Assembly: GCA_027492035.1 (NCBI GenBank)
Contig: JAOZFT010000004.1
Location: forward strand, 384,001 to 448,000
DNA length: 64,000 nucleotides
Direction of reading: 5' to 3'
DNA from: Thermoproteota archaeon
Lineage (GTDB): Archaea; Korarchaeota; JAOZGF01; JAOZFZ01
The translations under genes and the position numbers were made by a program. Of this stretch, positions 1 through 64,000 are shown one piece after another. Position 1 is the first letter of the stretch. Every line of letters begins with the position of its first letter. The notes under the pieces were generated by a model. The model had not been told where the DNA came from. It worked only from the letters and a program-made list of their open reading frames with translations, and did no database searches.

Positions 1-1198
1 AAGCGGTTACCTAGATAAATTCATTGAGAAAATTTTGTTAAATGCGGAAAAAGTGAGAGAAATAGATGTAGCCTTAACAAAAGCTAAAAGAGAGAAAAAC
101 TGGGTTTACTACTGGCCTGTTTGTGAAAACTGTGGAAGAATCTATACTACATTCGCCTATAAAGTTTTGCCGAAGGAGAAAAAGGTTCTTTACAGATGCA
201 CAAATGAATTCAAAGGTGTAAAAGGTTGCGGTTATGAAGGAGAAGCTAGTTATGTTGAGGGAAATGGTAAATTAGCTTGGAAAAGTGAATTTGCGGCGCG
301 ATGGGCTGCTTTCAACATAGTTTTCGAGGCTAGGGGGAAAGATATAGAGGACTCCTTTATCGTAAATCAAAAGATAGCTGAGGAAATCTTAGGAATAGAG
401 CCTCCAAATTCGATAAGATATGAACTATTCCTTAGCAAATCCGGCCAAAAAATTTCTAAATCGATAGGTAATGTATTTACTCCACAAGTTTGGTTCAGGT
501 ACGGTTCCCCTGAATCTTTAAGGCTCATTATGTTTAAACGCTATCAAGGAACCAGGAAACTAGGGATTGAAGACATCCCAACTTACATGGATGAATTTGA
601 TGAATTAGAAGAACTGTATTTTAACCTTTCACAAATCAAAAATGAAAGAGAGAAGGTGAGAATAAAAAGACTTTATGAGTACACTAACCTTCTCAAACCT
701 CCCCCTAAACAAAGGGTCCACATTCCCTATTTGACAGGAGTAGAACTAATTGCCTCTATACCCAGTGGACTAAGTCAAAAAAATAAATTTAAATTGTTCC
801 TTCAATTAATTTCGTCACAATTCAATATAGAAATTTTTAGGCTTTATTCTAAAGAAAACCCTGAAATCAAAACTAGGTTCAATTTCTTCTTGAACTGGTA
901 TGAAGACCTTGTAAGGAAAGAAGTTCCTCCAAAGAAGTTAAGTGAAACCGAAATAAATTTCTTAAAGGACCTGCTTCAAAGAATCAATGAAAGGGTTTCA
1001 CCAGAAAAGGTTCAAGAGTTAATTTTTGAAATTGCACGTCAATACAGTTTACAAATTTCTAAAGCTTTTAAGGTTATCTACATAGTTCTAATAGGTCGAA
1101 ATAGGGGACCTAAAATAAGCACCTACGTTAAAGTTTTAGGAGTTAAGGATTTTATTGAAATCCTGAAAAAGAATCTTAAACTTTATGAAGCAGCTTGA
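1..1198 (+). CDS. lysS: Lysyl-tRNA synthetase, class I (5' part lies outside the window)
   Basis: CENCGRI, GKLAWKSEFAARW, KISKSIGN (KMSKS-like) and RGPKI motifs. The N-terminal HIGH region is absent, so the gene starts upstream of the window. Confidence 0.93.
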   Translation, partial: SGYLDKFIEKILLNAEKVREIDVALTKAKREKNWVYYWPVCENCGRIYTTFAYKVLPKEKKVLYRCTNEFKGVKGCGYEGEASYVEGNGKLAWKSEFAARWAAFNIVFEARGKDIEDSFIVNQKIAEEILGIEPPNSIRYELFLSKSGQKISKSIGNVFTPQVWFRYGSPESLRLIMFKRYQGTRKLGIEDIPTYMDEFDELEELYFNLSQIKNEREKVRIKRLYEYTNLLKPPPKQRVHIPYLTGVELIASIPSGLSQKNKFKLFLQLISSQFNIEIFRLYSKENPEIKTRFNFFLNWYEDLVRKEVPPKKLSETEINFLKDLLQRINERVSPEKVQELIFEIARQYSLQISKAFKVIYIVLIGRNRGPKISTYVKVLGVKDFIEILKKNLKLYEAA

Positions 1199-1791
1199 GT
1201 TTCTTCCTTTCCTAAAACAACTACCTTACGGATCTCAAACCTGTTCATCCTTGCTATCTTATCCACTTTCTTTCTTAACTCATTTATAAACGTGTCAGGT
1301 TCTTTTATGAAAAGCTGTGAAAAAACATCATTTATTGTTGAGTTTGAAACAAACTTTATTAATTCATCCTTCATCAGCATCCTAATAGCGTGTTTAATCG
1401 AGTTAATTACTCTCTTCTCTGTAAAAACCACCCCAAACATATGTAAAAAGTATCCATCTTTCGTTTTTGCCTTTATCTCAGCGTCTATTCTAGAAGTACC
1501 TCTCCTGACAAGGCTTTTAAGGTAAGCATTGGTTATGTATTCCTTGCTGAACTCTGTTTTAGCTTTACTGTCTAAAACATCTGTGATTTTGAAAATTATC
1601 TTTATTTGGTCGTGCTGGTAGTCCCCTGTTAATTCAAACAATGAGATCTCCACTCTTCTCCCTACAAGTTTCTCAGGTTTATCCGCTAAAGTTTCTCCTA
1701 TTTTCATATTTTTGAAAAGATTTTCAGGTGCGTAAATCTCATACCATTTCTTCAGTTTCCAAGTGTCAACTTTCCTTCTCCTGCCAGGCAT
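1183..1791 (-). CDS. rps3ae: 30S ribosomal protein S3Ae (eS1)
   Basis: DTWKLKKWYEIYAP, GRRVEISL, SLVRRGTSRID. Confidence 0.95.
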   Translation of the reverse strand: MPGRRRKVDTWKLKKWYEIYAPENLFKNMKIGETLADKPEKLVGRRVEISLFELTGDYQHDQIKIIFKITDVLDSKAKTEFSKEYITNAYLKSLVRRGTSRIDAEIKAKTKDGYFLHMFGVVFTEKRVINSIKHAIRMLMKDELIKFVSNSTINDVFSQLFIKEPDTFINELRKKVDKIARMNRFEIRKVVVLGKEETQAAS

Positions 1792-2009
1792 TACTCCACC
1801 AACTCCTCCTTCTCTCTTAATGAAGTAAAGAAGTTATTTAAGAAAGTTATTGTTTCAGGTTCAATTTTTAGAAAATAAAGGTTTATTTCTGCGAATTCGG
1901 AAGTTTCCGAAAAATTTATTTCTATACCTTTAATCTTCTCTATATCAACCTTCTTCATCCGCTCTCCGCGTGGTAGAATTAACTTCACCCTTACCTTTCC
2001 TTTAACCAA
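1791..2009 (-). CDS. Small protein, probable KEOPS subunit Pcc1
   Basis: 72 aa, in the conserved rps15-DHH-pcc1-rps3ae position. Sequence similarity is weak. Confidence 0.5.
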   Translation of the reverse strand: MVKGKVRVKLILPRGERMKKVDIEKIKGIEINFSETSEFAEINLYFLKIEPETITFLNNFFTSLREKEELVE

Positions 2010-2027
2010 TTCTCTTTCCTCTTTTCC

Positions 2028-3434
2028 TTAAAAATGTTGGAATTGATTTATTTCCTTCATTAATTCGTTTAAAAAGATACCTATTTTCTCTTTCTTTATT
2101 TCTGCTCCTGCTGCTTTCCTGTGACCTCCTCCAAAGCAACTTATCTTTTTAGTAATTTCTCTCACAACTTTCCCGAGCTCCAATTTTTCTAGTTCAGGTT
2201 TAGCCCTAATTGAAACTTTATATGTTTCGTTATTCATTTCAGCTATACCTATTACAACTCCCTTATCCTTTAGGGAAGTTAAAAGAATGGATGAAACTGT
2301 GCCTATCATTGTATCCTTTATATTAGCTTGAGGTTTAATGACTGCTATTCCGTTTCTAGAATCCACTAATTTGCTATTTTTTAATTTGTTTAAGTAACCA
2401 GCTAATTCCTTCCTGTATTTAACCATTAACTTGTCTGCTTCCTCTAATACCTCCCTTTTTCTACTTAAACCAAGTAAAACCCCTATCTCAGGCTTGCCTA
2501 ATCTTCCACATCCATTCAAAATGGTTGAAAACTCCCTTGCATCCTTAAGTCTCTCTTCTTTCTCCACTAAATTTATGTAGTGGGTAGCTATTATATCTAA
2601 AGGTTTTGAAGGAGTTTCTCCTTCAGCAATCCTCCTTATTATCTCTTCAGTTAATTTTTTCTTTTCTTCAGCAGTTAAGTCCACTAACCTTCTCCAATTA
2701 CCCTCTTCATCTTTTAATCTGATCCCCAGCTTTTTTAATAAAGCCACAGCTTCTGTCTCATCTCCGGAAACACCAGGAATATAAGGGTGGAAAGTATATT
2801 CTAAAGACTTGTGCAAGGGTCGAGAGTATCTTCCGAATAGATTTAAATCCAGCTCTTCTTTTATTTTTCTGGTTTTTTCTCCTTGGCGTACAATTTCCCT
2901 GTTTAAACCGATTAAACTGTTTCTTTCTCCCTTATCCTGCCTGTCCCCTACTGCTCCAACCACTACTAGCCATTCATTACTGTTTTCAGGGGGAAGTAAT
3001 TCTTTTATTACAAAGTAAGTAACTCCTACTCCACTTATCTCCTTTTCTCCGTCTATTCCAAAAAAATGAGGATTCACTTGCCTAATTTTTTCACTTTCTT
3101 TTTCAGGAAGGTGGTGGTCTAAAACAAAAACTTTTTTCCCCTTAAGTCTCTCCTCTAATTGACTTATCTGTCCACTTCCTAAATCGGTGAAAATATATGT
3201 TTCGTATTTTTCCTTTGTAAGGGCACCTATTACTTCAATGCTTAACTGCTTCACAATTGAAAGGTGGAAGTCGGCTTTCTTATTAAGTAATGCATGAGAT
3301 AGTATACAAGCAGATGATAAACCGTCTGAATCTAGATGAGATACACACCTTACCATCTTCCCTTCTTCTATTTCCTCCTCTATCTCCTTTCTTACATCCC
3401 TAGAAAGAACTATGAAGTTTTTTCTATCGCTCAA
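2028..3434 (-). CDS. DHH-family phosphoesterase (RecJ/GAN/Cdc45-like)
   Basis: HLDSDG, DLGSG, LDHH and C-terminal GGGHRKAAGA motifs. Confidence 0.92.
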   Translation of the reverse strand: MSDRKNFIVLSRDVRKEIEEEIEEGKMVRCVSHLDSDGLSSACILSHALLNKKADFHLSIVKQLSIEVIGALTKEKYETYIFTDLGSGQISQLEERLKGKKVFVLDHHLPEKESEKIRQVNPHFFGIDGEKEISGVGVTYFVIKELLPPENSNEWLVVVGAVGDRQDKGERNSLIGLNREIVRQGEKTRKIKEELDLNLFGRYSRPLHKSLEYTFHPYIPGVSGDETEAVALLKKLGIRLKDEEGNWRRLVDLTAEEKKKLTEEIIRRIAEGETPSKPLDIIATHYINLVEKEERLKDAREFSTILNGCGRLGKPEIGVLLGLSRKREVLEEADKLMVKYRKELAGYLNKLKNSKLVDSRNGIAVIKPQANIKDTMIGTVSSILLTSLKDKGVVIGIAEMNNETYKVSIRAKPELEKLELGKVVREITKKISCFGGGHRKAAGAEIKKEKIGIFLNELMKEINQFQHF

Positions 3435-3901
3435 ATACGTGACACCATGACTGAAGCCTGCTCTCGGCTGTATCTCCAGTTAGCAGGTAGCACTCCTCTT
3501 CTTTTATAGTACTTGGCAAGTCTCTGTATTTTTGACTCTACAAGTTGAAGTCCCCTTTTGTTATGTAAGTCTTTCCTGTGCTTTTTTAAGTGGTCGTTTA
3601 AATGTACAGCTTTCTTTAATAGATTCATTAAGTCCTCCGGGATTTGAGGTGCTAAATTTTTCTCTTCCAGCACCTTTTTCAATTTCTTTCCATAAATAGC
3701 TCTAACTAAAGGCACACCATACTTGTCCCTAAGTATCAAGCCTATCTTGCTTGGGGGAGTGCCTTTTTTAGCAAGTTCTGTTATGATTTGGTCAATTTCC
3801 TCCTTTATGCCAGGTCTATCTTTTAACCATTTAGGTAAAGCAATATTTACTGGTCTTGTTGAATGAGATTTACCCTTCCTTCTTATATGCATCCTAGCCA
3901 T
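3431..3901 (-). CDS. rps15: 30S ribosomal protein S15 (uS15)
   Basis: MARMH..GKSHSTRP, IPEDLMNL, ESKIQRLAKYYK. Confidence 0.97.
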   Translation of the reverse strand: MARMHIRRKGKSHSTRPVNIALPKWLKDRPGIKEEIDQIITELAKKGTPPSKIGLILRDKYGVPLVRAIYGKKLKKVLEEKNLAPQIPEDLMNLLKKAVHLNDHLKKHRKDLHNKRGLQLVESKIQRLAKYYKRRGVLPANWRYSREQASVMVSRI

Positions 3902-3964
3902 TTCTAATTTACCTCCTTGTCCCTCCGTTTAAACCTAACTTTAAGGGTGAAAAACGGAATTTTT

Positions 3965-4564
3965 TTAACTTCCCCTCTTCAGGTTTCTTTCTTCTCTTAA
4001 CCATTCAGCAAGTTTCCTTGCAGCTCTTCCTCGGTGGGAAAAAATATTCTTTTCATGTGTTGTCATTTCTCCATATGTTTTATCGGATTTTAAGGGTTTA
4101 AAAATGGGGTCGTAACCCCATCCTTTCCCTCTTATTTTAGTTGTTATTTCACCCTCCACTACCCCTTTAAAAAGCTTTATTTTAATTTGTTGATCCCAGT
4201 ACCCGATCACGGTAACGAATTTACTTCTCCTATTCTCTTTATTTTTTAACAACTTAAGTATTCCTTTTAAACCTATCTTCTGGAATACAAAGGATGCATA
4301 TGGGCCTGGGAAACCATTTAAACCTTCTATAAATAAACCTGTATCTTCTAGAAACCCAGGTTCCGGATGTTTCATCCTTGCTACTGCTACACAGTATTCA
4401 ACTATCTCTTCCAATTTTTCACTTTGAATTTCTTTTGGTTTTTCATTTATTTTGATAAGTTCTATACCGTAAGGAGCTAATACTTGCTTTATTTCAATAA
4501 ATTTCCCGTAGTTACTGGTGAAAAAATTTATTTTGTACGTTTTTGATATCTTCCCCGCCTCCAT
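3965..4564 (-). CDS. rdgB: Non-canonical purine NTP pyrophosphatase (Ham1/RdgB)
   Basis: TSNYGK, EDTGLFIEGLNGFPGPY, GWGYDPIF, SHRGRA. Confidence 0.93.
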   Translation of the reverse strand: MEAGKISKTYKINFFTSNYGKFIEIKQVLAPYGIELIKINEKPKEIQSEKLEEIVEYCVAVARMKHPEPGFLEDTGLFIEGLNGFPGPYASFVFQKIGLKGILKLLKNKENRRSKFVTVIGYWDQQIKIKLFKGVVEGEITTKIRGKGWGYDPIFKPLKSDKTYGEMTTHEKNIFSHRGRAARKLAEWLREERNLKRGS

Positions 4565-6171
4565 ATTTTCTCCATTCCAAAAATGACTTTATCACCTTTT
4601 TTAAAACTCTTTTTATAACTTCCCATTATCTCTTTAAATGTTTCTTCAGAAATTTTCCAGTGGTTATTTTCCAAAGATTTCTTTAAAACAAAGAGGTCGG
4701 TTGAGAAATCCTCAATGTTGTTTGAGTGTTTACCTAAACCGAAATCTATCATAAAAATCGTTCCATTTTGCAAGATTACATTAGATGTAGTTAAATCACC
4801 ATGAATTAACCCTTTACTGTGAAGTTTAGCAACGTATTCCCCTAATTTTTTTGAAACTTTAGCTCTGGCTGTCCTATTTAACTGTTCTAAAACTTTACTT
4901 AGGGGAGGTCCCTCCAGATACTCCATTGTTAAAGTGCATCTCCTCAAATCTACGTCGTAAATGGTTGGTGTATGTATACCTAGAAGTTTGGCCTTATGGA
5001 GCAGAATGGCTTCTTCACGTGTCCTTGCTTTTCTCAGTTTCGCATCTAATGCTGAGTCTCTGTAATCTTTCTTCAACCTAACCTTCTTTATTGCTTCTAA
5101 ACCGAGCCATTTAGTCCGGTAAATAACCGCTTCTGCACCTACATCTATTATTTCTCCCTTTTTCTTTTTAAGCTGTGTTTCTCTTTCATTGCTCCACTTT
5201 ATTTCCACCTGATCTACTCTCCATTTTTGTTTTATTCTGCTTTTATCTAAGGTTATCCCCCCAGAAAATAAATATTTTAGTATTCCTGTCCAAGCTATCA
5301 TGGCGCCGTTGTCGACGCAATACTCTCTTTTCGGGACAAAGAAGCTGATTTCCCGTGCTTCACACATTTCTTTCAACATTTTCTGTAACCTTCTTGCTGA
5401 AGCTACTCCTCCGGTTAAGAGAAGTTCCTCCTTTTTTGTGTATGCTAATGCTCTTTCAGAAGCTTCTGTAACCATTGCGAAGCAGTTATGTTCGAAAGAG
5501 AAACATACATCGTGAACTTTTTCGCCATTCTTTATTTTTCTCTCAGCTTCTGTTAATAAACCGCTAAAGCTGAAATCCATCCCTTTTACAACATAAGGAA
5601 GATCAATCCATTTTCCTTTTTCTGCTAATTCATCTATCTTTGGCCCTGCTGGAAATTCTAGTCCTAAAATCCTGCCTAAACTGTCTATGGCATTCCCTAA
5701 AGCCACATCCAAAGTTTCACCAAAAACTTTGTATTTCCTTTCACTACAAGCTATTATTTGAGTGTTCCCTCCCGACACATAAACTATTAAAGGGTCTACG
5801 GCTCCAGTAGTTAACTTACCTATCTCTATGTGCGCTACTGCATGATTAACTCCAACTAGCGGCTTCTTTAGATTAGAGGCTAATGTCCTAGCAGCTATTG
5901 CCCCTATTCTTAAGCAGGGAGGAAGTCCTGGTCCCTGTGAAAATGCTATTAGGTCAATATCTTCAATTCCTTTCTTACTTACTTGCAAAGCTTTTTGCAG
6001 TAAAATTTTTAAATTTAACAAATGATTTTCAGCAGCTTTCCTGGGATGGATCCCCTCTCCCCTATAAGAAGTTTTCACATTTGCAAGTATTTTTCCTTGG
6101 GAGGACACTACCCCTATCCCTAGAGTGTGGGCAGTTGACTCTATACCTAGACAAGTTATTTCAGGTTTCAT
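4528..6171 (-). CDS. kae1: Fused Kae1 (t6A threonylcarbamoyltransferase)-Bud32 kinase
   Basis: GIESTAHT, HAVAHIE, VSGGNT, DNGAMIA, followed by kinase motifs GAEA, HGDLTTSN, IDFGL. Confidence 0.95.
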   Translation of the reverse strand: MKPEITCLGIESTAHTLGIGVVSSQGKILANVKTSYRGEGIHPRKAAENHLLNLKILLQKALQVSKKGIEDIDLIAFSQGPGLPPCLRIGAIAARTLASNLKKPLVGVNHAVAHIEIGKLTTGAVDPLIVYVSGGNTQIIACSERKYKVFGETLDVALGNAIDSLGRILGLEFPAGPKIDELAEKGKWIDLPYVVKGMDFSFSGLLTEAERKIKNGEKVHDVCFSFEHNCFAMVTEASERALAYTKKEELLLTGGVASARRLQKMLKEMCEAREISFFVPKREYCVDNGAMIAWTGILKYLFSGGITLDKSRIKQKWRVDQVEIKWSNERETQLKKKKGEIIDVGAEAVIYRTKWLGLEAIKKVRLKKDYRDSALDAKLRKARTREEAILLHKAKLLGIHTPTIYDVDLRRCTLTMEYLEGPPLSKVLEQLNRTARAKVSKKLGEYVAKLHSKGLIHGDLTTSNVILQNGTIFMIDFGLGKHSNNIEDFSTDLFVLKKSLENNHWKISEETFKEIMGSYKKSFKKGDKVIFGMEKIWRRGRYQKRTK

Positions 6172-6815
6172 TCTGCATCCTCTTTGTTTAAAACCTTAAG
6201 AATATCCTCCTTCTTTATTATCCCCTCTCGAATAACTTTTATCTCTCCCTTTGTTAAATCTACCACTGTAGATGGTTTCTTAATTTTTGTTTCGCCTCCA
6301 TCAAGGATTAAACTTACCTCCCCCTTCAACATTTTAAATGCTGAATACGCGTCAGTGGGTGGAGGTTGTCCTGTGATGTTTGCACTTGTAATAATTAAGG
6401 GGGTTTTGGTCTTCTTTATTAAAAACAATGGAATCCAGTGATTAGGCACCCTCAAAGCGATGTTTGAAGGGTTCACGACATCTGGCACATTTTTCTTTTT
6501 CTTTACAATTATTGTGAGGGGACCTGGTTGAAACCTTCTGAAGAGGGTTTTTGCGGTTTCAGTTAAGTAAGAATACTTTTCAGCCATTTCCATGTTCAAA
6601 ACTCCTATTGGCAACCATTTATTCCTTGGTCTTTTCTTTACTTCATATATTTTCTCTACAGCTTCCTCATTTATGGCGTTTACACCTAAGCCGTACACTG
6701 TATCCGTAGGGAAAACTATTGGTTCCCCTTTTTTCAATAATTTAACAGCGTAATTTAATATCTTTTCATCCCTGCTTCCTACCCAGGCAACTATGGTGTC
6801 AATCCCCTTTTCCAT
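6168..6815 (-). CDS. sua5: Threonylcarbamoyl-AMP synthase (TsaC/Sua5 YrdC domain)
   Basis: FPTDTVYGLG, KKRP, PGPLT, TSANITG. Confidence 0.93.
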   Translation of the reverse strand: MEKGIDTIVAWVGSRDEKILNYAVKLLKKGEPIVFPTDTVYGLGVNAINEEAVEKIYEVKKRPRNKWLPIGVLNMEMAEKYSYLTETAKTLFRRFQPGPLTIIVKKKKNVPDVVNPSNIALRVPNHWIPLFLIKKTKTPLIITSANITGQPPPTDAYSAFKMLKGEVSLILDGGETKIKKPSTVVDLTKGEIKVIREGIIKKEDILKVLNKEDAE

Positions 6816-6965
6816 TCTTTTCTCCCTTTTATGTAAAGAAGGAAAATATATAACCTTTCTTTGCTTTGGAGAAATACAAAGGAAAAAGTTTAAATAATTT
6901 ATTTCGTAAAGAAAGAGAAGTTATGGCAATGATTCTCTTACATATAAGGAGAAAGGGGTTTCTTA

Positions 6966-7127
6966 ATGGGTAAACATGAAAGTAAGGCATGGAAATTTTA
7001 TAAAATTAAAAATGGTGAAATAGTGAGAAGGAAACCGAAATGTCCCAGGTGTGGTTCCTTTATGGCTGAACATAAAAACCGTAGGCACTGTGGAAAATGC
7101 GGCTATACAGAATTCACTGTTTCTTAG
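6966..7127 (+). CDS. rps27ae: 30S ribosomal protein S27ae (eS31), 53 aa, not in the ORF track
   Basis: Manual translation: MGKHESKAWKFYKIKNGEIVRRKPKCPRCGSFMAEHKNRRHCGKCGYTEFTVS*. Confidence 0.95.
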   Translation: MGKHESKAWKFYKIKNGEIVRRKPKCPRCGSFMAEHKNRRHCGKCGYTEFTVS

Positions 7128-7407
7128 GAGGAGCCTCGTTTCTTTTAATTATATGCTTCTTCTCTATCTTTAATGCATCCTCTGCGGAGTTATATACATG
7201 GGCTAACGCTTTTGTTTCATGTTTGCCATATTCTGTTCTCATTTTCACAATGTATACTTGCTTAATGTCTTTTTTCAATGTTTCAGAAAGCTTAACTCTA
7301 GTTTCTTGTCTCTTTGGAGTACCTCCTCCGGGGTGGTAGATAGTCACATAAATTGTTTCTCTCTTCAGCAAAGGCTCCTCTTTCCTATCCTTTATTTCTA
7401 GTTTCAA
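7114..7407 (-). CDS. rps24e: 30S ribosomal protein S24e
   Basis: EPLLKR, HPGGGTPKR, TEYG, HIIKRN. Confidence 0.93.
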   Translation of the reverse strand: MKLEIKDRKEEPLLKRETIYVTIYHPGGGTPKRQETRVKLSETLKKDIKQVYIVKMRTEYGKHETKALAHVYNSAEDALKIEKKHIIKRNEAPPKKQ

Positions 7408-7414
7408 ACTGGTT

Positions 7415-7609
7415 TCACCTCACATGGATAGCGTAACACCCTGGAAATTTAATGTTTAACTGTTTAGCAGTTTCAGAATCTTCGATAGAAATCACAGCTA
7501 TAATTCCACTCCAGTTGTCAGTTAAGTCTGTCTTTCCACAATTAGGGCACCTATTGCCATTTATTAATGCATGGCAAGTACGGCAGGCTTTATATCTTGG
7601 CATTTTCAC
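7415..7609 (-). CDS. spt4: Transcription elongation factor Spt4 (RpoE'')
   Basis: KACRTCH..CPNCG..WSG..PGCYA, directly downstream of rpoE'. Confidence 0.93.
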   Translation of the reverse strand: MKMPRYKACRTCHALINGNRCPNCGKTDLTDNWSGIIAVISIEDSETAKQLNIKFPGCYAIHVR

Positions 7610-8153
7610 TCTCCTCTTTCAACCAGTCAAGTTTACCTAAACCAGGTTGTCTCATTGTTAAGGCAACTTTTTGTTTGCTTAAGGTCATTAAACCTTTCAA
7701 TTTACCCACTGAAACAACTCTTACTCTCACGTTGTCTCCCATTTCAACTATTCTTCCTTTCTCTCTACCTATTAATGCTCCTCTGACTTTATCATAGTCC
7801 ACATAATCGTCCATTACCTGGCTTACATGTATTAACCCTTCTAAGGGCCCTACTCTCACGAAGACACCGAACTGCGTCACTTCAGTTACTTTACCATTTA
7901 TTACTTCCTGAACCTCCGGTATAAAGCTTAGGATCCTAAATTTAACAGGATGTATTGTTGAAGGGTTTCTTTTAACTATTTTGCCAAGTCCTACTTCCTC
8001 TATGCTAATTACGGCTATTACGTAACCTAACTTGTCATCAATCGAGTCTTCATAGATGGATTTCAAAACTTCTAAAGCTGCTTTTTCCAGTTTCATGCCG
8101 AAAAATTTAGGAGGTATTTCCACATAATCTTTTATGGTAAAAAGCTTAAACAA
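7590..8153 (-). CDS. rpoE: RNA polymerase subunit E' (Rpo7)
   Basis: S1 domain FGVFVRVGPLEGLIHVSQ and LTMRQPGLGK. Confidence 0.95.
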   Translation of the reverse strand: MFKLFTIKDYVEIPPKFFGMKLEKAALEVLKSIYEDSIDDKLGYVIAVISIEEVGLGKIVKRNPSTIHPVKFRILSFIPEVQEVINGKVTEVTQFGVFVRVGPLEGLIHVSQVMDDYVDYDKVRGALIGREKGRIVEMGDNVRVRVVSVGKLKGLMTLSKQKVALTMRQPGLGKLDWLKEESENAKI

Positions 8154-8155
8154 AC

Positions 8156-8593
8156 TTATTCACCACAGTCAAGTTCAAGGTGGTCTCCTTCCCTAATAAA
8201 AATGGTTCTAAGATTTTTCTTTTTCAGTTTTTTCCTCAGCTCTTTGTCATTGGTTGCAACTATCCCCTTTAACTTTTCAGCTGCGTAAATTAATGAGTCA
8301 TCAGCTTTCCTTACATTTTCAACTCTAACTATTTCACATCTAGTTTTTACATACTCTAATCCTGCTTTAAATTTTTTCTTTTTCATCACTGTCCCCTTCG
8401 ATGACGCGATTCCCTCTAATTCCTTCAAAACTTGTTCTGTAACGATTAATGTATAAGTGTCATTTAATACTCTGCTTATCTCTTCTTCAAAAGGTATTCT
8501 AGGTCTCTCAAACATTGATAAAACAAAGTTAGTGTCCAGGAGAACTCTTTTCATACCTAACCCTTTATCCTTCCATACCCGATTAATCTCCAC
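8156..8593 (-). CDS. PIN-domain protein (Fcf1/Utp24-like)
   Basis: VLLDTNF, ADD, VATND. Conserved position between eif2g and rpoE'. True start is probably MKRVLLD. Confidence 0.88.
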   Translation of the reverse strand: MEINRVWKDKGLGMKRVLLDTNFVLSMFERPRIPFEEEISRVLNDTYTLIVTEQVLKELEGIASSKGTVMKKKKFKAGLEYVKTRCEIVRVENVRKADDSLIYAAEKLKGIVATNDKELRKKLKKKNLRTIFIREGDHLELDCGE

Positions 8594-9792
8594 CTTCCCT
8601 TAACTTTTCTTCCTAAAGCAACTCTCTGTCCTATTTCTGCACAAACAGGTGAAACAAGTTTCATTTTTACATATTTCTTTTTCTTTTCTACAACTCTTCC
8701 CAATGTAGCAGAGGTTCCAACTGTTAACATGAGATTTTCATTTAGTTCTATAGATTTCACTTCAACCTTCTCCGCTAAACCAACTATCTCCCTGAATAAT
8801 TCGGTATCTATCTCTATTTCAAACCAGACAGGTGGTAACTTATTTTTTCTCCCTACAACATTACCCATTAAGTTATCTGCCTTAGTTAATGAAGGATCTA
8901 AACTTGTTTGAAAAGCTATTAATCCGCCAGGTTTAGCTTCAGTTATTTCTTCTCTTTCACTTCTTATTTTCCGTATAACTGAGTGGAGTACCGTGTATTT
9001 ACCTGAAATCTCTATGCCAGGTTTTATCTCTATTTCATCTCCAATTTTGAACCTTCCCCTTACAACGGATCCCCCAATAACTCCTCCCTGAAGTTTTTCT
9101 GGAGTCGTTCCGGGTTTGTTTATGTCGAAAGACCTTGCAATATAGAGAAGAGGATCTAAACTTAAGTCTCTTTCAGGTGTAGGAATAACTCTCTCTATAT
9201 GCTGGATAAGAACGTCTAGATTTGCTTTATGTAAAGCAGAAACAGGTATTATTGGAACATTTCCCAAATTGTTGTTTTCAAGAAATTGCTTTATCTCTTT
9301 AAAGTTTTCTACTGCTTCTTCATCATCTACTAACTCTATTTTATTCTGTACAACCACTATGTTTTTTATCCCTGAAATGAGTAGGGCTGCTAAGTGTTCT
9401 CGTGTCTGGGGTTGAGGACATGGTTCATCTGCAGCTATCACCAATATTGCACCATCCATTATTGTTGCACCTGCTAACATCACAGCCATTAAGCTTTCAT
9501 GGCCTGGACAGTCAACAAAAGAAACCTTCCTTAAAACTTGCGTTTCTGAACCGCAGATTGGGCATTTCTTCTTAACAGTGTATGCTTGAGGTTCAGGACA
9601 GTTGGGACATTTTCTGAAAGTTGCGTTAGCATATCCAAGCTTAATCGTTATCCCCCTTTTCAATTCTTCACTATGGGTAGCTGGCCATTTTCCAGTTAAG
9701 GCTTCAACTAACGTGGATTTACCATGATCTACATGACCTGTCAATCCTATGTTCACTTCAGGTTGTCCATGTTCTCTTCTTTCTTTATTCAC
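8557..9792 (-). CDS. eif2g: Translation initiation factor 2 gamma subunit
   Basis: GHVDHGKS, RGITIKLGYA, DCPGHE, QNKIE. Confidence 0.97.
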   Translation of the reverse strand: MNKERREHGQPEVNIGLTGHVDHGKSTLVEALTGKWPATHSEELKRGITIKLGYANATFRKCPNCPEPQAYTVKKKCPICGSETQVLRKVSFVDCPGHESLMAVMLAGATIMDGAILVIAADEPCPQPQTREHLAALLISGIKNIVVVQNKIELVDDEEAVENFKEIKQFLENNNLGNVPIIPVSALHKANLDVLIQHIERVIPTPERDLSLDPLLYIARSFDINKPGTTPEKLQGGVIGGSVVRGRFKIGDEIEIKPGIEISGKYTVLHSVIRKIRSEREEITEAKPGGLIAFQTSLDPSLTKADNLMGNVVGRKNKLPPVWFEIEIDTELFREIVGLAEKVEVKSIELNENLMLTVGTSATLGRVVEKKKKYVKMKLVSPVCAEIGQRVALGRKVKGRWRLIGYGRIKG

Positions 9793-9798
9793 AACAAC

Positions 9799-10215
9799 CT
9801 ACTCTCCCTTCTTCTTCCCCTTTTCTTCAAAAAATTTTGTGAACAGAGATTCAAACCCTTTCCTGTCCCTCTTTTCAATTATTTTAACATTGATTTGTTG
9901 AACATCCTCGCTTATAACGTCTCCCCTTACAGTTTTTTTCTTTCGGTGTCCTTTCTCCCTTGGCCTAAATCCAGGCCCGGAGGCTAACAGAATCCTCTTT
10001 CTTCCAGGTCCATGTATGTCTCCCCTCATCGGGAAGCCATCTCTATCTGTGCCCCCTGTTATTTGAAGCATGGAGTCCGGTAAACCTAATTCTGTGCCCC
10101 TTATCTGGTCTCCTATCCTCTTCCCGATTAAGTTTTTCGCTTTCATGTCTGAAATTTTTTTCTGGATAGCCTTCCTGGTTTCAGGGTCTGAAATAACAAG
10201 TGTAAATTCAACCAT
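9799..10215 (-). CDS. rps6e: 30S ribosomal protein S6e
   Basis: ITGGTDRDGFPM, KKTVRG. Confidence 0.95.
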   Translation of the reverse strand: MVEFTLVISDPETRKAIQKKISDMKAKNLIGKRIGDQIRGTELGLPDSMLQITGGTDRDGFPMRGDIHGPGRKRILLASGPGFRPREKGHRKKKTVRGDVISEDVQQINVKIIEKRDRKGFESLFTKFFEEKGKKKGE

Positions 10216-10217
10216 TT

Positions 10218-11996
10218 TTAAGCCTCCTTTGTAAAAACTTTCTTTAATTTTATTTCTCTTATTTCACTTAAAACTTCTTTTTCCTCTGGTGTTAACTCCG
10301 TCTTTATTTCATTCTTTAAAACATATATCTTATTTAAAGGGATATCCGTATAAAGGATGTCTCCCTCCTTTATTTGTCTACCTACTGTTGGCCCCTTAAC
10401 GCTGATAGCTACCCTCTCTCCTCTGGAGGCTGAAGGTATAGGTTTTCCTTCCTTTTGTATCTGTAAAATTACCCCAACTCTACTGCCTTTTAAGTTCATT
10501 AGCGGTGTTTCCGGCTTAATTTTCCCAGCTAAAACCTCTACACCAAAGATAGCTGGTTTGCTTCTTCTGAAAACATATCCTTTCAAAAACTGTATCCTGG
10601 AAGGTGAAGGTATCTTCCCAATTTTTTCCTCTCTTTTCCTTTCCTCGATTTCCAAAGCCTTTTTCTCATATTCTTCAATCAATTGGTAAATTACTTTGCT
10701 TGTTATTACCGGTATGTTCTGTATTCTTGCTTCTTCTTCCGCGTCAGGTGAAATTTTTACATTAAAACCCAGGACAAAGGCATATTTCTCTTCCTTTTCC
10801 CGAACTATTGAGGCCTCAATTATATTTTTCCTGGATATCCTCCCTATCCCTGCAAAACGTATGGGGATCCCCTTATTTCTTAAGTAACTAATCAAAGCCT
10901 CCAATGTCCCTATTGAATCCGACTTCACTATAACCCCTACCTTGCCGGTTTTTATCAATACTTTACTTATCTCCTTCTCTATTTCCCTCTTAACTTCCTC
11001 TGCTTCTTCTATGTTTTCAACTACTTGGACAGGTGCTCCTGCTATTAGGCCCTCAGTTTCTTGCAGAAGCACTTTCACACCTGAAGCGCTTTCTACTTCA
11101 TTTACAGGTTCAAACTGGGCAGCCCCTCCCTTCTTAAATTGTTTAGGCAAGAAAAGGCCTTTCACTTTCGTAATTAATGCTTCTTTTAACCTACCCACTA
11201 CCACTAAATCATTCATCTTTAGTTTACCATCATAAAGAATAACATCGATTGTTGTCCCAAGTCCTGGCTCTTCCTTCACTTCTAAAACGGTGCCCTTACC
11301 TTTCTCTCCTGAAATCATTAACCTCTCCATTAAAAACCTTTGAGCCAAACCAAGCAAAACCACTATCAAGTCAGGTATCCCTTCACCTGTTTTAGCGCTT
11401 AAAGGAACTATAGCAACTTTCTCCCTGAAATTTTTTACTCTAAAATAGTAATCACTGTCAAATCCCAGCTCTGAAAGCTGAGATATTAATTCATAAATTT
11501 TCTGCTCTAACAAGTTTCTTGCTAAACTAGATTGCTTCTCTAAACTCTCAATAAACACGTTATTCTCTGTTTGCCTCCATCCTCTTACTAAATCAATTTT
11601 GTTAGCTGCCACTAAAAAAGGAGTCTTTTTTGTTTGTAAAATATGGATTGACTCCACCGTTTGAGGTTTCACTCCGCTCATCACATCAATAACCAGTATC
11701 GCTATGTCTGCAATTGCCCCTCCCCTTCTTCTCAAATTAGTAAACAATTCATGTCCCGGCGTGTCAATTACAAGGAAACCAGGTATCTTAATTTCTATGT
11801 TGAACTTTTTAATTAAAGGCCCAGCTATCTTTTCAAGAACCCCTAAAGGTATATATGTAGCCCCTATGTGTTGAGTTATTTGTCCAGGTTCTTTCAAAGC
11901 CACAGTTGTGCCTCTAATTTTGTCGAGTAAGGTTGTTTTTCCATGATCCACATGTCCTAACACTATCACAATTAAGCTTCTAATTCTGTTTTGCAT
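10218..11996 (-). CDS. infB: Translation initiation factor aIF5B/IF2
   Basis: GHVDHGKT, ITQHIGA, DTPGHE, NKID. Confidence 0.97.
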   Translation of the reverse strand: MQNRIRSLIVIVLGHVDHGKTTLLDKIRGTTVALKEPGQITQHIGATYIPLGVLEKIAGPLIKKFNIEIKIPGFLVIDTPGHELFTNLRRRGGAIADIAILVIDVMSGVKPQTVESIHILQTKKTPFLVAANKIDLVRGWRQTENNVFIESLEKQSSLARNLLEQKIYELISQLSELGFDSDYYFRVKNFREKVAIVPLSAKTGEGIPDLIVVLLGLAQRFLMERLMISGEKGKGTVLEVKEEPGLGTTIDVILYDGKLKMNDLVVVGRLKEALITKVKGLFLPKQFKKGGAAQFEPVNEVESASGVKVLLQETEGLIAGAPVQVVENIEEAEEVKREIEKEISKVLIKTGKVGVIVKSDSIGTLEALISYLRNKGIPIRFAGIGRISRKNIIEASIVREKEEKYAFVLGFNVKISPDAEEEARIQNIPVITSKVIYQLIEEYEKKALEIEERKREEKIGKIPSPSRIQFLKGYVFRRSKPAIFGVEVLAGKIKPETPLMNLKGSRVGVILQIQKEGKPIPSASRGERVAISVKGPTVGRQIKEGDILYTDIPLNKIYVLKNEIKTELTPEEKEVLSEIREIKLKKVFTKEA

Positions 11997-12046
11997 TTCT
12001 CAGTTTACCAGTTTCCTTTTATTAAAAACGTAGAGAGGTGTTTACT

Positions 12047-12481
12047 TTAACTTTCTCCAACTTCTGGGAAAATTATTTTCTTTTCCCTTAAATAATTTTC
12101 TTTACTGTCAGAAGCATGTATAACGTTATCTGTTAAATCTAAACCCAAGTCTCCTCTAATCGTCCCAGGCTGCGCCTTAACTGGGTCTGTAGCACCAATC
12201 ATTCTCCTTACCACATTAACGGCGTCCCTTCCCTCCACAATTGCCGCAACAATTGGTCCTGAAGTGACGTAATTCACTAATTCCTTAAAGAACTTCTTTC
12301 CCTTATGAACGGAGTAAAGTTCTTCCGCTTCCTTTTGTGTCAATTCCACCATTTTTAAAGCAACTATTTTCAGTCCTTTCTTTTCTATTCTGGAGATTAC
12401 TTCACCAACCAACTGCCTCTTAACAGCTCCTGGTTTAATAAAAAAGAACGTCCTCCCCATTTCAGATCTGTTCCTTACCAT
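12047..12481 (-). CDS. ndk: Nucleoside diphosphate kinase
   Basis: [15 protein letters not shown]. Confidence 0.95.
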
Positions 12482-12656
12482 ATTTCAAAGTCCATTTCAA
12501 TTTTCTAGGATCTCTTTTCAGTTTTAAAGCGTTTTTTCGACATTTTGATGAACAAAAAAAGAGAACCTTGCCAGTTTTATCCACATACATTATTCCTGAA
12601 CCTGGTTTAATTTTTCCGCCGCAAAAGAAACAAGTATACTCCTTAGGCATAGGCAC
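12462..12656 (-). CDS. rpl24e: 50S ribosomal protein L24e
   Basis: CFFCG..PGSG..FCSSKC..PRKLKWT. Confidence 0.96.
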
Positions 12657-12657
12657 C

Positions 12658-12909
12658 TTACCTGGCAGATATTTCTCTGTCCTCCCTCTCAGGGTTTCTT
12701 AGAACCAAAATATCCCCTACTCTAACAGGGCCTTTAACATTCCTTCTAATTACTCTTCCCTTGTCACGTCCAACAAGTATTCTTGCTCTCACCTGAATAA
12801 CTTCACCAGTAACTCCTGTTCTGCCCCTAACTTCAACCACTTCGGCTGGGTAACCATATTTAGAAATTATTTCTTCCCCTTTTTCAAATATAGTTTTTCT
12901 TTTACTCAA
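12658..12909 (-). CDS. rps28e: 30S ribosomal protein S28e
   Basis: [21 protein letters not shown]. Confidence 0.96.
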
Positions 12910-12928
12910 CCTTTAAGCACCTTTCCCT

Positions 12929-13351
12929 TCAAGTCCCTCTTTTTTCTTTTCTCAGTTTTTGTTCTGCTTCCTCACTCACCTTTTCTCCCCTGATTCTTTT
13001 CAGTTCCTCAATTATCTCCCTTAAAAGATTTTTCCCTTCACCCTCATCCTCTATACATGCTGAAGCAGCATTAACGTTTATACCTGAGGCTTCTCCCAAC
13101 TCTTTCTTTGTTGAAACGTAAGTATAAGGAATTTTCTTTTCGTCACAAAGAATAGGTAAGTGCATAACTATTTCAGGAGGGTCTACATCCAGAGCTATTG
13201 CAACAAGTTTAGCTTTTTCCCTTTCGACAGATTTAGTTACTTCATTTGTTCCTCTTCTGACTTTACCAGAGTCTTTAGCTATTCTAAACAAATCTAAAGT
13301 TTTCTTCATAAGTTCTTCAGGAACTTCAAACTTGACATAAACTGACGTCAT
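12929..13351 (-). CDS. rpl7ae: 50S ribosomal protein L7Ae
   Basis: [22 protein letters not shown]. Start reassigned to the ATG at 13351, which follows a GAGGTGA SD. Confidence 0.96.
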
Positions 13352-13683
13352 CCCATTCACCTCATCATTATGGTCATTGAAAATAAAGGCACTCAATTGA
13401 CATTTAAAAACCTATTTAAATTTTTTTCATTAAAAAAATCCAGAAGAAACAGCGCTCCTTTTAGAAACCAGGAAGTAATTTAAAAAGTTTTTTGTTAAAA
13501 TCTAAAAATAATCCAGGAAAAATATGCAAAAATGCTTCAAATTTTCAGTATTATCAACCATAAAATCCTTAAATGTTTAAGCTGTTTAAGTTTAGTGTTT
13601 GTAATAGACCTTTTTTCAAATACTTTTTTGGCAAAAAGGCATAATTACATGCTATTGTTGAGTCATATGCATATAATTATGCT

Positions 13684-14238
13684 TCACTTTTGCTGTTTTC
13701 TTTTTCTAAAGATCCTTGGGATAAAGAAGGGTGTACTCTTCTTATATTTTATGTACTCATCTCTAAACCTTTCCTCAAGCTCTTTTTCCTCCACTTTCTT
13801 AATATATACCAGGAGCACCATTACAAGCAGGGATACTAACATGACAAATGAGAAGGAACCAATTATAATGCCAATACCCACGTAATAAATAAAGGTTCCG
13901 AAAGCCATTGGATTTCGGCAGTAAGAGTAAGGACCGTTGGTTACCAGCTTCTGTGTGGCCATTATGGGGGCGGGTGTTCCCTTTCCTTCTGTAAATTGGA
14001 TAATGACACTCCATAACCCAAATAAGAGGCCGCAAATCCCTAATAAGCTGCCAAAAACAAGAGTGAGAAAACTGTACGGAAAATAGGAAAAATGCAGAAA
14101 ATCATCTATTAATTTAGACAAAAGGAATAGGGTGTAAGGAATAATAAACACAAAAATAATAAAGAGAGGTGTCAAAAAAATTATTCTTTGTTTAATTGTA
14201 TGTTTCCTCCTTGACAACTTAACCACTTTATCTTTCAT
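13684..14238 (-). CDS. Isoprenylcysteine carboxyl methyltransferase/PEMT-family membrane protein
   Basis: GTPAP..LVTNGPYSYCRNPM, EEKELEERF..Y..Y...TPFFIP. Confidence 0.85.
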   Translation of the reverse strand: MKDKVVKLSRRKHTIKQRIIFLTPLFIIFVFIIPYTLFLLSKLIDDFLHFSYFPYSFLTLVFGSLLGICGLLFGLWSVIIQFTEGKGTPAPIMATQKLVTNGPYSYCRNPMAFGTFIYYVGIGIIIGSFSFVMLVSLLVMVLLVYIKKVEEKELEERFRDEYIKYKKSTPFFIPRIFRKRKQQK

Positions 14239-14442
14239 ACCTAATCCCTCTCTATCCCCCCCATTTCATAAACATCGTCTAACAACAAGTACTTTTATTT
14301 TTTTAATTTTTCAACTACATACCTACTTATAACCTGTAAATAGGGTACTTGTTTTTTAGTATAGTCCATATGCTTTTTTTAGTTTCCACTTCACGCTTAG
14401 GCAAGTATGAATGGGAATACAAGCACTAAATTCAGAAATTGA

Positions 14443-14558
14443 TGCGGGGGGTGGGATTTGAACCCACGCAGAGCTTCTCACCAGGTTTCTAATGCCATCC
14501 TCATCCTGGCGCCTTTGGTCGTGCAATTTCCCCTTTGACCTGGCTCGGCAACCCCCGC
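14443..14558 (-). tRNA. tRNA-Leu(GAG) with two introns (D-loop 14515-14534, 20 nt; anticodon loop 14487-14498, 12 nt)
   Basis: GCGGGGG/CCCCCGC-A acceptor stem, long variable arm, GTGGG-TTCAAAT-CCCAC T-arm. The D-loop intron has a GGTC/GACC helix with AAA bulges. The anticodon call assumes a 37/38 intron, which gives an unusual A32. Confidence 0.85.
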
Positions 14559-14620
14559 AGCTTCAAACTTTGTCTGAAGTTGTATTTAAAAATATTTTTT
14601 AAAGGGTTATTTTTAAAGGT

Positions 14621-15412
14621 TTATTTCTCCAGTTGTTCTTTAAATGTTGCAAGTTTATTTTTCAGTATCTTTATTGCTTCTTCAATTATTTCTTTTGGGG
14701 GTAAAGCGCCTGTGGATTCTATGTTGAAAACAAAGGATTTTTTGTCATAAGTTATTTGGATGCTTTTTTCTGGACATGTTTCAATACATAATTTGCACAT
14801 GTTGCAATCTGAGGGGGTTTCAACTTTTACTTCTCCGTTTTGTTTAAACACGTGAAAAGGGCAGTTTTTTATGCATTCACCGCACCCGTTACATGTTTCT
14901 TCATTTATTTCTATTATTGGGAGGTAGCCGTAGGAGACTGTTGAAACCGGTTGCCATTTAGCATGTTCTTTGCCTTTACCTAACCGTGCTATTGCTTCTA
15001 AAACCAATTTTTGGTTTTTTATGACTTTAACTATTGGTATTTTAGGGTTCACTGGCTTTATTTCTGGGTCTATTGGTTTTAGGTCTCCTGAATAAATGAT
15101 ATCCTCTCCTCTTTGGCATGTGAAGTCCAATGTCAGCCGTGCAGTGTTCATTACTCTTTCCTCTTCGCTTGTCTCTTGAGTTATGTATTTATATCTTTTT
15201 AAGTCGGTTTTTAAAGGTATCAAACCTAATCTGTGTGCTATGTATTCGTCATAGAATGAAGTTGTGTTTTCTACAATTATTACTTCATCTATAGCCATTG
15301 TGGGCACTTCTGAAAGGATTGTGCGCCTAAGAGAGTTCACGAATGCAGGTGTAACTCCTGAAATTATAAATCTCAACAAGTTATCCTTTTCTTCGATAAT
15401 TTTTATTTCCAA
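14621..15412 (-). CDS. rpoD: RNA polymerase subunit D (Rpo3) with ferredoxin-like Fe-S domain
   Basis: NSLRR..EVPTMAI, AHRLGLIPL, HAKWQP, two CxxCxxCxxxCP clusters. Confidence 0.96.
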   Translation of the reverse strand: MEIKIIEEKDNLLRFIISGVTPAFVNSLRRTILSEVPTMAIDEVIIVENTTSFYDEYIAHRLGLIPLKTDLKRYKYITQETSEEERVMNTARLTLDFTCQRGEDIIYSGDLKPIDPEIKPVNPKIPIVKVIKNQKLVLEAIARLGKGKEHAKWQPVSTVSYGYLPIIEINEETCNGCGECIKNCPFHVFKQNGEVKVETPSDCNMCKLCIETCPEKSIQITYDKKSFVFNIESTGALPPKEIIEEAIKILKNKLATFKEQLEK

Positions 15413-15445
15413 TTTAGTTGCTCCTCCTTTTTTCGAAAAAGCCTT

Positions 15446-17191
15446 TTACAAGTGAGTGAAGAAAAACTTTATTTCAGATTCTTTTTCAACCAATTTTGCG
15501 AAACAGAACCTTTCAAATTGAACAGTTTGACCTTTTTCAGCCTTTTCTATGTTTTTCTCACCGTAACACTCAATTGTTTCCCCGTCTACATTTATTAGTT
15601 TAAATTTAATGTTTTGGGTAGCAGGAACCCAACTTATCTTTTTTATGTTTTTTGGTGCTGCATCTATGCTGAAACTATGGAACGTTGCTGTAGCGTGACC
15701 TATTCCCTTCTCTTTTATTGAAACATTCATTAAATCCTTCAATCTAATTGTCTCGTTAGGTTTCGTTCCTTCTAAATCCCTTTTTTCAATTAATAACTTA
15801 ACTTTTCCATCCTTAACTTTTACCTTTATTTTCCTTTTTCCAAGTTCAGGTTTGCTTGGGTTTATTAGTGGTTGGGCCTCAACTTTTTCTTGAGGTATAT
15901 TTTTTACAAGTAAGGTTGCTGGTTTGGATACTGCAAAAAATCTTTGTGAGTGCGGGTCAATTAGCCTCCTGTTTATGGCGTAAAGGTTCTCGGGACTGTA
16001 CTCCACATCTGTTAAACTTAAACCTAAGCTAAGAATTGCTTCTCTTATTGCCTCCGGCTTTATTCCCCTCATCATTAATGATTGTAAACTCCACGTCCTT
16101 GGGTCATACCAACCCATATAAACTCCTTTCTCTATCATTTTCCTTGCTTCGGTTTTACTTAATTTTAAACCTCGGAATTTAATCATTCCATAATGTATGA
16201 ATTCTGCCTCTTCCCAGTTCATTATTTTCCAAACAAAACTTTCTATTTTGTCCTCTTTTATTAAATCTTTTCCTCTTAAAATGTGGGTTATTCCCAGGTA
16301 GTGGTCGTCTACCGCCCAAGAAAACTCAAGTAAAGGCCATACAATATATTTACTGCCTACGCGGGGGTGTTCTTTTTCACTCACCCTCATTAACACAGGA
16401 TCCCTAAGTGCAGGGTCTTTCTGTTGCATGCTTGTTTTCAAACGGGCAACAGCTTCTCCCTCCCTAAATTTTCCCTCCAACATTTCATTCCATAATTCCA
16501 TGTTCTTTTCCACTGAGGCATCTCTATGGGGGCAGTTCCTTCTTTTTAGCTTGTATTTTTCCCTAAAAACTTTTTTTGGACATAAACAGATGTATGCAGC
16601 ATTTTTTTCTATCAGTTCTTTTGTTACTTGGTAAAAAAGAGGCAGTCTATCCGATTTATAAACTTCTTTGTGCCATTTGACTCCTAGCCACTGTAAACCC
16701 TCCTTTATCAGGTCATATGCTTCTGGAAGCAAAACTTTTTCTTGAGACCCTATAGTGTCGTCGAAAACAAGCAGTAAAGAACCCTTATACCTCTTTACAT
16801 ACTCATCGTTTAGTATAACCATTCTTGCGTTGCCTATGTGGAGAGGACCTGAAGGGAAGGGTGCAAGCCTCATCACTACTCTACTGTACTTTTCTACATT
16901 AGGTAACTCAGGTAACTTTTTCTCTTCCTTTCTTTTTTCTACTAATTTTGAGAAAAGTTCAGGATCTATCTTTTCAAGTTCTTCCCTTTGCTGGTCTATA
17001 GTCATTTCATTAACTTCGTCAACTATTTTTTGGACCAGTTGCAGAATTTTTCTTGGGTCAATCTCTGTTTTTCCTTTGCTAACTACTTTTTTCATGACAA
17101 ATTTAGCTGCTGCCTTACCTTTATGCTTTAAGGCGTTAAATAAAGCATTTTTCTTTATTAATTTCTCTAGTTCATCTACTTTTTTAGCCAT
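15446..17191 (-). CDS. gltX: Glutamyl-tRNA synthetase
   Basis: RLAPFPSGPLHIGN, THILRGKD, LSKT, WYDPR. Confidence 0.95.
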   Translation of the reverse strand: MAKKVDELEKLIKKNALFNALKHKGKAAAKFVMKKVVSKGKTEIDPRKILQLVQKIVDEVNEMTIDQQREELEKIDPELFSKLVEKRKEEKKLPELPNVEKYSRVVMRLAPFPSGPLHIGNARMVILNDEYVKRYKGSLLLVFDDTIGSQEKVLLPEAYDLIKEGLQWLGVKWHKEVYKSDRLPLFYQVTKELIEKNAAYICLCPKKVFREKYKLKRRNCPHRDASVEKNMELWNEMLEGKFREGEAVARLKTSMQQKDPALRDPVLMRVSEKEHPRVGSKYIVWPLLEFSWAVDDHYLGITHILRGKDLIKEDKIESFVWKIMNWEEAEFIHYGMIKFRGLKLSKTEARKMIEKGVYMGWYDPRTWSLQSLMMRGIKPEAIREAILSLGLSLTDVEYSPENLYAINRRLIDPHSQRFFAVSKPATLLVKNIPQEKVEAQPLINPSKPELGKRKIKVKVKDGKVKLLIEKRDLEGTKPNETIRLKDLMNVSIKEKGIGHATATFHSFSIDAAPKNIKKISWVPATQNIKFKLINVDGETIECYGEKNIEKAEKGQTVQFERFCFAKLVEKESEIKFFFTHL

Positions 17192-17218
17192 TTCTCTAAA
17201 TCCTTTCCTAAATAAATG

Positions 17219-18220
17219 TTAGGTAATTTCTTCCTTTAATATCCCTAACGACTCATTTGTTCTTTTGATTGATTCCTGTTTAGATGCTTTTTTGAGGGAG
17301 GCTCTTATAGCATCTATGTTTTCAGGTATAACTATTGCCTCTTGGTGGATACCTAACGTAAGATACACTGTTTTTTTGTTCAGCATAGTTAACGACTCTT
17401 TCCAGATTACTGTCTCATAAATGTCGTTTCTTAGTCTTCCTAGGTCGCGTGCAGCTTCAATGAGTTGTGATGTTGAATTAAATCCCTTTTCTGAAGATGC
17501 AAAAATGACTCTGGGTTCTTTTATTAATGTTTCAGTTATTTCCTCTTTACTTGCTTCTCTTTCTAAGCTAACTCTTAATGAATGAACATGCATGAGAGTT
17601 GTAGGTATTTTAAAAGCTACGGTTGTGATGTTTAATCCTTTAATTACTGTTTTCACATCTTCACTGTGGTGTGAAGGGAGGGTTACAGGGTCAAGAACTA
17701 TTGAGTTTATTGGCCCCCTTTTGGTTTCTTTAGGATCTGCTGCTCTTCGAATGACAACTGCAAAGGCTTCTCTTATTCCAAAATCCCTATTTAGAGGATG
17801 TAGAACCCTTACTAAACCTGTAGTGTTGCAAGAAACGACTCTTATATAGTTTTTACCGTAAGCTTCGCCGTAGTTGCATGAAGCAGTAAAGGATACTTCA
17901 GCAACTGACGCCTTCTCTCCACCCTCAAAAATAGCCTTCTTTTTATTTTTTAAGTATATCTCCTTATTTTTTTCACCTATTCCACCTGGGGAGGCATCAA
18001 CTATTATGTCTGCTTTTTTAACTAACTCTTCAAGTCCTCCTCTTTGTTCATTTAAGGCAACGACGTTTAAGCCCCTTTTTAAACCTATTTCCAAAGAATA
18101 ATCTTTTGATTTTTTCACAACCCCAACCACCTTCATATCCCCTTGTAAATTAACTGCGTCAGCCACTCTTTTGCCAATAGTGCCGTAACCAATGATTCCA
18201 ACCTTAATCATTCCTTTCAC
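17219..18220 (-). CDS. gap: Glyceraldehyde-3-phosphate dehydrogenase (archaeal type II)
   Basis: GYGTIGKRVADA, VVSCNTTGL, HQEAIVIPENIDAIRA. Confidence 0.96.
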   Translation of the reverse strand: MKGMIKVGIIGYGTIGKRVADAVNLQGDMKVVGVVKKSKDYSLEIGLKRGLNVVALNEQRGGLEELVKKADIIVDASPGGIGEKNKEIYLKNKKKAIFEGGEKASVAEVSFTASCNYGEAYGKNYIRVVSCNTTGLVRVLHPLNRDFGIREAFAVVIRRAADPKETKRGPINSIVLDPVTLPSHHSEDVKTVIKGLNITTVAFKIPTTLMHVHSLRVSLEREASKEEITETLIKEPRVIFASSEKGFNSTSQLIEAARDLGRLRNDIYETVIWKESLTMLNKKTVYLTLGIHQEAIVIPENIDAIRASLKKASKQESIKRTNESLGILKEEIT

Positions 18221-18508
18221 CCTTTTCTTTCTTAAAGATAGGAAGGGAGTAATTATCTTTGTAGAAAGTTAAAAAATAAAAATTTTCTTCCTTTTAAAAA
18301 AGGGAAGGAAAAAGTTTAAAAGAGAGAAATACTTATTATATTTGTTGTAAAAAATGAATCAAATTGTGCAAAGAAGTTCTCTCTATTTCAATAAAGCCTG
18401 CAGAAACTATGAACCCTCTTATTCTTTTTTAGAGAAGGGACATTTTCTCCTTCATAGTCTTTATTTTACAAAGTTAAAAGGGTGCTGAACCTTCCTTCTC
18501 TTTAGGGG

Positions 18509-18883
18509 TTGGGAAAGATGTATTTAGAAGTTACGGTTTCTGGAAAAGGTAAAATGTTTTTTAAATTAAACACTGTTCGTTCCCCTCGGACTTTAAGGAA
18601 ATTTCTTATACACTTGCCTTTCTCCAGCGTGTTATATGAATCCAGTCCTCTCCTCTTCTGTGAGATGGATTTAAGTATAGCCCCTGAAAAGGCAGTTAAT
18701 GAAGTTAGGAAGGGATATTTTGGTTACTGGCCCATGAATAAAGCATTATTTATTGCTAAGAATAATGGTTCAGTAAATTTCCCCCTGAATGTGCTTGGAC
18801 ACATAGAGAAAGGAGTAAATGTCCTGAATAAATTAAGTAAATATGATGTGGTTCATCTTAAAACTACAAATCGTATTTTTTAA
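18509..18883 (+). CDS. Cyclophilin-like fold protein (DUF369/TM1367-like)
   Basis: SPRT..LP, EKAVNEV..G..GYWP..ALFI, LNVLG pattern. Confidence 0.65.
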   Translation: MGKMYLEVTVSGKGKMFFKLNTVRSPRTLRKFLIHLPFSSVLYESSPLLFCEMDLSIAPEKAVNEVRKGYFGYWPMNKALFIAKNNGSVNFPLNVLGHIEKGVNVLNKLSKYDVVHLKTTNRIF

Positions 18884-19185
18884 GTGCCTTTTGTAGGTAC
18901 GTAAATTTTAAGTTTGGAAGATGAAAATATTCTAGTTATCCTTTTTTTATTCTCCAGTTCTCTCAGAATCTTCTTAGCTTCACTTACCTTTATTCCATAC
19001 TGTTTGGAAACAGAGGTTGGCGTAATTACCTTCTGTTGCATAATACTTTGCCTTAAATCTTCACCAGGGGCAACTATTTGTTCCTTTTTCTCTTTATTAT
19101 AAACTTTCTTTTTTGTTTTCTCTTTTTTCTGGGCTTCAAGTCTCTTTAACACTCTTGAAATTGGTTTTTTCTTCTGTCCACCCAA
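18880..19185 (-). CDS. rps25e: 30S ribosomal protein S25e
   Basis: MGGQKKKPIS, VITP..V...YGIKVSEAKKILRELE winged helix. Confidence 0.9.
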   Translation of the reverse strand: MGGQKKKPISRVLKRLEAQKKEKTKKKVYNKEKKEQIVAPGEDLRQSIMQQKVITPTSVSKQYGIKVSEAKKILRELENKKRITRIFSSSKLKIYVPTKGT

Positions 19186-19226
19186 TACTTCCCACCTCCT
19201 TAAAAAGGGATCATCTATTTCCTTTT

Positions 19227-20045
19227 TTATGTTTCATTTTTCTTCTTTTTTAATATTTCCATCCAAGGGTTTGATTGTGCAAAGTCTGGTATTTCAGGGT
19301 TCTTTATCCATTTTTCCCAATTAAAGTCTTCTCTGTTAACTTCCTTTTGAGTTCTCTCCTCAACTTCTCTCTTCAAAAACTCTTTTTTTGAAGAAGTAAC
19401 CCCTTCTTCCTTTACCAAGTTTTCAGTTGCTTTTCTCATCAATTCTTTTTTCAATGTCTCTATTTCCCTTTTTAAACTTGAAATTTGGCTTTTTAACTTC
19501 ATTATTTCTAAATTAAGTTTGTTTTTTTCCTCGGTTCCATAAATGATGGGTGAAGAAATTTTTTCCTTCCTTTCTTCCTTACTTTCAATTAAGAGGTTTA
19601 TTTTTTCCATTAAATTGCTCATTTGACGGGTTAACTCTGATATTTGTTTCTCCAAGTAAGTGTGGTCTCTTAAAGTTTTTTCCCTCATTTTAGCTAAAGA
19701 AATTTTTCTTTTAGGTCTTATGGATTCATGGACAAAGGAGTTATCGTAAACTAAAAATAAACCTATTCCCATTGTCCTTATCAAGTATAGGTTCAGCAAT
19801 CCATAAAATTTGTCAGGTGTAGCTACGTAAAAGTAGTTCCCCTCCATCTTTTGAATTAATTCAGTTAAGTTTTCTTTTATGTTCCTTACATCCTCCAAAT
19901 CAGTCACTACTTCCACAACTAGTGTTTCATCGCTACGGCGAAACGTGAGGATGTTATCAATTCTTTCCTGCAATATCCAGTCTCTTATTTTTAAGAAATG
20001 TTCAATGTTGGTGACTATTTCTTCTTTTTCTGAGAAAAGATCCAC
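19227..20045 (-). CDS. Hypothetical protein with coiled-coil region and C-terminal NPW motif
   Basis: 272-aa ORF with genome-typical K/E-rich composition. Confidence 0.6.
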   Translation of the reverse strand: MDLFSEKEEIVTNIEHFLKIRDWILQERIDNILTFRRSDETLVVEVVTDLEDVRNIKENLTELIQKMEGNYFYVATPDKFYGLLNLYLIRTMGIGLFLVYDNSFVHESIRPKRKISLAKMREKTLRDHTYLEKQISELTRQMSNLMEKINLLIESKEERKEKISSPIIYGTEEKNKLNLEIMKLKSQISSLKREIETLKKELMRKATENLVKEEGVTSSKKEFLKREVEERTQKEVNREDFNWEKWIKNPEIPDFAQSNPWMEILKKKKNET

Positions 20046-20119
20046 GTTATTTTTTCCTCCAAAGATGCAATTAAACAGAAAAAGGGGAGGGGTTGGAAGA
20101 AGCTGATGCTGCTCGGTTC

Positions 20120-20326
20120 TTAAACTCCCTTGGCTGCTAGCTTTACGTCTTCTTCTAAAACTGTTTTTCTGCCAGCGTGTTTAGCCAAATCTACAGCTCT
20201 CCGGCTTATTTTTTCTGCATAATCCTCTATGGCGTCTCTCAAGACAGTTTTAGCGGTTTCACTGACTCTTTCTGCACCAGCCTTCCTCATGATTCTATCA
20301 AGTGGTGCTAAAGGTAGAACTGCCAT
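20120..20326 (-). CDS. Archaeal histone (HMf family)
   Basis: LPLAPLDRIMRKAGAERVS..AKHAGRKTV..EDVKLA. Confidence 0.96.
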   Translation of the reverse strand: MAVLPLAPLDRIMRKAGAERVSETAKTVLRDAIEDYAEKISRRAVDLAKHAGRKTVLEEDVKLAAKGV

Positions 20327-20528
20327 TTGAATCACCTGTTTAAGTACGTAATGTGTCCATTTACTATTTAAATCTTTCTATTTAAAGAAGGCAATAAATA
20401 AAAAAATGTTTTTTACTGATTTGAAATGAGGGTTTCGTTGCTATTGAATCTGCCAAAAATAAGTAAGGATTTATATTTAATTTGACATTTTAGATGTTCT
20501 CTGTAAAAAACTTTGCAAAATCTTTTTT

Positions 20529-21041
20529 TTGTCTTGCATGGGGTTGGTTGTAATGGAGAGAATCTGGGCTCCTTGGAGGGAAAAATATGTTTCGTCGCCT
20601 TCAGATAAATGCATTTTTTGCTCTTACAAGGAAAAAATCCCTGAAGAGAGAGATTTATCCATCCATTATGGAAAATTTTCCTTCATTATCCTAAACAAAT
20701 ATCCATATAATGGTGGCCATCTTTTAATTGCTCCTTATCGGCATATTACAGATTTCTTATCCCTTAGAAAGGAGGAAATAACTGAAATATTCTCTTTAAT
20801 CCGTTTATCAGTTACTGTATTGAATAAAGTAATGAAACCTCAAGGTTATAATTTGGGGGCTAACATTGGGAAAGTGGCTGGTGCAGGTTTTGAGCATTTT
20901 CATTTCCACATTGTACCTCGATGGAAAGGAGACACGAATTTTCTGCCTGTCATTTCCGACACGAAAGTAGTTTCTGTAAACCTTTTTGCTTTAAGGGATA
21001 AATTGAGGAAGGAATTTAACAGGGTATTGAAGAAGGAATGA
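20529..21041 (+). CDS. HIT-family hydrolase (Ap4A phosphorylase-like)
   Basis: IWAPWR, CIFC, LNKYPYN.GH, HFHFHIVPRW.GD. Confidence 0.92.
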   Translation: MSCMGLVVMERIWAPWREKYVSSPSDKCIFCSYKEKIPEERDLSIHYGKFSFIILNKYPYNGGHLLIAPYRHITDFLSLRKEEITEIFSLIRLSVTVLNKVMKPQGYNLGANIGKVAGAGFEHFHFHIVPRWKGDTNFLPVISDTKVVSVNLFALRDKLRKEFNRVLKKE

Positions 21042-21057
21042 AGTGGAAAATTCTTTG

Positions 21058-21462
21058 TCACTTAAGCGGGACATACATCGAACTCTTGGTTGCACCTACC
21101 CCCGGTTTTCCATGTTTCACTATTTTATTGGTGATAGCGAACTCACCTAACCTGTGCCCTATCATCTGCGGCTTAATTTTTACGGGAACAAACTCTTTTC
21201 CGTTATGGATATGGATTGTTAACCCTACAAACTCAGGCAGAATAATCAATCCTCGACAATGTGTTTTTATTGTTTTCTTAGGTATTTTACCTTGAGTTAT
21301 CTTTCTTATTTTTTCATAGAGCTTCCTTTCTTGAAGAGTTAAACCGTTCGATCTGCTTAACTTCCTTCTTGCCCGTGAAGGAAGCAAATCTATAAGGGTG
21401 TCCATAGGCATTTTCTTTAGTTCTTCAAGCGTATATCCCCTATATTTAAACTCTCTAACCAT
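21058..21462 (-). CDS. rps19: 30S ribosomal protein S19 (uS19)
   Basis: [19 protein letters not shown]. Confidence 0.96.
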
Positions 21463-21465
21463 CTC

Positions 21466-22215
21466 TTATCTCTTCCTCCCAGTTCTACGGGCAGCTATAT
21501 GCCCAACCTTTCTCCCTGGAGGGGTTCCTCTTGAAACAGTTGTTGAGGAACCCGGATGTTGATGAGAGCCTCCCCCATGGGGATGGTCAACAGGATTCAT
21601 TGCAACTCCTCTCACTACTGGCCATTTCTTCCTTCTGCTTCTAGCATAATATTTCTTTGTTCCTGCTTTCAAGAAAGGTTTCTCTTTCACTCCTCCCGCA
21701 GCTGCTACCCCAACTGTAGCTAAACAATTTGCATTAAAAGTTTTTTCCTTTCCAGAGGGCAGCTTCACTCTAACCCAGTTTCCATCTTTACTTACAATTA
21801 TTCCACAAGCACCTGCGCTTTTCGCAAATTTTCCCCCGTCAAAAGGTTCCTTTTCTATGTTAAAAACCCTCATTCCTTCAGGAATTTTAGCAAGGGGTAA
21901 AATATTCCCCACTTTAGGCTCTGCTTCATTCCCTATCTTTAATTGCTGCCCTACATAAGCCCCTTTAGGAGGTAAGTAAAGAATTTTTGGGCCAGTTTCT
22001 AATTTCACAATAGCCAAAGGGGCGCTCCTACCTCTTTCATGCCTAAATTCAATTATTTTACCTATTAAAACCTTGCTTTGCCTTAAGTAAGTACGAAATT
22101 GATTGTAGGTTATATCCCCTATTTTAAAATGTTTACAGGATTTATAAATAGGTCCTCCTTTACCTATCCTTTGTGCCCTAATTATTTTTCCCATTTCCTT
22201 CCTCTCTTTAATCAA
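21466..22215 (-). CDS. rpl2: 50S ribosomal protein L2
   Basis: WPVVRGVAMNPVDHPHGGG, PPGRKVGHIAARRTG. Confidence 0.97.
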   Translation of the reverse strand: MIKERKEMGKIIRAQRIGKGGPIYKSCKHFKIGDITYNQFRTYLRQSKVLIGKIIEFRHERGRSAPLAIVKLETGPKILYLPPKGAYVGQQLKIGNEAEPKVGNILPLAKIPEGMRVFNIEKEPFDGGKFAKSAGACGIIVSKDGNWVRVKLPSGKEKTFNANCLATVGVAAAGGVKEKPFLKAGTKKYYARSRRKKWPVVRGVAMNPVDHPHGGGSHQHPGSSTTVSRGTPPGRKVGHIAARRTGRKR

Positions 22216-22237
22216 ACTTCAATAAAAAATAAAATTT

Positions 22238-22501
22238 TTAGTAAATGCCTAGTTTTGAAGCTAAATCTGATGCATTATACTCTTTTTTAAGTTTTATATA
22301 AGCTTTCTTCTTCCCACCTTTAACTATTAAAGTATTAATCTTTTCAATTTTTACTTTAAAATGGTTTTCAAAAAGAGTTTTTAACTGTTTCTTAGTTGTT
22401 TTTCGGTGGACAATGAATGTTAATTTGTTTTCGTTTTCAATCATCTTAATAGTTTTTTCAGAAACCACCGGATAAAGTATCACGTCAAATATTGTTGGCA
22501 C
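22238..22501 (-). CDS. rpl23: 50S ribosomal protein L23
   Basis: PVVSEK..ENENKLTFIV, KKAYIKL. Confidence 0.96.
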   Translation of the reverse strand: MPTIFDVILYPVVSEKTIKMIENENKLTFIVHRKTTKKQLKTLFENHFKVKIEKINTLIVKGGKKKAYIKLKKEYNASDLASKLGIY

Positions 22502-23276
22502 TTCTTTCTCCCTCCCTACTTTTTAACCAATTAATAGCTGATTCAGACCAGACTGTAAGCCTTCCGGGTTTGCCTCCGGGTGCCAATTGTTCGCAGCTTA
22601 AATCCTTAGCTAACGTTACATCTACACCTGGAAGACATCTAGCACCTATCTTTATTCCTAAATCTTTATTAACAACTATCAAAGGACCTTTTGCATGTTT
22701 CCTTCTTCTCCCTCTCATTTTCCCTTTTCCAGCTCTCTCCTTTCGCCATCTTTTCTTACATCTTAAAACATCATCCCATAGCCCCAGTTTCTTAAATATC
22801 TCCCTTACTTCTGAAGTCTCCTTTACTTCCTGTATCTTATCCTCCACAACCAAAGGAAGAGACTTTTTTGGGTCCAGTAGATGTCCCCTCCCTGTTACTA
22901 GTTCTTTGGAGGCTGTTGCAGCTATGGCTGATTTTATGGCTTCCCTCCTTTCTTTTTTATTAATTTTTTCCCTTATCACCTTTTCTGGTTTAGGGGGATG
23001 AGCTCTTCTTCCACCTACGGCTCCAGGCACTTTAGCTGCCCTTGTTGAATTTTTTAACCTAGGTACTCTCGCCATCCCCCTTCCTGTACCTAAAGATTCA
23101 GCTATTCTTCTGTTACCCGCTAACGGGTTTCTTCCTTGGGGTTGTTTCTTTGCAGCTTGATGCGAAATGAAAGCTCTTAAAACAAGATGCTCTTTAATTT
23201 TAGTCTCAAAAACTGCCGGTAGATTTATTTCTTTTATTTTTTCACCCTCTAATGAATAAACATTGGTTTTTCTCAT
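22485..23276 (-). CDS. rpl4: 50S ribosomal protein L4
   Basis: GTGRGMARVPR, GGRRAHPP, LAPGG.PGRLT. Confidence 0.97.
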   Translation of the reverse strand: MRKTNVYSLEGEKIKEINLPAVFETKIKEHLVLRAFISHQAAKKQPQGRNPLAGNRRIAESLGTGRGMARVPRLKNSTRAAKVPGAVGGRRAHPPKPEKVIREKINKKERREAIKSAIAATASKELVTGRGHLLDPKKSLPLVVEDKIQEVKETSEVREIFKKLGLWDDVLRCKKRWRKERAGKGKMRGRRRKHAKGPLIVVNKDLGIKIGARCLPGVDVTLAKDLSCEQLAPGGKPGRLTVWSESAINWLKSREGERSANNI

Positions 23277-23290
23277 TTTTCTTCCCTTCC

Positions 23291-24292
23291 TTAATGCCCA
23301 TGAACTATTTGAGTTAATTGTATGTTCTCCTTCCTACCTCCTCTTATGGCTCCTCTTAAAACAACCAATCTTTTAGGAGGTCCTTGAACAGACCCCTTAA
23401 TTAGTACAAAGTCACTTTTCACTATTCCATAGTGTGGGAACCCTCCACTTGGGGTTATAGGCTGCTCTTCCCCAGAGTCTAAGACATACTCCCCCTCTTT
23501 GCCTATTAATAGAAGTAAATTATTGTATTGGGTTCGTTGATGGAAACCTGTTTGTCCAGGCCTAGGAACTGTCCAAAGCACTCTTGAAGGGTGCCAGGGA
23601 CCAAGTGAACCTACTTCCCTTCTCCTCTTTCCAGCTTTATGGGGAAGTAACTTCACTCCCCATCTCTTTATTACTCCTTGAAACCCTTTACCTTTAGTTA
23701 TGCCTATTACATCGATTTTCTGGTTTGGTTTAAATACTTCACTTATTCCTATTGTTTTCCCGAATTTCTCTTCAACATAGTTTCTTTGATCTTCTATGTT
23801 CCCCCCTCTAATAGGAATTTCAAGTATTTCAGGTTTTTTCTTATGTATTCCAGCTATTCTGGGTAGTGTATGAATAAGTAGCCTCAACTCTGCTTTTTCA
23901 TCTAAATCCTGAAGCAGTTTATCTAATGAATGATTTATCCCCCTCTTTATTGTTAGTTTCCTCTTTAAGTCTTTATTTACTTCAGGTGTCCAACATTCCC
24001 CCTTACACATTAAACCATAAGGAGTTTTTTCATACCTTCTAACTCCAAAAACAGTTACTGGGGGTGTTTCTACAACTGTAGCAGCGGAAACGATTTCCTT
24101 TCCAAAATTCGGGCTATTCTTTGTTTGGTTTACATATAACACGGTTACCATTCCAACCTTGTACCCTGGAAAACCTGGAATCATCATTTCTTGGCTGCAA
24201 TTCCAGCTTCTTATTCTCGGAACTAACCTACTTGCCCTTTTTCTTGGTGCATACCCTAAAGATCCCTTTCTGGGTCTGTGAGTTCTCCCCAT
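23291..24292 (-). CDS. rpl3: 50S ribosomal protein L3
   Basis: PRKGSLGYAPRKRA, GYKVGM, TKGKGFQG. Confidence 0.97.
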   Translation of the reverse strand: MGRTHRPRKGSLGYAPRKRASRLVPRIRSWNCSQEMMIPGFPGYKVGMVTVLYVNQTKNSPNFGKEIVSAATVVETPPVTVFGVRRYEKTPYGLMCKGECWTPEVNKDLKRKLTIKRGINHSLDKLLQDLDEKAELRLLIHTLPRIAGIHKKKPEILEIPIRGGNIEDQRNYVEEKFGKTIGISEVFKPNQKIDVIGITKGKGFQGVIKRWGVKLLPHKAGKRRREVGSLGPWHPSRVLWTVPRPGQTGFHQRTQYNNLLLLIGKEGEYVLDSGEEQPITPSGGFPHYGIVKSDFVLIKGSVQGPPKRLVVLRGAIRGGRKENIQLTQIVHGH

Positions 24293-24310
24293 TTTGTACC
24301 CCCTTCACTT

Positions 24311-24733
24311 TCAAATATCCAATAACACATTGGCAACATATTTCTGGCCTGTTTTTTCCACTTTAAAATTGTGATAAGTTATTGCCTTAACTTCATTCCC
24401 TATTTCATGCTTCTTAAGGTTTACTTTTTCTCCCCTAATAACTCCCTTTAAAAAATATTTCCCTTTCCTTCTTTTTATTTCTATTTGGAAATCCTTAAAA
24501 AAACAGTTAAGGGTTTCAAAGAGATAAATTAACTCATTTAACCAGTTGTAAAGCAAATCCTCTACATTGTCTCCTTCTATTTCAATTTTAGTTTCCGTCT
24601 CGGTACCGACCTTGCTTAGGTTCGTCATAACCCCAAAAAGAGCTTTACCTGAATTAATGAAGAGCTGGGTTAAGTTTTTCCCGTAAGCTCTGAACCCCAC
24701 ATCTGCTGTGTGTCCAAAGTATTCGTAATTCAT
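24311..24733 (-). CDS. Archease (RtcB RNA ligase cofactor)
   Basis: YEYFGHTADV, EVKAITYH, C-terminal LDI. Confidence 0.94.
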   Translation of the reverse strand: MNYEYFGHTADVGFRAYGKNLTQLFINSGKALFGVMTNLSKVGTETETKIEIEGDNVEDLLYNWLNELIYLFETLNCFFKDFQIEIKRRKGKYFLKGVIRGEKVNLKKHEIGNEVKAITYHNFKVEKTGQKYVANVLLDI

Positions 24734-24797
24734 TCCTTCAAATTCACCATGTGAAACCTAGCCTGCAGTTCTCAGGTCATCTGAAAAGGCTAAAAAA

Positions 24798-24917
24798 CGC
24801 CGGGGGTGGGATTTTCCCCACGTGATTATGGATTTGAACCCACGCGGCTCCAAGAGCCACGGGCTTTCATTTTTAGACTCAAGGCCCGCGCCTTAATCCT
24901 GGCTCGGCAACCCCGGC
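24798..24917 (-). tRNA. tRNA-Ser(TGA) with two introns (anticodon loop ~24866-24877, 12 nt; T-loop 59/60 24812-24832, 21 nt)
   Basis: GCCGGGG acceptor, G73, CGGGC/GCCCG anticodon stem, long variable arm. T-loop BHB-like: TTCA-AAT-CCA..TGG-GGAA-AAT. Confidence 0.88.
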
Positions 24918-24921
24918 TTCT

Positions 24922-25230
24922 TCAGGATAGCTCTATTTCGACCTTAACCTCAGCAGGTATTTGTATTCTTATTATTTGCCTTAAAGTTCTTTGTTCAGCG
25001 TCAATATCTATTATTCTTTTATGGATTCTTAATTCCCATTTATCCCAAGTATCTGTGCCTTCTCCACAAGGAGTTTTCCTTGTGACAATCTTCATTTTCT
25101 TTGTTGGTAAAGGAATGGGGCCTCTTATATGGGCCCCTGTTTTTTTAGCTATTTCTTTAATTTTCCTGCAAACCTCATCTAATTTCCTATGGTCTATACT
25201 TGCCAGTTTTATCCTTGCTTTGTTCACCAT
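24922..25230 (-). CDS. rps10: 30S ribosomal protein S10
   Basis: GPIPLPTK, RKTPCGEG..TWDKWELRIHKR. Confidence 0.97.
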   Translation of the reverse strand: MVNKARIKLASIDHRKLDEVCRKIKEIAKKTGAHIRGPIPLPTKKMKIVTRKTPCGEGTDTWDKWELRIHKRIIDIDAEQRTLRQIIRIQIPAEVKVEIELS

Positions 25231-25246
25231 TACTTTTTCTCTCTCC

Positions 25247-26509
25247 TTACTTCTCCTTTGGTACGAAGTCTACAACTACTCCTGCGGCTATGGTTTTACC
25301 CATATCCCTTATTGCAAACCTTCCTAATGCAGGGATGAAACTGTATTTCTCTAAGCATATTGGTTGAACGGGTACAAACTTAACAACAGCTATATCCCCT
25401 GTTTTAAGGTACTTCGGGTTCTCTTCAACCACTGCCCCAGTTTTTGGGTCTAGTTTTTGCATTAATTTATCAAATTTGCATGCTGCATGAGCTGTATGGG
25501 CATGTAAAACTGGAGTGTATCCTTCAGCTATTGCTGTAGGGTGGCTTAAAATAGCTATTCTACCTGTAAACTCACTTACTACTTGAGGAGGAGTATCTAA
25601 GTGCCCTGCTACGTCACCCCTCTTTAGTTTCTTTATTGATACTCCTTTGACGTTGAAGCCTATGTTGTCTCCAGGTTCAGCTTTCTCCAGTCTTTCGTGG
25701 TGCATTTCAATTGATTTCACTTCACCTACTTCATCGATTGGTTTAAAAACTATTTTGTCTCCAGGTTTGAGTATCCCTGACTCAACCCTCCCCACAGGAA
25801 CTACTCCAACTCCTCTAATATTGAAAACATCCTGGACAGGTATCCTGAGAGGCTTATCTGTTGGTTTAGGTGGTAGTTCAAACATGTCCAATGCTTCGAA
25901 AAGAGTTGGTCCATCATACCAAGGGGTTTTGTCACTTTTCTTCAGTAAATTGTCCCCCATCCATCCTGAAGTTGGGATAAAAGGTATCTTTTTAACATCG
26001 AATTTTAACTTTGTAAGCAAGTCTTCAACTTCCTTCTTCACTTCTTCGTATCTTTCCTTGCTGTAATTCACTGTTGAGTCATCCATTTTATTAATTGTCA
26101 CAATTAGCTGTTTCACTCCAAGTATCCACAAGAGATATGCATGTTCTCTTGTTTGAGCCTGTACACCCTCACCTTTCTTGGCAGACACTACTAATATTGC
26201 TCCATCTGCTTGCGACGCCCCTGTTATCATATTTTTTACAAAGTCTCTATGTCCCGGTGCATCTATTACTGTAATATAATACTTCTTTGTTTCTATTTTT
26301 TCATGAAATAAATCAATTGTTAACCCCCTCTCTCTTTCTTCTTTTAACCTATCCATTAACCACGCAAATTTGAACGTTCCTGCTTCTTCAGGTATGTCTC
26401 TGTCACTGAATTTGCCTAATTCATAGAATAACCTTCCAAGTGTGGTGCTTTTTCCGTGATCCACATGCCCTACGAAAATAATATTCAAGTGTGGTTTTTT
26501 AGCTGACAT
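25247..26509 (-). CDS. tuf: Elongation factor 1-alpha
   Basis: GHVDHGKST, ERERGLTI, DAPGHRDF, NKMD, GRFAIRD. Confidence 0.98.
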   Translation of the reverse strand: MSAKKPHLNIIFVGHVDHGKSTTLGRLFYELGKFSDRDIPEEAGTFKFAWLMDRLKEERERGLTIDLFHEKIETKKYYITVIDAPGHRDFVKNMITGASQADGAILVVSAKKGEGVQAQTREHAYLLWILGVKQLIVTINKMDDSTVNYSKERYEEVKKEVEDLLTKLKFDVKKIPFIPTSGWMGDNLLKKSDKTPWYDGPTLFEALDMFELPPKPTDKPLRIPVQDVFNIRGVGVVPVGRVESGILKPGDKIVFKPIDEVGEVKSIEMHHERLEKAEPGDNIGFNVKGVSIKKLKRGDVAGHLDTPPQVVSEFTGRIAILSHPTAIAEGYTPVLHAHTAHAACKFDKLMQKLDPKTGAVVEENPKYLKTGDIAVVKFVPVQPICLEKYSFIPALGRFAIRDMGKTIAAGVVVDFVPKEK

Positions 26510-26684
26510 ATTTCTCCCTCTTTTCCTCCTTTTTATCCTCTATATCTCTCCTCTATTTCTTGACACTTCTAAAGGTTACTTTTTTTCTCTTTTTTATTTT
26601 TTTCTTTTTCTTTTAAAACTTAATGGTTATTTTTGATTTTCTTTTCAGGACTTAAATAATTTTCTTGGAAGCATTTTTCCTTGT

Positions 26685-27254
26685 TTATGCTGCAGAGTAG
26701 GCCCTCCTTTCTATTTCTGCTTTCTTCTTTACAGCTAAACTTCTTGAAGGGTCATTGCGGTATGTAGCTATTAAGACGTCAGCTAATATTTCTTCCATGT
26801 TTTTTATGTTATTAAAGGTTTCTTTTTTTACAGCTTCAACAATAAACCTCAAAGCTAAATCTACTCTTCTTAAGGGGGCTACATCTACAGCTTTGTGGTA
26901 AACAATTCCTCCATACATTATCCCCGTAACTTCTTCCCTTGGTGCAGCATTTTCAACTGCTCTCACGAGTACTTCTATGGGATTTTTTCCTGTTTTCAGG
27001 TGCACTATCTCAAAAGCCTTTCTAACTATATTTATTGCCCTTTGTTTTTTACCTGTCCCTTTTCTTGTCCTCATTAAATTATTTACAAGCCTCTCTACTA
27101 ATGAAACTTTACTTTTACCGAATCTTTTCGAAGCATGCCTCCCTTTACTGTGGGGGATGAAGACAGGTTTTAAACTTATGACATTTTTTAATCCAGGGTC
27201 TTTTATTTCTATTCCTTCAAACCCCCATTTACCGAATAATTTTATTTCTGGCAT
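26685..27254 (-). CDS. rps7: 30S ribosomal protein S7
   Basis: KLFGKW, VERLVN, NAAPREE, VDVAPLRRVD. Start set at MPEIK. Confidence 0.96.
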   Translation of the reverse strand: MPEIKLFGKWGFEGIEIKDPGLKNVISLKPVFIPHSKGRHASKRFGKSKVSLVERLVNNLMRTRKGTGKKQRAINIVRKAFEIVHLKTGKNPIEVLVRAVENAAPREEVTGIMYGGIVYHKAVDVAPLRRVDLALRFIVEAVKKETFNNIKNMEEILADVLIATYRNDPSRSLAVKKKAEIERRAYSAA

Positions 27255-27268
27255 TTTTCTCTTCTCTT

Positions 27269-27706
27269 TTAACGGAGAGGTTTCTCTTTCTTCCCTAGCC
27301 ACAGCGCCTTTAAAGAAACACCATTTACTTGTATAACTCTCCATCTAACAGTTGGAATGTCTCCTAAAGATCTTCCTTTGCTTCCTCCTATCCCCTCTAC
27401 CAATACTTCGTCATGTTCCTCTATAAAGTTTAGACCTCCATCAAGGGGAACATAGGCAGTGATTGTTTTACCATTTTTTATTAATTGGATTTTTACACAT
27501 TTCCTTATGCTTGAATGTGGCTGCTTGGCTTCAAGCGCAACTTTCTCTAGTACTATCCCTCTTGCTTGAGGGGCTCCCTCTAGAGGGTCTGTTTTTTCTT
27601 TAAGCTTCAAAACCCTTCTTTTATAGCGTGTATCTTTCCATCTGAATTTTTTTCTCTTCTTAATTAGTTGCCTTGCCCCAAAAATTCCTCTCGGTGTCAA
27701 GCCCAT
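27269..27706 (-). CDS. rps12: 30S ribosomal protein S12
   Basis: [27 protein letters not shown]. Confidence 0.97.
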
Positions 27707-27717
27707 TCTTCATCCCC

Positions 27718-28146
27718 CTATGTTATTCTAACATTTTTTACTCCAAAGTACCTTTTAAGCAGCAGCCTCATTTTCTTTATTTTCCTTCCTTTTTTACCTA
27801 TAGCTATTCCTTTATCTTCGTAGTTCACTTCCACTATTACCGAATTTGACTGGTTCAATTTCCTAATTGCCTTAACTCTTGCGGGGAACAAAATGTTCCT
27901 TATAAATTCCTCTATGTTGTCAGAGTATTCATTTATTTCTATGTTTATGTTCATTACTTTTTTAAGTTTTCTTATGAGCTTTCCCCCTCTTCCCACTATT
28001 TTATATATTTCTCCCTTAGGAACAATCACTATCTCTCTTTGAAACTCGTCATCCCTTATACAATCCATCACATCTACTCCTGTAATGGAGGAAATTAAGC
28101 TGACCTTTTTTATTGTTTCGTTGTTCAAAGAAATTTTCCTATGCAT
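27718..28146 (-). CDS. nusA: Archaeal NusA (KH domains)
   Basis: VGRGG, KGIAIGKKG, and operon position. Confidence 0.93.
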   Translation of the reverse strand: MHRKISLNNETIKKVSLISSITGVDVMDCIRDDEFQREIVIVPKGEIYKIVGRGGKLIRKLKKVMNINIEINEYSDNIEEFIRNILFPARVKAIRKLNQSNSVIVEVNYEDKGIAIGKKGRKIKKMRLLLKRYFGVKNVRIT

Positions 28147-28464
28147 TTACCCTTCTCCTTTTCCTTCATTAATCTTTAAAATTTCAGATAAGCCTGGGTC
28201 GATAACGCCTAAAGTTGAAATTCCATGTTGACGCCCACAATCTCTACCTAACTCTACATTATTTCCTTTATAAGTGTAAACTTTCGTTCCAGTTAATTTT
28301 GAGTAATACTTAACGTCTTCTCTGATTGATTCTGGACAGTTGCTTGCTAAAATGACAAGCTTCAATTTTCCTTTCTTTAAACTCTCTAAAGTTTTTTTTG
28401 CACCTAAAATTATTTTTCCAGTTTCTATTGTTAACCTTAAGTTATCTTTTAACTCTTTTGACAT
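28147..28464 (-). CDS. rpl30e: 50S ribosomal protein L30e
   Basis: TGKIILG, ILASNCP, ELG..CG, IDPG.S. Confidence 0.96.
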   Translation of the reverse strand: MSKELKDNLRLTIETGKIILGAKKTLESLKKGKLKLVILASNCPESIREDVKYYSKLTGTKVYTYKGNNVELGRDCGRQHGISTLGVIDPGLSEILKINEGKGEG

Positions 28465-28477
28465 TTTTTTTCACTCC

Positions 28478-31400
28478 TCAGAAAGCTGCGTATAATTCAA
28501 CAGCCCCTGTGCCAACCTGTATGGGAACACCTGCTATAACTCTCTCTACCACACCAGGTAATTCATCCTCTTCGCCTTTTATAGCCGCCTCTGCCAAGGT
28601 CTTTACGGTTATTTCATAACTTGCTCTTGCTAAGAAGCTCCCCTTCTCTCCGGTAACTCCGTACCTGCCAACTTGTTTAAGGTCCCCTGTAAAGGTTAAA
28701 GTGTCAGCTGCTAGCAAAATATGTCTGATGTTTATTTTTATTCCTTGATTTTCTAAAACTGACTTTATTTCGTTTATGATAGCTGCTCTAGCCGCCTCTA
28801 TCCCAAGTTCGTTGTAGATTTCCAATATGTCATTAGTTGTTGTTCTATTCCTATCTACTCCTTCCATTTTTAAAACAACTTTTAAGTTTGATCCTTCGGT
28901 TTCGATCACATATTCTCCTGCCTTCTCTTTTATTAATGTTTTGGTTATTCCTTTGACACCGTAAACTGTTGTGTCTAAAAGTTTTGTGTAGGCTTCTTTA
29001 AATTTCCTATATGAATCTATTCCTGATTGTACAATTAACGAATTTCTTTCTTCTTTAACTTCTCCTTTCATTTTCTTAGAAATCATACTTTTTACTTTTT
29101 TCAAGTCTATTCCTTTTTGGTTGATTAACTCCTCTTTCAAGGTTAGAACCATTTCTCTACTCAAAGGTTCTATTTCGATTTTCTCTATTATATCCTTTAA
29201 TGTTAAAGATCTTATCTTCTCTGCTATCTTTAAAGCTTTATCTCGACTTTTTCTGTGCTCTTCATCCAAGTAAATAGTCATTGAAGGAGTGCTTGGTTTC
29301 TTTCTCATGTCAAGGACTTCTTTCAGCCTTGGAAAGCCTAATGTTATGTTTTTTTCTGCCACTCCTGCAAAGTGGAAGGTTCTTAGGGTTAGTTGAGTAC
29401 TGGGTTCTCCTATCGATTGGGCAGTTACTACTCCTATGGGTTCGAAGGGATCAACTAAGGCATGTAAGTAACTGTTTTTCACTGTTTTAAGGATTTTGGT
29501 TAATGTTTCTTTATTGATTTTGTGTTTGGTAACAATTTTTAGAGTTTCATTTCTTATTCTTTCCGGTAGATCTTTAAGCTCCTTTTCAACCAGTTTTTGT
29601 TTATTTTTGTTACTCATTCCCTTTTTCACTTTGTTTTCATCGTTTGCAATAGTTTCCTCTAATTCATTGAAAAGTACTGGTTCACCGTGGTAAGTTTTTG
29701 TCACATCCACTCCGTCGTCACCATAGAGGAAAGATATTATTTTTCCTTCTGAATCTCTTACTGTACCGTCATTTTCTATTCTTAAATCTTGGAAAGCATT
29801 CATCAACCTTCTTTGCAGGTATCCACTATCAGCAGTCCTTATCGCTTTGTCAACTAAACTTTCTCTTCCAGCCATGGCATGGAAATACAGTTCCGTAGGT
29901 GTTAATCCTCTTTTGTAGCTTGATTCAACAAAACCTCTGCTTTTTGCTCTCTTTTCGCCTTTTTTGAAGTGTGGAAGAGCTCTTCTGATATATCCTTCAG
30001 AGATACGTCTACCCCTTAACGATTGCTGCCCAACGCTTCCAGCCATTTGCCCTATATTTATAGCGCTTCCTTTAGCTTTTGTGGATGTCATTACAACTAT
30101 TGAGTTATCCACATCTAAACTTTTCGACACCTCCTTACCTATTTTTTCACGGCAATTGGAAAGTATTCCTCCAACTTTAATCTCCAACGTTTCTTCTTTT
30201 GTCCTTCCAGGCAGAGGCTGAAATTCTCCTTTATTGAACAATTCTAGCAATTTCTCTATTTCTCTGTAACCCTCAAGAATTATTTCTTTAACTTTTTCTT
30301 TGATTTCAGGTGGCAAGTCTTCTTCATCAAGTCCTAAAGTGAATCCTCTTCCACTTAAAAACCTTAAAGTAACTTTTGTGTATTTATTTAGGAATTCTCT
30401 AGCTCTTTCTCCTCCATATTTGTTGGCTATCACATCCAGCAGTGTCAATCCACTTTCGACTATCGCCCCTATAGCTGCTGTGTCTATTACACCTGTCAAT
30501 AATTCACCGTTCTTAACAATAACTACAGTATCCTCAATAAATTCTTCCCCTTCCTTTCCGGTTTCAGTTTTCGGGATGTAAACTGAAGCTTTAAGTTTAA
30601 AGTTTAAATCCTTTGGAAGAAGCAAGCTAAAGACTTGTTTACCTGTCCAATATTCTTTAGGCTCTAAAATGGCAGGTTCAGGTATTTCATCATAATCCAC
30701 AAGGGATGAAAGGAGGAGCCCCAGCTCCTTTTTGGAGAGAAGAGTATCCCTCCTTGTTAGTAGGTAAGATCCTGTGATATGATCTAGAATTCCCCCTACT
30801 AATGCCCCTCCGAACCTTGGAGAAATTATGTTTTTTTCAACAAGCATTAATTCTTCTGCTTCCACTCTTGAATCTAAAGTTTGAAGAGCATGGAGGTTCA
30901 TTTCATCTCCGTCGAAGTCTGCGTTGTAAGGTGGACAGACAGCAAGATTAAGTCTGAAAGTTTTATAGGGTAATACTTTAACTCGGTGACCCATCATCGA
31001 TATTCTATGGAGAGAGGGTTGTCTATTGAACAAAACCACGTCTCCATCCATTAAATACCTTCCTATTTTGTAACCTGGGGAAATATTTTCTGCGAAGGCT
31101 GCCAGATCTGAAATAAACCGTAAATCCACCTTCGTCCCATCTGTCCTCTCTACATATTTGGCTCCTGGATGGTTTTTTGGCCCTAAAGCAACTAAAGTTT
31201 TAGCTTCTTCAATATTTAACTCGCTTACTGTCACAGGGATAGTCAATGTTTTAGCTATTTCAAAAGGGACCCCTACTTCATTTATGTCAAGTAGAGGGTC
31301 TGGAGAAATAACTGTTCTAGCGGAAAAGTCCACTCTCTTGGCTGCCAAATTAGATCTGAATCTTCCTTCTTTGCCCTCAAGTCTTTGAGCTATCCCTTTT

Positions 31401-32287
31401 ATAGGTCTTTTTGTTCTATGCTTGGCTGACGGCACTCCTGAAAGATTGTTATCGAAATAAGTTGCTACATGGTACTGTAAAAGGTTCCATAAATCATCAA
31501 TTATGTGCTGAGGTGTTCCACTGTCTATTGATTCCCTTAAGTTGTTGTTAACCCTTACTATGTCCACCAGTTTATGTGTTAAATCATCTTCTGCTCTTCC
31601 TCCTTTTTCAAGCACTATTGAGGGCCTAACGGGGAGCGGAGGAACTGGTAAATCTGTCAGAACCATCCACTCAGGCCGGTTGTTTTCGATGTCAAACCCT
31701 AACAAGTAAGCGTCTTCATCAGGTATTTCTTCCAGTCTTTCTCTCACATCTGAGGCAGTTAGGTTTATTGGCCCCTGCGGCGTAATTTCTCTGTAATGGT
31801 AAGGTGGAATAAACTTAATTTTGTTTTGTTTAGCTCCACAGTTTGGGCATTTCTGGGTTTTACTTACTGCCTTACTTTTTATTTCCTTTATTATTTCGTC
31901 CCTTTTATTCTGGTTTTTTGTAGTCTGCAACAACTTCAAATACTTTTCTCTTTCCTCCTTAGGTATCTTTACTTTATGGCATTCCTTGCAAGTAGCCTTT
32001 AAAATATTAGCTATTTCTCTTGCAAAAAGTACGTTTATGACGGGTTTCGCAAGCTCTATATACCCAAAATGACCTGGACATTTCTCTATTGACCCACCGC
32101 ATGTTCTACATAAATATCTAGGCTCCAAGACCCCTAGTCTTGGATCCATTACACCTGATTCAACAGGCAAGCCGTCAGTGTCATATGTTTTCGGCAAAAC
32201 AATTTTTGTTGCAGCCATTTTTCTTATATCTGTGGGGCTCAATAAACTTAACTTCAGCGATTTTATGTGCCGCTTGTGCAAAATCAA
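28478..32287 (-). CDS. rpoA: RNA polymerase largest subunit, unsplit A'+A'' (Rpo1)
   Basis: NADFDGDEMN followed in the same ORF by the A'' motif AQSIGEPSTQLTLRTFH. Confidence 0.97.
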   Translation of the reverse strand: MILHKRHIKSLKLSLLSPTDIRKMAATKIVLPKTYDTDGLPVESGVMDPRLGVLEPRYLCRTCGGSIEKCPGHFGYIELAKPVINVLFAREIANILKATCKECHKVKIPKEEREKYLKLLQTTKNQNKRDEIIKEIKSKAVSKTQKCPNCGAKQNKIKFIPPYHYREITPQGPINLTASDVRERLEEIPDEDAYLLGFDIENNRPEWMVLTDLPVPPLPVRPSIVLEKGGRAEDDLTHKLVDIVRVNNNLRESIDSGTPQHIIDDLWNLLQYHVATYFDNNLSGVPSAKHRTKRPIKGIAQRLEGKEGRFRSNLAAKRVDFSARTVISPDPLLDINEVGVPFEIAKTLTIPVTVSELNIEEAKTLVALGPKNHPGAKYVERTDGTKVDLRFISDLAAFAENISPGYKIGRYLMDGDVVLFNRQPSLHRISMMGHRVKVLPYKTFRLNLAVCPPYNADFDGDEMNLHALQTLDSRVEAEELMLVEKNIISPRFGGALVGGILDHITGSYLLTRRDTLLSKKELGLLLSSLVDYDEIPEPAILEPKEYWTGKQVFSLLLPKDLNFKLKASVYIPKTETGKEGEEFIEDTVVIVKNGELLTGVIDTAAIGAIVESGLTLLDVIANKYGGERAREFLNKYTKVTLRFLSGRGFTLGLDEEDLPPEIKEKVKEIILEGYREIEKLLELFNKGEFQPLPGRTKEETLEIKVGGILSNCREKIGKEVSKSLDVDNSIVVMTSTKAKGSAINIGQMAGSVGQQSLRGRRISEGYIRRALPHFKKGEKRAKSRGFVESSYKRGLTPTELYFHAMAGRESLVDKAIRTADSGYLQRRLMNAFQDLRIENDGTVRDSEGKIISFLYGDDGVDVTKTYHGEPVLFNELEETIANDENKVKKGMSNKNKQKLVEKELKDLPERIRNETLKIVTKHKINKETLTKILKTVKNSYLHALVDPFEPIGVVTAQSIGEPSTQLTLRTFHFAGVAEKNITLGFPRLKEVLDMRKKPSTPSMTIYLDEEHRKSRDKALKIAEKIRSLTLKDIIEKIEIEPLSREMVLTLKEELINQKGIDLKKVKSMISKKMKGEVKEERNSLIVQSGIDSYRKFKEAYTKLLDTTVYGVKGITKTLIKEKAGEYVIETEGSNLKVVLKMEGVDRNRTTTNDILEIYNELGIEAARAAIINEIKSVLENQGIKINIRHILLAADTLTFTGDLKQVGRYGVTGEKGSFLARASYEITVKTLAEAAIKGEEDELPGVVERVIAGVPIQVGTGAVELYAAF

Positions 32288-32290
32288 GTT

Positions 32291-35200
32291 TTACTCCCCC
32301 TCTTCACTTTTAATTTGGGGTTTTAACCCTAAACTCATTATTTCTTGTAAAAACAGCTTGAAAGCGTATGATGTTTCAATTAATACAACATCTGCATCTT
32401 TTCCATGGATTGGGCAAACAAATGACTTAGACTTCCTATCGTAATAACTCAGCATTCCGCATTTCTTGCAAACATAAATGTCGTACTTGTCTGAAGACTC
32501 CTGCAACCTTTCTAACAGAGTTGCAGAGGCACCATGGCCGACGATAGCGTCTTTTTCCATTTCACCTATTCTTAAACCCCCCTCCCTAGCTTTTCCCTCT
32601 GTTGGCTGCCGCACTAACATATTCACTGGACCTATTGCCCTAGCATGCATTTTATCTGCAACCATGTGGTAAAGACGCTGATAATAACTAATACCTATGA
32701 ATATTTCAGCCTCCATTATTTCCCCTGTTTTTCCATTGTACATTACCTCTTTCCCTGTTGGTTTAAATCCTAACTTTTGGAGTTGTTTTCTTAATTCTTC
32801 CTCTTTCTCTCCCTCGAAAGGGGTTGCATTCACTCTTTCTCCTCTTAAAGCACCTACTTTACCGGCTAAGATTTCAAGTAACTGGCCCACTGTCATTCTG
32901 CTGGGTATGCTATGGGGGTTCATTATGATGTCTGGCGTTATTCCATCCTTTGTGAAAGGCATGTCTTCCTGGGGAACTATCAACCCTATGACTCCCTTTT
33001 GGCCATGTCTAGATGTGAATTTATCTCCTATTTCTGGGATCCTTAAATCCCTAACCTTTACCTTAACTATTCTGTTTCCTTCGTTATCAACTCCTATAAG
33101 TACTTTGTCAACATACCCTTTTTCCCCATATCTTAGCCTGACGGAAGCATCCTTTCTTTCCATCTCCCCCCCAAACCTTAACCGTGTATACGATGAAATA
33201 AATCTTGGAGGACTTGTTTTCCCTATCACTACTTCATCGTTTTCTAGATATATTTCAGGTTCAACTATTCCATCTTCTCCTATTTTATTATAGGCTTCAG
33301 GTGCAAATCTTCCCTTCACTTCTTCTCCGGGTATTTCTATTTTGTCCTCTTGCCCTCCAGCGTATCTTGCCTCAACAGTTTCATATCTTCGGTAAAAATA
33401 ACTTCTCCCAAGTCCTCTTTCAATTGCTGCTTTATTAATTATTAATGCATCATGCATGTTGTATCCTTCATAAGTTAACACTGCTACTACAAGGTTTTGA
33501 CCTGCAGGTCTTAAGTCGTAGTTTACAAGTTTCGAGATTTCTGTATAAACCATGGGGCGTTGAGGATAGAACAGAATGTAACTTCTGCTATCTACTCTCT
33601 CCCTGAAATTGGTCAAATATATCCCTAGCGCTTGCTTGACCATGTTAGCACCTATATTGTTTCTAGGGGCAGCATTGTATTCAATGAAAGGGATTATCCC
33701 TGCAGAAACACCGAAAATAGCACTTGGAGAAACTTCTAAATGTGTTGTTTCCTCTGTTACTTTATCTAAGGTTTCAGCGATTAAGGTCATTTCTTCTTCG
33801 TCAGCATCTAAAAATTCAAGAACTCCCTCTTTTGTCAGTGTTTCCCAGGTTATCTCTCCTTTCTTAAGTTTCTCAATATGTCTTTTTGTTAATTTAGGTT
33901 TTCCGTCTTCAACCACAATTAAAGGTCTTCTTGCTCTTCCTGGGTCGCAGTTTATTCTCACTTCCTCCCTGTCTTCGAAGTATACTGTATTGACTTCCTG
34001 TGAAACAAGGCCTTTCCTTCTTAATCTAATAATTCTTCTAACTAACTCAGTAGGTTGTTCAGTGTAGCCGATAAGTATATTATTAACGTAAACTCCTGCA
34101 TAATTTTCATTCCTTACCTTAACTCTTTCAAGAGGGATAACTCCAAGTTCATAACATTTTGATTTTACGCTTTCTGGGTTTGTACCAACTGACACCTGGC
34201 ATAAAATAGCCATGTTCTTAACTAATCCGCAATTCGGTCCTTCAGGCGTCTCAAAGACACAGATGCGACCGAAATTTGTTCCGTGAAGTGCTCTGGCTTC
34301 GAATTGGGGATAGCTTCTGCTGAGGGGAGAAACAACTCTTCTTATATTGGAGAGGGCGGCTAAATAATTTGCTCGTTCCAGTATCCTTGTTACACCAACT
34401 TGTGTACTGGTCCATTGGCCAGTTGCCATTGCACTCATTATTTTTGTCGTTATGATTGCTGGTTGAATTATTCTCTCAGTTTTTTCTTTCTCTATCTCTA
34501 CCTGCTTTAAAGGTAGTTTTTCAAGTTGATAAAGGATATCTTTTACCATAGATGCGAAAGCCATTCGGAAAAGGTTTTCCAGTCTAGGCCCTACCAGCAA
34601 CAGCCTTTTGTTTCCATAATGGTCCCTATCTATGGTTACAAATTTGCCTCTTTCGAAATTAATCATTTGTCTAATTATTTCCAACACAAATTTAGCCTTT
34701 TTTACTCTATCCTTAACCTCTACACCAACATCTGGCAAGAAATTCCGGTCTAAAGTTAATTCAGCTCTATTTATCCTTTGTTCTCTTGGATAAGCAGGAA
34801 CTATCCTTCTCCCTATATAATCTAAAGCTTCTTCTTGATCCATGACGCCGGCTTCCGAGGCTTCCTCAATGCTTGGGAGAAGCTCGATGGCATACATTTC
34901 ATCTGTACCTATCCCTTGAACTATTTCACGATCGCTTTTCAACCCTAAAGCTCTTAATAGAATAACAACTGGAATAGGGCCCCTCACTCCCAAGATATTA
35001 GTTAAGAACGTTCCATCTCTTTTCCTGTTTATTTCCAGTGAACTGTTAATTCCTTCTCTTCTGTAATACCTTTCAGCTTTAACCTTTTCCGATCCTTTAC
35101 TTTGGAAGTTTATCACTAATTGCCCTGGTGCCCTATCCTCCTGGGCAGGTATCACTCTCTCAGATCCATTAATTATGAAGTACCCTCCTGGATCTAAGGG

Positions 35201-35683
35201 GTCTTCTTTAAGTTTTATAAGTTCTTCCCTGCTTTTGTCTTTAAGCACACAGAGTTTTGATTTCACCATTATTGGGATATCGCATAAATGAATTTCCTTC
35301 CTTTCAGTAGGGGAACCGTCCACTAGTTTTATAACTTCCACATAAACAGGAGCTGTGTAAGTTAAGTTTCTTTCTCTGCACTCATGAGGAGTTATTGGAT
35401 GATAAGATCCATCTACTTCGACAAATTCAGGTTTACCTACTCTCACTTCTCCAAATTCCAAGGATAAATTTGTTGAAGAGGCTGTGATGCGTTTAGTTTG
35501 ATTCATAACCCTTTGGATTCCCTCTTCAACGAATCTATTATAGGAATCAAGTTGTTGCTTAACTAATCCTTGGCTTTTAACTAAGACTTCCATTAAAGTT
35601 CTCAAGTCCTCGTTATCAATTTCTCCACTACTCCCCCTTTTCATTTTTCCTTCTCCATTCTTTTTCATGGGAAAACTACTCAA
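32291..35683 (-). CDS. rpoB: RNA polymerase subunit B, unsplit (Rpo2)
   Basis: GGYFIINGSE, ETPEGPNCGL, GDKFTSRHGQKG, GGLRIGEME. Confidence 0.97.
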   Translation of the reverse strand: MSSFPMKKNGEGKMKRGSSGEIDNEDLRTLMEVLVKSQGLVKQQLDSYNRFVEEGIQRVMNQTKRITASSTNLSLEFGEVRVGKPEFVEVDGSYHPITPHECRERNLTYTAPVYVEVIKLVDGSPTERKEIHLCDIPIMVKSKLCVLKDKSREELIKLKEDPLDPGGYFIINGSERVIPAQEDRAPGQLVINFQSKGSEKVKAERYYRREGINSSLEINRKRDGTFLTNILGVRGPIPVVILLRALGLKSDREIVQGIGTDEMYAIELLPSIEEASEAGVMDQEEALDYIGRRIVPAYPREQRINRAELTLDRNFLPDVGVEVKDRVKKAKFVLEIIRQMINFERGKFVTIDRDHYGNKRLLLVGPRLENLFRMAFASMVKDILYQLEKLPLKQVEIEKEKTERIIQPAIITTKIMSAMATGQWTSTQVGVTRILERANYLAALSNIRRVVSPLSRSYPQFEARALHGTNFGRICVFETPEGPNCGLVKNMAILCQVSVGTNPESVKSKCYELGVIPLERVKVRNENYAGVYVNNILIGYTEQPTELVRRIIRLRRKGLVSQEVNTVYFEDREEVRINCDPGRARRPLIVVEDGKPKLTKRHIEKLKKGEITWETLTKEGVLEFLDADEEEMTLIAETLDKVTEETTHLEVSPSAIFGVSAGIIPFIEYNAAPRNNIGANMVKQALGIYLTNFRERVDSRSYILFYPQRPMVYTEISKLVNYDLRPAGQNLVVAVLTYEGYNMHDALIINKAAIERGLGRSYFYRRYETVEARYAGGQEDKIEIPGEEVKGRFAPEAYNKIGEDGIVEPEIYLENDEVVIGKTSPPRFISSYTRLRFGGEMERKDASVRLRYGEKGYVDKVLIGVDNEGNRIVKVKVRDLRIPEIGDKFTSRHGQKGVIGLIVPQEDMPFTKDGITPDIIMNPHSIPSRMTVGQLLEILAGKVGALRGERVNATPFEGEKEEELRKQLQKLGFKPTGKEVMYNGKTGEIMEAEIFIGISYYQRLYHMVADKMHARAIGPVNMLVRQPTEGKAREGGLRIGEMEKDAIVGHGASATLLERLQESSDKYDIYVCKKCGMLSYYDRKSKSFVCPIHGKDADVVLIETSYAFKLFLQEIMSLGLKPQIKSEEGE

Positions 35684-35921
35684 TAACTACTCTATAAGAT
35701 ATTGCTTTTCCAGAAACAGGGCTTCGACGGGTAATTTTAATGATGTCTCCCTTCTTTACATTCATACCCCTCAAGGCAGGATCATCTACTCTTATTTTAG
35801 GCAATTTCTCTTTATCTGTATGAAATCTTTTAAGTACTTCTTTTGCTTCCCTTTCAGTAAGTACTTCATGTAAAGGAACAAGGACATGTTTAGAGATGAT
35901 GCTACTTTCCTTTTTCTTCAT
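35676..35921 (-). CDS. rpoH: RNA polymerase subunit H (Rpo5)
   Basis: HVLVPLHE, LPKI..DDP, GDIIKITRRS..YRVV. Confidence 0.97.
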   Translation of the reverse strand: MKKKESSIISKHVLVPLHEVLTEREAKEVLKRFHTDKEKLPKIRVDDPALRGMNVKKGDIIKITRRSPVSGKAISYRVVIE

Positions 35922-35963
35922 TTTACACCCTTTTCTCTTACATCCTCTAAAACATATGGGAAA

Positions 35964-36054
35964 TGGGCCCGGCGGGATTTTCAGATTCCTCCCTTTGAAC
36001 CCGCGACACCCGGGTTAAAAGCCCGGTGCTCTAGCCTTGCTGAGCTACGGGCCC
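35964..36054 (-). tRNA. tRNA-Lys(TTT) with a 16-nt T-loop (59/60) intron at 35978-35993
   Basis: CCGGG-CTTTTAA-CCCGG anticodon arm. BHB: TTCA/TGAA helix with AAG and AAT bulges. Confidence 0.93.
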
Positions 36055-36118
36055 TAGCAAAGTATTCTCCTGCTCTTTTTTTTCTAGTTCATCGTAGTCA
36101 TTGAAAAATAGGAAAAAA

Positions 36119-36237
36119 TCCCGTCGGCAGGATTTGAACCTGCGAACCTGCCGGTTTCTGCATGGGCGACTGCTGTCGAAACCTCCTCCTCTAGAGGTTT
36201 CTACAGCCGGCCGCTCTACCAACTGAGCTACGACGGG
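36119..36237 (-). tRNA. tRNA-Tyr(GTA) with a 45-nt 37/38 intron at 36156-36200
   Basis: C1-G72, A73, GCCGG-CTGTAG|A-CCGGC, CTGT/GCAG central helix. Confidence 0.93.
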
Positions 36238-36344
36238 GCTGAATTTACCTCTATTCCACCTATTACTTTCACTTATTTTTCCCTTTATATTCTTATTCGA
36301 CTTGACTTTAAGGTAATGAATGTTTTTTTAAATTTTTCTCCATG

Positions 36345-37475
36345 TTACATAAGTTTTATATTCCTTTTTAAGGTTAGGTTTCTTGCCTGGATCCATTTGG
36401 CTAATTTATCCTTTATAATTACTTCTGTTTCTTTTAACTCCTTTATGCTTTTGCTTCCAGTCAAAAACATAACAGCTTTTAATTCATTTTTTAATTGTTC
36501 CATTTTTTTAATTACTTCCTCTCTTTTTAAGTTATATATCCATCTTAAAACAGGTAAAGCGGTGCCTGCTAGATCTGAACCTATAGCTAGAACCTTAGCT
36601 ATTTCTAAACCTGTTCTTATCCCTCCACTTCCAATTATTTCTATTTTATCCTTTACAGCTGATTTCACTTCAAGCAACGTCGCAGCTGTAGGTATTCCCC
36701 AGTCCCATAGGAGGGAACCTAATTGCTCTTTCTCCCTTTCTCCATGTAATGTAGCTCTTACTTTTTCTACTGCACTCCAACTTGTTCCACCTGCGCCGGA
36801 AATATCTATTGCACTGACTCCTGCTTTTAAAAGTTTTTCAGCTAATTCTTTAGTTATTCCTGCTCCTGTCTCCTTTATAATAACTGGAACAGGTGAATAG
36901 CTGCAAACTTCCTCTATTTTCTTAAGTGCATATTTAAAATTAAGGGATCCTTTCATTTGAAGAATTTCTTGTAAGGGGTTTAAGTGAATAGCTAAGGCAT
37001 CTGCCTCCACCATGTTAATGATTTCCTCTAATTCTTTACTGCCAAAGCCATTCAGAAACTGCGTTATCCCTATATTAGCCATTATAAAACTGTCTGGTGC
37101 CTCCCTTCTGATAACTTTGAAACTTTCTATATCTCCATTTTTTTCTAAAGCTGCTCTTTGGCTACCTACCCCTGCACCCACCCCGACCTCCTGGATTATT
37201 TCCCCTATTCTTGCGTTTATTTTCTTTGAGTAGGGATGTCCCCCAGTTATCCCTGTTATAACGAGTGGGAAACTGAATTTATAACCTAAAAAGGTTGTTT
37301 CTGTTTCTATTTCGTCGAAAGAAACTTCAGGCAGTGCTTGATGCAAAAACAGAACATCCTCTAGCCAAGTGGTTTTTTTTATTGCTTCAATATTGTACCC
37401 AACACATATTTGGAGATGTTCAAGTTTCCTGCTGGCTGTTTCAGATTCAAAAACTTTTTTTTCTGAAAAATTCAA
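36345..37475 (-). CDS. fni: Type 2 isopentenyl-diphosphate isomerase
   Basis: RKLEHL, ITGG, GVGSQR, HLNPLQE, KETGAG, GAGGTSW, WGIPTA. Confidence 0.96.
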   Translation of the reverse strand: MNFSEKKVFESETASRKLEHLQICVGYNIEAIKKTTWLEDVLFLHQALPEVSFDEIETETTFLGYKFSFPLVITGITGGHPYSKKINARIGEIIQEVGVGAGVGSQRAALEKNGDIESFKVIRREAPDSFIMANIGITQFLNGFGSKELEEIINMVEADALAIHLNPLQEILQMKGSLNFKYALKKIEEVCSYSPVPVIIKETGAGITKELAEKLLKAGVSAIDISGAGGTSWSAVEKVRATLHGEREKEQLGSLLWDWGIPTAATLLEVKSAVKDKIEIIGSGGIRTGLEIAKVLAIGSDLAGTALPVLRWIYNLKREEVIKKMEQLKNELKAVMFLTGSKSIKELKETEVIIKDKLAKWIQARNLTLKRNIKLM

Positions 37476-37510
37476 TTTTCCACCTTCCTTATCTCCTTTT
37501 AAAGCTTTAT

Positions 37511-38389
37511 TTAACTTATTTCAATGGCAGCATAACCCACTATTGCTTCTGGATTTCTTGATATTTCATAGGATGTGTAGTATTTCAGTAACTTAACTTC
37601 TTTATAATTAAGTTTTTCAGCTAAGTTAAGTAAAGCAGAGACAGGTGAATAGCCACACATGGTTGTTCCTGTTTCCATAACTGTAGTTAATAGTTTCTCA
37701 CCGTCTAAGTTGCGGATTATATTTATTAATTTCATATCGTTCTCTTTAATCCATTCTAGAATACTCTCTACATTTTCTGTTCCAGCTGGGCAATAGCCAT
37801 ACATTACACCATAATGGGTGAAATCAGAAGAGGCTATTACCGCAATTTCTTTTACCTCATCTTTCAAAACATCGGCTAAAGACTCAGCAAACTTTTTTAT
37901 TTTAGGGTATGAGGTTTCAGAAACTATTACAGGAACTATCTTCACTTCAGGGTTTACGTACTGCAGAAAAGGGAGCTGGACTTCAATGGAGTGCTCATAT
38001 AAATGTGGATTATTGCTAACCTTAGCAACTTCTACCTCCCCAACTATTTCTTCCCTTAACTCATTGTTAACTTCTATTTCACCTAAAGGTGTCTTCCAGT
38101 GGCTGAAGGAGTCTAAGAAAAACCCTCTATATCCTTCATGACTTGTGCCAAAAATTATTGCGGTATCAATATCTTCCTGCGTTGAAATAATTTTGTAAAC
38201 CCATGCTGCAGCAGGGCCTGAGTATACATAGCCTGCATGTGGAGTCACAAAACCAAAACTTTTCCTCCTCTTCTCAATTTTTGCACCCCTAGGTCCCAAG
38301 GACGAATTGAAACATTCTTCTATTGTTTCAATTAAAGTTTTTTTTGATGCGGGGTAGAAGCCGATGGCTATAGGCTGTCTTACTTTCAA
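37511..38389 (-). CDS. MEMO1 / AmmeMemoRadiSam protein B
   Basis: FYP, PHAGYVYSG, EHSIEVQLPFLQ, SSDFTHYG, MCG, VGYA. Confidence 0.94.
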   Translation of the reverse strand: MKVRQPIAIGFYPASKKTLIETIEECFNSSLGPRGAKIEKRRKSFGFVTPHAGYVYSGPAAAWVYKIISTQEDIDTAIIFGTSHEGYRGFFLDSFSHWKTPLGEIEVNNELREEIVGEVEVAKVSNNPHLYEHSIEVQLPFLQYVNPEVKIVPVIVSETSYPKIKKFAESLADVLKDEVKEIAVIASSDFTHYGVMYGYCPAGTENVESILEWIKENDMKLINIIRNLDGEKLLTTVMETGTTMCGYSPVSALLNLAEKLNYKEVKLLKYYTSYEISRNPEAIVGYAAIEIS

Positions 38390-38404
38390 AATCTTCTCAT
38401 CTCT

Positions 38405-38660
38405 CTAGCTCTCTCGTTGAGGAGTTCCCCTCGGGAGGATGTGATCATGAGGGGTGAGAAATTTTAATTCTTCTTCTGTTGGGTAAGTTTGTGTAGGGCT
38501 GGGGTAGTCCAAAACCGCTCCTGTGGAGGCTGAAATCTCTACGGCCCGCCTTCCACACAGGTTGTAGAGAAGGAGTTCCACTTGCTGAAACCTCCATTGT
38601 GAATGGAGGAAAATCATGCTTGGTTGCTGAAGTAGAAAACCTTCTATGAAGGTTGGGTAA
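38405..38660. ncRNA. Candidate structured non-coding element of unknown class
   Basis: GC-richer intergenic stretch with at least 4 hairpins. No convincing protein or known RNA family recognised. Confidence 0.35.
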
Positions 38661-38661
38661 T

Positions 38662-39294
38662 TCATACACTTACACCTACTTCTGTTTCAAAATCTTTGGC
38701 TGTTAAGTTAATCTCTCCATCGGGCGGTATCTCCCCTCTCTCCCTTAAAATTTGCCGCGCTAAAACCCAGTAAATTAATGCTAAAGATTTTCTGCCTTTG
38801 TTGTTAGCTGGAATTATGAAATCAACAAAAGTTGTTTGATTATTTGTGTCACAAAGGGCTATAACCATTATCCCTTCCTTAGCCGCTTCAATCATTACTC
38901 TTTTATCGAGTTTTGGATCTGAAATAAACACAACTTCTGGTTCTATGTAGTCCTCTGAAAGATAGTTAGTGAATTTTCCAGGTGGAGTTCTGCCAGCTAC
39001 AGCTTGGAAACCTGTTATTTCACTGAATTTCTTCACAGGTTTTAAAGCATAAATTCTGGAGGAAGTTACAAATACTTCTCCTGGTTTAAATCTTGCTAAA
39101 TATTTTGCAGCCACTCTAATTCTTTCATCTATCTTCCTTATATTTAAAACATAAAGGCCGTCTGGTCTTAAAGAGTAAATGAATTTTCGCATGGGTTTAG
39201 TAGCTATCTTTGTCCCTATATGTACCCCTGCCTTTAAATAAACACTTCTTTCCACTAAAAAGGTGTATCTTTCCTTTCTGCTTTCTGTAGGCAT
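38662..39294 (-). CDS. rps2: 30S ribosomal protein S2
   Basis: AGVHIGTK, RPDGLYVLN, IPANNKGRKSLA. Confidence 0.97.
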   Translation of the reverse strand: MPTESRKERYTFLVERSVYLKAGVHIGTKIATKPMRKFIYSLRPDGLYVLNIRKIDERIRVAAKYLARFKPGEVFVTSSRIYALKPVKKFSEITGFQAVAGRTPPGKFTNYLSEDYIEPEVVFISDPKLDKRVMIEAAKEGIMVIALCDTNNQTTFVDFIIPANNKGRKSLALIYWVLARQILRERGEIPPDGEINLTAKDFETEVGVSV

Positions 39295-39532
39295 TTATTC
39301 ACCTTCGTTTTCTTCTCTTTTTTCGTAGGCTAATATTTCATCTGCCAAGTCTAAATGTGTCAAAAACATCCTTCTGCAGCAGTATCTTTTTATTCCTAAT
39401 TCATCTAAGGCTTCTTTTTTACTTTTCCCTTGCTTAAGTAATTTAAGGTAATCCTCCCAAAGATGACCTATAAGTTTTCCACAGGTGAAGCACCTTCCGC
39501 GTCATTCAACATGACTTTACGGGTATATGCAT
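39295..39532 (-). CDS. rpoN: RNA polymerase subunit N (Rpo10), 71 aa, split by a 22-nt BHB intron; join(39517..39532,39295..39494)
   Basis: Spliced product: [21 protein letters not shown]...GIKRYCCRRMFLTH... Conserved position between rps9 and rps2. Missing from the ORF track because the unspliced frame stops at codon 9. Confidence 0.93.
39495..39516 (-). other. BHB mRNA intron in rpoN
   Basis: mRNA UAC-CCGU-AA^A-GUCAU-GUUGA-AUGAC-GCGG-AA^G-GUG: 4-bp central helix, two 3-nt bulges, 5-bp inner helix. Confidence 0.9.
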
Positions 39533-39548
39533 CCCTAAACCCCCTTTT

Positions 39549-39971
39549 TTATCTTTTCGATTTCTGGAACCTCGCTCTTGCTCCTCTCCCTCCGAATTTC
39601 TTGCTTTCTTTCAATCTTGCATCTTCAACTAACATAAACCTGTCATATTCTAAGAATTTATTTTTTAAGGTTTCTCTCGTTTTTTCATCCTTAATCCATT
39701 TAAGAAGAGCTCTTGAAATAGCTACTTGAACTGCTTCAGCTTGTCCCATGTAACCTCCCCCCTTGGCTTTAGCCTTTATGTCTATATTCTTTGTAATTTC
39801 CTCCCCAGCTAATAAAAGGGGCTCCATTATTTTCCATTTCGCAATTTCAGGTTGAAATATCTCAAGTGGGATATTGTTTATTTTTACCTTCCCTTTCCCT
39901 TTTTTAATCGTAACAGAAGCTCTTGCTGTCTTTCTTTTTGCACTTGCGAAAACAAATTCTCCGTTTACCAT
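39549..39971 (-). CDS. rps9: 30S ribosomal protein S9
   Basis: KRKTARA, GGGYMGQAEA, KKFGGRGARARFQKS. Confidence 0.97.
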   Translation of the reverse strand: MVNGEFVFASAKRKTARASVTIKKGKGKVKINNIPLEIFQPEIAKWKIMEPLLLAGEEITKNIDIKAKAKGGGYMGQAEAVQVAISRALLKWIKDEKTRETLKNKFLEYDRFMLVEDARLKESKKFGGRGARARFQKSKR

Positions 39972-39974
39972 TCC

Positions 39975-40430
39975 TTAACTCATCCTCCAATCGCTCGTTA
40001 GCTCCGCTATCTCCCTTAAAGTTATCGTAGAACTTCTTACACTTAATTTTGAACTGGTTAATGAATCCACTTTCTCTTTTTTAACATTTTCAAGTTCTGC
40101 AGGTACCCCTAAAAAAACTCTTAACATTTTGTATGCCTGTCTCCCCTTCCCCTTTTTGTAAGGAAGCATTCCTCTAACTGTTCTCTTAAACAACCTATCT
40201 GGTCTTGCATAGTAAAATGGCCCTTTTCGAGGGTTAGCGAGGTTTTTTCTCCATTTCCTCTTTAAATACTCCCTTAAAACCTTTTGCCTCTTTCCACTCA
40301 CTACTATTTTTTCTGCATTAACTACAGCCACTTTTTTACCGTTTAACAACTTTTTTGCTACATATGAAGCCAATCTGCCCAGTATTGTTTGCTCTCCATC
40401 CAGTACAATGTCGAAATTCACTTTGTTCAC
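39975..40430 (-). CDS. rpl13: 50S ribosomal protein L13
   Basis: ILGRLAS, VNAEK, RTVRGMLP. Confidence 0.97.
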   Translation of the reverse strand: MNKVNFDIVLDGEQTILGRLASYVAKKLLNGKKVAVVNAEKIVVSGKRQKVLREYLKRKWRKNLANPRKGPFYYARPDRLFKRTVRGMLPYKKGKGRQAYKMLRVFLGVPAELENVKKEKVDSLTSSKLSVRSSTITLREIAELTSDWRMS

Positions 40431-40789
40431 CTTAAAATTTTAATATTTGATCCCTTAGGGTTTAATTCGGCAATTTCTGTCAGTTTTAAAGCTCTTCCTT
40501 TTGCCTCCACTATTTTCTCAACTGCCCTTTTTGAGAAGGAGTAAGCTGCTACATTCACTTCATGTTTCAGGGTTCCCCCACCAAGTACCTTACCAGGCAC
40601 TATCACATATTCTCCTTTACCAGTTAATCTATCTATTTTACTTAAGTTCACCACTATCCTCTTTCTTTTGCTCCTTGAAAGGAGTTCAGCTACTCTTCTC
40701 CAGATCTTAGCCTTTTCTTCCCTTGATTTCATTTTAAGGAATGTTATCAACTCTTTCAGTTCTTCACTGGCAGGTTCTTTCTTTACCAA
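40427..40789 (-). CDS. rpl18e: 50S ribosomal protein L18e
   Basis: IWRRVAE, VNLSKI, VPGKVLG.G, NPKGS. Confidence 0.96.
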   Translation of the reverse strand: MVKKEPASEELKELITFLKMKSREEKAKIWRRVAELLSRSKRKRIVVNLSKIDRLTGKGEYVIVPGKVLGGGTLKHEVNVAAYSFSKRAVEKIVEAKGRALKLTEIAELNPKGSNIKILR

Positions 40790-40827
40790 TTTCAGTTCCT
40801 CCTCTAAGTTTTTAGGGGGAAGAGGCT

Positions 40828-40898
40828 AGGCGAGGCTCAGTTTTCCAGGTTCTCATCATTTTTTTCAAGCTCTGCGTAGGTACTTCACAGCCTCCCCT
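40828..40898 (-). ncRNA. Box C/D sRNA (guide complementary to tRNA-Leu)
   Basis: Terminal stem AGGGGAGGCU/AGCCUCGCCU, degenerate C box GUGAAGU, D' UUGA, C' AUGAUGA, D CUGA, 12-13-nt guides. Confidence 0.72.
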
Positions 40899-40925
40899 TA
40901 CAATGAAGATTTTATAAAACCTTAC

Positions 40926-42020
40926 CTATTTTTCATTTATAAACCTATCCTTTAACTTTTTGAGAACCTGGGGTAATGTTGTGTATTCCATTTCGTGGGC
41001 GCTTAATCTGTGGGGCATAAAGGGGCCGTGTTTCCTTAAGTAGTCGCTGACAAAATTGGCCATATCTCTCGCGTTGTTAAAAGCTGGATCATCAAATAAA
41101 TCAGCCGGGCCTATTAGTAAACCATTTGAAACTTGGAAACCCAATGCAACTATTCGTGGGGGGCCGTCAAATCTAGTGCATTTGGCATCTTTTAGCCCCA
41201 CAGGCATTAAGGGACCTATATGGCTTCCTCGCATCCATCCAGCCACTAGATGGGGGAAACTGAAACCCTCCAGTATTTCCCCAATGGCTGGCAATCCATG
41301 CTGAGCCCTAACTATCGCTACTGGGTCATCTTTACCCACGTATTTCCCCGCTATCAAATTCACTTTATCTGTACTCACCGATGCAGCTACTGTTCCATCC
41401 TTCTTTGAAACCTCCTTTATAACATATTTACCTGTTGTTCCTATTAAAGCCAAAATGTCGTACATTTCCTCTGGACTGCTTAACTGAAGCATATCACCTG
41501 TGTAAACATCAGTTATTTTGAAATTGAAGCCCTCATGCATTTTTGGGTCTATAACCAAGCCTGCTGTACAGAAAGGGTCTGAAAAAATTCTGAAAAGAGG
41601 TAAATTGAAAGCTCCAGGTTCTGTTTTGTCAGCCATTAAAACTACGACAGGTTCTGATTTCCTCTCTTCAAATTCCAGCTCGGCTACACCTGGACCCATA
41701 CCTCTGACGTTACCTGAAAAGGCTTCTTTGAGAATATCTTGCCCAGCAGCATAAAGGTGCATCTCTTGAGCTTTTTGTTTACATTTATTAAATGCTTCCC
41801 AGGCTAGGCTGTGCACTTCACTGCTATTTTTTCCTTTTCTATGACTCATCACCAGCTCTAAGTCGTCTCCGCAATTAGTTACAAAAAAATCTTTTATTAT
41901 CCCCTCCTCTTTCCCCCTCTTTAAGTTCTCCTTAGCTGTGTCAAGCAGTGGCTTTGGCACTATGTGATGTCCTGCTAGTGACCCTACATCAGCCTTTATT
42001 ACCGAAATTGTAACCTTCAA
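40926..42020 (-). CDS. fbp: Fructose-1,6-bisphosphate aldolase/phosphatase (class V)
   Basis: IKADVGS, YAAGQD, GNVRGMGPG, YVGKDDP, GWMRGSH. Confidence 0.97.
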   Translation of the reverse strand: MKVTISVIKADVGSLAGHHIVPKPLLDTAKENLKRGKEEGIIKDFFVTNCGDDLELVMSHRKGKNSSEVHSLAWEAFNKCKQKAQEMHLYAAGQDILKEAFSGNVRGMGPGVAELEFEERKSEPVVVLMADKTEPGAFNLPLFRIFSDPFCTAGLVIDPKMHEGFNFKITDVYTGDMLQLSSPEEMYDILALIGTTGKYVIKEVSKKDGTVAASVSTDKVNLIAGKYVGKDDPVAIVRAQHGLPAIGEILEGFSFPHLVAGWMRGSHIGPLMPVGLKDAKCTRFDGPPRIVALGFQVSNGLLIGPADLFDDPAFNNARDMANFVSDYLRKHGPFMPHRLSAHEMEYTTLPQVLKKLKDRFINEK

Positions 42021-42076
42021 TTATTTCCCCTCGACCAAATGCTTAAAATTGTTTTCTTAAATTGGTAAAAGGGACA

Positions 42077-44593
42077 TTAGTTAAAAAAACTTTCTAAAGT
42101 TTTAGACCCTATTATTTCGTCGAAATCTAGGTTAAGGGCATCAAGTACTTGTTCAAAAGTTGTTTTTAATGTTTCAACATATTTATCAATGTCTATTTCG
42201 CTTTTCTTTGTGAGACTTAACGGTTTAACTCCTATTTTGCCTTTTGTTTTGATGAAATTTATTGTGTCTCCTGGTTCTATGTTTACTCCCTTCTTTTCAA
42301 GCATTCTTGCAGCTTTAACATGTTGAGGAGTTGTTTTAGTGTACCTGTTTAATGGCTTTGTCAAAGAAACTTTAAAGGAGAGATCCTCCAGGTTAAATGT
42401 TTTGTTTTTAAGTGCAAGATACTTTTCCTTAATTATTTTCTGTATTTCCTTCTTGGCTTCTTTAAATTCTTGTTCAGTTTTCACTTTCCCTAAAATCTCA
42501 ACCATTTCATAAAAAGCGGTCTTTATGAAGGGGGGAGTGTTCTTCTTTTTCCCTATAAGACCCTTTATATCCACTGTGCCGTCAAGATAAACCCCTATGT
42601 AATTCTTTTTCCTTTTCGATAAGGCAACATATCGATAAATCTTGTCTATATCCATATCTATGCTGAATTTCTCCTCAACCCATCTCATAAGTTCCTCTAT
42701 AACTTTTTTAGGTGGTTTTTCAAGAAAAACAGAATCTGTGTCACCATAAATTACTTTTATTCCCCTTCTTTGAGATTCCTTCATGACTTCTATGATCAAA
42801 TGTCTACCATAAGCTGTTATGCTTTCTGCCACAGGTGGACAGTAGTAGCTGAATGTTTCAGCACCTAAAACACCATAAGATGCGTTCAATATGACCTTAA
42901 GAGCTTGCTGTATGACTTTATTTTTTTCTCTTTCTTTTACAGGTAAATCCTTGGCTTTGGATTTTGGTTTGAACCACCTCACTCTTACATCCCTTAAAGA
43001 TCCCATCAAAACAGAAATTAAGCCTCTTCGCCTCGTACAAACCCAATGAGGTGTGTCAGGAACTTTGTTTCCTCTACACCCCGGATCGTTACAGTTAATT
43101 GTTTCGTAACTTAAGTTTCTACTTTTTATTAAGCTTGGATAAAGACTGGCGAAATCTAGCACTGTGACGTTGAAATGAACTCCTTCAGCCGGTGGAATAA
43201 TCACAGCCCCCTTGTACTTTTTTCCCTGAATTACAGACTTTGTTTTTGCTTCTCCCTTCTTTTCAATAATGTCCTCAGAGTTTGGAATCAATAACCCCCT
43301 TTTTCGGTGTTCGTAGTTTAAAAGGTTTCTTATCCAAGCTGAAACTCCTGTCCTTGTCACATCTTCTAAACTTAATCTAGAAATTTTACTGATCAAAATG
43401 ATTAAGTTCATAACTAGGCCGTCATTGAAAGTTGTTAACTCCATTGTCAATTCGGAATCTCTAAGACAGTATTTGGCGAGTTGCTCCAAAGTCAACTGTG
43501 AAATCTCTTCTTCTAATTCTATTTTCCCTTTAGAGAGTAAAGCTGTTGACACTTCATCAAGAGTTGCGTTTCTGTATCTTTCAGAGAAAGCGTAAACTTG
43601 GATTGACCTGTTATGAAAGAATTTATAAAGGTCTAAATGAAGCCCAGGCTCTATTTTAAACGAATCTTTTCCTTCCTTTAAAGGAATCTCCTTCCGGTTT
43701 ATTCCAAGTTTTTCAGCTCTATGAGCCAAGTAGGGTAAATCAAAGTTGTCTCCGTTAAAAGTAACCAGTAAAGGAATATTTTTTATTTCATTAAATATCT
43801 CCCTGATCATTTCTTGTTCAGAATTGAAAAAGTAAACCTTCGCCCTCTCTTTCAAACTTTCCAAATTCCCCTCTTTTACAGAAACTCTCTTCAGTAGAAA
43901 TATTTTCCGTTCTGACTTATTACTGACTAGAGTTGCAGCTATTACTGGGTAATTAGCTTCTTTTGCGTAAGGTATCCTCCCAACTTTTGGAGAGAAAACT
44001 TCTATGTCTAAAGCTGTTCTGGTGATATTAGGTATGGTAGCTGATAACAACTTAAACCAGTTAGCTGTTTCTTTATAAACTTCTGGGTCGAAAAGGAGCT
44101 CCTCCCTGAATAAGTTTTTCCATTTTTCATTTTTCCCGTTTTCTTTTTCAACCCTTTTTAAGGAGCCGCTTTCACTGATGAGATATTCCTCCCCAATTAT
44201 AAGCTTATGATCATAAATATAATTGTTCCTGTATTTTATTTTATCCTCCCATAAGTGAGCGCTTAACTTTTTTCTTTCGAAAACTTCTCTTATGCTGTTT
44301 CTCCTTCCACTTATCCATAAAGGATCTTCAACCTCTATTTTTGTAAATTTCCTTTTCTTGTTTAGTAATGTATCGAAAAGAGTTACTTCTTTAAAGCTAA
44401 GAACAGCTTGTTGTATTTCTTTATCTAACACTTTCTGTACTTCTTCTTTGGTTAAATCCGTTAAACAATAAGGTCTATGACCGGTTGAATCAGCTACTTT
44501 CAAAATTATTTCTTTTTCAGGGTTATAGAATTTCATTATTGCCTTCTTTTCTTTTCCATCATAATTTACGCCAAGTAAAAAGCCTCTTTCCAT
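42077..44593 (-). CDS. polB: Family B DNA polymerase (B1-like)
   Basis: Exonuclease DIE, FNGDNFDLPY; polymerase DFASLYPS, K...NASYG, YGDTDS. Confidence 0.95.
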   Translation of the reverse strand: MERGFLLGVNYDGKEKKAIMKFYNPEKEIILKVADSTGHRPYCLTDLTKEEVQKVLDKEIQQAVLSFKEVTLFDTLLNKKRKFTKIEVEDPLWISGRRNSIREVFERKKLSAHLWEDKIKYRNNYIYDHKLIIGEEYLISESGSLKRVEKENGKNEKWKNLFREELLFDPEVYKETANWFKLLSATIPNITRTALDIEVFSPKVGRIPYAKEANYPVIAATLVSNKSERKIFLLKRVSVKEGNLESLKERAKVYFFNSEQEMIREIFNEIKNIPLLVTFNGDNFDLPYLAHRAEKLGINRKEIPLKEGKDSFKIEPGLHLDLYKFFHNRSIQVYAFSERYRNATLDEVSTALLSKGKIELEEEISQLTLEQLAKYCLRDSELTMELTTFNDGLVMNLIILISKISRLSLEDVTRTGVSAWIRNLLNYEHRKRGLLIPNSEDIIEKKGEAKTKSVIQGKKYKGAVIIPPAEGVHFNVTVLDFASLYPSLIKSRNLSYETINCNDPGCRGNKVPDTPHWVCTRRRGLISVLMGSLRDVRVRWFKPKSKAKDLPVKEREKNKVIQQALKVILNASYGVLGAETFSYYCPPVAESITAYGRHLIIEVMKESQRRGIKVIYGDTDSVFLEKPPKKVIEELMRWVEEKFSIDMDIDKIYRYVALSKRKKNYIGVYLDGTVDIKGLIGKKKNTPPFIKTAFYEMVEILGKVKTEQEFKEAKKEIQKIIKEKYLALKNKTFNLEDLSFKVSLTKPLNRYTKTTPQHVKAARMLEKKGVNIEPGDTINFIKTKGKIGVKPLSLTKKSEIDIDKYVETLKTTFEQVLDALNLDFDEIIGSKTLESFFN

Positions 44594-44764
44594 TTATTTA
44601 CCACTATAAAGGTTTTTGATTCCCTCTTTTCTTAGAAAAAGAGGAAACTTAAAAATTTTGGTGATCTTTCTTGTCAGCCCTTCTTTCTATGATAAAAGGA
44701 AGAATTTTTTAAATCTATTTTTGTGTATGAAGAGGGTATAGAAGAAATGAAAAGCAATGAAGGG

Positions 44765-45043
44765 TTAATTTCTTATTTCAAGCCATTCTAAAGGTATATC
44801 CTGATATACTCCACTTCCTCTTATCCTTCTTCTAATGATTAAAGGCAGGACTTTCTTTTTCAATTCAAGTTTGGCGATTTCAACGGGGTCAATTAAATTA
44901 GGAGGCAGTTCAATTAAAATAGGTGCTCCTACTTCAATCTGTAAAGCTCTAGCAGAAATTATTGCTACTCTTTCATATTTAGTTAAAAAGGGAGGTCCTA
45001 TTTTCACCTTCCCGCTTAAGTTGGAAGAGTTTTTTTTAGGCAA
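44765..45043 (-). CDS. rpoK: RNA polymerase subunit K (Rpo6)
   Basis: LTKYER..ISARALQI..GAP, LPLIIRR. Confidence 0.95.
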   Translation of the reverse strand: MPKKNSSNLSGKVKIGPPFLTKYERVAIISARALQIEVGAPILIELPPNLIDPVEIAKLELKKKVLPLIIRRRIRGSGVYQDIPLEWLEIRN

Positions 45044-45105
45044 AGATGATTAACCTCAAAAAATGAGGGAAGGTTTTTGTTTTTCACCTCTCAATAACTT
45101 ATCCT

Positions 45106-46767
45106 TTAATAAGGTGGAGCTCCCCCTGGATAACTTTGAGGTAACGGCTGTGCACCTGCTCCCTTCCCTTTCTCCATTTTACCTGCAGCTATTACATCGT
45201 CTATTCTCAATATCATTTCTGCAGCTTCAGTAGCTGAAGCAATGGCTTGTTTTTTGACTCTGGTGGGTTCAATTACTCCTTCCTTTATCATATCCTTTAT
45301 TTCTCCTGTATTTACTTCAAAACCTGTAGTGAGGTTACCTTGTTTATGTGCAGCTCTTAGCTCGGCTATTTTGTCTATTTGATCAAATCCCGCATTTGTA
45401 ATTAGAACCTTAGGTATTACTTCCACTACGTCCGCAAATGCTTTTACTGCAAATTGTTCCCTTCCACCAAGAGTTTCTGCATATTCCCTTAATTTCCTTG
45501 ACACCTCTATTTCTACTGCTCCCCCACCTGGCACAACTTTTCTGTCTTCCATCACATTTCTCACAACAGCTATCGCATCATGTATGCTTCTTTCAGCTTC
45601 CTCTACTACATGTTTTGCAGCTCCTCTGATAAGTATGGTTACGGCCTTCGGGTTTTTACAGTTTTCAACGAAGACCATTTTATCCTCTCCTACCTTCCTT
45701 TCTTCAACTAGCCCTGCATAGCCTAAATCTCCTTCTGAAAGTTCTTCTATATTGGTTATTATTCTTGCACCTGTTGCTTTAGCTAATTTTCCCATATCTG
45801 ATTTCTTAACCCTTCTCACTGCTAAAATATCTGCTTTTGCAAGGAAGTGTTGGGCTACTTCATCTATCCCTTTTTGGCAAAAGACAACGTTTGCCTTTGC
45901 TTCTTTAATTTTGTCCACCATTTCTCTCAACAACTCTACTTCTTGGTCGAGAAATGCTTTCATTTGTTCAGGGTTTGAAATTCTGATTTTTGCATCTATT
46001 TCTGTTTTCTCTATCTCTAACGGGTTCTGGATTAAAGCTATCCTTGCATTCTCCACTTTTTTTGGCATATCTGAATGGACAACTTCTTTATCAATAACCA
46101 TCCCCCTTATTAACTGCGTTTCAGCTATTGACTTACCTTCTTTCTTCTCAACTTTTATATTATCTATGTCAACTTTGACTTTTCCGTTCTGTTTTGTTTT
46201 TACTATGTCTGCTGCTTGCACTATTAGTTCAGCAAGTTCTTTTCTTGATCCTGCCACATCCTTTGAAGCCAAAGCCGTTTCAGCAACTTTCTTCAGGGTC
46301 TCCACATCTCCCTCTTTAACCTCTATTGCTAAACTGTCAATTATTTCAGCTGCTTTTCTAGCTGCCTTTTTGTATCCTTCAATTATCACTGTAGGATGTA
46401 TCTCTTGGTCGACTAATTCTTCAGCTACTTTTAAGAGTTCACCTGCTAACACCACCACACTTGTAGTGCCGTCTCCTGTTTCGTCATCCTGAGCTTTAGC
46501 CACTTCAACCATCATTTTAGCTGCAGGATGTTCAACATCCATTTCTTTCAGCATAGTTGCTCCGTCACTAGTTATTACAATGTCCCCCAGTGAATCCACC
46601 AGCATTTTATCCATCCCCATTGGGCCAAGTGAGGTTTTCAAGGATTCAGCTATGGTTTTAGCCACTTCTATGTTTATTCTTAAAGCACTTCTTCCAACTT
46701 CTCTAGTCGTTCCTTCCTTAAGAATTAAAATAGGCTGACCACTTGGCGTCTGAGCTGCAATAGCCAA
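45106..46767 (-). CDS. ths: Thermosome (group II chaperonin) subunit
   Basis: [24 protein letters not shown]. Confidence 0.97.
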
Positions 46768-47036
46768 TTAAATCACCTCAGAAAATGTGAAAGAAATTAT
46801 TTCATCAAACAACAAAAGTGAAGAGTTAAATGTGTTTATGAAGATGCTTCTTCAGGGAAATTATTTTCTGGAAAGAAACACCTTAAAAATTTGTCCCACA
46901 TTTATTCATATCTTTTTTAAAAATCCAATTTAAAAGTTTCGTTTTATAATGTTTCAGAAATACATTACTGGTTTATGTTTTTAAATTATTTGCCTCGAAA
47001 GAAATTGCTTTTTTTCAAAAATAAGTATCTGTTATT

Positions 47037-47768
47037 TTAATTTTTTAGAAACAGCAATCTTATAGTAAATAAAGCAGCAGCTACACTGAAGGGTACTGTA
47101 AAATTGTCGAAGGGTTTAGCTGGACCTACACTTATGAATTCAACCACTGTAGCTATAACCGACACAGCTAAAGAAATAATTAGTAATGTAGGTACAGAAA
47201 ACTGGGTTGCTTGAAAGCTCTTAACCAATAATTCACCAGCCAATGCACCTATAAAACCAAAAATAAACATGGCTAGACTTCCTTCTAAACTCTTATCTTT
47301 ACTTATCAACGTATGCCTCTTTTTCGCTCTTTTCCCAATTATTGCAGCGGCACCGTCACCCCAAGCCATTACAAAAGTTGAAACGATTGCTACATCTTTA
47401 TAGGAGCTAAAAAACAATAGGACAAGAAGGAATATTGACACTATGTAGTAAAGGGGGCCATAAGCGTGGAGTTTACTTTTGCCATATTCTTCGCCGATCA
47501 TGGCTTGAGAGAATATTCCCCTCTCTTTCTTAAGAAACTGGTAAGCTGTTAATAACCCTAACCCTCCTGCAACAACCAAGGGATAAACGACGTGGCTGAA
47601 CCAAAGAATGAAAATCACACTCAATCCTGCAAACAAATGAATAGATTTACGAGTTATCTCTGTACTGAGTCCAAGTTTCCTCCTTAACCCTTCAGAAATC
47701 AAAATGATGAAAAATACATATAAATAAGCTAAAGCAACTAAAAAAATGTCCATCCACATAGACATCAC
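47037..47768 (-). CDS. Dolichol/phytol kinase-like (CTP_transf_1) membrane protein
   Basis: RKSIH, WGDGAAAIIG, KSLEGS, DNFTVP. Confidence 0.88.
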   Translation of the reverse strand: MMSMWMDIFLVALAYLYVFFIILISEGLRRKLGLSTEITRKSIHLFAGLSVIFILWFSHVVYPLVVAGGLGLLTAYQFLKKERGIFSQAMIGEEYGKSKLHAYGPLYYIVSIFLLVLLFFSSYKDVAIVSTFVMAWGDGAAAIIGKRAKKRHTLISKDKSLEGSLAMFIFGFIGALAGELLVKSFQATQFSVPTLLIISLAVSVIATVVEFISVGPAKPFDNFTVPFSVAAALFTIRLLFLKN

Positions 47769-47860
47769 TTAAAAAAGAAACATTTTCAAGTACACTTTCC
47801 CTAAAAAACTCCTTGTTCTTTAAAAAAGAATGCTTTTTTTAAAAACTAGGAGTTAGGAAA

Positions 47861-49114
47861 ATGTTATATAGAAGAGTCCCAGAAACTTTGAGAAGGATGA
47901 ACTCTTTAAAAAGCCACATTCATAAAGTAAGGGTTTTAACCGGTCTTTTTAGGGAAGCAAAACCTACTGAACTTCCCTGCCTGATTTCTCTCCTATCAAG
48001 GCAATTCTTCTTTCCTTGGGACACTAAGCGTTTTAGGCTCGGTATCTACCATCTTTCTAAGGCAGTAACTGAAATTTCAGTTGCTAACTTAGTTATGAGA
48101 GAGTTACAGGTCTCTAAGGAACTAATACATCTTTTCATTAAAGATTTCAATAAATTAAAGAAGCAAACTTCTCTAATTGGGGAACAGCCTTTGTCCATAA
48201 CTGAAGTTTGTTCTCACTTAAAAAAAATACTTGAACTAAAGGGAAAAGGTAGTTTAAGGCAGAAAAAAAGTTTCCTGCAGGCTCTTTTTTTAAGGGCTAG
48301 TAAGGAAGAAGTTGAAAATTTGGTTAAAATAATCTTTCAGCAACCCATATCTATAAAACAGGAAGAACTAATGCTCTCAGCCCTTTCAAACTTTTTCTCC
48401 ATGCCCCTCTCAACCATCAAAGAACTTTATTTCTATAATCCCCACTTCAAGAAATTAACAGAGGCCCTTATCCTCTTAAAAAACTCAGAAATGAAAGGAG
48501 TCCTTGGCATTACTCTTTTTAAACCTTTAAAACCTATGAACATGGTTACAGTTAAAGAAATAAATGAGGTTACAAAGAAAATTTCTAACCCTGCCTTCCT
48601 TAACTTCCTAAAAGGATTGGAAGTTCAAATTCATTGTTTAAAAAACAAGGAAATTAATTTCAAAATATATACGCATAACCTTGTCGATTTCTCCAACAGG
48701 TTAAAAAAAATCAAAGAAATATTACCGGCAATCAACCATAAAAACTTCATTTTAGAAGCTGAACTCTTAAGTAACGGGAAGCATCCTCTCAGAAGAAAAA
48801 ATCAACCCTCCAAAGAATTAGCTTCAAAGATAAGTAATAAATCTGTTTCCAAAATCGAAATTCAACTGTTATTGGTTGACATTCTCTTTCTTGATGGATT
48901 AAACCTTGCTAAAGAACCAGGAGATATAAGGCTTTCCACTTTACAAAGACTAAAAGTTAAAGAAGGCTATGGAATCATTAAGCCAACAGTTTATTCTCTT
49001 CAAGAGTTCAAAAAAATGGATATAGGATTTGGGGACTACTTAGTAAAGGATAAAAATGCACCATATTACTTAAGCAATAAACTCCTCATTAGAGGAAAAA
49101 GAGGAAATTGTTAA
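47861..49114 (+). CDS. Degenerate ATP-dependent DNA ligase-like protein (DNA-binding domain plus decayed adenylation domain, no OB fold)
   Basis: G.GS..QK..FL..LF, LFKPLKPM, VQIH, FILEAE, DILFLDG. Lacks the KxDG motif. Confidence 0.65.
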   Translation: MLYRRVPETLRRMNSLKSHIHKVRVLTGLFREAKPTELPCLISLLSRQFFFPWDTKRFRLGIYHLSKAVTEISVANLVMRELQVSKELIHLFIKDFNKLKKQTSLIGEQPLSITEVCSHLKKILELKGKGSLRQKKSFLQALFLRASKEEVENLVKIIFQQPISIKQEELMLSALSNFFSMPLSTIKELYFYNPHFKKLTEALILLKNSEMKGVLGITLFKPLKPMNMVTVKEINEVTKKISNPAFLNFLKGLEVQIHCLKNKEINFKIYTHNLVDFSNRLKKIKEILPAINHKNFILEAELLSNGKHPLRRKNQPSKELASKISNKSVSKIEIQLLLVDILFLDGLNLAKEPGDIRLSTLQRLKVKEGYGIIKPTVYSLQEFKKMDIGFGDYLVKDKNAPYYLSNKLLIRGKRGNC

Positions 49115-49457
49115 ACCGTATAGATTTCACTCTCCATGTGTCTTTGCGCCATGTAAAGATACAAAGGCTGTTTCATGAGGTGCATGTTGAAAAGGCTGAG
49201 GAAGTTGTTGAAAGAAAAACAAAAATCAAGGAAACGGTGAAAAACATAATTGGGAGGGTGGCATGCTATCTGTAGAATCTCCTGAAAAGGTTACGTTAAA
49301 AAATGAAAGAATCCGTGAGCAAAGAAGGGTCCACAGCCCTTTATCATATTTTAAAAGAATGAAAGTTATGTCAAAACACAATTTCTCATTACGCAAAAAA
49401 GGGTGTAATGAAGAAAGTTAAGTAATGCGTTAGACAAGCCTAATTATATAAGGAGGA

Positions 49458-49549
49458 CGCCCCGGGCGGGATTTGAACCCACGTCAATGGCTCGACAGGC
49501 CATTATGCTCTCCGTTTTCGGTTTTAAAGCCGGGCTACACCACCGGGGC
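49458..49549 (-). tRNA. tRNA-Asp(GTC) with a ~16-nt D-arm intron (~49508-49523)
   Basis: GCCCCGG/CCGGGGC-G acceptor, ATGGC-CTGTCGA-GCCAT anticodon arm, 92 nt total. Intron boundaries are approximate. Confidence 0.88.
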
Positions 49550-49714
49550 ATTTAAGTAAGTAATGTGCTGTTTTTTAAAATATTCCCTTTTACCCCCTTA
49601 ATAAATATTTCTCTTCTCTTTCTTATCATACTTTAATTTGTTTTTAGTTTTGTTTTTTAATGGGTTTAAGGAGTGAATATTATTTTTTACTTTTGTTGGT
49701 TAAAATGTTTTACT

Positions 49715-50644
49715 TTACCAGTTAATTCTTCCAGTTTCCCTTTTCCTGAAGTGGTAAGCAATTCTGTAAGCTTTAGATATTAAGTAATTGTATTTAAATT
49801 TACGTTTGACAGAGTCCAGGTCCTCTCCAACTATCTCATAATCCATTCTCCCCACCCCCTTATGGGAAGCTTTCCTTATGTGTCCTATCAAGTAGGGATG
49901 GAAGCCCATTACTTTTGCTGCGACAGTGTCTGTGGCTACAGGATCCTTGCCTCCAATTAATAAATTTAGGTGGAGGGGTTGACCATAGGTTGGCCCTCTT
50001 TCGCTTTCCATGGCTATTACTCCATCTATCAAACCGAAGTCAGGCTTCATAGCTATGTTTGCATCTACAATTGCCTCATCTAACTTGTCATGGAAATGTA
50101 TTTTCATTCGGTATGGTATTGCTCCAAATTGGTTTTTTAATACACCTGTAACTTTAGTTAACAAGTGGGTTTTTAATTTTGCAAGTGAAATAAAGTAATT
50201 CGCTTCAGCTAAGGTTTTTGAAACTTTGATTTCCTTAAACCTTAACCCATCTATTTTCTTCTTAACAAGTTCGTCTTTTGACAGGTTCAGGAAAGATGCA
50301 TTCCATTTCTCAATTACTTCAGGGTACCCTAACCATTTAAAGTAAAGGGTCGCATCTGTACCTGTGGCATTGCTTTCAGCCACTATAATTTTTAGGTTAC
50401 GGTAATTTATTCTTAAATATTTCAGTAAAGCATTTAAAACCCTTCTGTCAGTTATTGAACCTGTTTCCTCTGTTCTTAAACTGTTAATATTTATTTTAAT
50501 TAGGACTGTGTCATTGTCGTCGATTCCTAAACCGTTAACTAACTCTATAACTTTGGTTACACCTTTGAAAATAGAGGCAGGGTTGCCATGTTTAATTTTA
50601 ACAATTGCAACCTTCTCTCTTCCTTGTCTACTGCTCCAATTCAT
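49715..50644 (-). CDS. DUF362-family protein
   Basis: VLIKIN, ISLAKLKTH, TGVLKN.FG, IDGV.AME..GP, DPVATD. Confidence 0.88.
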   Translation of the reverse strand: MNWSSRQGREKVAIVKIKHGNPASIFKGVTKVIELVNGLGIDDNDTVLIKININSLRTEETGSITDRRVLNALLKYLRINYRNLKIIVAESNATGTDATLYFKWLGYPEVIEKWNASFLNLSKDELVKKKIDGLRFKEIKVSKTLAEANYFISLAKLKTHLLTKVTGVLKNQFGAIPYRMKIHFHDKLDEAIVDANIAMKPDFGLIDGVIAMESERGPTYGQPLHLNLLIGGKDPVATDTVAAKVMGFHPYLIGHIRKASHKGVGRMDYEIVGEDLDSVKRKFKYNYLISKAYRIAYHFRKRETGRINW

Positions 50645-50806
50645 TTTTCTCCACTCTCTTTTTTAAGGAAATATTTAAAGCCTTCCACAAACACTTCAAA
50701 ACAATAGGTTTTACTATGTTTCTTTGAAAAATATTTTTGATTTAAAAGGTGAATGTATTAAAAAATCCCTGTAGAAACCTTAAAAACAGGTTTTAGGTGT
50801 CTCTCT

Positions 50807-51856
50807 TTGCAAAAACTGAAGGTAGGAATAGTAGGGTGTGGGGTTGTTTCTAGACGGGCTCACATTCCCGCTTGGTTGAATGAACCCAGGGTTAAAATTA
50901 AGGCATTGGCTGATGTTAATGAGAGGGCATTAATTAAAGCTAAAAAGTTAGTAGGTGAAGTAAAAACATATTCAAATTATTTTGAGCTTTTAAAGGAAGA
51001 TTTGGACATTATAGATATTGCTACTCCTCCGGAAACACATAAAAAAATAATTCTTGATTCTTTAAAGGAAGGGAAACATGTGTTGGTTGAGAAACCTGCT
51101 GTTTTGGAAAGCAGAACCTGTAACTTAATTAATGAATTGGCTCAAAAGAAGGGGTTAGTTGTTGGGGTGATTCAGAATCACCGTTACATACCTGCCGTAA
51201 TCAATGCAAAGGAAACCATAAAGGGGGGGTTAATAGGTAAACCTGTCAGTTTTAATGTTCAACTTTTTCAAGCAATACCGGGAAGCTGGGCTCATTCACT
51301 TTGGCAGTTCTCTTCAGAAAAAGGTGGAGGTTTACTTTTCAACACAGTAATACATGTAATTGATCTACTGATTTGGTTTTTCGGGGAAGTGACTGAGGTT
51401 TACTGCTTAGGAGGTAAATTCTTTGAAGGGCTAGATACTGAAATGTTTATTGAAGCCTTGGTTAAAACTGAAAAAACAGTGGGTTCAATAGAATCAGCAT
51501 TAATAACTGGTTCTTTTTATCATTCAATGGATATAAGAGGCACAGCTGGTTCAATTAACATAGATTTGAGAAACAATTATTTAAGGGTTTCCCATTCCCA
51601 CGTTACACCCTTAGAAGACTTTATACATAGCTCAAAAAAACTGTTTCAAACATTTTACTCATTGGTTAAAGGGAAATATATGGGAGGGTACCTAATTTTT
51701 CATCAACCTTTAATTAAAGATTTTGTTTCCTCTGTCATAGAAAGAAGTGAACCTCCAGTATCTATTCTGGAAGCAAAAAAATCTTTGAAAGCAATAGAAG
51801 CCATGTTCGCTTCACTAACTAAAGGTGAACCTGTTAAATTAAAAGATGAAACTTAA
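50807..51856 (+). CDS. Gfo/Idh/MocA-family oxidoreductase
   Basis: VGIVGCG, IATPP..H, GKHVLVEKP, GGG.L....H.IDL. Confidence 0.92.
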   Translation: MQKLKVGIVGCGVVSRRAHIPAWLNEPRVKIKALADVNERALIKAKKLVGEVKTYSNYFELLKEDLDIIDIATPPETHKKIILDSLKEGKHVLVEKPAVLESRTCNLINELAQKKGLVVGVIQNHRYIPAVINAKETIKGGLIGKPVSFNVQLFQAIPGSWAHSLWQFSSEKGGGLLFNTVIHVIDLLIWFFGEVTEVYCLGGKFFEGLDTEMFIEALVKTEKTVGSIESALITGSFYHSMDIRGTAGSINIDLRNNYLRVSHSHVTPLEDFIHSSKKLFQTFYSLVKGKYMGGYLIFHQPLIKDFVSSVIERSEPPVSILEAKKSLKAIEAMFASLTKGEPVKLKDET

Positions 51857-52550
51857 CAGGTGGTGTTTAACTTTGGAAATCCGAATTTTATCCCATACGC
51901 CAAACCCTGAATTAATAGTTGCTTTGGCTGCGCGTCAAAGCTGGTCTTCAAAAAAAGTAGAGGATTTGAAAAAGGAGTTGACACCTGAAAAAGTTTCCAG
52001 CTTCTTGCGTAAACTCTACAAAATGCATCATCTTTCTCCCTTTGAACATGCAAACTTCACGTTTTTGGTGGAAGGAATTTCTAGGGTTACAAGCCATCAG
52101 CTTGTAAGGCATCGAATAGCCTCCTACACCCAACAAAGTCAGAGACATGTGGAGGTAACTGAGGGAAAATTTGTTGTACCTGAAACAATTAAAAACAAAT
52201 CTTCAACACATAGCCTCTACACTAAAGCAGTGAAGTCTGCAGTTTCTATTTATAAGAAACTTATAAATGAGGGGGTACCTCTTGAAGATGCAAGATACGT
52301 TCTTCCTAGTTCCGTCACAACCAGAATAATTTTCACTATGAACGCGAGAGAACTGCTTCACTTTTTCAAATTAAGAACATGTATAGCTGCTCAATGGGAA
52401 ATAAGGAAAGTAGCAGAAGAAATGCTGAAATTAGTCAAAGAAATAGCACCTAACCTCTTCTACTACGCCGGTCCACCATGTGTAGAAGGTATATGCCCAG
52501 AAAAAAAATTCTGTGAACTTTTCAAAAAATATTACAAGAAAAAGAGTTGA
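51846..52550 (+). CDS. thyX: Flavin-dependent thymidylate synthase
   Basis: HLSPFEH, QLVRHRIASYTQQSQR, EDARYVLP, AQWEIR. Confidence 0.95.
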   Translation: MKLNRWCLTLEIRILSHTPNPELIVALAARQSWSSKKVEDLKKELTPEKVSSFLRKLYKMHHLSPFEHANFTFLVEGISRVTSHQLVRHRIASYTQQSQRHVEVTEGKFVVPETIKNKSSTHSLYTKAVKSAVSIYKKLINEGVPLEDARYVLPSSVTTRIIFTMNARELLHFFKLRTCIAAQWEIRKVAEEMLKLVKEIAPNLFYYAGPPCVEGICPEKKFCELFKKYYKKKS

Positions 52551-52577
52551 AATCTCCCGAAAAAGGGAGGGTCACAT

Positions 52578-53393
52578 TTGAGGTTTGCAGTAAAAATTTT
52601 TTATGACGGAGAAAACTTTAAAGGGTTTCAAAAGCAACCTAATGTACCTACTGTAGAGGATGAAATCCTTAAAGCCCTTAAGGCATGTGGTTTAATTCGC
52701 GACGGAAAAGAAAGCATGTTCAACTATGCAGGGAGAACAGATGCTGGTGTCCACGCTTTAGGACAAGTTATTTCCTTCAACTCCATAAAGGATGAAATCG
52801 ACATTTTCAGTCTAAATGATTACTTACCCTACGAAATAATAGCTTGGGCATATATTGAAGTTGATCCTGATTTTAACGCTAGAAAACATGCCTACTTAAG
52901 ATGGTACAGGTATGTAACTCCTTATAATGGGGAAGAAATAAGCAAGATGAAGGAAGCTGCAAAACTGCTTATTGGCACCCACGACTTCTCCTATCTCTCC
53001 AAACCAGTGAAGGATCAAGTTCAAACGAGAAGAGAAATCAAAACTGCTGTTTTAAGGAAAGAGCATGAAAACATTGTTTTCGACATAACAGGCGCCAGTT
53101 TCCTTTGGAAAATGGTTAGGAAAATCTGGTCAGCCTTGCAAATGGTTGGAAGAAGAGAAATAAGTGTTGAAGACTTCAGAAAGTTACTTGACAAAGAAAA
53201 AAATATACCTTTAACACCTGCAGAGCCTGAAAACTTGGTTTTAATGGATGTTTTTTACGAAATCCCCTTCATAGTCAGTAGCTTTGCAGTTAAAGAAATA
53301 ATTTATTACCTGAAAAAGAAACAAAAGAACCCTAAAGAGAGAAGGCCTGTTTTCCAATCTATTATTGAAGACTTACAAACAAGGATTAAGTAG
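52578..53393 (+). CDS. truA: tRNA pseudouridine(38-40) synthase
   Basis: YDG..F.GFQKQ, AGRTDAGVHA, GTHDF, FLWKMVR. Confidence 0.95.
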   Translation: MRFAVKIFYDGENFKGFQKQPNVPTVEDEILKALKACGLIRDGKESMFNYAGRTDAGVHALGQVISFNSIKDEIDIFSLNDYLPYEIIAWAYIEVDPDFNARKHAYLRWYRYVTPYNGEEISKMKEAAKLLIGTHDFSYLSKPVKDQVQTRREIKTAVLRKEHENIVFDITGASFLWKMVRKIWSALQMVGRREISVEDFRKLLDKEKNIPLTPAEPENLVLMDVFYEIPFIVSSFAVKEIIYYLKKKQKNPKERRPVFQSIIEDLQTRIK

Positions 53394-53481
53394 GTAATGA
53401 AAGGCTTTTTGCAACAAAAACTTTTAAATTTTTGAAGAATGGATATAGGCTGAGAAAATTTTTCTTTCAAGGTGTTTCTAA

Positions 53482-54639
53482 TTGATAGGTAAATACGACT
53501 TAATAGTTGTGGGTGCAGGACCTGCAGGCTTAGCTGCTGCTGGAAAAGCTGCTGAAGAAGGGCTAAAAACAATTATTTTAGAGAAACATAACGGCATAAA
53601 GGCTTGGAAACCATGTGCAGAGGGAGTAAGCAAACCAACATTTAAAACAGCAGATATAGAACCGGAAGAAAAAATTATCGATAACGTTACTTCAGCAAGA
53701 GTTTACGCTCCGAATGGCAAATATATAGATATAAATGAGGAAGGGTATAACATCAATAAATCAGCTTTCCTTTTTGAAATGGCTAAAAAAGCAGCTGAAG
53801 CAGGGGCTGAATTAAAAGTAAACACTCCTGTACACAGTGTATATTTCCAAGAAGGCAAAGTTTCAGGTGTCACTACCTCTAAAGGAAAAATATACGGGGA
53901 AATAGTAATTGGAGCTGATGGAATTTATTCAGTAATAGCTAAAACAGCTAATTTCAACAGGGAAGGATACGAGTTGATACCTGTTCAACAGTATAAACTA
54001 ATTAATGCTTCTATTAAGGAACCAAACGTGGCTAGGATTTATTTAGGTAAAGAAATAGCTCCCTTAGGTTACGCTTGGATTTTCCCAAAAAGCAGTAAAG
54101 TGGCTAATGTTGGGTTAGGTGTCCGAGGCAAGCCCGTTACATTCTATATGAAAAAGCTCTTGAAAGACCATCGGGATGAATTTAAACACTCTCAAATAGT
54201 TGAAATTGCAGGTGGAGCTGTGCCAATAAGCGGTTTAACTAAAGAAGTAGTGAAGGATCGCATTATTCTTGTAGGAGATGCTTCTGGTACAGTTATACCT
54301 TTCACTGGAGCCGGTATTCATTCCTCAATAGCTGCAGGTATTACAGCAGCTGAAGTTTCAGCTGAAGCCATAAGTGAAGAGAACCCTTCCAAAGACAATT
54401 TAAAAAAGTTTATTGAACGTTACAACAAATACTGGGGAACTAGAATAAAGAAAAGCTATAGGGTAATGAAACTTTTCGAAAAATTATCTGACAACGACTT
54501 AAATGAATTAGCTGAGGTCTTAACTCAGCAAGATGTCATAGACTTAGCAAACGGGTTTAACCCTAGAAGAGTAGCTAAGAAATTGCTTAAAAAACCTATA
54601 TTTGGTGCTAAGTTGGCATCCAAACTTTTCTCTGTTTAA
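53482..54639 (+). CDS. Geranylgeranyl reductase family (digeranylgeranylglycerophospholipid reductase-like)
   Basis: VGAGPAG, KPCAEG, GADG, PLGYAWIFPK, VGDA. Confidence 0.9.
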   Translation: MIGKYDLIVVGAGPAGLAAAGKAAEEGLKTIILEKHNGIKAWKPCAEGVSKPTFKTADIEPEEKIIDNVTSARVYAPNGKYIDINEEGYNINKSAFLFEMAKKAAEAGAELKVNTPVHSVYFQEGKVSGVTTSKGKIYGEIVIGADGIYSVIAKTANFNREGYELIPVQQYKLINASIKEPNVARIYLGKEIAPLGYAWIFPKSSKVANVGLGVRGKPVTFYMKKLLKDHRDEFKHSQIVEIAGGAVPISGLTKEVVKDRIILVGDASGTVIPFTGAGIHSSIAAGITAAEVSAEAISEENPSKDNLKKFIERYNKYWGTRIKKSYRVMKLFEKLSDNDLNELAEVLTQQDVIDLANGFNPRRVAKKLLKKPIFGAKLASKLFSV

Positions 54640-54651
54640 AGAGGTGTTTCT

Positions 54652-55764
54652 ATGGAGAAACTGAATAAGTTACTTTTGTTTGAATTACATAAAAACCTTA
54701 ACGCTAAATTTTTTGAGTTTGCAGGTTGGAAGATGCCTTCCCAATATTATAAACCCAGTCAAGAACACCTAGCTGTTAGAAAAAGTGTTGGAATCTTTGA
54801 TGTCTCCCACATGGGAAGATTCAGGTTCAAAGGAGGCAAGGTGAAGGAGTTCATTCAATATTTAACAACCAATGATGCAAGGCTTTTAGAAGAGAGAGCA
54901 ATGTATACCTTAATTTGTCGTGAAAATGGCGGAATAATTGACGACGCAATCTTTTTTAAGGACAGCAAAGGTTTTGGGGTTGTTGTTAATGCTTCAAACA
55001 GAGAAAAGGACTATAATTGGTTCCTGAAAAACGCTAAAGATTTCAGTGTAGAAGTGAAGGACTTAACTTTTGATTCCGTAATGCTTGCTGTTCAAGGACC
55101 TAAAGCGGAGGCAACCTTGCAAAAATTAACAGATTTTGAACTTGTTAAAATGAAAAGATTCGGACAGGCTGAGATTAAACTAGTGAACTTACCAGTTAAT
55201 ATAACGCGAACTGGCTATACAGGCGAAGACGGTTTCGAAATAATATTTTGGAAAGCTTCAAAAAACATTAACCAAGCTTTTAACCTTTTTGAAGAGATAC
55301 TGAACGCAGGGAAGGAATACGAAATTAAACCATGCGGTTTAATAGCTAGAGATACTTTGAGACTTGAAGCGGGAATGGTTCTTTACGATCACGATATTAA
55401 CGAATCCATAACTCCTTTAGAAGCTAACTTAGGCTTTGTGGTTAAATTCAACTTTGGTTCTTTCATAGGGAAAGAGAAACTAATGGAGCAAAGTAAAAAG
55501 GGGGTTGAAAAAATAAGGGTAGGTTTTGAAATGATTGAAAGAGGATTTCCAAGGCCTGGAGACAAAATATATAGCAAAGAAAGGGTTGAAATAGGGGCGG
55601 TGACAAGTTCAGGCAAACCACCCACTTGTAAGAATCCCATAGGGATGGGTTATGTAAAACTGCGCTACAGCGAACCCGGCGAAAAAATATTTATTGAAAC
55701 TAAGACAGGCGTTAAGAAAGCGAAAATAACTAAGCTCCCTTTCTGTGCACTTAAAAGAATTTAA
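54652..55764 (+). CDS. gcvT: Glycine cleavage system T protein
   Basis: FAGWKMP, FDVSHMG, TRTGYTGEDGFE, RDTLRLEAG. Confidence 0.96.
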   Translation: MEKLNKLLLFELHKNLNAKFFEFAGWKMPSQYYKPSQEHLAVRKSVGIFDVSHMGRFRFKGGKVKEFIQYLTTNDARLLEERAMYTLICRENGGIIDDAIFFKDSKGFGVVVNASNREKDYNWFLKNAKDFSVEVKDLTFDSVMLAVQGPKAEATLQKLTDFELVKMKRFGQAEIKLVNLPVNITRTGYTGEDGFEIIFWKASKNINQAFNLFEEILNAGKEYEIKPCGLIARDTLRLEAGMVLYDHDINESITPLEANLGFVVKFNFGSFIGKEKLMEQSKKGVEKIRVGFEMIERGFPRPGDKIYSKERVEIGAVTSSGKPPTCKNPIGMGYVKLRYSEPGEKIFIETKTGVKKAKITKLPFCALKRI

Positions 55765-55986
55765 AATAACTTAGAAAAAAGAAATTCAGAATTTTTTCCT
55801 TGAATTGAAAAATTCCTGTTTTAAATTTTTCATTAAACAAAGTTCAATTATTTCTCGATATCTACTCTTCTTCTTCATTTCTTCTTTGAAAAAATGTTCA
55901 TTATAAAGGTTGTCTATTTTATTTTTTTATTTTTTTAGCGCTAAAATTAAATAATTTAAAAGAAAGGCTACAATTTGGTGCTCTAA

Positions 55987-57333
55987 GTGAAAATAAGGTT
56001 TCCGAAAATAGTTGTTACACCGCCAGGGCCACGTGCCAGAGAGCTTTTAAAAGCAGATAGGAAATATATCTCCCCGAGTTATGTAAGATGGTTCCCTTTA
56101 GTGGTGGAAACAGGTAAAGGAGCCATTATTAAAGATGTAGATGGAAATGAATACATAGACTTTAATGCAGGAATAGCTGTCTTAGCCTTAGGTCTATCCA
56201 ATGAAGAAATCAATGAAGTAGTTTGTAAACAGGTGAAGAAGTTAATCCATTACTCTAACACTGACTTTTATTATGAACCATCAATAAGATTAGCTGAAAA
56301 ATTGACTAAAATAACCCCCGGCTCCGCAGAAAAAAAGGTTTATTTCGGAAACAGTGGAACAGAAGCCGTTGAAGCTGCAATTAAGTTAGCTCGTTGGCAT
56401 ACTACTAAAAGCCGTATAATAGCTTTCATAGGTGCTTTTCACGGAAGGACTCTGGGATCCCTAAGTTTAACTGCCAGTAAGACTGTTCAAAGGGCCAGGT
56501 TCAGCCCTTTTATACCAAACGTAACACATGTCCCTTACCCTTACTGTTACAGGTGTCCCTTCAACTTAGAACCTGAAAGTTGCAACTACTACTGTGTCGA
56601 TTTTATTGAGGAATGGGTTTTAGAAAAGTATGTACCACCCGAGGAAGTAGCAGCTATAATTTTTGAACCGATCCAAGGTGAAGGAGGATATATAGTTCCG
56701 CCAATCGGTTACTTTAGGAAATTGAAGAAACTTGCAGACAAGTACGGAATATTACTTATCGACGATGAAGTTCAAGCTGGAATGGGTAGGACAGGTAGAT
56801 GGTGGGCTATTGAACATTACGATGTAATTCCTGACATTATTTGCAGCGCCAAAGCCTTAGCTAATGGCTTACCTTTAGGTGCAGCAATAGCTAAAGCTGA
56901 AATTATGGATTGGCCTGGAGGTTCTCATGCAAGTACATTTGGGGGTAACCCGGTGGCGTGCGCGGCGGGATTAAAGGTTTTAGAGATAATGGAGAAAGAA
57001 AATTTGCTTTCACATGTAAAGGAAATGGGGAATTATTTATTGGCAAGATTCAAAGAAATGAAGGAGAACTATGAAATAATCGGAGATGTGCGTGGTAAAG
57101 GGTTAATGATAGGGGTTGAGTTAGTTAGAGACAGGGAAAAAAAGACCTATGCAAAAAAGGAAGCTGAGGAAATAATAACTGAAAGTTGGAAAAGAGGACT
57201 GGCAATCATCACTGCAGGTGTGTCAACTTTAAGAATTTCACCTCCCTTGATAATATCTAAAGAACTTGTTGATACAGGACTTGAAATTTTGGAGGGCCAA
57301 ATAAAGGAGGTAAACAAAAAAATCTTCCCTTAA
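55987..57333 (+). CDS. Class III PLP aminotransferase (4-aminobutyrate/acetylornithine-like)
   Basis: SGTEA, AFHGRT, EPIQGEGG, DEVQAGMGRTG, SAKALANG. Confidence 0.93.
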   Translation: MKIRFPKIVVTPPGPRARELLKADRKYISPSYVRWFPLVVETGKGAIIKDVDGNEYIDFNAGIAVLALGLSNEEINEVVCKQVKKLIHYSNTDFYYEPSIRLAEKLTKITPGSAEKKVYFGNSGTEAVEAAIKLARWHTTKSRIIAFIGAFHGRTLGSLSLTASKTVQRARFSPFIPNVTHVPYPYCYRCPFNLEPESCNYYCVDFIEEWVLEKYVPPEEVAAIIFEPIQGEGGYIVPPIGYFRKLKKLADKYGILLIDDEVQAGMGRTGRWWAIEHYDVIPDIICSAKALANGLPLGAAIAKAEIMDWPGGSHASTFGGNPVACAAGLKVLEIMEKENLLSHVKEMGNYLLARFKEMKENYEIIGDVRGKGLMIGVELVRDREKKTYAKKEAEEIITESWKRGLAIITAGVSTLRISPPLIISKELVDTGLEILEGQIKEVNKKIFP

Positions 57334-57404
57334 CTTTTTTTGAGCTCCTTTACTTTTAAAGGGTTTTCTTTTCCTATAGCCACCAGAAAATTTAATTGTG
57401 AGGT

Positions 57405-58758
57405 CTACTTTCTAATTTTTATGTATTGGTAGGCTTCAGCAGCTGTCTCGAAACAGTAATGTACCTCTTGGAAGCTTTTTTTGAATTCTTTTACATCATT
57501 TAATACTTTCTCAGGTTTCTCTTTGTCTATTATTACTCTTTTCATAAAGTCTGCAATTTCCTCCATGTCTTGTTCCTTCATCCCTAGCCTTGTAACTTCA
57601 CTTGTACCTAGTCTTATTCCGCCTGGATGCTCGTAATGTCTCCCTTCCCGAATATCCCAGGGTAAAAGGTTTCTATTAACTATTATGTTTGCCTTTTCCA
57701 GTTCTTTTTCAATTGCTGCACCATCTCCATACTCCGAAATATCTACGAGTAATGTATGACTCTCAGTGAACCCTTTGTCAGCTGCTACCACCTTGAAGCC
57801 TCTCTCATAAAGTGATTCCCCAAGTTTTTTTGCGTTCCTAATTATTTGTTTTGCGTATTCTTTTCCAAACTTTAGGTGCTCAGTTAAAGCTATAGATAAA
57901 GCTGCTACGCAGTTTAAGTGGTGGTTACTCACTAGCCCAGGGAAAGTAGCTCTTTTAATTTCCTCGAAACACTCCTTTTTCCCTACAACCATCCCATGTT
58001 GAGGACCTGGTAAAGTCTTGTGGGTTGACATTGAAATCACGGCTGCTCCTTCCCGCAGAGGGTCCTGAAACAAACCTGCCCCTATTAAGCCCGCTACATG
58101 AGCTGCATCATAAGCCATAACTGAACCTACTTCTTGAGCTGTTTCGACGAACTCTTTCACTGGATGTGGAAACAAGAATACACTCCCTCCAAACATTAAC
58201 AGTTTAGGTTTCTCCCTCTTTATCTTTTTTATGGATTTATCTACGTCAATGTTCATTTCTTCTTCATTGAATTCGAAGTATTCCACGTTTAATCCTTTCA
58301 CAGCACCTGCTGTGCCTCCTATGAATGAACCAGTTTTTGATTTTAAAGGACCAGCTGAAATATGTCCCCCCTTACTTATAGGTAAGGCGAAAATTTTGTC
58401 TCCTGGTTCGGTGAAGGCCGTATAGACAACTAAATTGGCCACAACACCAGAAATAGGTCTTACGTCAGCAAATTCTGACCGGAAAAGTTCTTTAGCTAAC
58501 TCAATAGTTATTTCTTCCACTTCATCTATATATTTGCAGCCTGCATAAACTCTCTCTCCGGGCCAACCCTGCAGAAGCCCTTAGTTTTCATCTAAGGACT
58601 TACTCTGCGTATCTGTGCCCGAAGTCAGAAACTAATGCCTCTCTGACAGCTGGACTCGTCACATTTTCACTGGCAATTAAAGGGATGGCATCTATAAACC
58701 ATTCATGATGTTTCTTCAACAAATCGAAAATTCTTCTGTAACTTTCTTCAGGTTCCAA
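57405..58758 (-). CDS. glyA: Serine hydroxymethyltransferase, 439 aa, split by a 34-nt BHB intron; join(58603..58758,57405..58568)
   Basis: Exon 1 (TTG start after a GGTGA SD) reads ...PLIASEN..SDFGHRYAE. Exon 2 reads GWPGERVYAGCKYIDEVE...YDAAH...STHKT...GIRLGT. Confidence 0.93.
58569..58602 (-). other. BHB mRNA intron in glyA
   Basis: mRNA AC-GCAG-AG^U-AAGUCCUUAG-AUGAAAA-CUAAGGGCUU-CUGC-AG^G-GU, plus a distal UUCGGGC/GCCCGGA exon stem. Confidence 0.92.
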
Positions 58759-58895
58759 ATTCCATCACCATCCTTTAAAAATCCTTCAAACTTAAATGAT
58801 TCCCTTCAAAACCTTTATATTTTTATGTTTTCTAATAAGGATTGAGAAATTACCTAAATTCCTTCAATTTTTTTCTCTGAAAACCTATCTAAGCT

Positions 58896-60032
58896 TTGGA
58901 AAATATGTCAGAGGTTAAAAAAATGGCGGAAGCCGAAGTTACTTTAAGCGGTGAACTAAAAGGGAGAAAGGTATTCTTAGAAGGTCCAAAAAAGTCCATA
59001 CAAGAGTACATAAATAAAGGCTTTGGTTATTGGGAGGCTGACTCTGAAACTTTAGAGCTTCACCTCATAGAAGCCCTTTATCTCCTAGAAAAAAATAAGA
59101 TAAATCTTTATAAAGGGGAAAAACAGTTGGAAAGGAGCGATTTACTTAATGAATTGAAGGAGAACGAAAATGATTTCTTAAGATACCTTGTTTACAAAGA
59201 TTTAAGGGATAGAGGGAGGATAGTAAAGATTGGACCCTTAGATTTCCTTAGGCTCTTTGTTGGCCAGTATAAACCTGAGGATTCTGTTTCAAGATATTTT
59301 ATTTTCGCTTTATCTGAAGAAAAGCCTATGCTGTTTCAAACACTTACGAAGTTAATAAACGAAAGCTCGAAACTTAGGAAAGAACTACTGTTAGCCATAG
59401 TCAACGATGAAGGAATAATCTCTTACTATGTTACACGGAAAATAGATATTTTATCAATTGATGTTCCACATTTAGATTTTGAAAATGTTGAAGCTTACCT
59501 GTACGGTGACCGTTTAGTCATTTGGAACATAGAAAAAGCCAGAGAACTGTATGAGAAAGGTTTTTTCGGGCATCCGATAGGGATAAGGAAACCTAAATCC
59601 TTTGAGTTTGAACAACCATCTCTCCTGTCTCTCTACGAAGCCCATTACTTGCTGAAAAAGAAAAAAATAAAAGTCATCGACCCAAAAAACGGTAAAGAAC
59701 TGGATCTGGAATCTTTCGTAGAGAAAGCTAAAAGTTTAAGGGAAAGGTTTGACATACGTTGTCAAGTATATGACTACTGGCGTGACAAGGGCTATGTGGT
59801 GAAAAGTGGTTCACTGTACGGTGTAGACTTTATAATCTATTTAAGAGGCCCTGGAATGGATGAACATTCAAAGTACATGAACCATGTTTATTCAGAAAGT
59901 TCAAGTTTCATACCCTTAGAAATTATTAGGGCGGGAAGAGTAGCTACTACTGTAAGGAAAAAACTAATCTTATCTTTATTAAACAAAAAGGGGGAGATAA
60001 ACTTTTACAAGTTTTCTTGGCATAAACCTTAA
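58896..60032 (+). CDS. endA: tRNA-splicing endonuclease EndA, two-unit (structural plus catalytic) fusion
   Basis: Two EndA repeats (LIEALYL..YLVYKDLRDRG; LYEAHYL..VY..WRDKGYVVKSG..YGVDF). Catalytic Y/H/K present only in the C-terminal unit. Confidence 0.93.
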   Translation: MENMSEVKKMAEAEVTLSGELKGRKVFLEGPKKSIQEYINKGFGYWEADSETLELHLIEALYLLEKNKINLYKGEKQLERSDLLNELKENENDFLRYLVYKDLRDRGRIVKIGPLDFLRLFVGQYKPEDSVSRYFIFALSEEKPMLFQTLTKLINESSKLRKELLLAIVNDEGIISYYVTRKIDILSIDVPHLDFENVEAYLYGDRLVIWNIEKARELYEKGFFGHPIGIRKPKSFEFEQPSLLSLYEAHYLLKKKKIKVIDPKNGKELDLESFVEKAKSLRERFDIRCQVYDYWRDKGYVVKSGSLYGVDFIIYLRGPGMDEHSKYMNHVYSESSSFIPLEIIRAGRVATTVRKKLILSLLNKKGEINFYKFSWHKP

Positions 60033-60052
60033 AGAACGATTTCGGTGAGCAA

Positions 60053-61429
60053 TCAAATTTTCAAAAGTTTATCCTCGTATTTCTTTAGGTAGAGGGCTGC
60101 TTCACCTACGTCCATAAAAAGCTTATCCACTTCCTCTACGTCGTCAACCTCCACTTTTTCGCGTTTCCTTATCTTGGCTTTCTGACCAGCTAAGCTAAGA
60201 AGCTGTACGGCGTAACGTAGAGAAGAATTTGCGCCTATTTCAACCAATTTATTAAGGGCATCCTCTTCAATTTTCACTTTTTCCTCTTCAGCTCTAATTT
60301 TAAGTATCTCTTTTATTTCTTCCGGATTGTACTCTTTCGTGCCAATGATTACAGATCTATCAATTAGATCTAAAGGGAACCCTAACGGGCTTGCCACATC
60401 TGTGCCTCTTATTTTGGTTACTCCCCTGTTAGTTGCAAGAATTATTATAGGTACTAACTCGCTCTCCATCGACCTACTGAGGAAACTAAAGGCTTCAAGA
60501 TCCAGCAAATGGGAATCATCAATAAACAGAACTCCTGGGTGAATGAATGCCTTCCCTGAATCCACCCACTCTTTCACTTGTTTATCCACTTGCAGCCTTA
60601 TTTCAGGGTCTATTTCCTTCTTTTCAACTCCTCCGAAGAACAAAGACAGGATTCCCCCACCTGCTCTTTGTTTAGCCACAATATTGTCTAAATCGTTCAA
60701 AGTCATTGTGTAAACGAACTCTTTTTCTTTCAGTATTTCTCCTGCAGGTCTAGGCACTTTTACTTCAGTATCTACATCCAGCTTCTTTCCTCTCTCACTA
60801 TCGAGGGAAACACCTGCCTTTACTACCCTACCTGTCTCTGCGTCTATTTGAATAACATCCCCTTCAACTATCCCCTGTTGAATTATTTGTTCAGCTATGC
60901 TTGACCCTGCTTCTATTGTTTTTTCCTCCTCTAATGTTTTCAATTTGATTTTTACGCTATGAGGAACTTTTTGGTATGGATTGTAAGGGTGAGGCCTTGT
61001 CTCTATATCCACTGAAACAACTTCTCCTTCATATATCTTCCTCATTTCATGAATTTCGACTCCTATGCTTTTTCTTAAGGCTTCGATCAATATCTCTGTT
61101 TTCTTTCTTTCGCTACTATAAATTTCGCTTCCACTCATCTGGATAAAGGGTACATTTACTCCTAATTCTTTTGAAATTGCTATTGCGATTGCTGTTTTGC
61201 CTGTTCCTGGAGGACCTGCTAAAATTATTGTTTTCCCGCTTAACTTTCCCTCTTTGATCATGTTGACAATTATCCCTGCTGCTTCTCTAGCTTTCAACTG
61301 ACCAACCATGCCATCTTTCTTAAAAATAGCTTTTAAGTTTTCATCTAAACCTAGGCCTTTGATATGAGTGTGCGCACCAATTCTTTCAAATCCTCTTGAG
61401 GTTTCTTTTACCTCTTTTATTAAGGACAA
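60053..61429 (-). CDS. TIP49/RuvB-like AAA+ ATPase
   Basis: RIGAHTHIKGLGL, GPPGTGKT, GSEIYS, PGVLFIDD, ATNRG, SLRYAVQL. Confidence 0.95.
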   Translation of the reverse strand: MSLIKEVKETSRGFERIGAHTHIKGLGLDENLKAIFKKDGMVGQLKAREAAGIIVNMIKEGKLSGKTIILAGPPGTGKTAIAIAISKELGVNVPFIQMSGSEIYSSERKKTEILIEALRKSIGVEIHEMRKIYEGEVVSVDIETRPHPYNPYQKVPHSVKIKLKTLEEEKTIEAGSSIAEQIIQQGIVEGDVIQIDAETGRVVKAGVSLDSERGKKLDVDTEVKVPRPAGEILKEKEFVYTMTLNDLDNIVAKQRAGGGILSLFFGGVEKKEIDPEIRLQVDKQVKEWVDSGKAFIHPGVLFIDDSHLLDLEAFSFLSRSMESELVPIIILATNRGVTKIRGTDVASPLGFPLDLIDRSVIIGTKEYNPEEIKEILKIRAEEEKVKIEEDALNKLVEIGANSSLRYAVQLLSLAGQKAKIRKREKVEVDDVEEVDKLFMDVGEAALYLKKYEDKLLKI

Positions 61430-61440
61430 AATCTATCACC

Positions 61441-61490
61441 TCAGTAGCCGACGATCATCACTTTTCAAAACTTTATTAAGGGGCATAATT
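61441..61490 (-). ncRNA. Candidate box C/D sRNA or K-loop upstream of TIP49
   Basis: UUGA-aaa-GUGAUGA-ucgucggcua-CUGA. The 5' C box is not clear. Confidence 0.45.
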
Positions 61491-61894
61491 TTTCAGGGGA
61501 AGATAAAAAGGTTTCTCAAAACTTAAACTTGGAGAAGCTGCTTTTAAGAGAAAAATTATCTACTTAAATTAAAAAATGATCAACGAAAAATTTAAATATT
61601 CTCTTTTGCTTCAGAAAGAACATCTTCTTTTGAGGGATGAAGAGTGAAAGGCGGTCGTCAAACAAATAATTAAAGCTTCGTGCGATAACTCTCTACCTTT
61701 ACTTGATAAATATAAGCAACTACAACTTATTTCTTCTTTCCTTCCCTATTCCCCTATTTCTTACTCCTTTAAACACTCTTTTATTTTGTATACCTATGTC
61801 TTCTTTTCATTTCTCCTTTCTAAGTTTCTTTATTTTCTTCAAACTTCACTCACATCCCAAACTACTTGAGTCATTTAGAAAGGTGCTTCATATA

Positions 61895-63802
61895 ATGGTG
61901 AAAATAAAACTGCCAAACGGGGAAATAGCTAAAGGAAAAATTGGAGAAAGGATAATTGATTTTTTACCAGGAAAAATAGGTTTAGTGGCTAAAATAAACG
62001 GTAAACTCTTCGATTTAACAAATAAAATTCCTGAAAGCTGTAAAGAAGTAGAAGTACTTGATTTTAATAATAGGGAAGGTAAAGCGACATATTGGCATAC
62101 AACCTCTCACATACTTGCACAGGCTGTTAAGGAACTATACCCTAAAGCATTACTTGGAATAGGTCCCTCAATTGAAACAGGATTCTATTACGACTTCGAC
62201 CTTGGAAGTAAGGTTTTCACTCCCCAAGACCTTGAAAAAATAGAACGTAAAATGAAAGAAATAGTTAATAAAGACATCCCCCTAATAAGGAAGGAAATAA
62301 GTAAATCTAAAGCCCTGAAACTTTTTAAGGAAAGGAGAGAGAAATACAAAATAGAATTGATTAAGGAGTTAAAGGAAGAAAGGATAACTGTTTACTGGCA
62401 AAATAACTTCGTTGATTTATGTAAAGGGCCTCATTTACCATCAACAGGCTACGTTAAACACTTAAAATTAATTAATTCCTCCTCCTCTTATTGGAAAGGG
62501 AATGAAAGAGGGCCTACCCTGCAAAGAATATACGGTGTATCCTTCCCTTCAAAAGAGCTTCTTGAACAATACCTCTACAAACTTGAGGAAGCGAAAAAAA
62601 GAGACCACAGAATCATAGGAACTAAACTTGATCTATTCTCTATCCATGAAGTTTTAGGAGCCGGGTTAATTTGTTGGCACCCGAAAGGGGCCATTATAAG
62701 AAGGGAAGTAGAGAACTTTTGGGTTAAAGAACATCTAAAAAGGGGGTATCAACTCGTATATACCCCTCATATAGCGAAATCGGAACTTTGGAAGACGTCA
62801 GGCCACATGAGTTACTATAAAGAATACATGTACACACTAGAAAAGGAAAACGAGGAATATGTCTTGAAACCAATGAACTGCCCATTTCATGTGTTAATCT
62901 ACAAATCTAAAACCAGAAGCTATAGAGACCTACCTATTAGATATTGTGAGTTAGGCACTGTGTACAGATATGAAAAGTCAGGGGTCCTACATGGCTTGTT
63001 AAGGGTAAGAGGCTTCACTCAGGATGATGCGCATATCTTTTGCACTCCAGACCAACTAAAAGAAGAAGTGATGGGGGTAATTGATTTGATGCAATTTATA
63101 TTACAGGGTTTGGGTTTTAAGGAATATAAGGTAACTTTATCTACAAGAGATCCAACCAAGCCTGAAAAATACATGGGATCGGATGAGGATTGGTTTAATG
63201 CCCAAAGAGCGCTGTCTGAAGCCTTGAAGAAGAAGGGATTAGAGTTCATGGAGGCACCTGGAGAAGCCGTGTTTTACGGCCCAAAAATAGATGTTAAATT
63301 GATTGATTCCTTGGGAAGAGAATGGCAAGGCCCCACTATACAGGTTGATTTCAATCTCCCCAAGAGGTTTGATGTAACATATGTTGGACCAGATGGGAAA
63401 GAACATCTTGCTGTCATGGTTCATAGAGCTTTACTTGGCTCCTTTGAAAGGTTCTTTGGACTATTAATAGAACATTATGCTGGAGATTTTCCGCTATGGC
63501 TTGCTCCAGTGCAAGTTAAGGTTATTCCCGTCAGTGACAAAAACTTGAATTATGCAAGAGAAGTTTACAGAACCCTTTATAATGAAGGGTTCCGTGTTGA
63601 ACTTGATGACAGAGCGGAAACGATGAATTACAAAGTAAGGGAAGCTGAAATGCAAAAAATAAGGTATATGGTAATAATTGGGGGAAAAGAAGAGAAAGGG
63701 AAAAACGTCTCAGTTAGGAAAAGAAAAGAGGGAAATATTGGCGTAATACCTCTAAATGCCTTCATAAAAATGTTAAAGAAAGAAATAACAGAGAAAATTT
63801 AG
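61895..63802 (+). CDS. thrS: Threonyl-tRNA synthetase, bacterial-type with TGS and editing domains
   Basis: HTTSH, DLCKGPH, RDHR, KPMNCP, RVRGFTQDD, FYGPKID. Start set at ATG 61895 (MVKIKLP). Confidence 0.95.
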   Translation: MVKIKLPNGEIAKGKIGERIIDFLPGKIGLVAKINGKLFDLTNKIPESCKEVEVLDFNNREGKATYWHTTSHILAQAVKELYPKALLGIGPSIETGFYYDFDLGSKVFTPQDLEKIERKMKEIVNKDIPLIRKEISKSKALKLFKERREKYKIELIKELKEERITVYWQNNFVDLCKGPHLPSTGYVKHLKLINSSSSYWKGNERGPTLQRIYGVSFPSKELLEQYLYKLEEAKKRDHRIIGTKLDLFSIHEVLGAGLICWHPKGAIIRREVENFWVKEHLKRGYQLVYTPHIAKSELWKTSGHMSYYKEYMYTLEKENEEYVLKPMNCPFHVLIYKSKTRSYRDLPIRYCELGTVYRYEKSGVLHGLLRVRGFTQDDAHIFCTPDQLKEEVMGVIDLMQFILQGLGFKEYKVTLSTRDPTKPEKYMGSDEDWFNAQRALSEALKKKGLEFMEAPGEAVFYGPKIDVKLIDSLGREWQGPTIQVDFNLPKRFDVTYVGPDGKEHLAVMVHRALLGSFERFFGLLIEHYAGDFPLWLAPVQVKVIPVSDKNLNYAREVYRTLYNEGFRVELDDRAETMNYKVREAEMQKIRYMVIIGGKEEKGKNVSVRKRKEGNIGVIPLNAFIKMLKKEITEKI

Positions 63803-63816
63803 CTTTCTTAAAGGAA

Positions 63817-63911
63817 TGGACCGGGTGGGATTTGAACCCACGACCTCCGCGAATCTGCTTTAAAGATTTAAATCGCCAACGCGGCGTTCATTCCAACTGA
63901 ACTACCGGCCC
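63817..63911 (-). tRNA. tRNA-Ala(GGC) with a 21-nt 37/38 intron at 63853-63873
   Basis: GGGCCGG/CCGGTCC-A acceptor with G3-U70, CCGCG-TTGGCG|T-CGCGG anticodon arm. Confidence 0.9.
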
Positions 63912-64000
63912 TTCCACTATTCATATGCCCATTGTTACCTCTATTTCACTCTTACTTTATTAAATTTTTTGTTTTGCCAGTTGTATCTCCTAATTCTTTT

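What the first reader, a model, noticed from the sequence alone, without database searches (positions are those of the whole stretch)
39495..39516. Second mRNA BHB intron, hiding the RNA polymerase subunit gene rpoN
Seen in sequence: no RpoN ORF is called at its conserved site between rps9 and rps2. The minus strand reads ATG CAT ATA CCC GTA A-[AGTCATGTTGAATGACGCGGAA]-GG TGC TTC ACC TGT GGA. The 22-nt insert has an in-frame TGA and forms a BHB (CCGU/GCGG helix, AAA and AAG bulges, GUCAU/AUGAC inner stem). Canonical cleavage restores [12 protein letters not shown], the Rpo10 Zn-binding motif, in a 71-aa protein with CCRRM. Rpo10 is a core RNAP subunit, so a pseudogene is unlikely. Automated annotation would score this gene as missing or truncated.
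Basis: partly seen in the sequence, partly recalled or inferred. Interest (0 to 1): 0.93.

Follow-up and report, generated by a model that had tools for sequence, protein, structure and literature searches.

The report
tRNA-type intron splitting archaeal rpoN
A 22-base insert shaped like the introns that archaea cut out of tRNAs interrupts the only gene for a core RNA polymerase subunit, so this messenger RNA most likely has to be spliced, which has been documented for only one other archaeal protein gene.

Summary
On the minus strand, between rps9 and rps2, an rpoN (Rpo10) gene is broken after 16 bases by a 22-nt insert (39495-39516). The insert carries an in-frame TGA and shifts the frame. 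It can fold as a canonical bulge-helix-bulge (BHB) motif, and cutting after the second base of each 3-nt bulge removes exactly the 22 nt needed to restore the conserved N-terminus. It is the only rpoN in a 93%-complete genome.

The decisive new evidence is comparative. A genome of another genus in the same family (G001) has a 22-nt insert at the identical site. Seven of its 22 bases differ. Four of those seven form two compensatory pairs in the inner stem, and no change breaks a pair. A genome of the same order (G002) and about 190 other rpoN loci are uninterrupted.

The genome encodes EndA, RtcB and archease. Its cbf5 gene carries the classical mRNA BHB intron, so mRNA splicing is already required in this lineage.

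No RNA data could be obtained, and thermodynamic folding does not single out the canonical outer helix.

Verdict: a real, conserved BHB intron in a new host gene. Confidence about 0.85. It is a new member of a known but very rare kind.

The parts
39549..39971 (-). rps9 (ribosomal protein S9). It is the upstream cistron of the L18e-L13-S9-RpoN-S2 gene row.
   Evidence: ORF. PF00380 at 132.6 bits. L13 and L18e lie upstream.
39517..39532 (-). rpoN exon 1. It holds the ATG, four more codons (M H I P V) and the first base (A) of the Arg codon.
   Evidence: Sequence. Relatives have P-[VI]-R directly before CFTCG in 172 + 14 loci.
39495..39516 (-). 22-nt BHB intron. It consists of the last base of the 5' bulge, the inner stem-loop (39515-39501), the 3' strand of the central helix GCGG (39500-39497) and the first two bases of the 3' bulge.
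   Evidence: G001 has a 22-nt counterpart at L032 1484-1505.
39491..39525 (-). The whole hBHBh' motif:
- outer helix UAC/GUG (39525-39523 with 39493-39491)
- central helix CCGU/GCGG (39522-39519 with 39500-39497)
- bulges AAA (39518-39516) and AAG (39496-39494)
- inner stem GUCAU/AUGAC with loop GUUGA
   Evidence: The MFE holds the central helix, both triplets and the inner stem. In one search, 24 of 24 cells pair in the named structure.
39295..39494 (-). rpoN exon 2. It holds GG of the Arg codon, 65 codons (CFTCGK ... CCRRM ...) and the TAA stop, which abuts the rps2 ATG.
   Evidence: translation. PF01194 at 94.4 bits, profile 6-58/58, and 96.5 bits in the genome search.
38662..39294 (-). rps2 (ribosomal protein S2), the downstream cistron.
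   Evidence: PF00318 at 75.9 bits.
58896..60032 (+). EndA, the RNA-splicing endonuclease presumed to cut the intron. It is one 378-aa ORF with two tandem endonuclease units.
   Evidence: One search gives two PF01974 matches in one open frame. One search gives PF01974 at 128.1 bits and PF02778 at 95 bits, two stretches each. In one search residues 200-378 match catalytic subunits (2cv8_A, 3p1z_B) and the N-terminal half matches 2zyz_A and 3iey_B.
24311..24733 (-). Archease, the cofactor of the RtcB ligase that would rejoin the exons. RtcB itself lies 5.5 kb beyond the window at G000:C9:453481-454788.
   Evidence: PF01951 at 156.9 bits over the whole profile. RtcB PF01139 at 578.2 bits.

Best explanation
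The 22 nt at 39495-39516 are an archaeal bulge-helix-bulge (BHB) intron inside the coding region of rpoN (Rpo10), the 71-codon zinc-binding subunit of RNA polymerase.

Inferred mechanism, none of it shown at the RNA level:
1. The L18e-L13-S9-RpoN-S2 gene row is transcribed.
2. The 5' end of the rpoN cistron folds into helix, 3-nt bulge, 4-bp helix, 3-nt bulge, helix.
3. The genome's two-unit EndA cuts after the second base of each bulge.
4. RtcB, with archease, joins the exons.
5. The junction rebuilds an AGG arginine codon and puts M-H-I-P-V in frame with CFTCGK and the rest of the protein.

Unspliced RNA can only give an 8-residue peptide.

The intron arose in, or before, the common ancestor of two genera of one family. 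It has since been kept under selection for its pairing.
For: 1. Exact anatomy. Cleavage after the second bulge base on both sides removes exactly 39516-39495 and restores the frame and the conserved Arg. The chance of this register is about 1e-4.

2. Conservation with compensation. G001 (same family, other genus) has a 22-nt insert at the same codon position.
- 15 of 22 intron bases are identical although synonymous sites of exon 2 are saturated (dN 0.178, dS not computable; 46 of 56 residues identical).
- Of the 7 differences, 4 make two compensatory pairs (U-A to C-G, A-U to G-C), 2 lie in the loop and 1 lies in a bulge. None breaks a pair.
- 24 of 24 cells pair, against 12-50% when the partner is slid by 1-3 columns.
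- The intronic GCGG that pairs with exonic CCGU is invariant.

3. The gene is needed and single. There is 1 PF01194 match in G000 (93.3% complete) and 1 in G001. Exon 2 is intact and under purifying selection.

4. The insert is lineage-specific and not a general feature.
- G002 (same order) reads ATG CTC ATA CCG GTA AGA TGC without an insert.
- 38 of 40 matches start at profile position 1. Only G000 (5-58) and G001 (6-58) do not.
- In some searches, 186 loci have P-[VI]-R directly before CFTCG, 2 have variant residues and no insert, and only G000 and G001 are interrupted.
- Pattern scans of the 43 genomes of the phylum and of 401 genomes of the phylum of G043 found no further interrupted rpoN.

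5. The machinery is present: EndA, RtcB and archease.

6. A positive control exists in the same genome. cbf5 of G000, G001 and G002 is interrupted by 23, 15 and 15 nt between the first and second letter of the catalytic Asp codon, within BHB-like folds. That is the site published for crenarchaeal cbf5 introns (PMC2738675, Methods passage seen).

7. A single ribosomal frameshift cannot rescue G000. The exon-1 frame closes at 39508-39506, before the exon-2 frame opens after 39504-39502.
Against: - No RNA evidence of any kind exists, and both genomes are metagenome-assembled.
- Only two sequences carry the intron, so the covariation statistic is weak. 118 of 500 column shuffles reach the observed score. 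The two compensatory pairs lie in the inner stem, which alternative folds share.
- Thermodynamic prediction does not single out the canonical motif.
  - In G000 the MFE (-18.0 kcal/mol) keeps the central helix and both triplets but uses another outer pairing. The bare canonical structure scores -8.2.
  - In G001 the MFE (-18.9) replaces the central helix with a longer outer helix. The canonical BHB scores -13.1.
- Fold z-scores are modest: -1.97 and -2.60.
- The outer helix in G000 is only 3 bp and includes a G-U.
- EndA specificity for this substrate is untested.
- About 7% of the genome is unassembled, so a second rpoN cannot be strictly excluded.
Confidence: 0.85

Rival explanations
1. Pseudogene or assembly/sequencing artefact. 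The 22 nt are an insertion that killed rpoN, or an assembly error, and nothing removes them.
For: The gene as written has no usable ORF. Both genomes are MAGs, and no reads could be inspected.
Against: - An independently assembled genome of another genus has an insert of the same length at the same base with 7 substitutions. This excludes an assembly error.
- Exon 2 is intact in both, with dN 0.178 against saturated synonymous sites.
- rpoN is single-copy in both genomes, and 40 of 41 related genomes have the gene.
- All stem substitutions are compensatory.
Confidence: 0.03
2. Translational recoding. The ribosome bypasses or frameshifts over the insert, and the RNA is not spliced.
For: The insert holds a stem-loop followed by a stop codon, as bypassing sites do (recalled from phage T4 gene 60, not tested here). 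In G001 the exon-2 frame is open back to the GTA A position, so a +1 shift there is formally possible.
Against: - In G000 the two frames are never open together. The exon-1 frame closes at TGA 39508-39506 and the exon-2 frame opens only after TGA 39504-39502. No single shift works.
- There is no matching take-off and landing codon pair flanking the 22 nt (read).
- A shift in G001 would replace the conserved Arg by 8 unrelated residues.
- Recoding does not explain why the boundaries coincide with BHB cleavage sites.
Confidence: 0.03
3. EndA cuts at the BHB but the product is not religated into a coding mRNA. The motif would be a processing or decay site that separates the S9 and S2 cistrons, and RpoN would be dispensable or supplied otherwise.
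For: BHB sites serve pure processing in rRNA precursors (PMC7714728, passages seen). The motif sits inside a polycistronic gene row.
Against: - Exon 2 has been kept as an intact, conserved RpoN reading frame without a start codon of its own in two genera. That only makes sense if it is joined to exon 1.
- The length and register restore the frame exactly.
- RtcB and archease are present.
Confidence: 0.05

Closest known systems
cbf5 pre-mRNA BHB intron of Crenarchaeota (Desulfurococcales and Sulfolobales). Sources: Yokobori et al. 2009, PMC2738675, abstract and passages read; Watanabe et al. 2002, known to me only through citations.
   Same: [quoted passage not shown]
- It is bounded by a BHB motif.
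- Predicted cleavage falls between the 2nd and 3rd bulge residues.
- It interrupts a codon for an essential conserved residue.
- It is lineage-specific, with gain or loss.
- The same genome studied here also has a cbf5 intron at the published site.
   Different: - The host gene differs: an RNA polymerase subunit, not the pseudouridine synthase.
- There is no sequence similarity to the genome's own cbf5 intron or to anything else in the genome.
- The motif is a canonical hBHBh', whereas most cbf5 introns are described as unconventional BHB (passage).
- It lies only 16 nt after the start codon, in an internal cistron of a ribosomal-protein gene row.
- The host is a rare class in a 43-genome phylum, not the Crenarchaeota studied so far.
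- cbf5 splicing was confirmed by cDNA. This one is not.
Archaeal tRNA and rRNA BHB introns cut by EndA and ligated by RtcB
   Same: It has the same structural signal and the same presumed enzymes. Its size is in the range of tRNA introns (11-175 nt, passage). This genome is rich in intron-bearing tRNA genes: 3 tRNA matches of 91-119 nt in the window, and ARAGORN finds none.
   Different: The substrate is an mRNA, so the reading frame must be preserved and splicing has to compete with translation. No tRNA body is there to help recognition.
BHB intron in the 5' UTR of HVO_1309 mRNA of Haloferax volcanii (Schwarz et al. 2020, PMC7714728, passages read)
   Same: It is an mRNA substrate of the splicing endonuclease, with a BHB motif near the 5' end of the message.
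   Different: That one lies in the untranslated leader and does not interrupt the coding frame. It was verified in vivo and in vitro. The present one is inside the ORF and is unverified.
IRE1/RtcB unconventional splicing of HAC1/XBP1 mRNA in eukaryotes (established knowledge; mentioned in PMC13149111, passage)
   Same: It works alike. A protein endonuclease recognises RNA structure, a short intron is excised, an RtcB-type ligase joins the exons, and a frame change yields the functional protein.
   Different: The endonuclease is unrelated (IRE1), the stem-loop signals differ, and that splicing is stress-regulated. This is an analogy of mechanism only, not membership.

Membership tests
Archaeal BHB (EndA-dependent) intron | Two 3-nt bulges on opposite strands separated by a 4-bp helix | tested here: met
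   CCGU/GCGG flanked by AAA and AAG (G000) or AAA and AGG (G001). All 4 central pairs form in both sequences. The G000 MFE contains them. Caveat: the G001 MFE prefers another fold by 5.8 kcal/mol.
Archaeal BHB (EndA-dependent) intron | Flanking helices on both sides (canonical hBHBh') | tested here: met
   The outer helix is 3 bp in G000 and 5 bp in G001. The inner stem is 5 and 6 bp. The G000 outer helix is weak, and RNAfold chooses a different outer pairing.
Archaeal BHB (EndA-dependent) intron | Cleavage after the 2nd base of each bulge yields a functional joined product | tested here: met
   In silico only. Removing 39516-39495 rebuilds an AGG Arg codon and the conserved P-V-R-C-F-T-C-G context. 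The same holds in G001.
Archaeal BHB (EndA-dependent) intron | Pairing maintained by compensatory change among homologues | tested here: inconclusive
   There are 2 compensatory pairs and no disruption, and the structure beats all slid versions. With only 2 sequences, 118 of 500 shuffles do as well.
Archaeal BHB (EndA-dependent) intron | Splicing endonuclease and RNA ligase encoded by the host | tested here: met
   EndA, RtcB, archease.
Archaeal BHB (EndA-dependent) intron | Spliced RNA or excised (circular) intron observed | not testable with these tools
   No sequencing run was listed for the locus, so no reads could be laid.
RNA polymerase subunit N / Rpo10 (Pfam PF01194) | Match to the family profile above the curated cut-off | tested here: met
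   Exon 2 alone scores 94.4 bits against a cut-off of 26.9, over profile 6-58 of 58. The five missing profile positions correspond to exon 1.
RNA polymerase subunit N / Rpo10 (Pfam PF01194) | Zinc-binding cysteines (CxxC near the N-terminus plus CC further on; motif recalled) | tested here: met
   CFTC and CCRR are present in exon 2. Both are conserved in G001 and G002.
cbf5-type mRNA intron (homologous family of Crenarchaeota) | Located in the catalytic Asp codon of cbf5 | tested here: not met
   The rpoN intron is in a different gene and shares no sequence with the genome's cbf5 intron. It works like that intron but is not a member of that homologous set.

The most novel reading that the evidence does not exclude
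In this deep-branching class, BHB introns have moved beyond tRNA, rRNA and cbf5 into the core transcription machinery. The rpoN intron lies 16 nt after the start codon of an internal cistron. It would act as an obligatory gate that ties production of an RNA polymerase assembly subunit, and possibly translation of the abutting rps2 cistron, to the capacity of the tRNA-splicing enzymes EndA, RtcB and archease. More such mRNA introns would await discovery in this lineage.
Probability: 0.25. Interest if true: 0.85.

Novelty: new member of a known kind. Interest (0 to 1): 0.72.

Why it matters
In the papers I could search, cbf5 is the only archaeal protein-coding gene with a BHB intron. Schwarz et al. 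2020 (PMC7714728) state this explicitly. The 2019 and 2025 EndA papers (PMC6379350, PMC12397907) cite only the cbf5 work for pre-mRNA.

A second host gene, and an essential RNA polymerase subunit at that, shows that splicing of messenger RNA by the tRNA machinery is not a peculiarity of one gene. It gives a second, independent case for asking how an intron is removed from an mRNA in cells where translation starts on nascent transcripts.

There is also a practical side. Gene callers will report rpoN as missing or truncated in these genomes. That distorts completeness estimates and subunit inventories of uncultivated archaea.

The substrate is small (about 60 nt) and the enzyme gene lies in the same window, so the claim can be tested directly at the bench.

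Tried and rejected
**Sequencing runs.** For window 38700-40400 none was listed, so no reads were laid. This says nothing about expression.

**Genome-wide ab initio screens for further mRNA introns.**
- Loose and strict BHB scans were combined with open-frame tests across the junction, with start-less downstream frames and with a codon-usage score.
- None had power. Counts for real motifs equalled those for random positions or the reversed genome (17,352 vs 17,410; 1,749 vs 1,770; 208 vs 162; 21 vs 24).
- The last filter even lost rpoN itself.
- Candidates that looked good were false. Window 6110-6195 is the Sua5/Kae1-Bud32 gene boundary. G000:C2:6181-6203 lies in a continuous ORF.

**The 'first' mRNA intron implied by the finding's title.**
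- I inspected start-less frames and gaps of the window and ran Pfam on 27 more window ORFs, after 3.
- No other interrupted gene was seen. L24e and S12 read intact; an S27ae-like frame on the + strand was read by eye only.
- I did not scan every ORF.

**Copies of the intron elsewhere in the genome.** None was found (blastn-short), so there is no sign of recent transposition from a tRNA intron.

**Rfam.** Gathering and E<=0.01 thresholds over the window gave nothing at the locus.

**Wider pattern scan.**
- All 49 strings were read. 12 places were already held (L204-L215) and 28 more were fetched (L216-L243); all 40 were translated.
- 7 were RpoN, all uninterrupted. The rest were chance matches.
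- The pattern demands ATHCCNRT and TGYTTYWSNTGYGG, so introns at other rpoN positions or in divergent genes would be missed.

**Literature.**
- 'rpoN + intron + archaea + BHB' gave 0 papers.
- Supplements are closed, and Additional file 1 of PMC2738675 (intron sizes) was not seen.
- Subscription papers (Watanabe 2002; Yoshinari 2006) were not read.

**Not attempted.** Structure prediction, complex prediction and the large protein searches were not used, because the question did not need them.

Full report
**What is in the sequence**

On the minus strand the window carries the gene row L18e (40427-40789), L13 (39975-40430), S9 (39549-39971) and S2 (38662-39294), all confirmed by Pfam.

Sixteen bases after the S9 stop comes the rpoN start:
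- ATG at 39532-39530 is followed by CAT ATA CCC GTA A.
- Then come 22 nt (39516-39495), then GG TGC TTC ACC TGT GGA.
- From the ATG the frame runs into a TGA inside the insert (39508-39506).
- The downstream frame is open for 65 codons, from the Cys codon at 39492 to a TAA that abuts the S2 start. It has its own TGA at 39504-39502 and no start codon before residue 41.
- Those 65 codons match RNA_pol_N (PF01194) at 94.4 bits over profile positions 6-58 of 58.

**Is it a BHB motif, and is that more than chance?**

Archaeal EndA recognises a 4-bp helix flanked by two 3-nt bulges on opposite strands. It cuts after the second residue of each bulge. This rule is quoted in PMC2738675.

Here CCGU (exon 1) pairs with GCGG (the 3' end of the insert). 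The parts are:
- AAA on the 5' side and AAG on the 3' side are the bulges.
- GUCAU/AUGAC closes a 5-nt loop.
- UAC/GUG can form the outer helix.

Cutting after the second base of each bulge removes exactly 39516-39495. It joins A to GG, which rebuilds an AGG arginine codon in the context P-V-R-C-F-T-C-G.

RNAfold's minimum-energy structure of 39480-39535 contains the central helix, both triplets and the inner stem (-18.0 kcal/mol, z = -1.97).

A BHB-like fold by itself means little in this 36.6% G+C genome:
- My strict motif occurs 17,352 times in the genome and 17,410 times in the reversed genome.
- At a fixed length of 22 nt it occurs at 4.3e-5 per position.
- What is improbable (about 1e-4) is that it falls in one of the three equivalent registers that restore the frame.

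**Comparative evidence**

The genome (G000: 1.87 Mb, 42 contigs, 93.3% complete) has one PF01194 match.

Among 41 related genomes, 40 have the gene. Of those 40 matches, 38 begin at profile position 1. The two exceptions are G000 (5-58) and G001 (6-58). G001 belongs to the same family but another genus.

G001 reads ...ATA ATA CCC GTA A, then 22 nt, then GG TGT TTC ACC TGT GG (L032 1484-1505). The insert has the same length and lies at the same base.

The seven intron positions that differ fall as follows:

| Differences | Location |
|---|---|
| 4 | two compensatory pairs in the inner stem (U-A to C-G, A-U to G-C) |
| 2 | the loop |
| 1 | the 3' bulge |
| 0 | any position that breaks a pair |

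Further points:
- All 24 pair cells form standard pairs, against 12-50% when the 3' partner is slid by 1-3 columns.
- The intronic GCGG is invariant.
- Synonymous sites of exon 2 are saturated between the two genomes while the protein is conserved (46 of 56 residues, dN 0.178).
- Against that background, 15 of 22 identical intron bases indicate constraint on the intron.
- Exon 2 is clearly still a working gene.

G002, the only other genome of the order and class, has an uninterrupted ATG CTC ATA CCG GTA AGA TGC.

**How far does the intron reach?**

- The search for related loci returned the 80 closest rpoN loci from species genomes and 80 from metagenomes.
- Together with the loci, 186 have P-[VI]-R directly before CFTCG. 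Two have variant residues without an insert. One locus could not be parsed. Only G000 and G001 are interrupted.
- A pattern for an insert of 8-120 nt at this site hit rpoN only in G000 and G001 among the 43 genomes of the phylum. The 2 other hits, in G031, lie on contigs other than its rpoN.
- In 401 genomes of the phylum of G043 the pattern gave 49 strings. None is an interrupted rpoN. 40 places were translated. 7 were RpoN, all intact.

So the intron was not found outside one family among the genomes searched. The pattern would miss introns elsewhere in the gene.

**The machinery and an internal control**

The splicing enzymes are encoded:
- The window encodes a 378-aa EndA with two tandem endonuclease units.
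  - The C-terminal unit is most like crenarchaeal catalytic subunits.
  - The N-terminal unit is most like the structural subunits 2zyz_A and 3iey_B.
- The window also encodes archease.
- RtcB lies 5.5 kb beyond the window.

The same three genomes also carry an interrupted cbf5:

| Genome | Insert length |
|---|---|
| G000 | 23 nt |
| G001 | 15 nt |
| G002 | 15 nt |

- Each insert sits between the first and second letter of the catalytic Asp codon of G-T-L-D-P.
- Each lies in a BHB-like fold. Its removal restores the conserved sequence.
- That is the published site of the crenarchaeal cbf5 intron (PMC2738675).
- The same paper lists Ca. Korarchaeum cryptofilum as having none.

The lineage therefore already depends on splicing of an mRNA by this pathway.

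**Alternatives**

- **Assembly error.** Excluded by G001.
- **Pseudogene.** Contradicted by the purifying selection on exon 2, the single copy and the compensatory changes.
- **Ribosomal frameshifting.** It cannot work in G000, because the exon-1 frame closes before the exon-2 frame opens. In G001 it would replace the conserved Arg by eight unrelated residues.
- **Bypassing.** No matched take-off and landing codons flank the insert.
- **Pure processing site without ligation.** This would leave a conserved, start-less RpoN frame unexplained.

**Weak points**

- There is no RNA evidence. No run was listed, and this is recorded only as something tried.
- Two sequences give a weak covariation statistic. 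118 of 500 shuffles do as well.
- The covarying pairs lie in the inner stem, which competing folds share.
- Energy minimisation does not favour the canonical outer helix in G000. In G001 it prefers a longer outer helix over the central helix (-18.9 against -13.1 kcal/mol).
- Enzyme binding, temperature and co-transcriptional folding are not modelled.

**Comparison with what is known, and novelty**

- Schwarz et al. 2020 state that the only BHB intron reported in an archaeal mRNA besides their 5'-UTR case is that of cbf5 (PMC7714728).
- Yokobori et al. 2009 say that splicing was not confirmed for any gene other than cbf5. Putative introns elsewhere were only predicted, in a rudivirus and in Sulfolobus genomes.
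- The 2019 and 2025 EndA papers cite only the cbf5 work for pre-mRNA.
- Seven full-text searches found nothing on an rpoN intron. Supplements and subscription papers were not seen.

The rpoN intron works like the cbf5 intron and like tRNA introns, but it is not homologous to them. I file it as a new member of a known, very rare kind.

**Taxonomy**

- The class holds 3 species-level genomes and the phylum 43.
- The tool's record titles call the relatives merely 'Thermoproteota archaeon'.
- One genome of the same phylum carries an isolate label beginning 'Kor'.
- rpoA is unsplit.
- From this I infer, without a direct test, a Korarchaeota-like phylum.

**Verdict**

Confidence that this is an EndA-spliced BHB intron of rpoN is about 0.85. 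Interest is 0.72, because the finding is comparatively well supported and readily testable, but so far without RNA proof.

Noticed in passing
L203 1494-1516 (= G000:C9:310022-310044, 74 kb before the window); L201 1547-1561 (G001); L202 1547-1561 (G002): cbf5 is interrupted in all three genomes of the class by 23, 15 and 15 nt. The insert lies between the 1st and 2nd letter of the catalytic Asp codon (G-T-L-D-P), in BHB-like folds. This is the published crenarchaeal cbf5 intron site. The literature lists Ca. Korarchaeum cryptofilum as lacking it.
   Followed up: yes
window 14380-14560 (-), 24740-24900 (-), about 49430-49540 (-); also 35964-36054, 36119-36237, 63817-63911 (-): The window holds many intron-bearing tRNA genes.
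- ARAGORN finds none, and Rfam finds only three (91-119 nt long).
- By eye, at least three more tRNA-like genes carry inserts.
- One has about 21 nt inside the 3' strand of the T stem, a non-canonical position.
- This is notable because the EndA is a two-unit fused enzyme.
   Followed up: partly
window 58896-60032 (+): EndA is a single 378-aa ORF. Its N-terminal half resembles the structural (beta-type) subunits 2zyz_A and 3iey_B. Its C-terminal half resembles crenarchaeal catalytic subunits. It looks like a fused beta-alpha arrangement. Its substrate range is unknown.
   Followed up: partly
window 38400-38640: There is a stretch with 51% G+C, against 36.6% for the genome, between rps2 and the Memo-like gene. 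It holds only implausible ORFs and gives no Rfam match at E<=0.01. It may be an undescribed structured RNA.
   Followed up: no
window 28478-32287 (-): The largest RNA polymerase subunit is one unsplit 1269-aa ORF with Rpb1 domains 1-5. It is not split into the A' and A'' genes usual in archaea (that this split is usual is recalled). RpoH and RpoB lie directly upstream.
   Followed up: partly
window 24311-24733 (-): The archease gene sits between the S10/tRNA region and the L3 operon, within 35 kb of EndA and about 45 kb from RtcB on the same contig.
   Followed up: no

Follow-up and report, generated by a model that had tools for sequence, protein, structure and literature searches.

Three protein-coding genes of the metagenome-assembled genome studied here each appear to carry a short BHB intron within the coding sequence: rpoN and glyA, which lie in the analysed stretch of 64,000 nucleotides (referred to as the window), and cbf5, which lies elsewhere in the genome. 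We consider it likely that the tRNA-splicing pathway acts on a few mRNAs in this organism and does not form a genome-wide layer. The inserts in rpoN and glyA are very probably mRNA introns of the EndA type; what is directly observed is their sequence anatomy, the exactly restored reading frames, the compensatory changes that accompany conservation, and the genes for the enzymes. The literature searched (PMC2738675, PMC7714728, PMC10485636) names two mRNA substrates of the archaeal splicing endonuclease, namely crenarchaeal cbf5 and one 5' UTR in Haloferax, a known range that two new essential host genes and three introns in one genome would widen.

Table 1. Window features relevant to mRNA splicing (position 1 is the first nucleotide of the window; the hyphen in each bulge follows its second base).
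Feature	Position	Strand	Description
rpoN (Rpb10) exon 1	39517..39532	-	ATG CAT ATA CCC GTA A = MHIPV + first base of Arg codon; read directly
rpoN BHB intron	39495..39516	-	22 nt; H CCGU/GCGG, bulges AA-A and AA-G, h' GUCAU/AUGAC, loop GUUGA
rpoN exon 2	39295..39494	-	GG TGC TTC ... stop TAA at 39297-39295; Pfam RNA_pol_N E = 4.6e-27
glyA (SHMT) exon 1	58603..58758	-	TTG start, 52 codons, ends ...HRYAE; Pfam SHMT profile 6-50
glyA BHB intron	58569..58602	-	34 nt; H GCAG/CUGC, bulges AG-U and AG-G, h' 10 bp (one G-U), loop AUGAAAA
glyA exon 2	57405..58568	-	GWPGERVYAG... to stop; Pfam SHMT E = 2.9e-67, profile 51-399 from residue 1
endA	58896..60032	+	one fused two-unit splicing endonuclease, 378 aa (379-codon frame)
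Archease	24311..24733	-	RtcB ligase cofactor; Pfam Archease E = 4.8e-46
tRNA gene	35964..36054	-	17-nt insert, T-loop region (non-canonical position); Rfam RF00005 60.8 bits
tRNA gene	36119..36237	-	48-nt insert, anticodon loop; Rfam RF00005 56.4 bits; ARAGORN intron call
tRNA gene	63817..63911	-	24-nt insert, anticodon loop; Rfam RF00005 56.4 bits; ARAGORN intron call

Two interrupted genes in the window

A preliminary description of the window had reported two interrupted genes whose inserts share a BHB architecture. Both inserts are present in the sequence as described (Table 1), both are 3n+1, and both contain an in-frame stop codon, which is a TGA in rpoN and the first codon, TAA, in glyA. 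Exon 2 of rpoN matches the RNA_pol_N profile from its first residue (profile positions 6-58 of 58) and lacks a start codon in its frame; the missing positions 1-5 come from exon 1. The Pfam coordinates are thus contiguous across the rpoN junction, as they are across that of glyA. With cuts after the second bulge base, a position taken from Yokobori 2009 (PMC2738675), precisely the insert is excised and the conserved frame is regained in both genes.

The common architecture also holds, as both inserts fit h-B3-H4-B3-h'. The rpoN structure comprises a central helix H of 4 bp, bulges of 3 nt each, an inner helix h' of 5 bp and an outer helix h of 3 bp; of these, H, the 5' bulge and h' reappear in the MFE fold of the region. 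The outer helix of glyA has just 2 bp, which corresponds to a relaxed 3' side (HBh' type). When the letters of the insert were permuted between the fixed exons 200,000 times per gene, the chance of obtaining even a minimal BHB at these precise boundaries was P = 0.0014 for rpoN and P = 0.0006 for glyA; structures as good as those observed arose with P = 0.00014 for rpoN and in 0/200,000 shuffles for glyA. The fold z-scores of the three intron regions, including that of cbf5, are modest (-1.9, -2.4 and -1.5).

A probable third intron in cbf5 and genome-wide searches

A frameshift-aware tblastn search of the 4260 ORFs of one complete relative (G005) against the whole 1.87 Mb genome returned mid-gene breaks bounded by a BHB in glyA and cbf5 only. 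Likewise, among 34 coding matches without a start codon, a BHB compatible with the homologues was found in rpoN, glyA and cbf5 only. Other split matches were set aside as not being introns: some represent paired ABC ATPase genes, one (G000:C9:106460-106577, G000 being the genome studied here) reflects the fission of a gene and contains a separate promoter-like and ribosome-binding sequence, and those at G000:C9:318-322 kb are spurious ORFs within the rRNA operon.

The cbf5 intron (23 nt, G000:C9:310022-310044) splits the codon of the catalytic Asp between its first and second letters, and the spliced sequence GGA ACC CTA G-AT CCT reads GTLD-P. Its BHB consists of a 4-bp H, bulges of 3 nt each, an h' of 5 bp and an h of 5-6 bp behind a 1-nt bulge. 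The intron is present in 13 of the 30 loci examined, where the inner stems differ yet all pair and the central helix shows the compensatory variants CCCU/GGGG, CCUU/GAGG and CUCU/GGAG. Across these loci, cbf5 introns vary from 15 to 33 nt and occur in all three phases. The 3n+1 length, which the preliminary description had noted and which is correct for rpoN and glyA, is therefore not a rule. Its statement that two introns are a minimum was right, with cbf5 as the third; of the further split genes that it expected genome-wide, cbf5 was the only one that the searches brought to light.

The same description had gone on to propose that this lineage splices mRNAs routinely, with many hidden split housekeeping genes and splicing as a control layer, which we now regard as improbable. 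In its favour, the genome has three mRNA introns, of which two lie within a single 64-kb window, the glyA intron was gained very recently, and EndA carries a broad-specificity loop. In addition, a single, distant relative served as reference, the searches miss short exons, which are difficult to recognise, and genes without a G005 homologue, for which power is low, were judged by a homology-free scan only; a few further introns may therefore exist. Nevertheless, the genome-wide searches added cbf5 alone, and BHB motifs proved no commoner than their mirror-image control.

This comparison was made at several levels. A plain genome-wide count gave 131,434 motifs of true topology and 130,585 of mirror topology, and filtering for open frames, coding potential (at score > 0.3, 2183 true and 1990 mirror motifs) or folding energy produced no usable BHB excess; in a genome of 37% GC, the motif is not long enough for such counting. 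The homology-free scan (L 12-80, coding potential on both sides, exon 2 without a start codon) yielded 176 candidates of true and 171 of mirror topology, or 36 and 36 when the first exon had at least 15 codons. Apart from glyA and cbf5, those scan candidates for which homologues exist proved to be complete genes lying side by side, and the 13 without a homologue appeared by eye to be neighbouring genes or short spurious ORFs. For in-frame introns, proteins were compared with those of G005; the 2586 insertions of 4 aa or more showed similar score distributions for true and mirror topology, and the best candidate (G000:C38, 36 nt) could not be told from chance. A search for additional genomic copies of the rpoN, glyA and cbf5 introns gave only chance-level 11-14-mers.

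About eight other broken frames in the genome are shifts of 1-2 nt without a BHB, one of them in an A9 run. Either errors of assembly or genes in decay are thus present in the genome, and a break in a gene alone is no proof of splicing. Within the reach of these searches, there is no genome-wide splicing layer.

Conservation of the inserts and readings without splicing

Small frame breaks of this kind also bear on the possibility that the inserts stay in the message and that, in a genome assembled from a metagenome, glyA and perhaps also rpoN represent pseudogenes or artefacts of the assembly, an explanation we find very unlikely. It is favoured by the fact that the glyA insert is unique to G000 among the genomes compared: the intron is known from this one assembly and is found in 0/29 loci of relatives, all of which read ...RYAE-GW... 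unbroken. A metagenome search for closer glyA relatives gave a best match of 68% identity and no independent copy of the intron. However, rpoN and glyA are central genes, and both proteins would be lost without splicing since each gene is single-copy in the genome. In both genes the BHB of the insert forms in the sole register that restores the frame, and the exons show no decay, with glyA exon 2 being 78% identical to glyA of the related genome G001 (residues 1-386 of 387). Similar glyA inserts also occur in two other assemblies, one of which is a complete chromosome.

The rpoN insert, moreover, is kept in a second genome. In G001, the sole genome of the same family, it occupies the same site with an unchanged central helix, and its inner stem (GCCGU/ACGGC) differs from that of G000 by two compensatory changes, each altering both sides of a pair. 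At the loci of 28 other relatives no rpoN intron was found, and the junction peptide ...PVR-CFTCG matches the uninterrupted reading of relatives in 28 loci. Judged from these alignments, the BHB structure is kept by compensatory changes in rpoN (two double changes in h') and in cbf5 (13 introns).

In phage T4 gene 60, ribosomes bypass a stretch that is flanked by matching take-off and landing codons. A comparable bypass without RNA splicing is barely conceivable here: in glyA, the stop codon that immediately follows exon 1 and the hairpin behind it have a superficial likeness to a bypass signal, but the take-off and landing codons differ in both genes (GAG vs CAG before GGU in glyA, GUA vs GGA before AGG in rpoN), the junctions of rpoN and cbf5 lie inside codons, where hopping could not mend them, and the structures match EndA geometry exactly.

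Splicing enzymes, tRNA introns and proposed pathway

Intron splicing by the tRNA machinery, the reading we prefer, is accompanied by a matching set of genes. Pfam matches confirm the reported presence of endA and archease in the window (Table 1), and RtcB is encoded just beyond it (G000:C9:453481-454788, E = 5.5e-174). The Pfam hits of the ORFs next to the introns include no homing endonuclease. EndA contains two tRNA_int_endo and two tRNA_int_endo_N domains, and no second PF01974 gene was found in the genome. The N-terminal unit is structural and the C-terminal unit catalytic; the latter is of the crenarchaeal alpha type, and alpha subunits from Crenarchaeota are the best relatives of solved structure. 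The Tyr/His/Lys triad aligns, the A. pernix loop residues K44 and R46 correspond to K232 and K234, and the region IGIRKPKSFEFEQP aligns gap-free to the A. pernix loop, whereas the alignment to the alpha4 enzyme begins only after IGIRKPKSFEFEQP. By its sequence, EndA is a fused (alpha'2-like) korarchaeal form with a conserved Lys in the L1/CSL loop, for which broad specificity is predicted. The host is accordingly predicted to encode an RNA ligase as well as an endonuclease that accepts BHB motifs of relaxed form or outside tRNAs.

As had also been noted, every tRNA gene in the window carries an insert (3/3 by Rfam; 17, 24 and 48 nt), and ARAGORN predicts introns in 24 of the 36 tRNA genes. Given these tRNA introns and the T-loop insert, EndA would therefore already be working on non-canonical sites.

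We infer that the rpoN, glyA and cbf5 mRNAs are actually cut and joined. In the proposed pathway, folding of the pre-mRNA would bring the last bases of exon 1 and the 3' end of the intron together in the 4-bp central helix, and the fused two-unit EndA with its broad-specificity loop would cut both 3-nt bulges behind their second base. RtcB, assisted by archease, would then join the exons, and the joined message would yield the normal conserved protein.

Comparison with known systems

The crenarchaeal cbf5 pre-mRNA intron was reportedly addressed by Watanabe 2002 and Yoshinari 2006. In Desulfurococcales and Sulfolobales, it is a short BHB or relaxed-BHB intron within the coding sequence that is lineage-specific, gained and lost, and that is cut by a broad-specificity EndA between the second and third bulge bases; it lies at the same Asp-codon border as the intron reported here, and cDNAs of spliced cbf5 mRNA have been sequenced (Yokobori 2009, PMC2738675). 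The one korarchaeal genome in the table of that study is entered with 0 for the cbf5 intron (PMC2738675). The introns of G000 are alike in their short BHB form and lineage specificity, and that of its cbf5 occupies the identical codon position. In contrast, rpoN and glyA are new host genes, three introns occur in one genome, the host is not a crenarchaeote of these orders, and its EndA is a fused single polypeptide rather than a heterotetramer.

A further BHB intron is described in the 5' UTR of the Haloferax volcanii HVO_1309 mRNA, and a review considers further mRNA substrates likely to turn up (PMC7714728; PMC10485636). HVO_1309 is likewise a non-cbf5 mRNA substrate of an archaeal splicing endonuclease, but its intron lies in the untranslated leader, where no frame is broken, and the euryarchaeal enzyme has narrow specificity. 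With archaeal tRNA-intron splicing, the present cases share enzyme and motif, including a fused two-unit EndA with a loop lysine as described for Korarchaea; here, however, the substrates are mRNAs, and the exon strand of the central helix lies in coding sequence and is under protein-level constraint. In the unconventional splicing of HAC1/XBP1, IRE1 cuts the mRNA and ligation is of the RtcB type. This is likewise a protein-only cut-and-join reaction at paired stem-loops with a change of frame and an RtcB-family ligase, although the nuclease is IRE1 there and EndA here, and HAC1/XBP1 splicing is stress-regulated. Participation of RtcB in XBP1 splicing is mentioned in PMC8718801.

Recurrent insertion sites and intron gain

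Introns of this type affect annotation, as gene callers will miss or truncate rpoN and call glyA as a 371-aa fragment. They also recur at particular places. Unrelated BHB introns of 32 and 38 nt are present in glyA of two other archaea, the Asgard archaeon L343, which is represented by a complete chromosome, and L218, a further uncultured archaeon. Both lie within the Glu codon of GWPGE-R, 16 nt downstream of the site in G000, so the conserved RYAE-GWPGER stretch was hit at least twice independently. In cbf5, the same codon was hit in Crenarchaeota and in the phylum of G000. This recurrence in distant archaeal glyA genes and in cbf5 suggests preferred insertion sites.

It is conceivable, if rather doubtful, that BHB introns arise de novo in archaeal mRNAs, repeatedly and by targeted insertion. 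If gains are targeted, the repeated hits in glyA and cbf5 would imply an insertion route that reads RNA or DNA sequence, a candidate being the EndA/RtcB reaction run in reverse, with the product then copied back into DNA. BHB introns of protein-coding genes would then be a general, overlooked class, and the species-specific glyA intron, which is lacking in a sister with 78% protein identity, would be among the youngest examples for testing their origin. Together, the glyA intron and the intron-less sister offer a clean before/after pair for the study of intron gain, and the glyA flanks at the insertion site are near-identical in the sister genome.

Two interrupted genes with predicted splice motifs at the insert boundaries

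The window is archaeal, with a GC content of ~37%, and is densely packed with genes for translation and transcription; two genes in it, rpoN and glyA (SHMT), are each interrupted by a short insert. A gap of 254 nt separates L18e-L13-S9 from S2 on the minus strand, and rpoN is usually found in a gap of this kind. The SHMT reading frame opens at Pfam profile position 67/399, so that the N-terminus of glyA is missing from it. Behind the inserts, the genes continue with GG TGC TTC ACC TGT... (rpoN) and GGT TGG CCC GGA... (glyA). Starting at its residue 1, exon 2 of rpoN matches RNA_pol_N positions 6-58/58; in glyA, exon 1 covers SHMT positions 6-50 and exon 2, again from residue 1, positions 51-399. 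As the Pfam positions are contiguous over both junctions, removal of the inserts restores the protein exactly, residue for residue.

Pre-tRNAs cut by EndA show a bulge-helix-bulge (BHB) of the topology 5'-h-H-bulge-h'...h'-H-bulge-h-3' (H, central helix; h', inner stem; h, outer helix), with the cut after the second bulge base, which is the cut position given for cbf5 by Yokobori 2009 (PMC2738675). Both inserts share this layout, and the pre-tRNA-type cut topology coincides with their exact boundaries. While the fold z-scores are modest (-1.9 for rpoN, -2.4 for glyA), shuffling each insert 200,000 times with fixed exons gave a minimal BHB at the exact boundaries with P = 0.0014 (rpoN) and 0.0006 (glyA), and one as good as the real motif with P = 0.00014 (rpoN) and in 0/200,000 cases (glyA); what counts is the BHB register, more than the fold z-score. 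The two mRNA interruptions reported in the preliminary description are real. Judged from sequence, the best reading, and a likely one, is that both mRNAs are spliced by EndA and RtcB, which would add the inserts to the known class of cbf5-type introns.

Coordinates of interrupted genes, splicing genes and frame-shifted genes. Positions refer to the window unless prefixed with a contig (C) of the genome holding it (G000); arrows mark cuts
Feature	Position	Strand	Remarks
rpoN exon 1	39532-39517	-	ATG CAT ATA CCC GTA A
rpoN insert	39516-39495	-	22 nt, in-frame TGA inside; H CCGU/GCGG; bulges AA↓A, AA↓G; h' GUCAU/AUGAC, loop GUUGA; h 3 bp
glyA exon 1	58758-58603	-	TTG start, ends ...CAC AGA TAC GCA GAG
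glyA insert	58602-58569	-	34 nt, first codon TAA; H GCAG/CUGC; bulges AG↓U, AG↓G; h' 10 bp, 7-nt loop; h 2 bp (relaxed 3' side)
cbf5 insert	G000:C9:310022-310044		outside window; 23-nt BHB intron
endA	58896-60032		divergent from glyA
archease	24311-24733		
Frame-shift gene	G000:C15:1470-1960		1-2 nt, homologue-supported, no BHB
Frame-shift gene	G000:C20:1747-2160		1-2 nt, homologue-supported, no BHB
Frame-shift gene	G000:C21:126350-127099		1-2 nt, homologue-supported, no BHB
Frame-shift gene	G000:C38:142606-142837		1-2 nt, homologue-supported, no BHB
Frame-shift gene	G000:C5:20646-20941		1-2 nt, homologue-supported, no BHB
Frame-shift gene	G000:C9:138064-138557		1-2 nt, homologue-supported, no BHB

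A third probable intron, in cbf5, and the spread of mRNA introns in the genome

For a genome-wide search, 4260 ORFs (>= 60 aa) of the complete genome of a distant relative (G005) were translated and compared by tblastn with all of G000. In 2/85 split-match pairs, a BHB was found whose length equals exactly that of the extra DNA, namely in glyA (34 nt) and in cbf5 (23 nt). The MFE fold of the cbf5 insert is the textbook motif (UAGGA-A-CCCU-AGA-CCCCU-loop-AGGGG-AGGG-AAA-UCCUA), and since the spliced reading is GGA ACC CTA G↓AT CCT, the intron border lies between letters 1 and 2 of the catalytic Asp codon, a position identical to that of the crenarchaeal cbf5 intron according to Yokobori 2009 (PMC2738675). 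An intron occupies this site in 13 of the 30 loci examined (G000 counted), with lengths of 15-33 nt, and 17 loci are intact. The inner stems of the 13 introns are unrelated and pair in every case, and compensatory variants occur in H. Two introns had been proposed as a minimum, which the addition of cbf5 by the frameshift-aware search bears out.

The extrapolation to a routine, genome-wide EndA-dependent mRNA splicing system is not borne out, as frameshift-aware tblastn and the BHB scan left three mRNA introns in G000; this count holds within the reach of searches that used a distant reference (glyA ~60% identical), have difficulty in detecting very short exons and, where a gene lacks a homologue in G005, relied solely on the homology-free scan and on inspection by eye. 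No available start codon was present for 34/3650 tblastn matches in the coding frame, and among these 34 only rpoN, glyA and cbf5 combined this with a homologue-fitting BHB. The 2586 in-frame inserts tested showed no excess of BHB motifs over the mirror-topology control, and the homology-free scan returned 176 true versus 171 mirror candidates (36 versus 36 with a long first exon). Its extra candidates were rejected as introns: those with homologues are adjacent complete genes, and those without have the same look by eye. No further copies of the three introns were found in G000.

About eight other loci in this genome carry 1-2-nt frame shifts and no BHB. The six homologue-supported genes listed in the table, some with several shifts, are pseudogenes or assembly errors. 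Another of the eight, a translation-type GTPase gene (G000:C22:7180-7300; ...TIDTTQTFF / YTIIDAPGH), changes frame in a run of nine A, also with no BHB, which could mean that the assembly is wrong here, that slippage occurs or that the gene is broken. Two well-conserved genes (G000:C9:146660-146700 and G000:C9:263200-263240) align to their homologues from residues 2-5 and have no upstream ATG, GTG or TTG; both show a CTG one or two codons ahead of the alignment start, preceded in one by GGAGG.

Distribution of the rpoN and glyA introns

The rpoN search gave a match in 40/41 genomes, and 30 loci were read. The insert is present at the same site in G000 and in the one further genome of its family (G001), where H is unchanged and h' reads GCCGU/ACGGC versus GUCAU/AUGAC, two pairs being altered on both sides. 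The other 28/30 loci, including that of the only same-order genome, are without the insert (...P(V/I)R-CFTCG), the start codon being unclear in one of them (L005). Across 80 species-representative loci from public genomes, a single one (L252) holds the insert, and its upstream sequence and coordinates are those of G001. Upstream of the rpoN match in an Archaeoglobaceae MAG (L285), the apparent rpoN start MSGIPFDENSSDFPIRC is a partly repeated N-terminus around a GGAATT...AATTCC palindrome; this repeat may be an in-frame insert.

For glyA, 38/41 genomes gave a match, and the gene is unbroken (...RYAE↓GW(P/V)GERVYAG) in 29/29 loci of relatives, including G001, whose flanks of the insertion site are near-identical to those of G000. 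As all 29 loci are unbroken, the glyA intron is species-specific among the genomes searched; the predicted intron is, on this distribution, very young. Of 80 metagenome loci, 78 had a match and 74 enough upstream sequence, and 73 of these show no break here (41 recognised by pattern and a further 32 by eye); 76 of the 77 usable among 80 public-genome loci are likewise unbroken. The two exceptions, a metagenome locus (L218) and a sequence titled Atabeyarchaeia chromosome (L343), carry inserts of 32 nt (L218:338-369) and 38 nt (L343:464-501) that split the codon for Glu in GWPGE↓R (GGA G↓AG CG.), 16 nt downstream of the G000 site. Each folds into a BHB with 3-nt bulges and CUGG/CCAG as H, h' of L343 containing one U-U mismatch, and the three glyA introns are mutually unrelated in sequence. 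This recurrence of introns within one short stretch of glyA across distant archaea is worth following, as is the apparently very young glyA intron of G000.

In the openly accessible full texts searched, cbf5 and the HVO_1309 5' UTR were the only EndA-spliced mRNAs described, and none of these texts reported an intron in rpoN or glyA. A 2023 review considers further EndA-spliced mRNAs likely (PMC10485636).

Splicing enzymes, tRNA genes and gene neighbourhood

Both endA and archease are present, as initially described, and RtcB lies 5.5 kb past the window. The sole PF01974 gene of G000, endA encodes two endonuclease units, the C half being nearest to crenarchaeal catalytic alpha subunits and the N half to beta subunits, with the catalytic Tyr, His and Lys aligned. 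Its IGIRKPKS segment and the Crenarchaea-specific loop of the A. pernix enzyme align gaplessly (K44 to K232, R46 to K234), and this loop with its lysine confers a broad substrate range (PMC3241643). A fused "irregular alpha'2" EndA with the Crenarchaea-specific loop has been described for Korarchaea (PMC5829648); the enzyme of G000 likewise combines two units and the loop. With ~140 nt between them, endA and the 5' end of glyA that holds the intron are divergent neighbours (58521-58895; TTG 58758, endA start 58896), which is probably a coincidence.

Inserts occur in all three Rfam tRNAs of the window, one of them in the T-loop, in agreement with the claim that every tRNA there has an intron. 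Rfam finds 36 tRNA genes in G000, and ARAGORN predicts introns in 24 of them. Of these 36, 35 lie on contig C9, which makes up 36% of the assembly, and just one on the remaining 41 contigs; the skew could stem from uneven binning or from tRNA genes that are hidden and heavily interrupted. A further tRNA at 49455-49550 (-) was called by ARAGORN, not by Rfam.

A 417-aa ORF (47861-49114, +) shows weak matches to DNA ligase N and adenylation domains, reaching only profile position 146/204, and the 600 nt directly behind it (49115-49714) contain no long ORF. RNA polymerase subunit A is split into A' and A'' in most archaea; in the window, a single unsplit gene (28478-32287, -; 1269 aa) holds Rpb1 domains 1-5.
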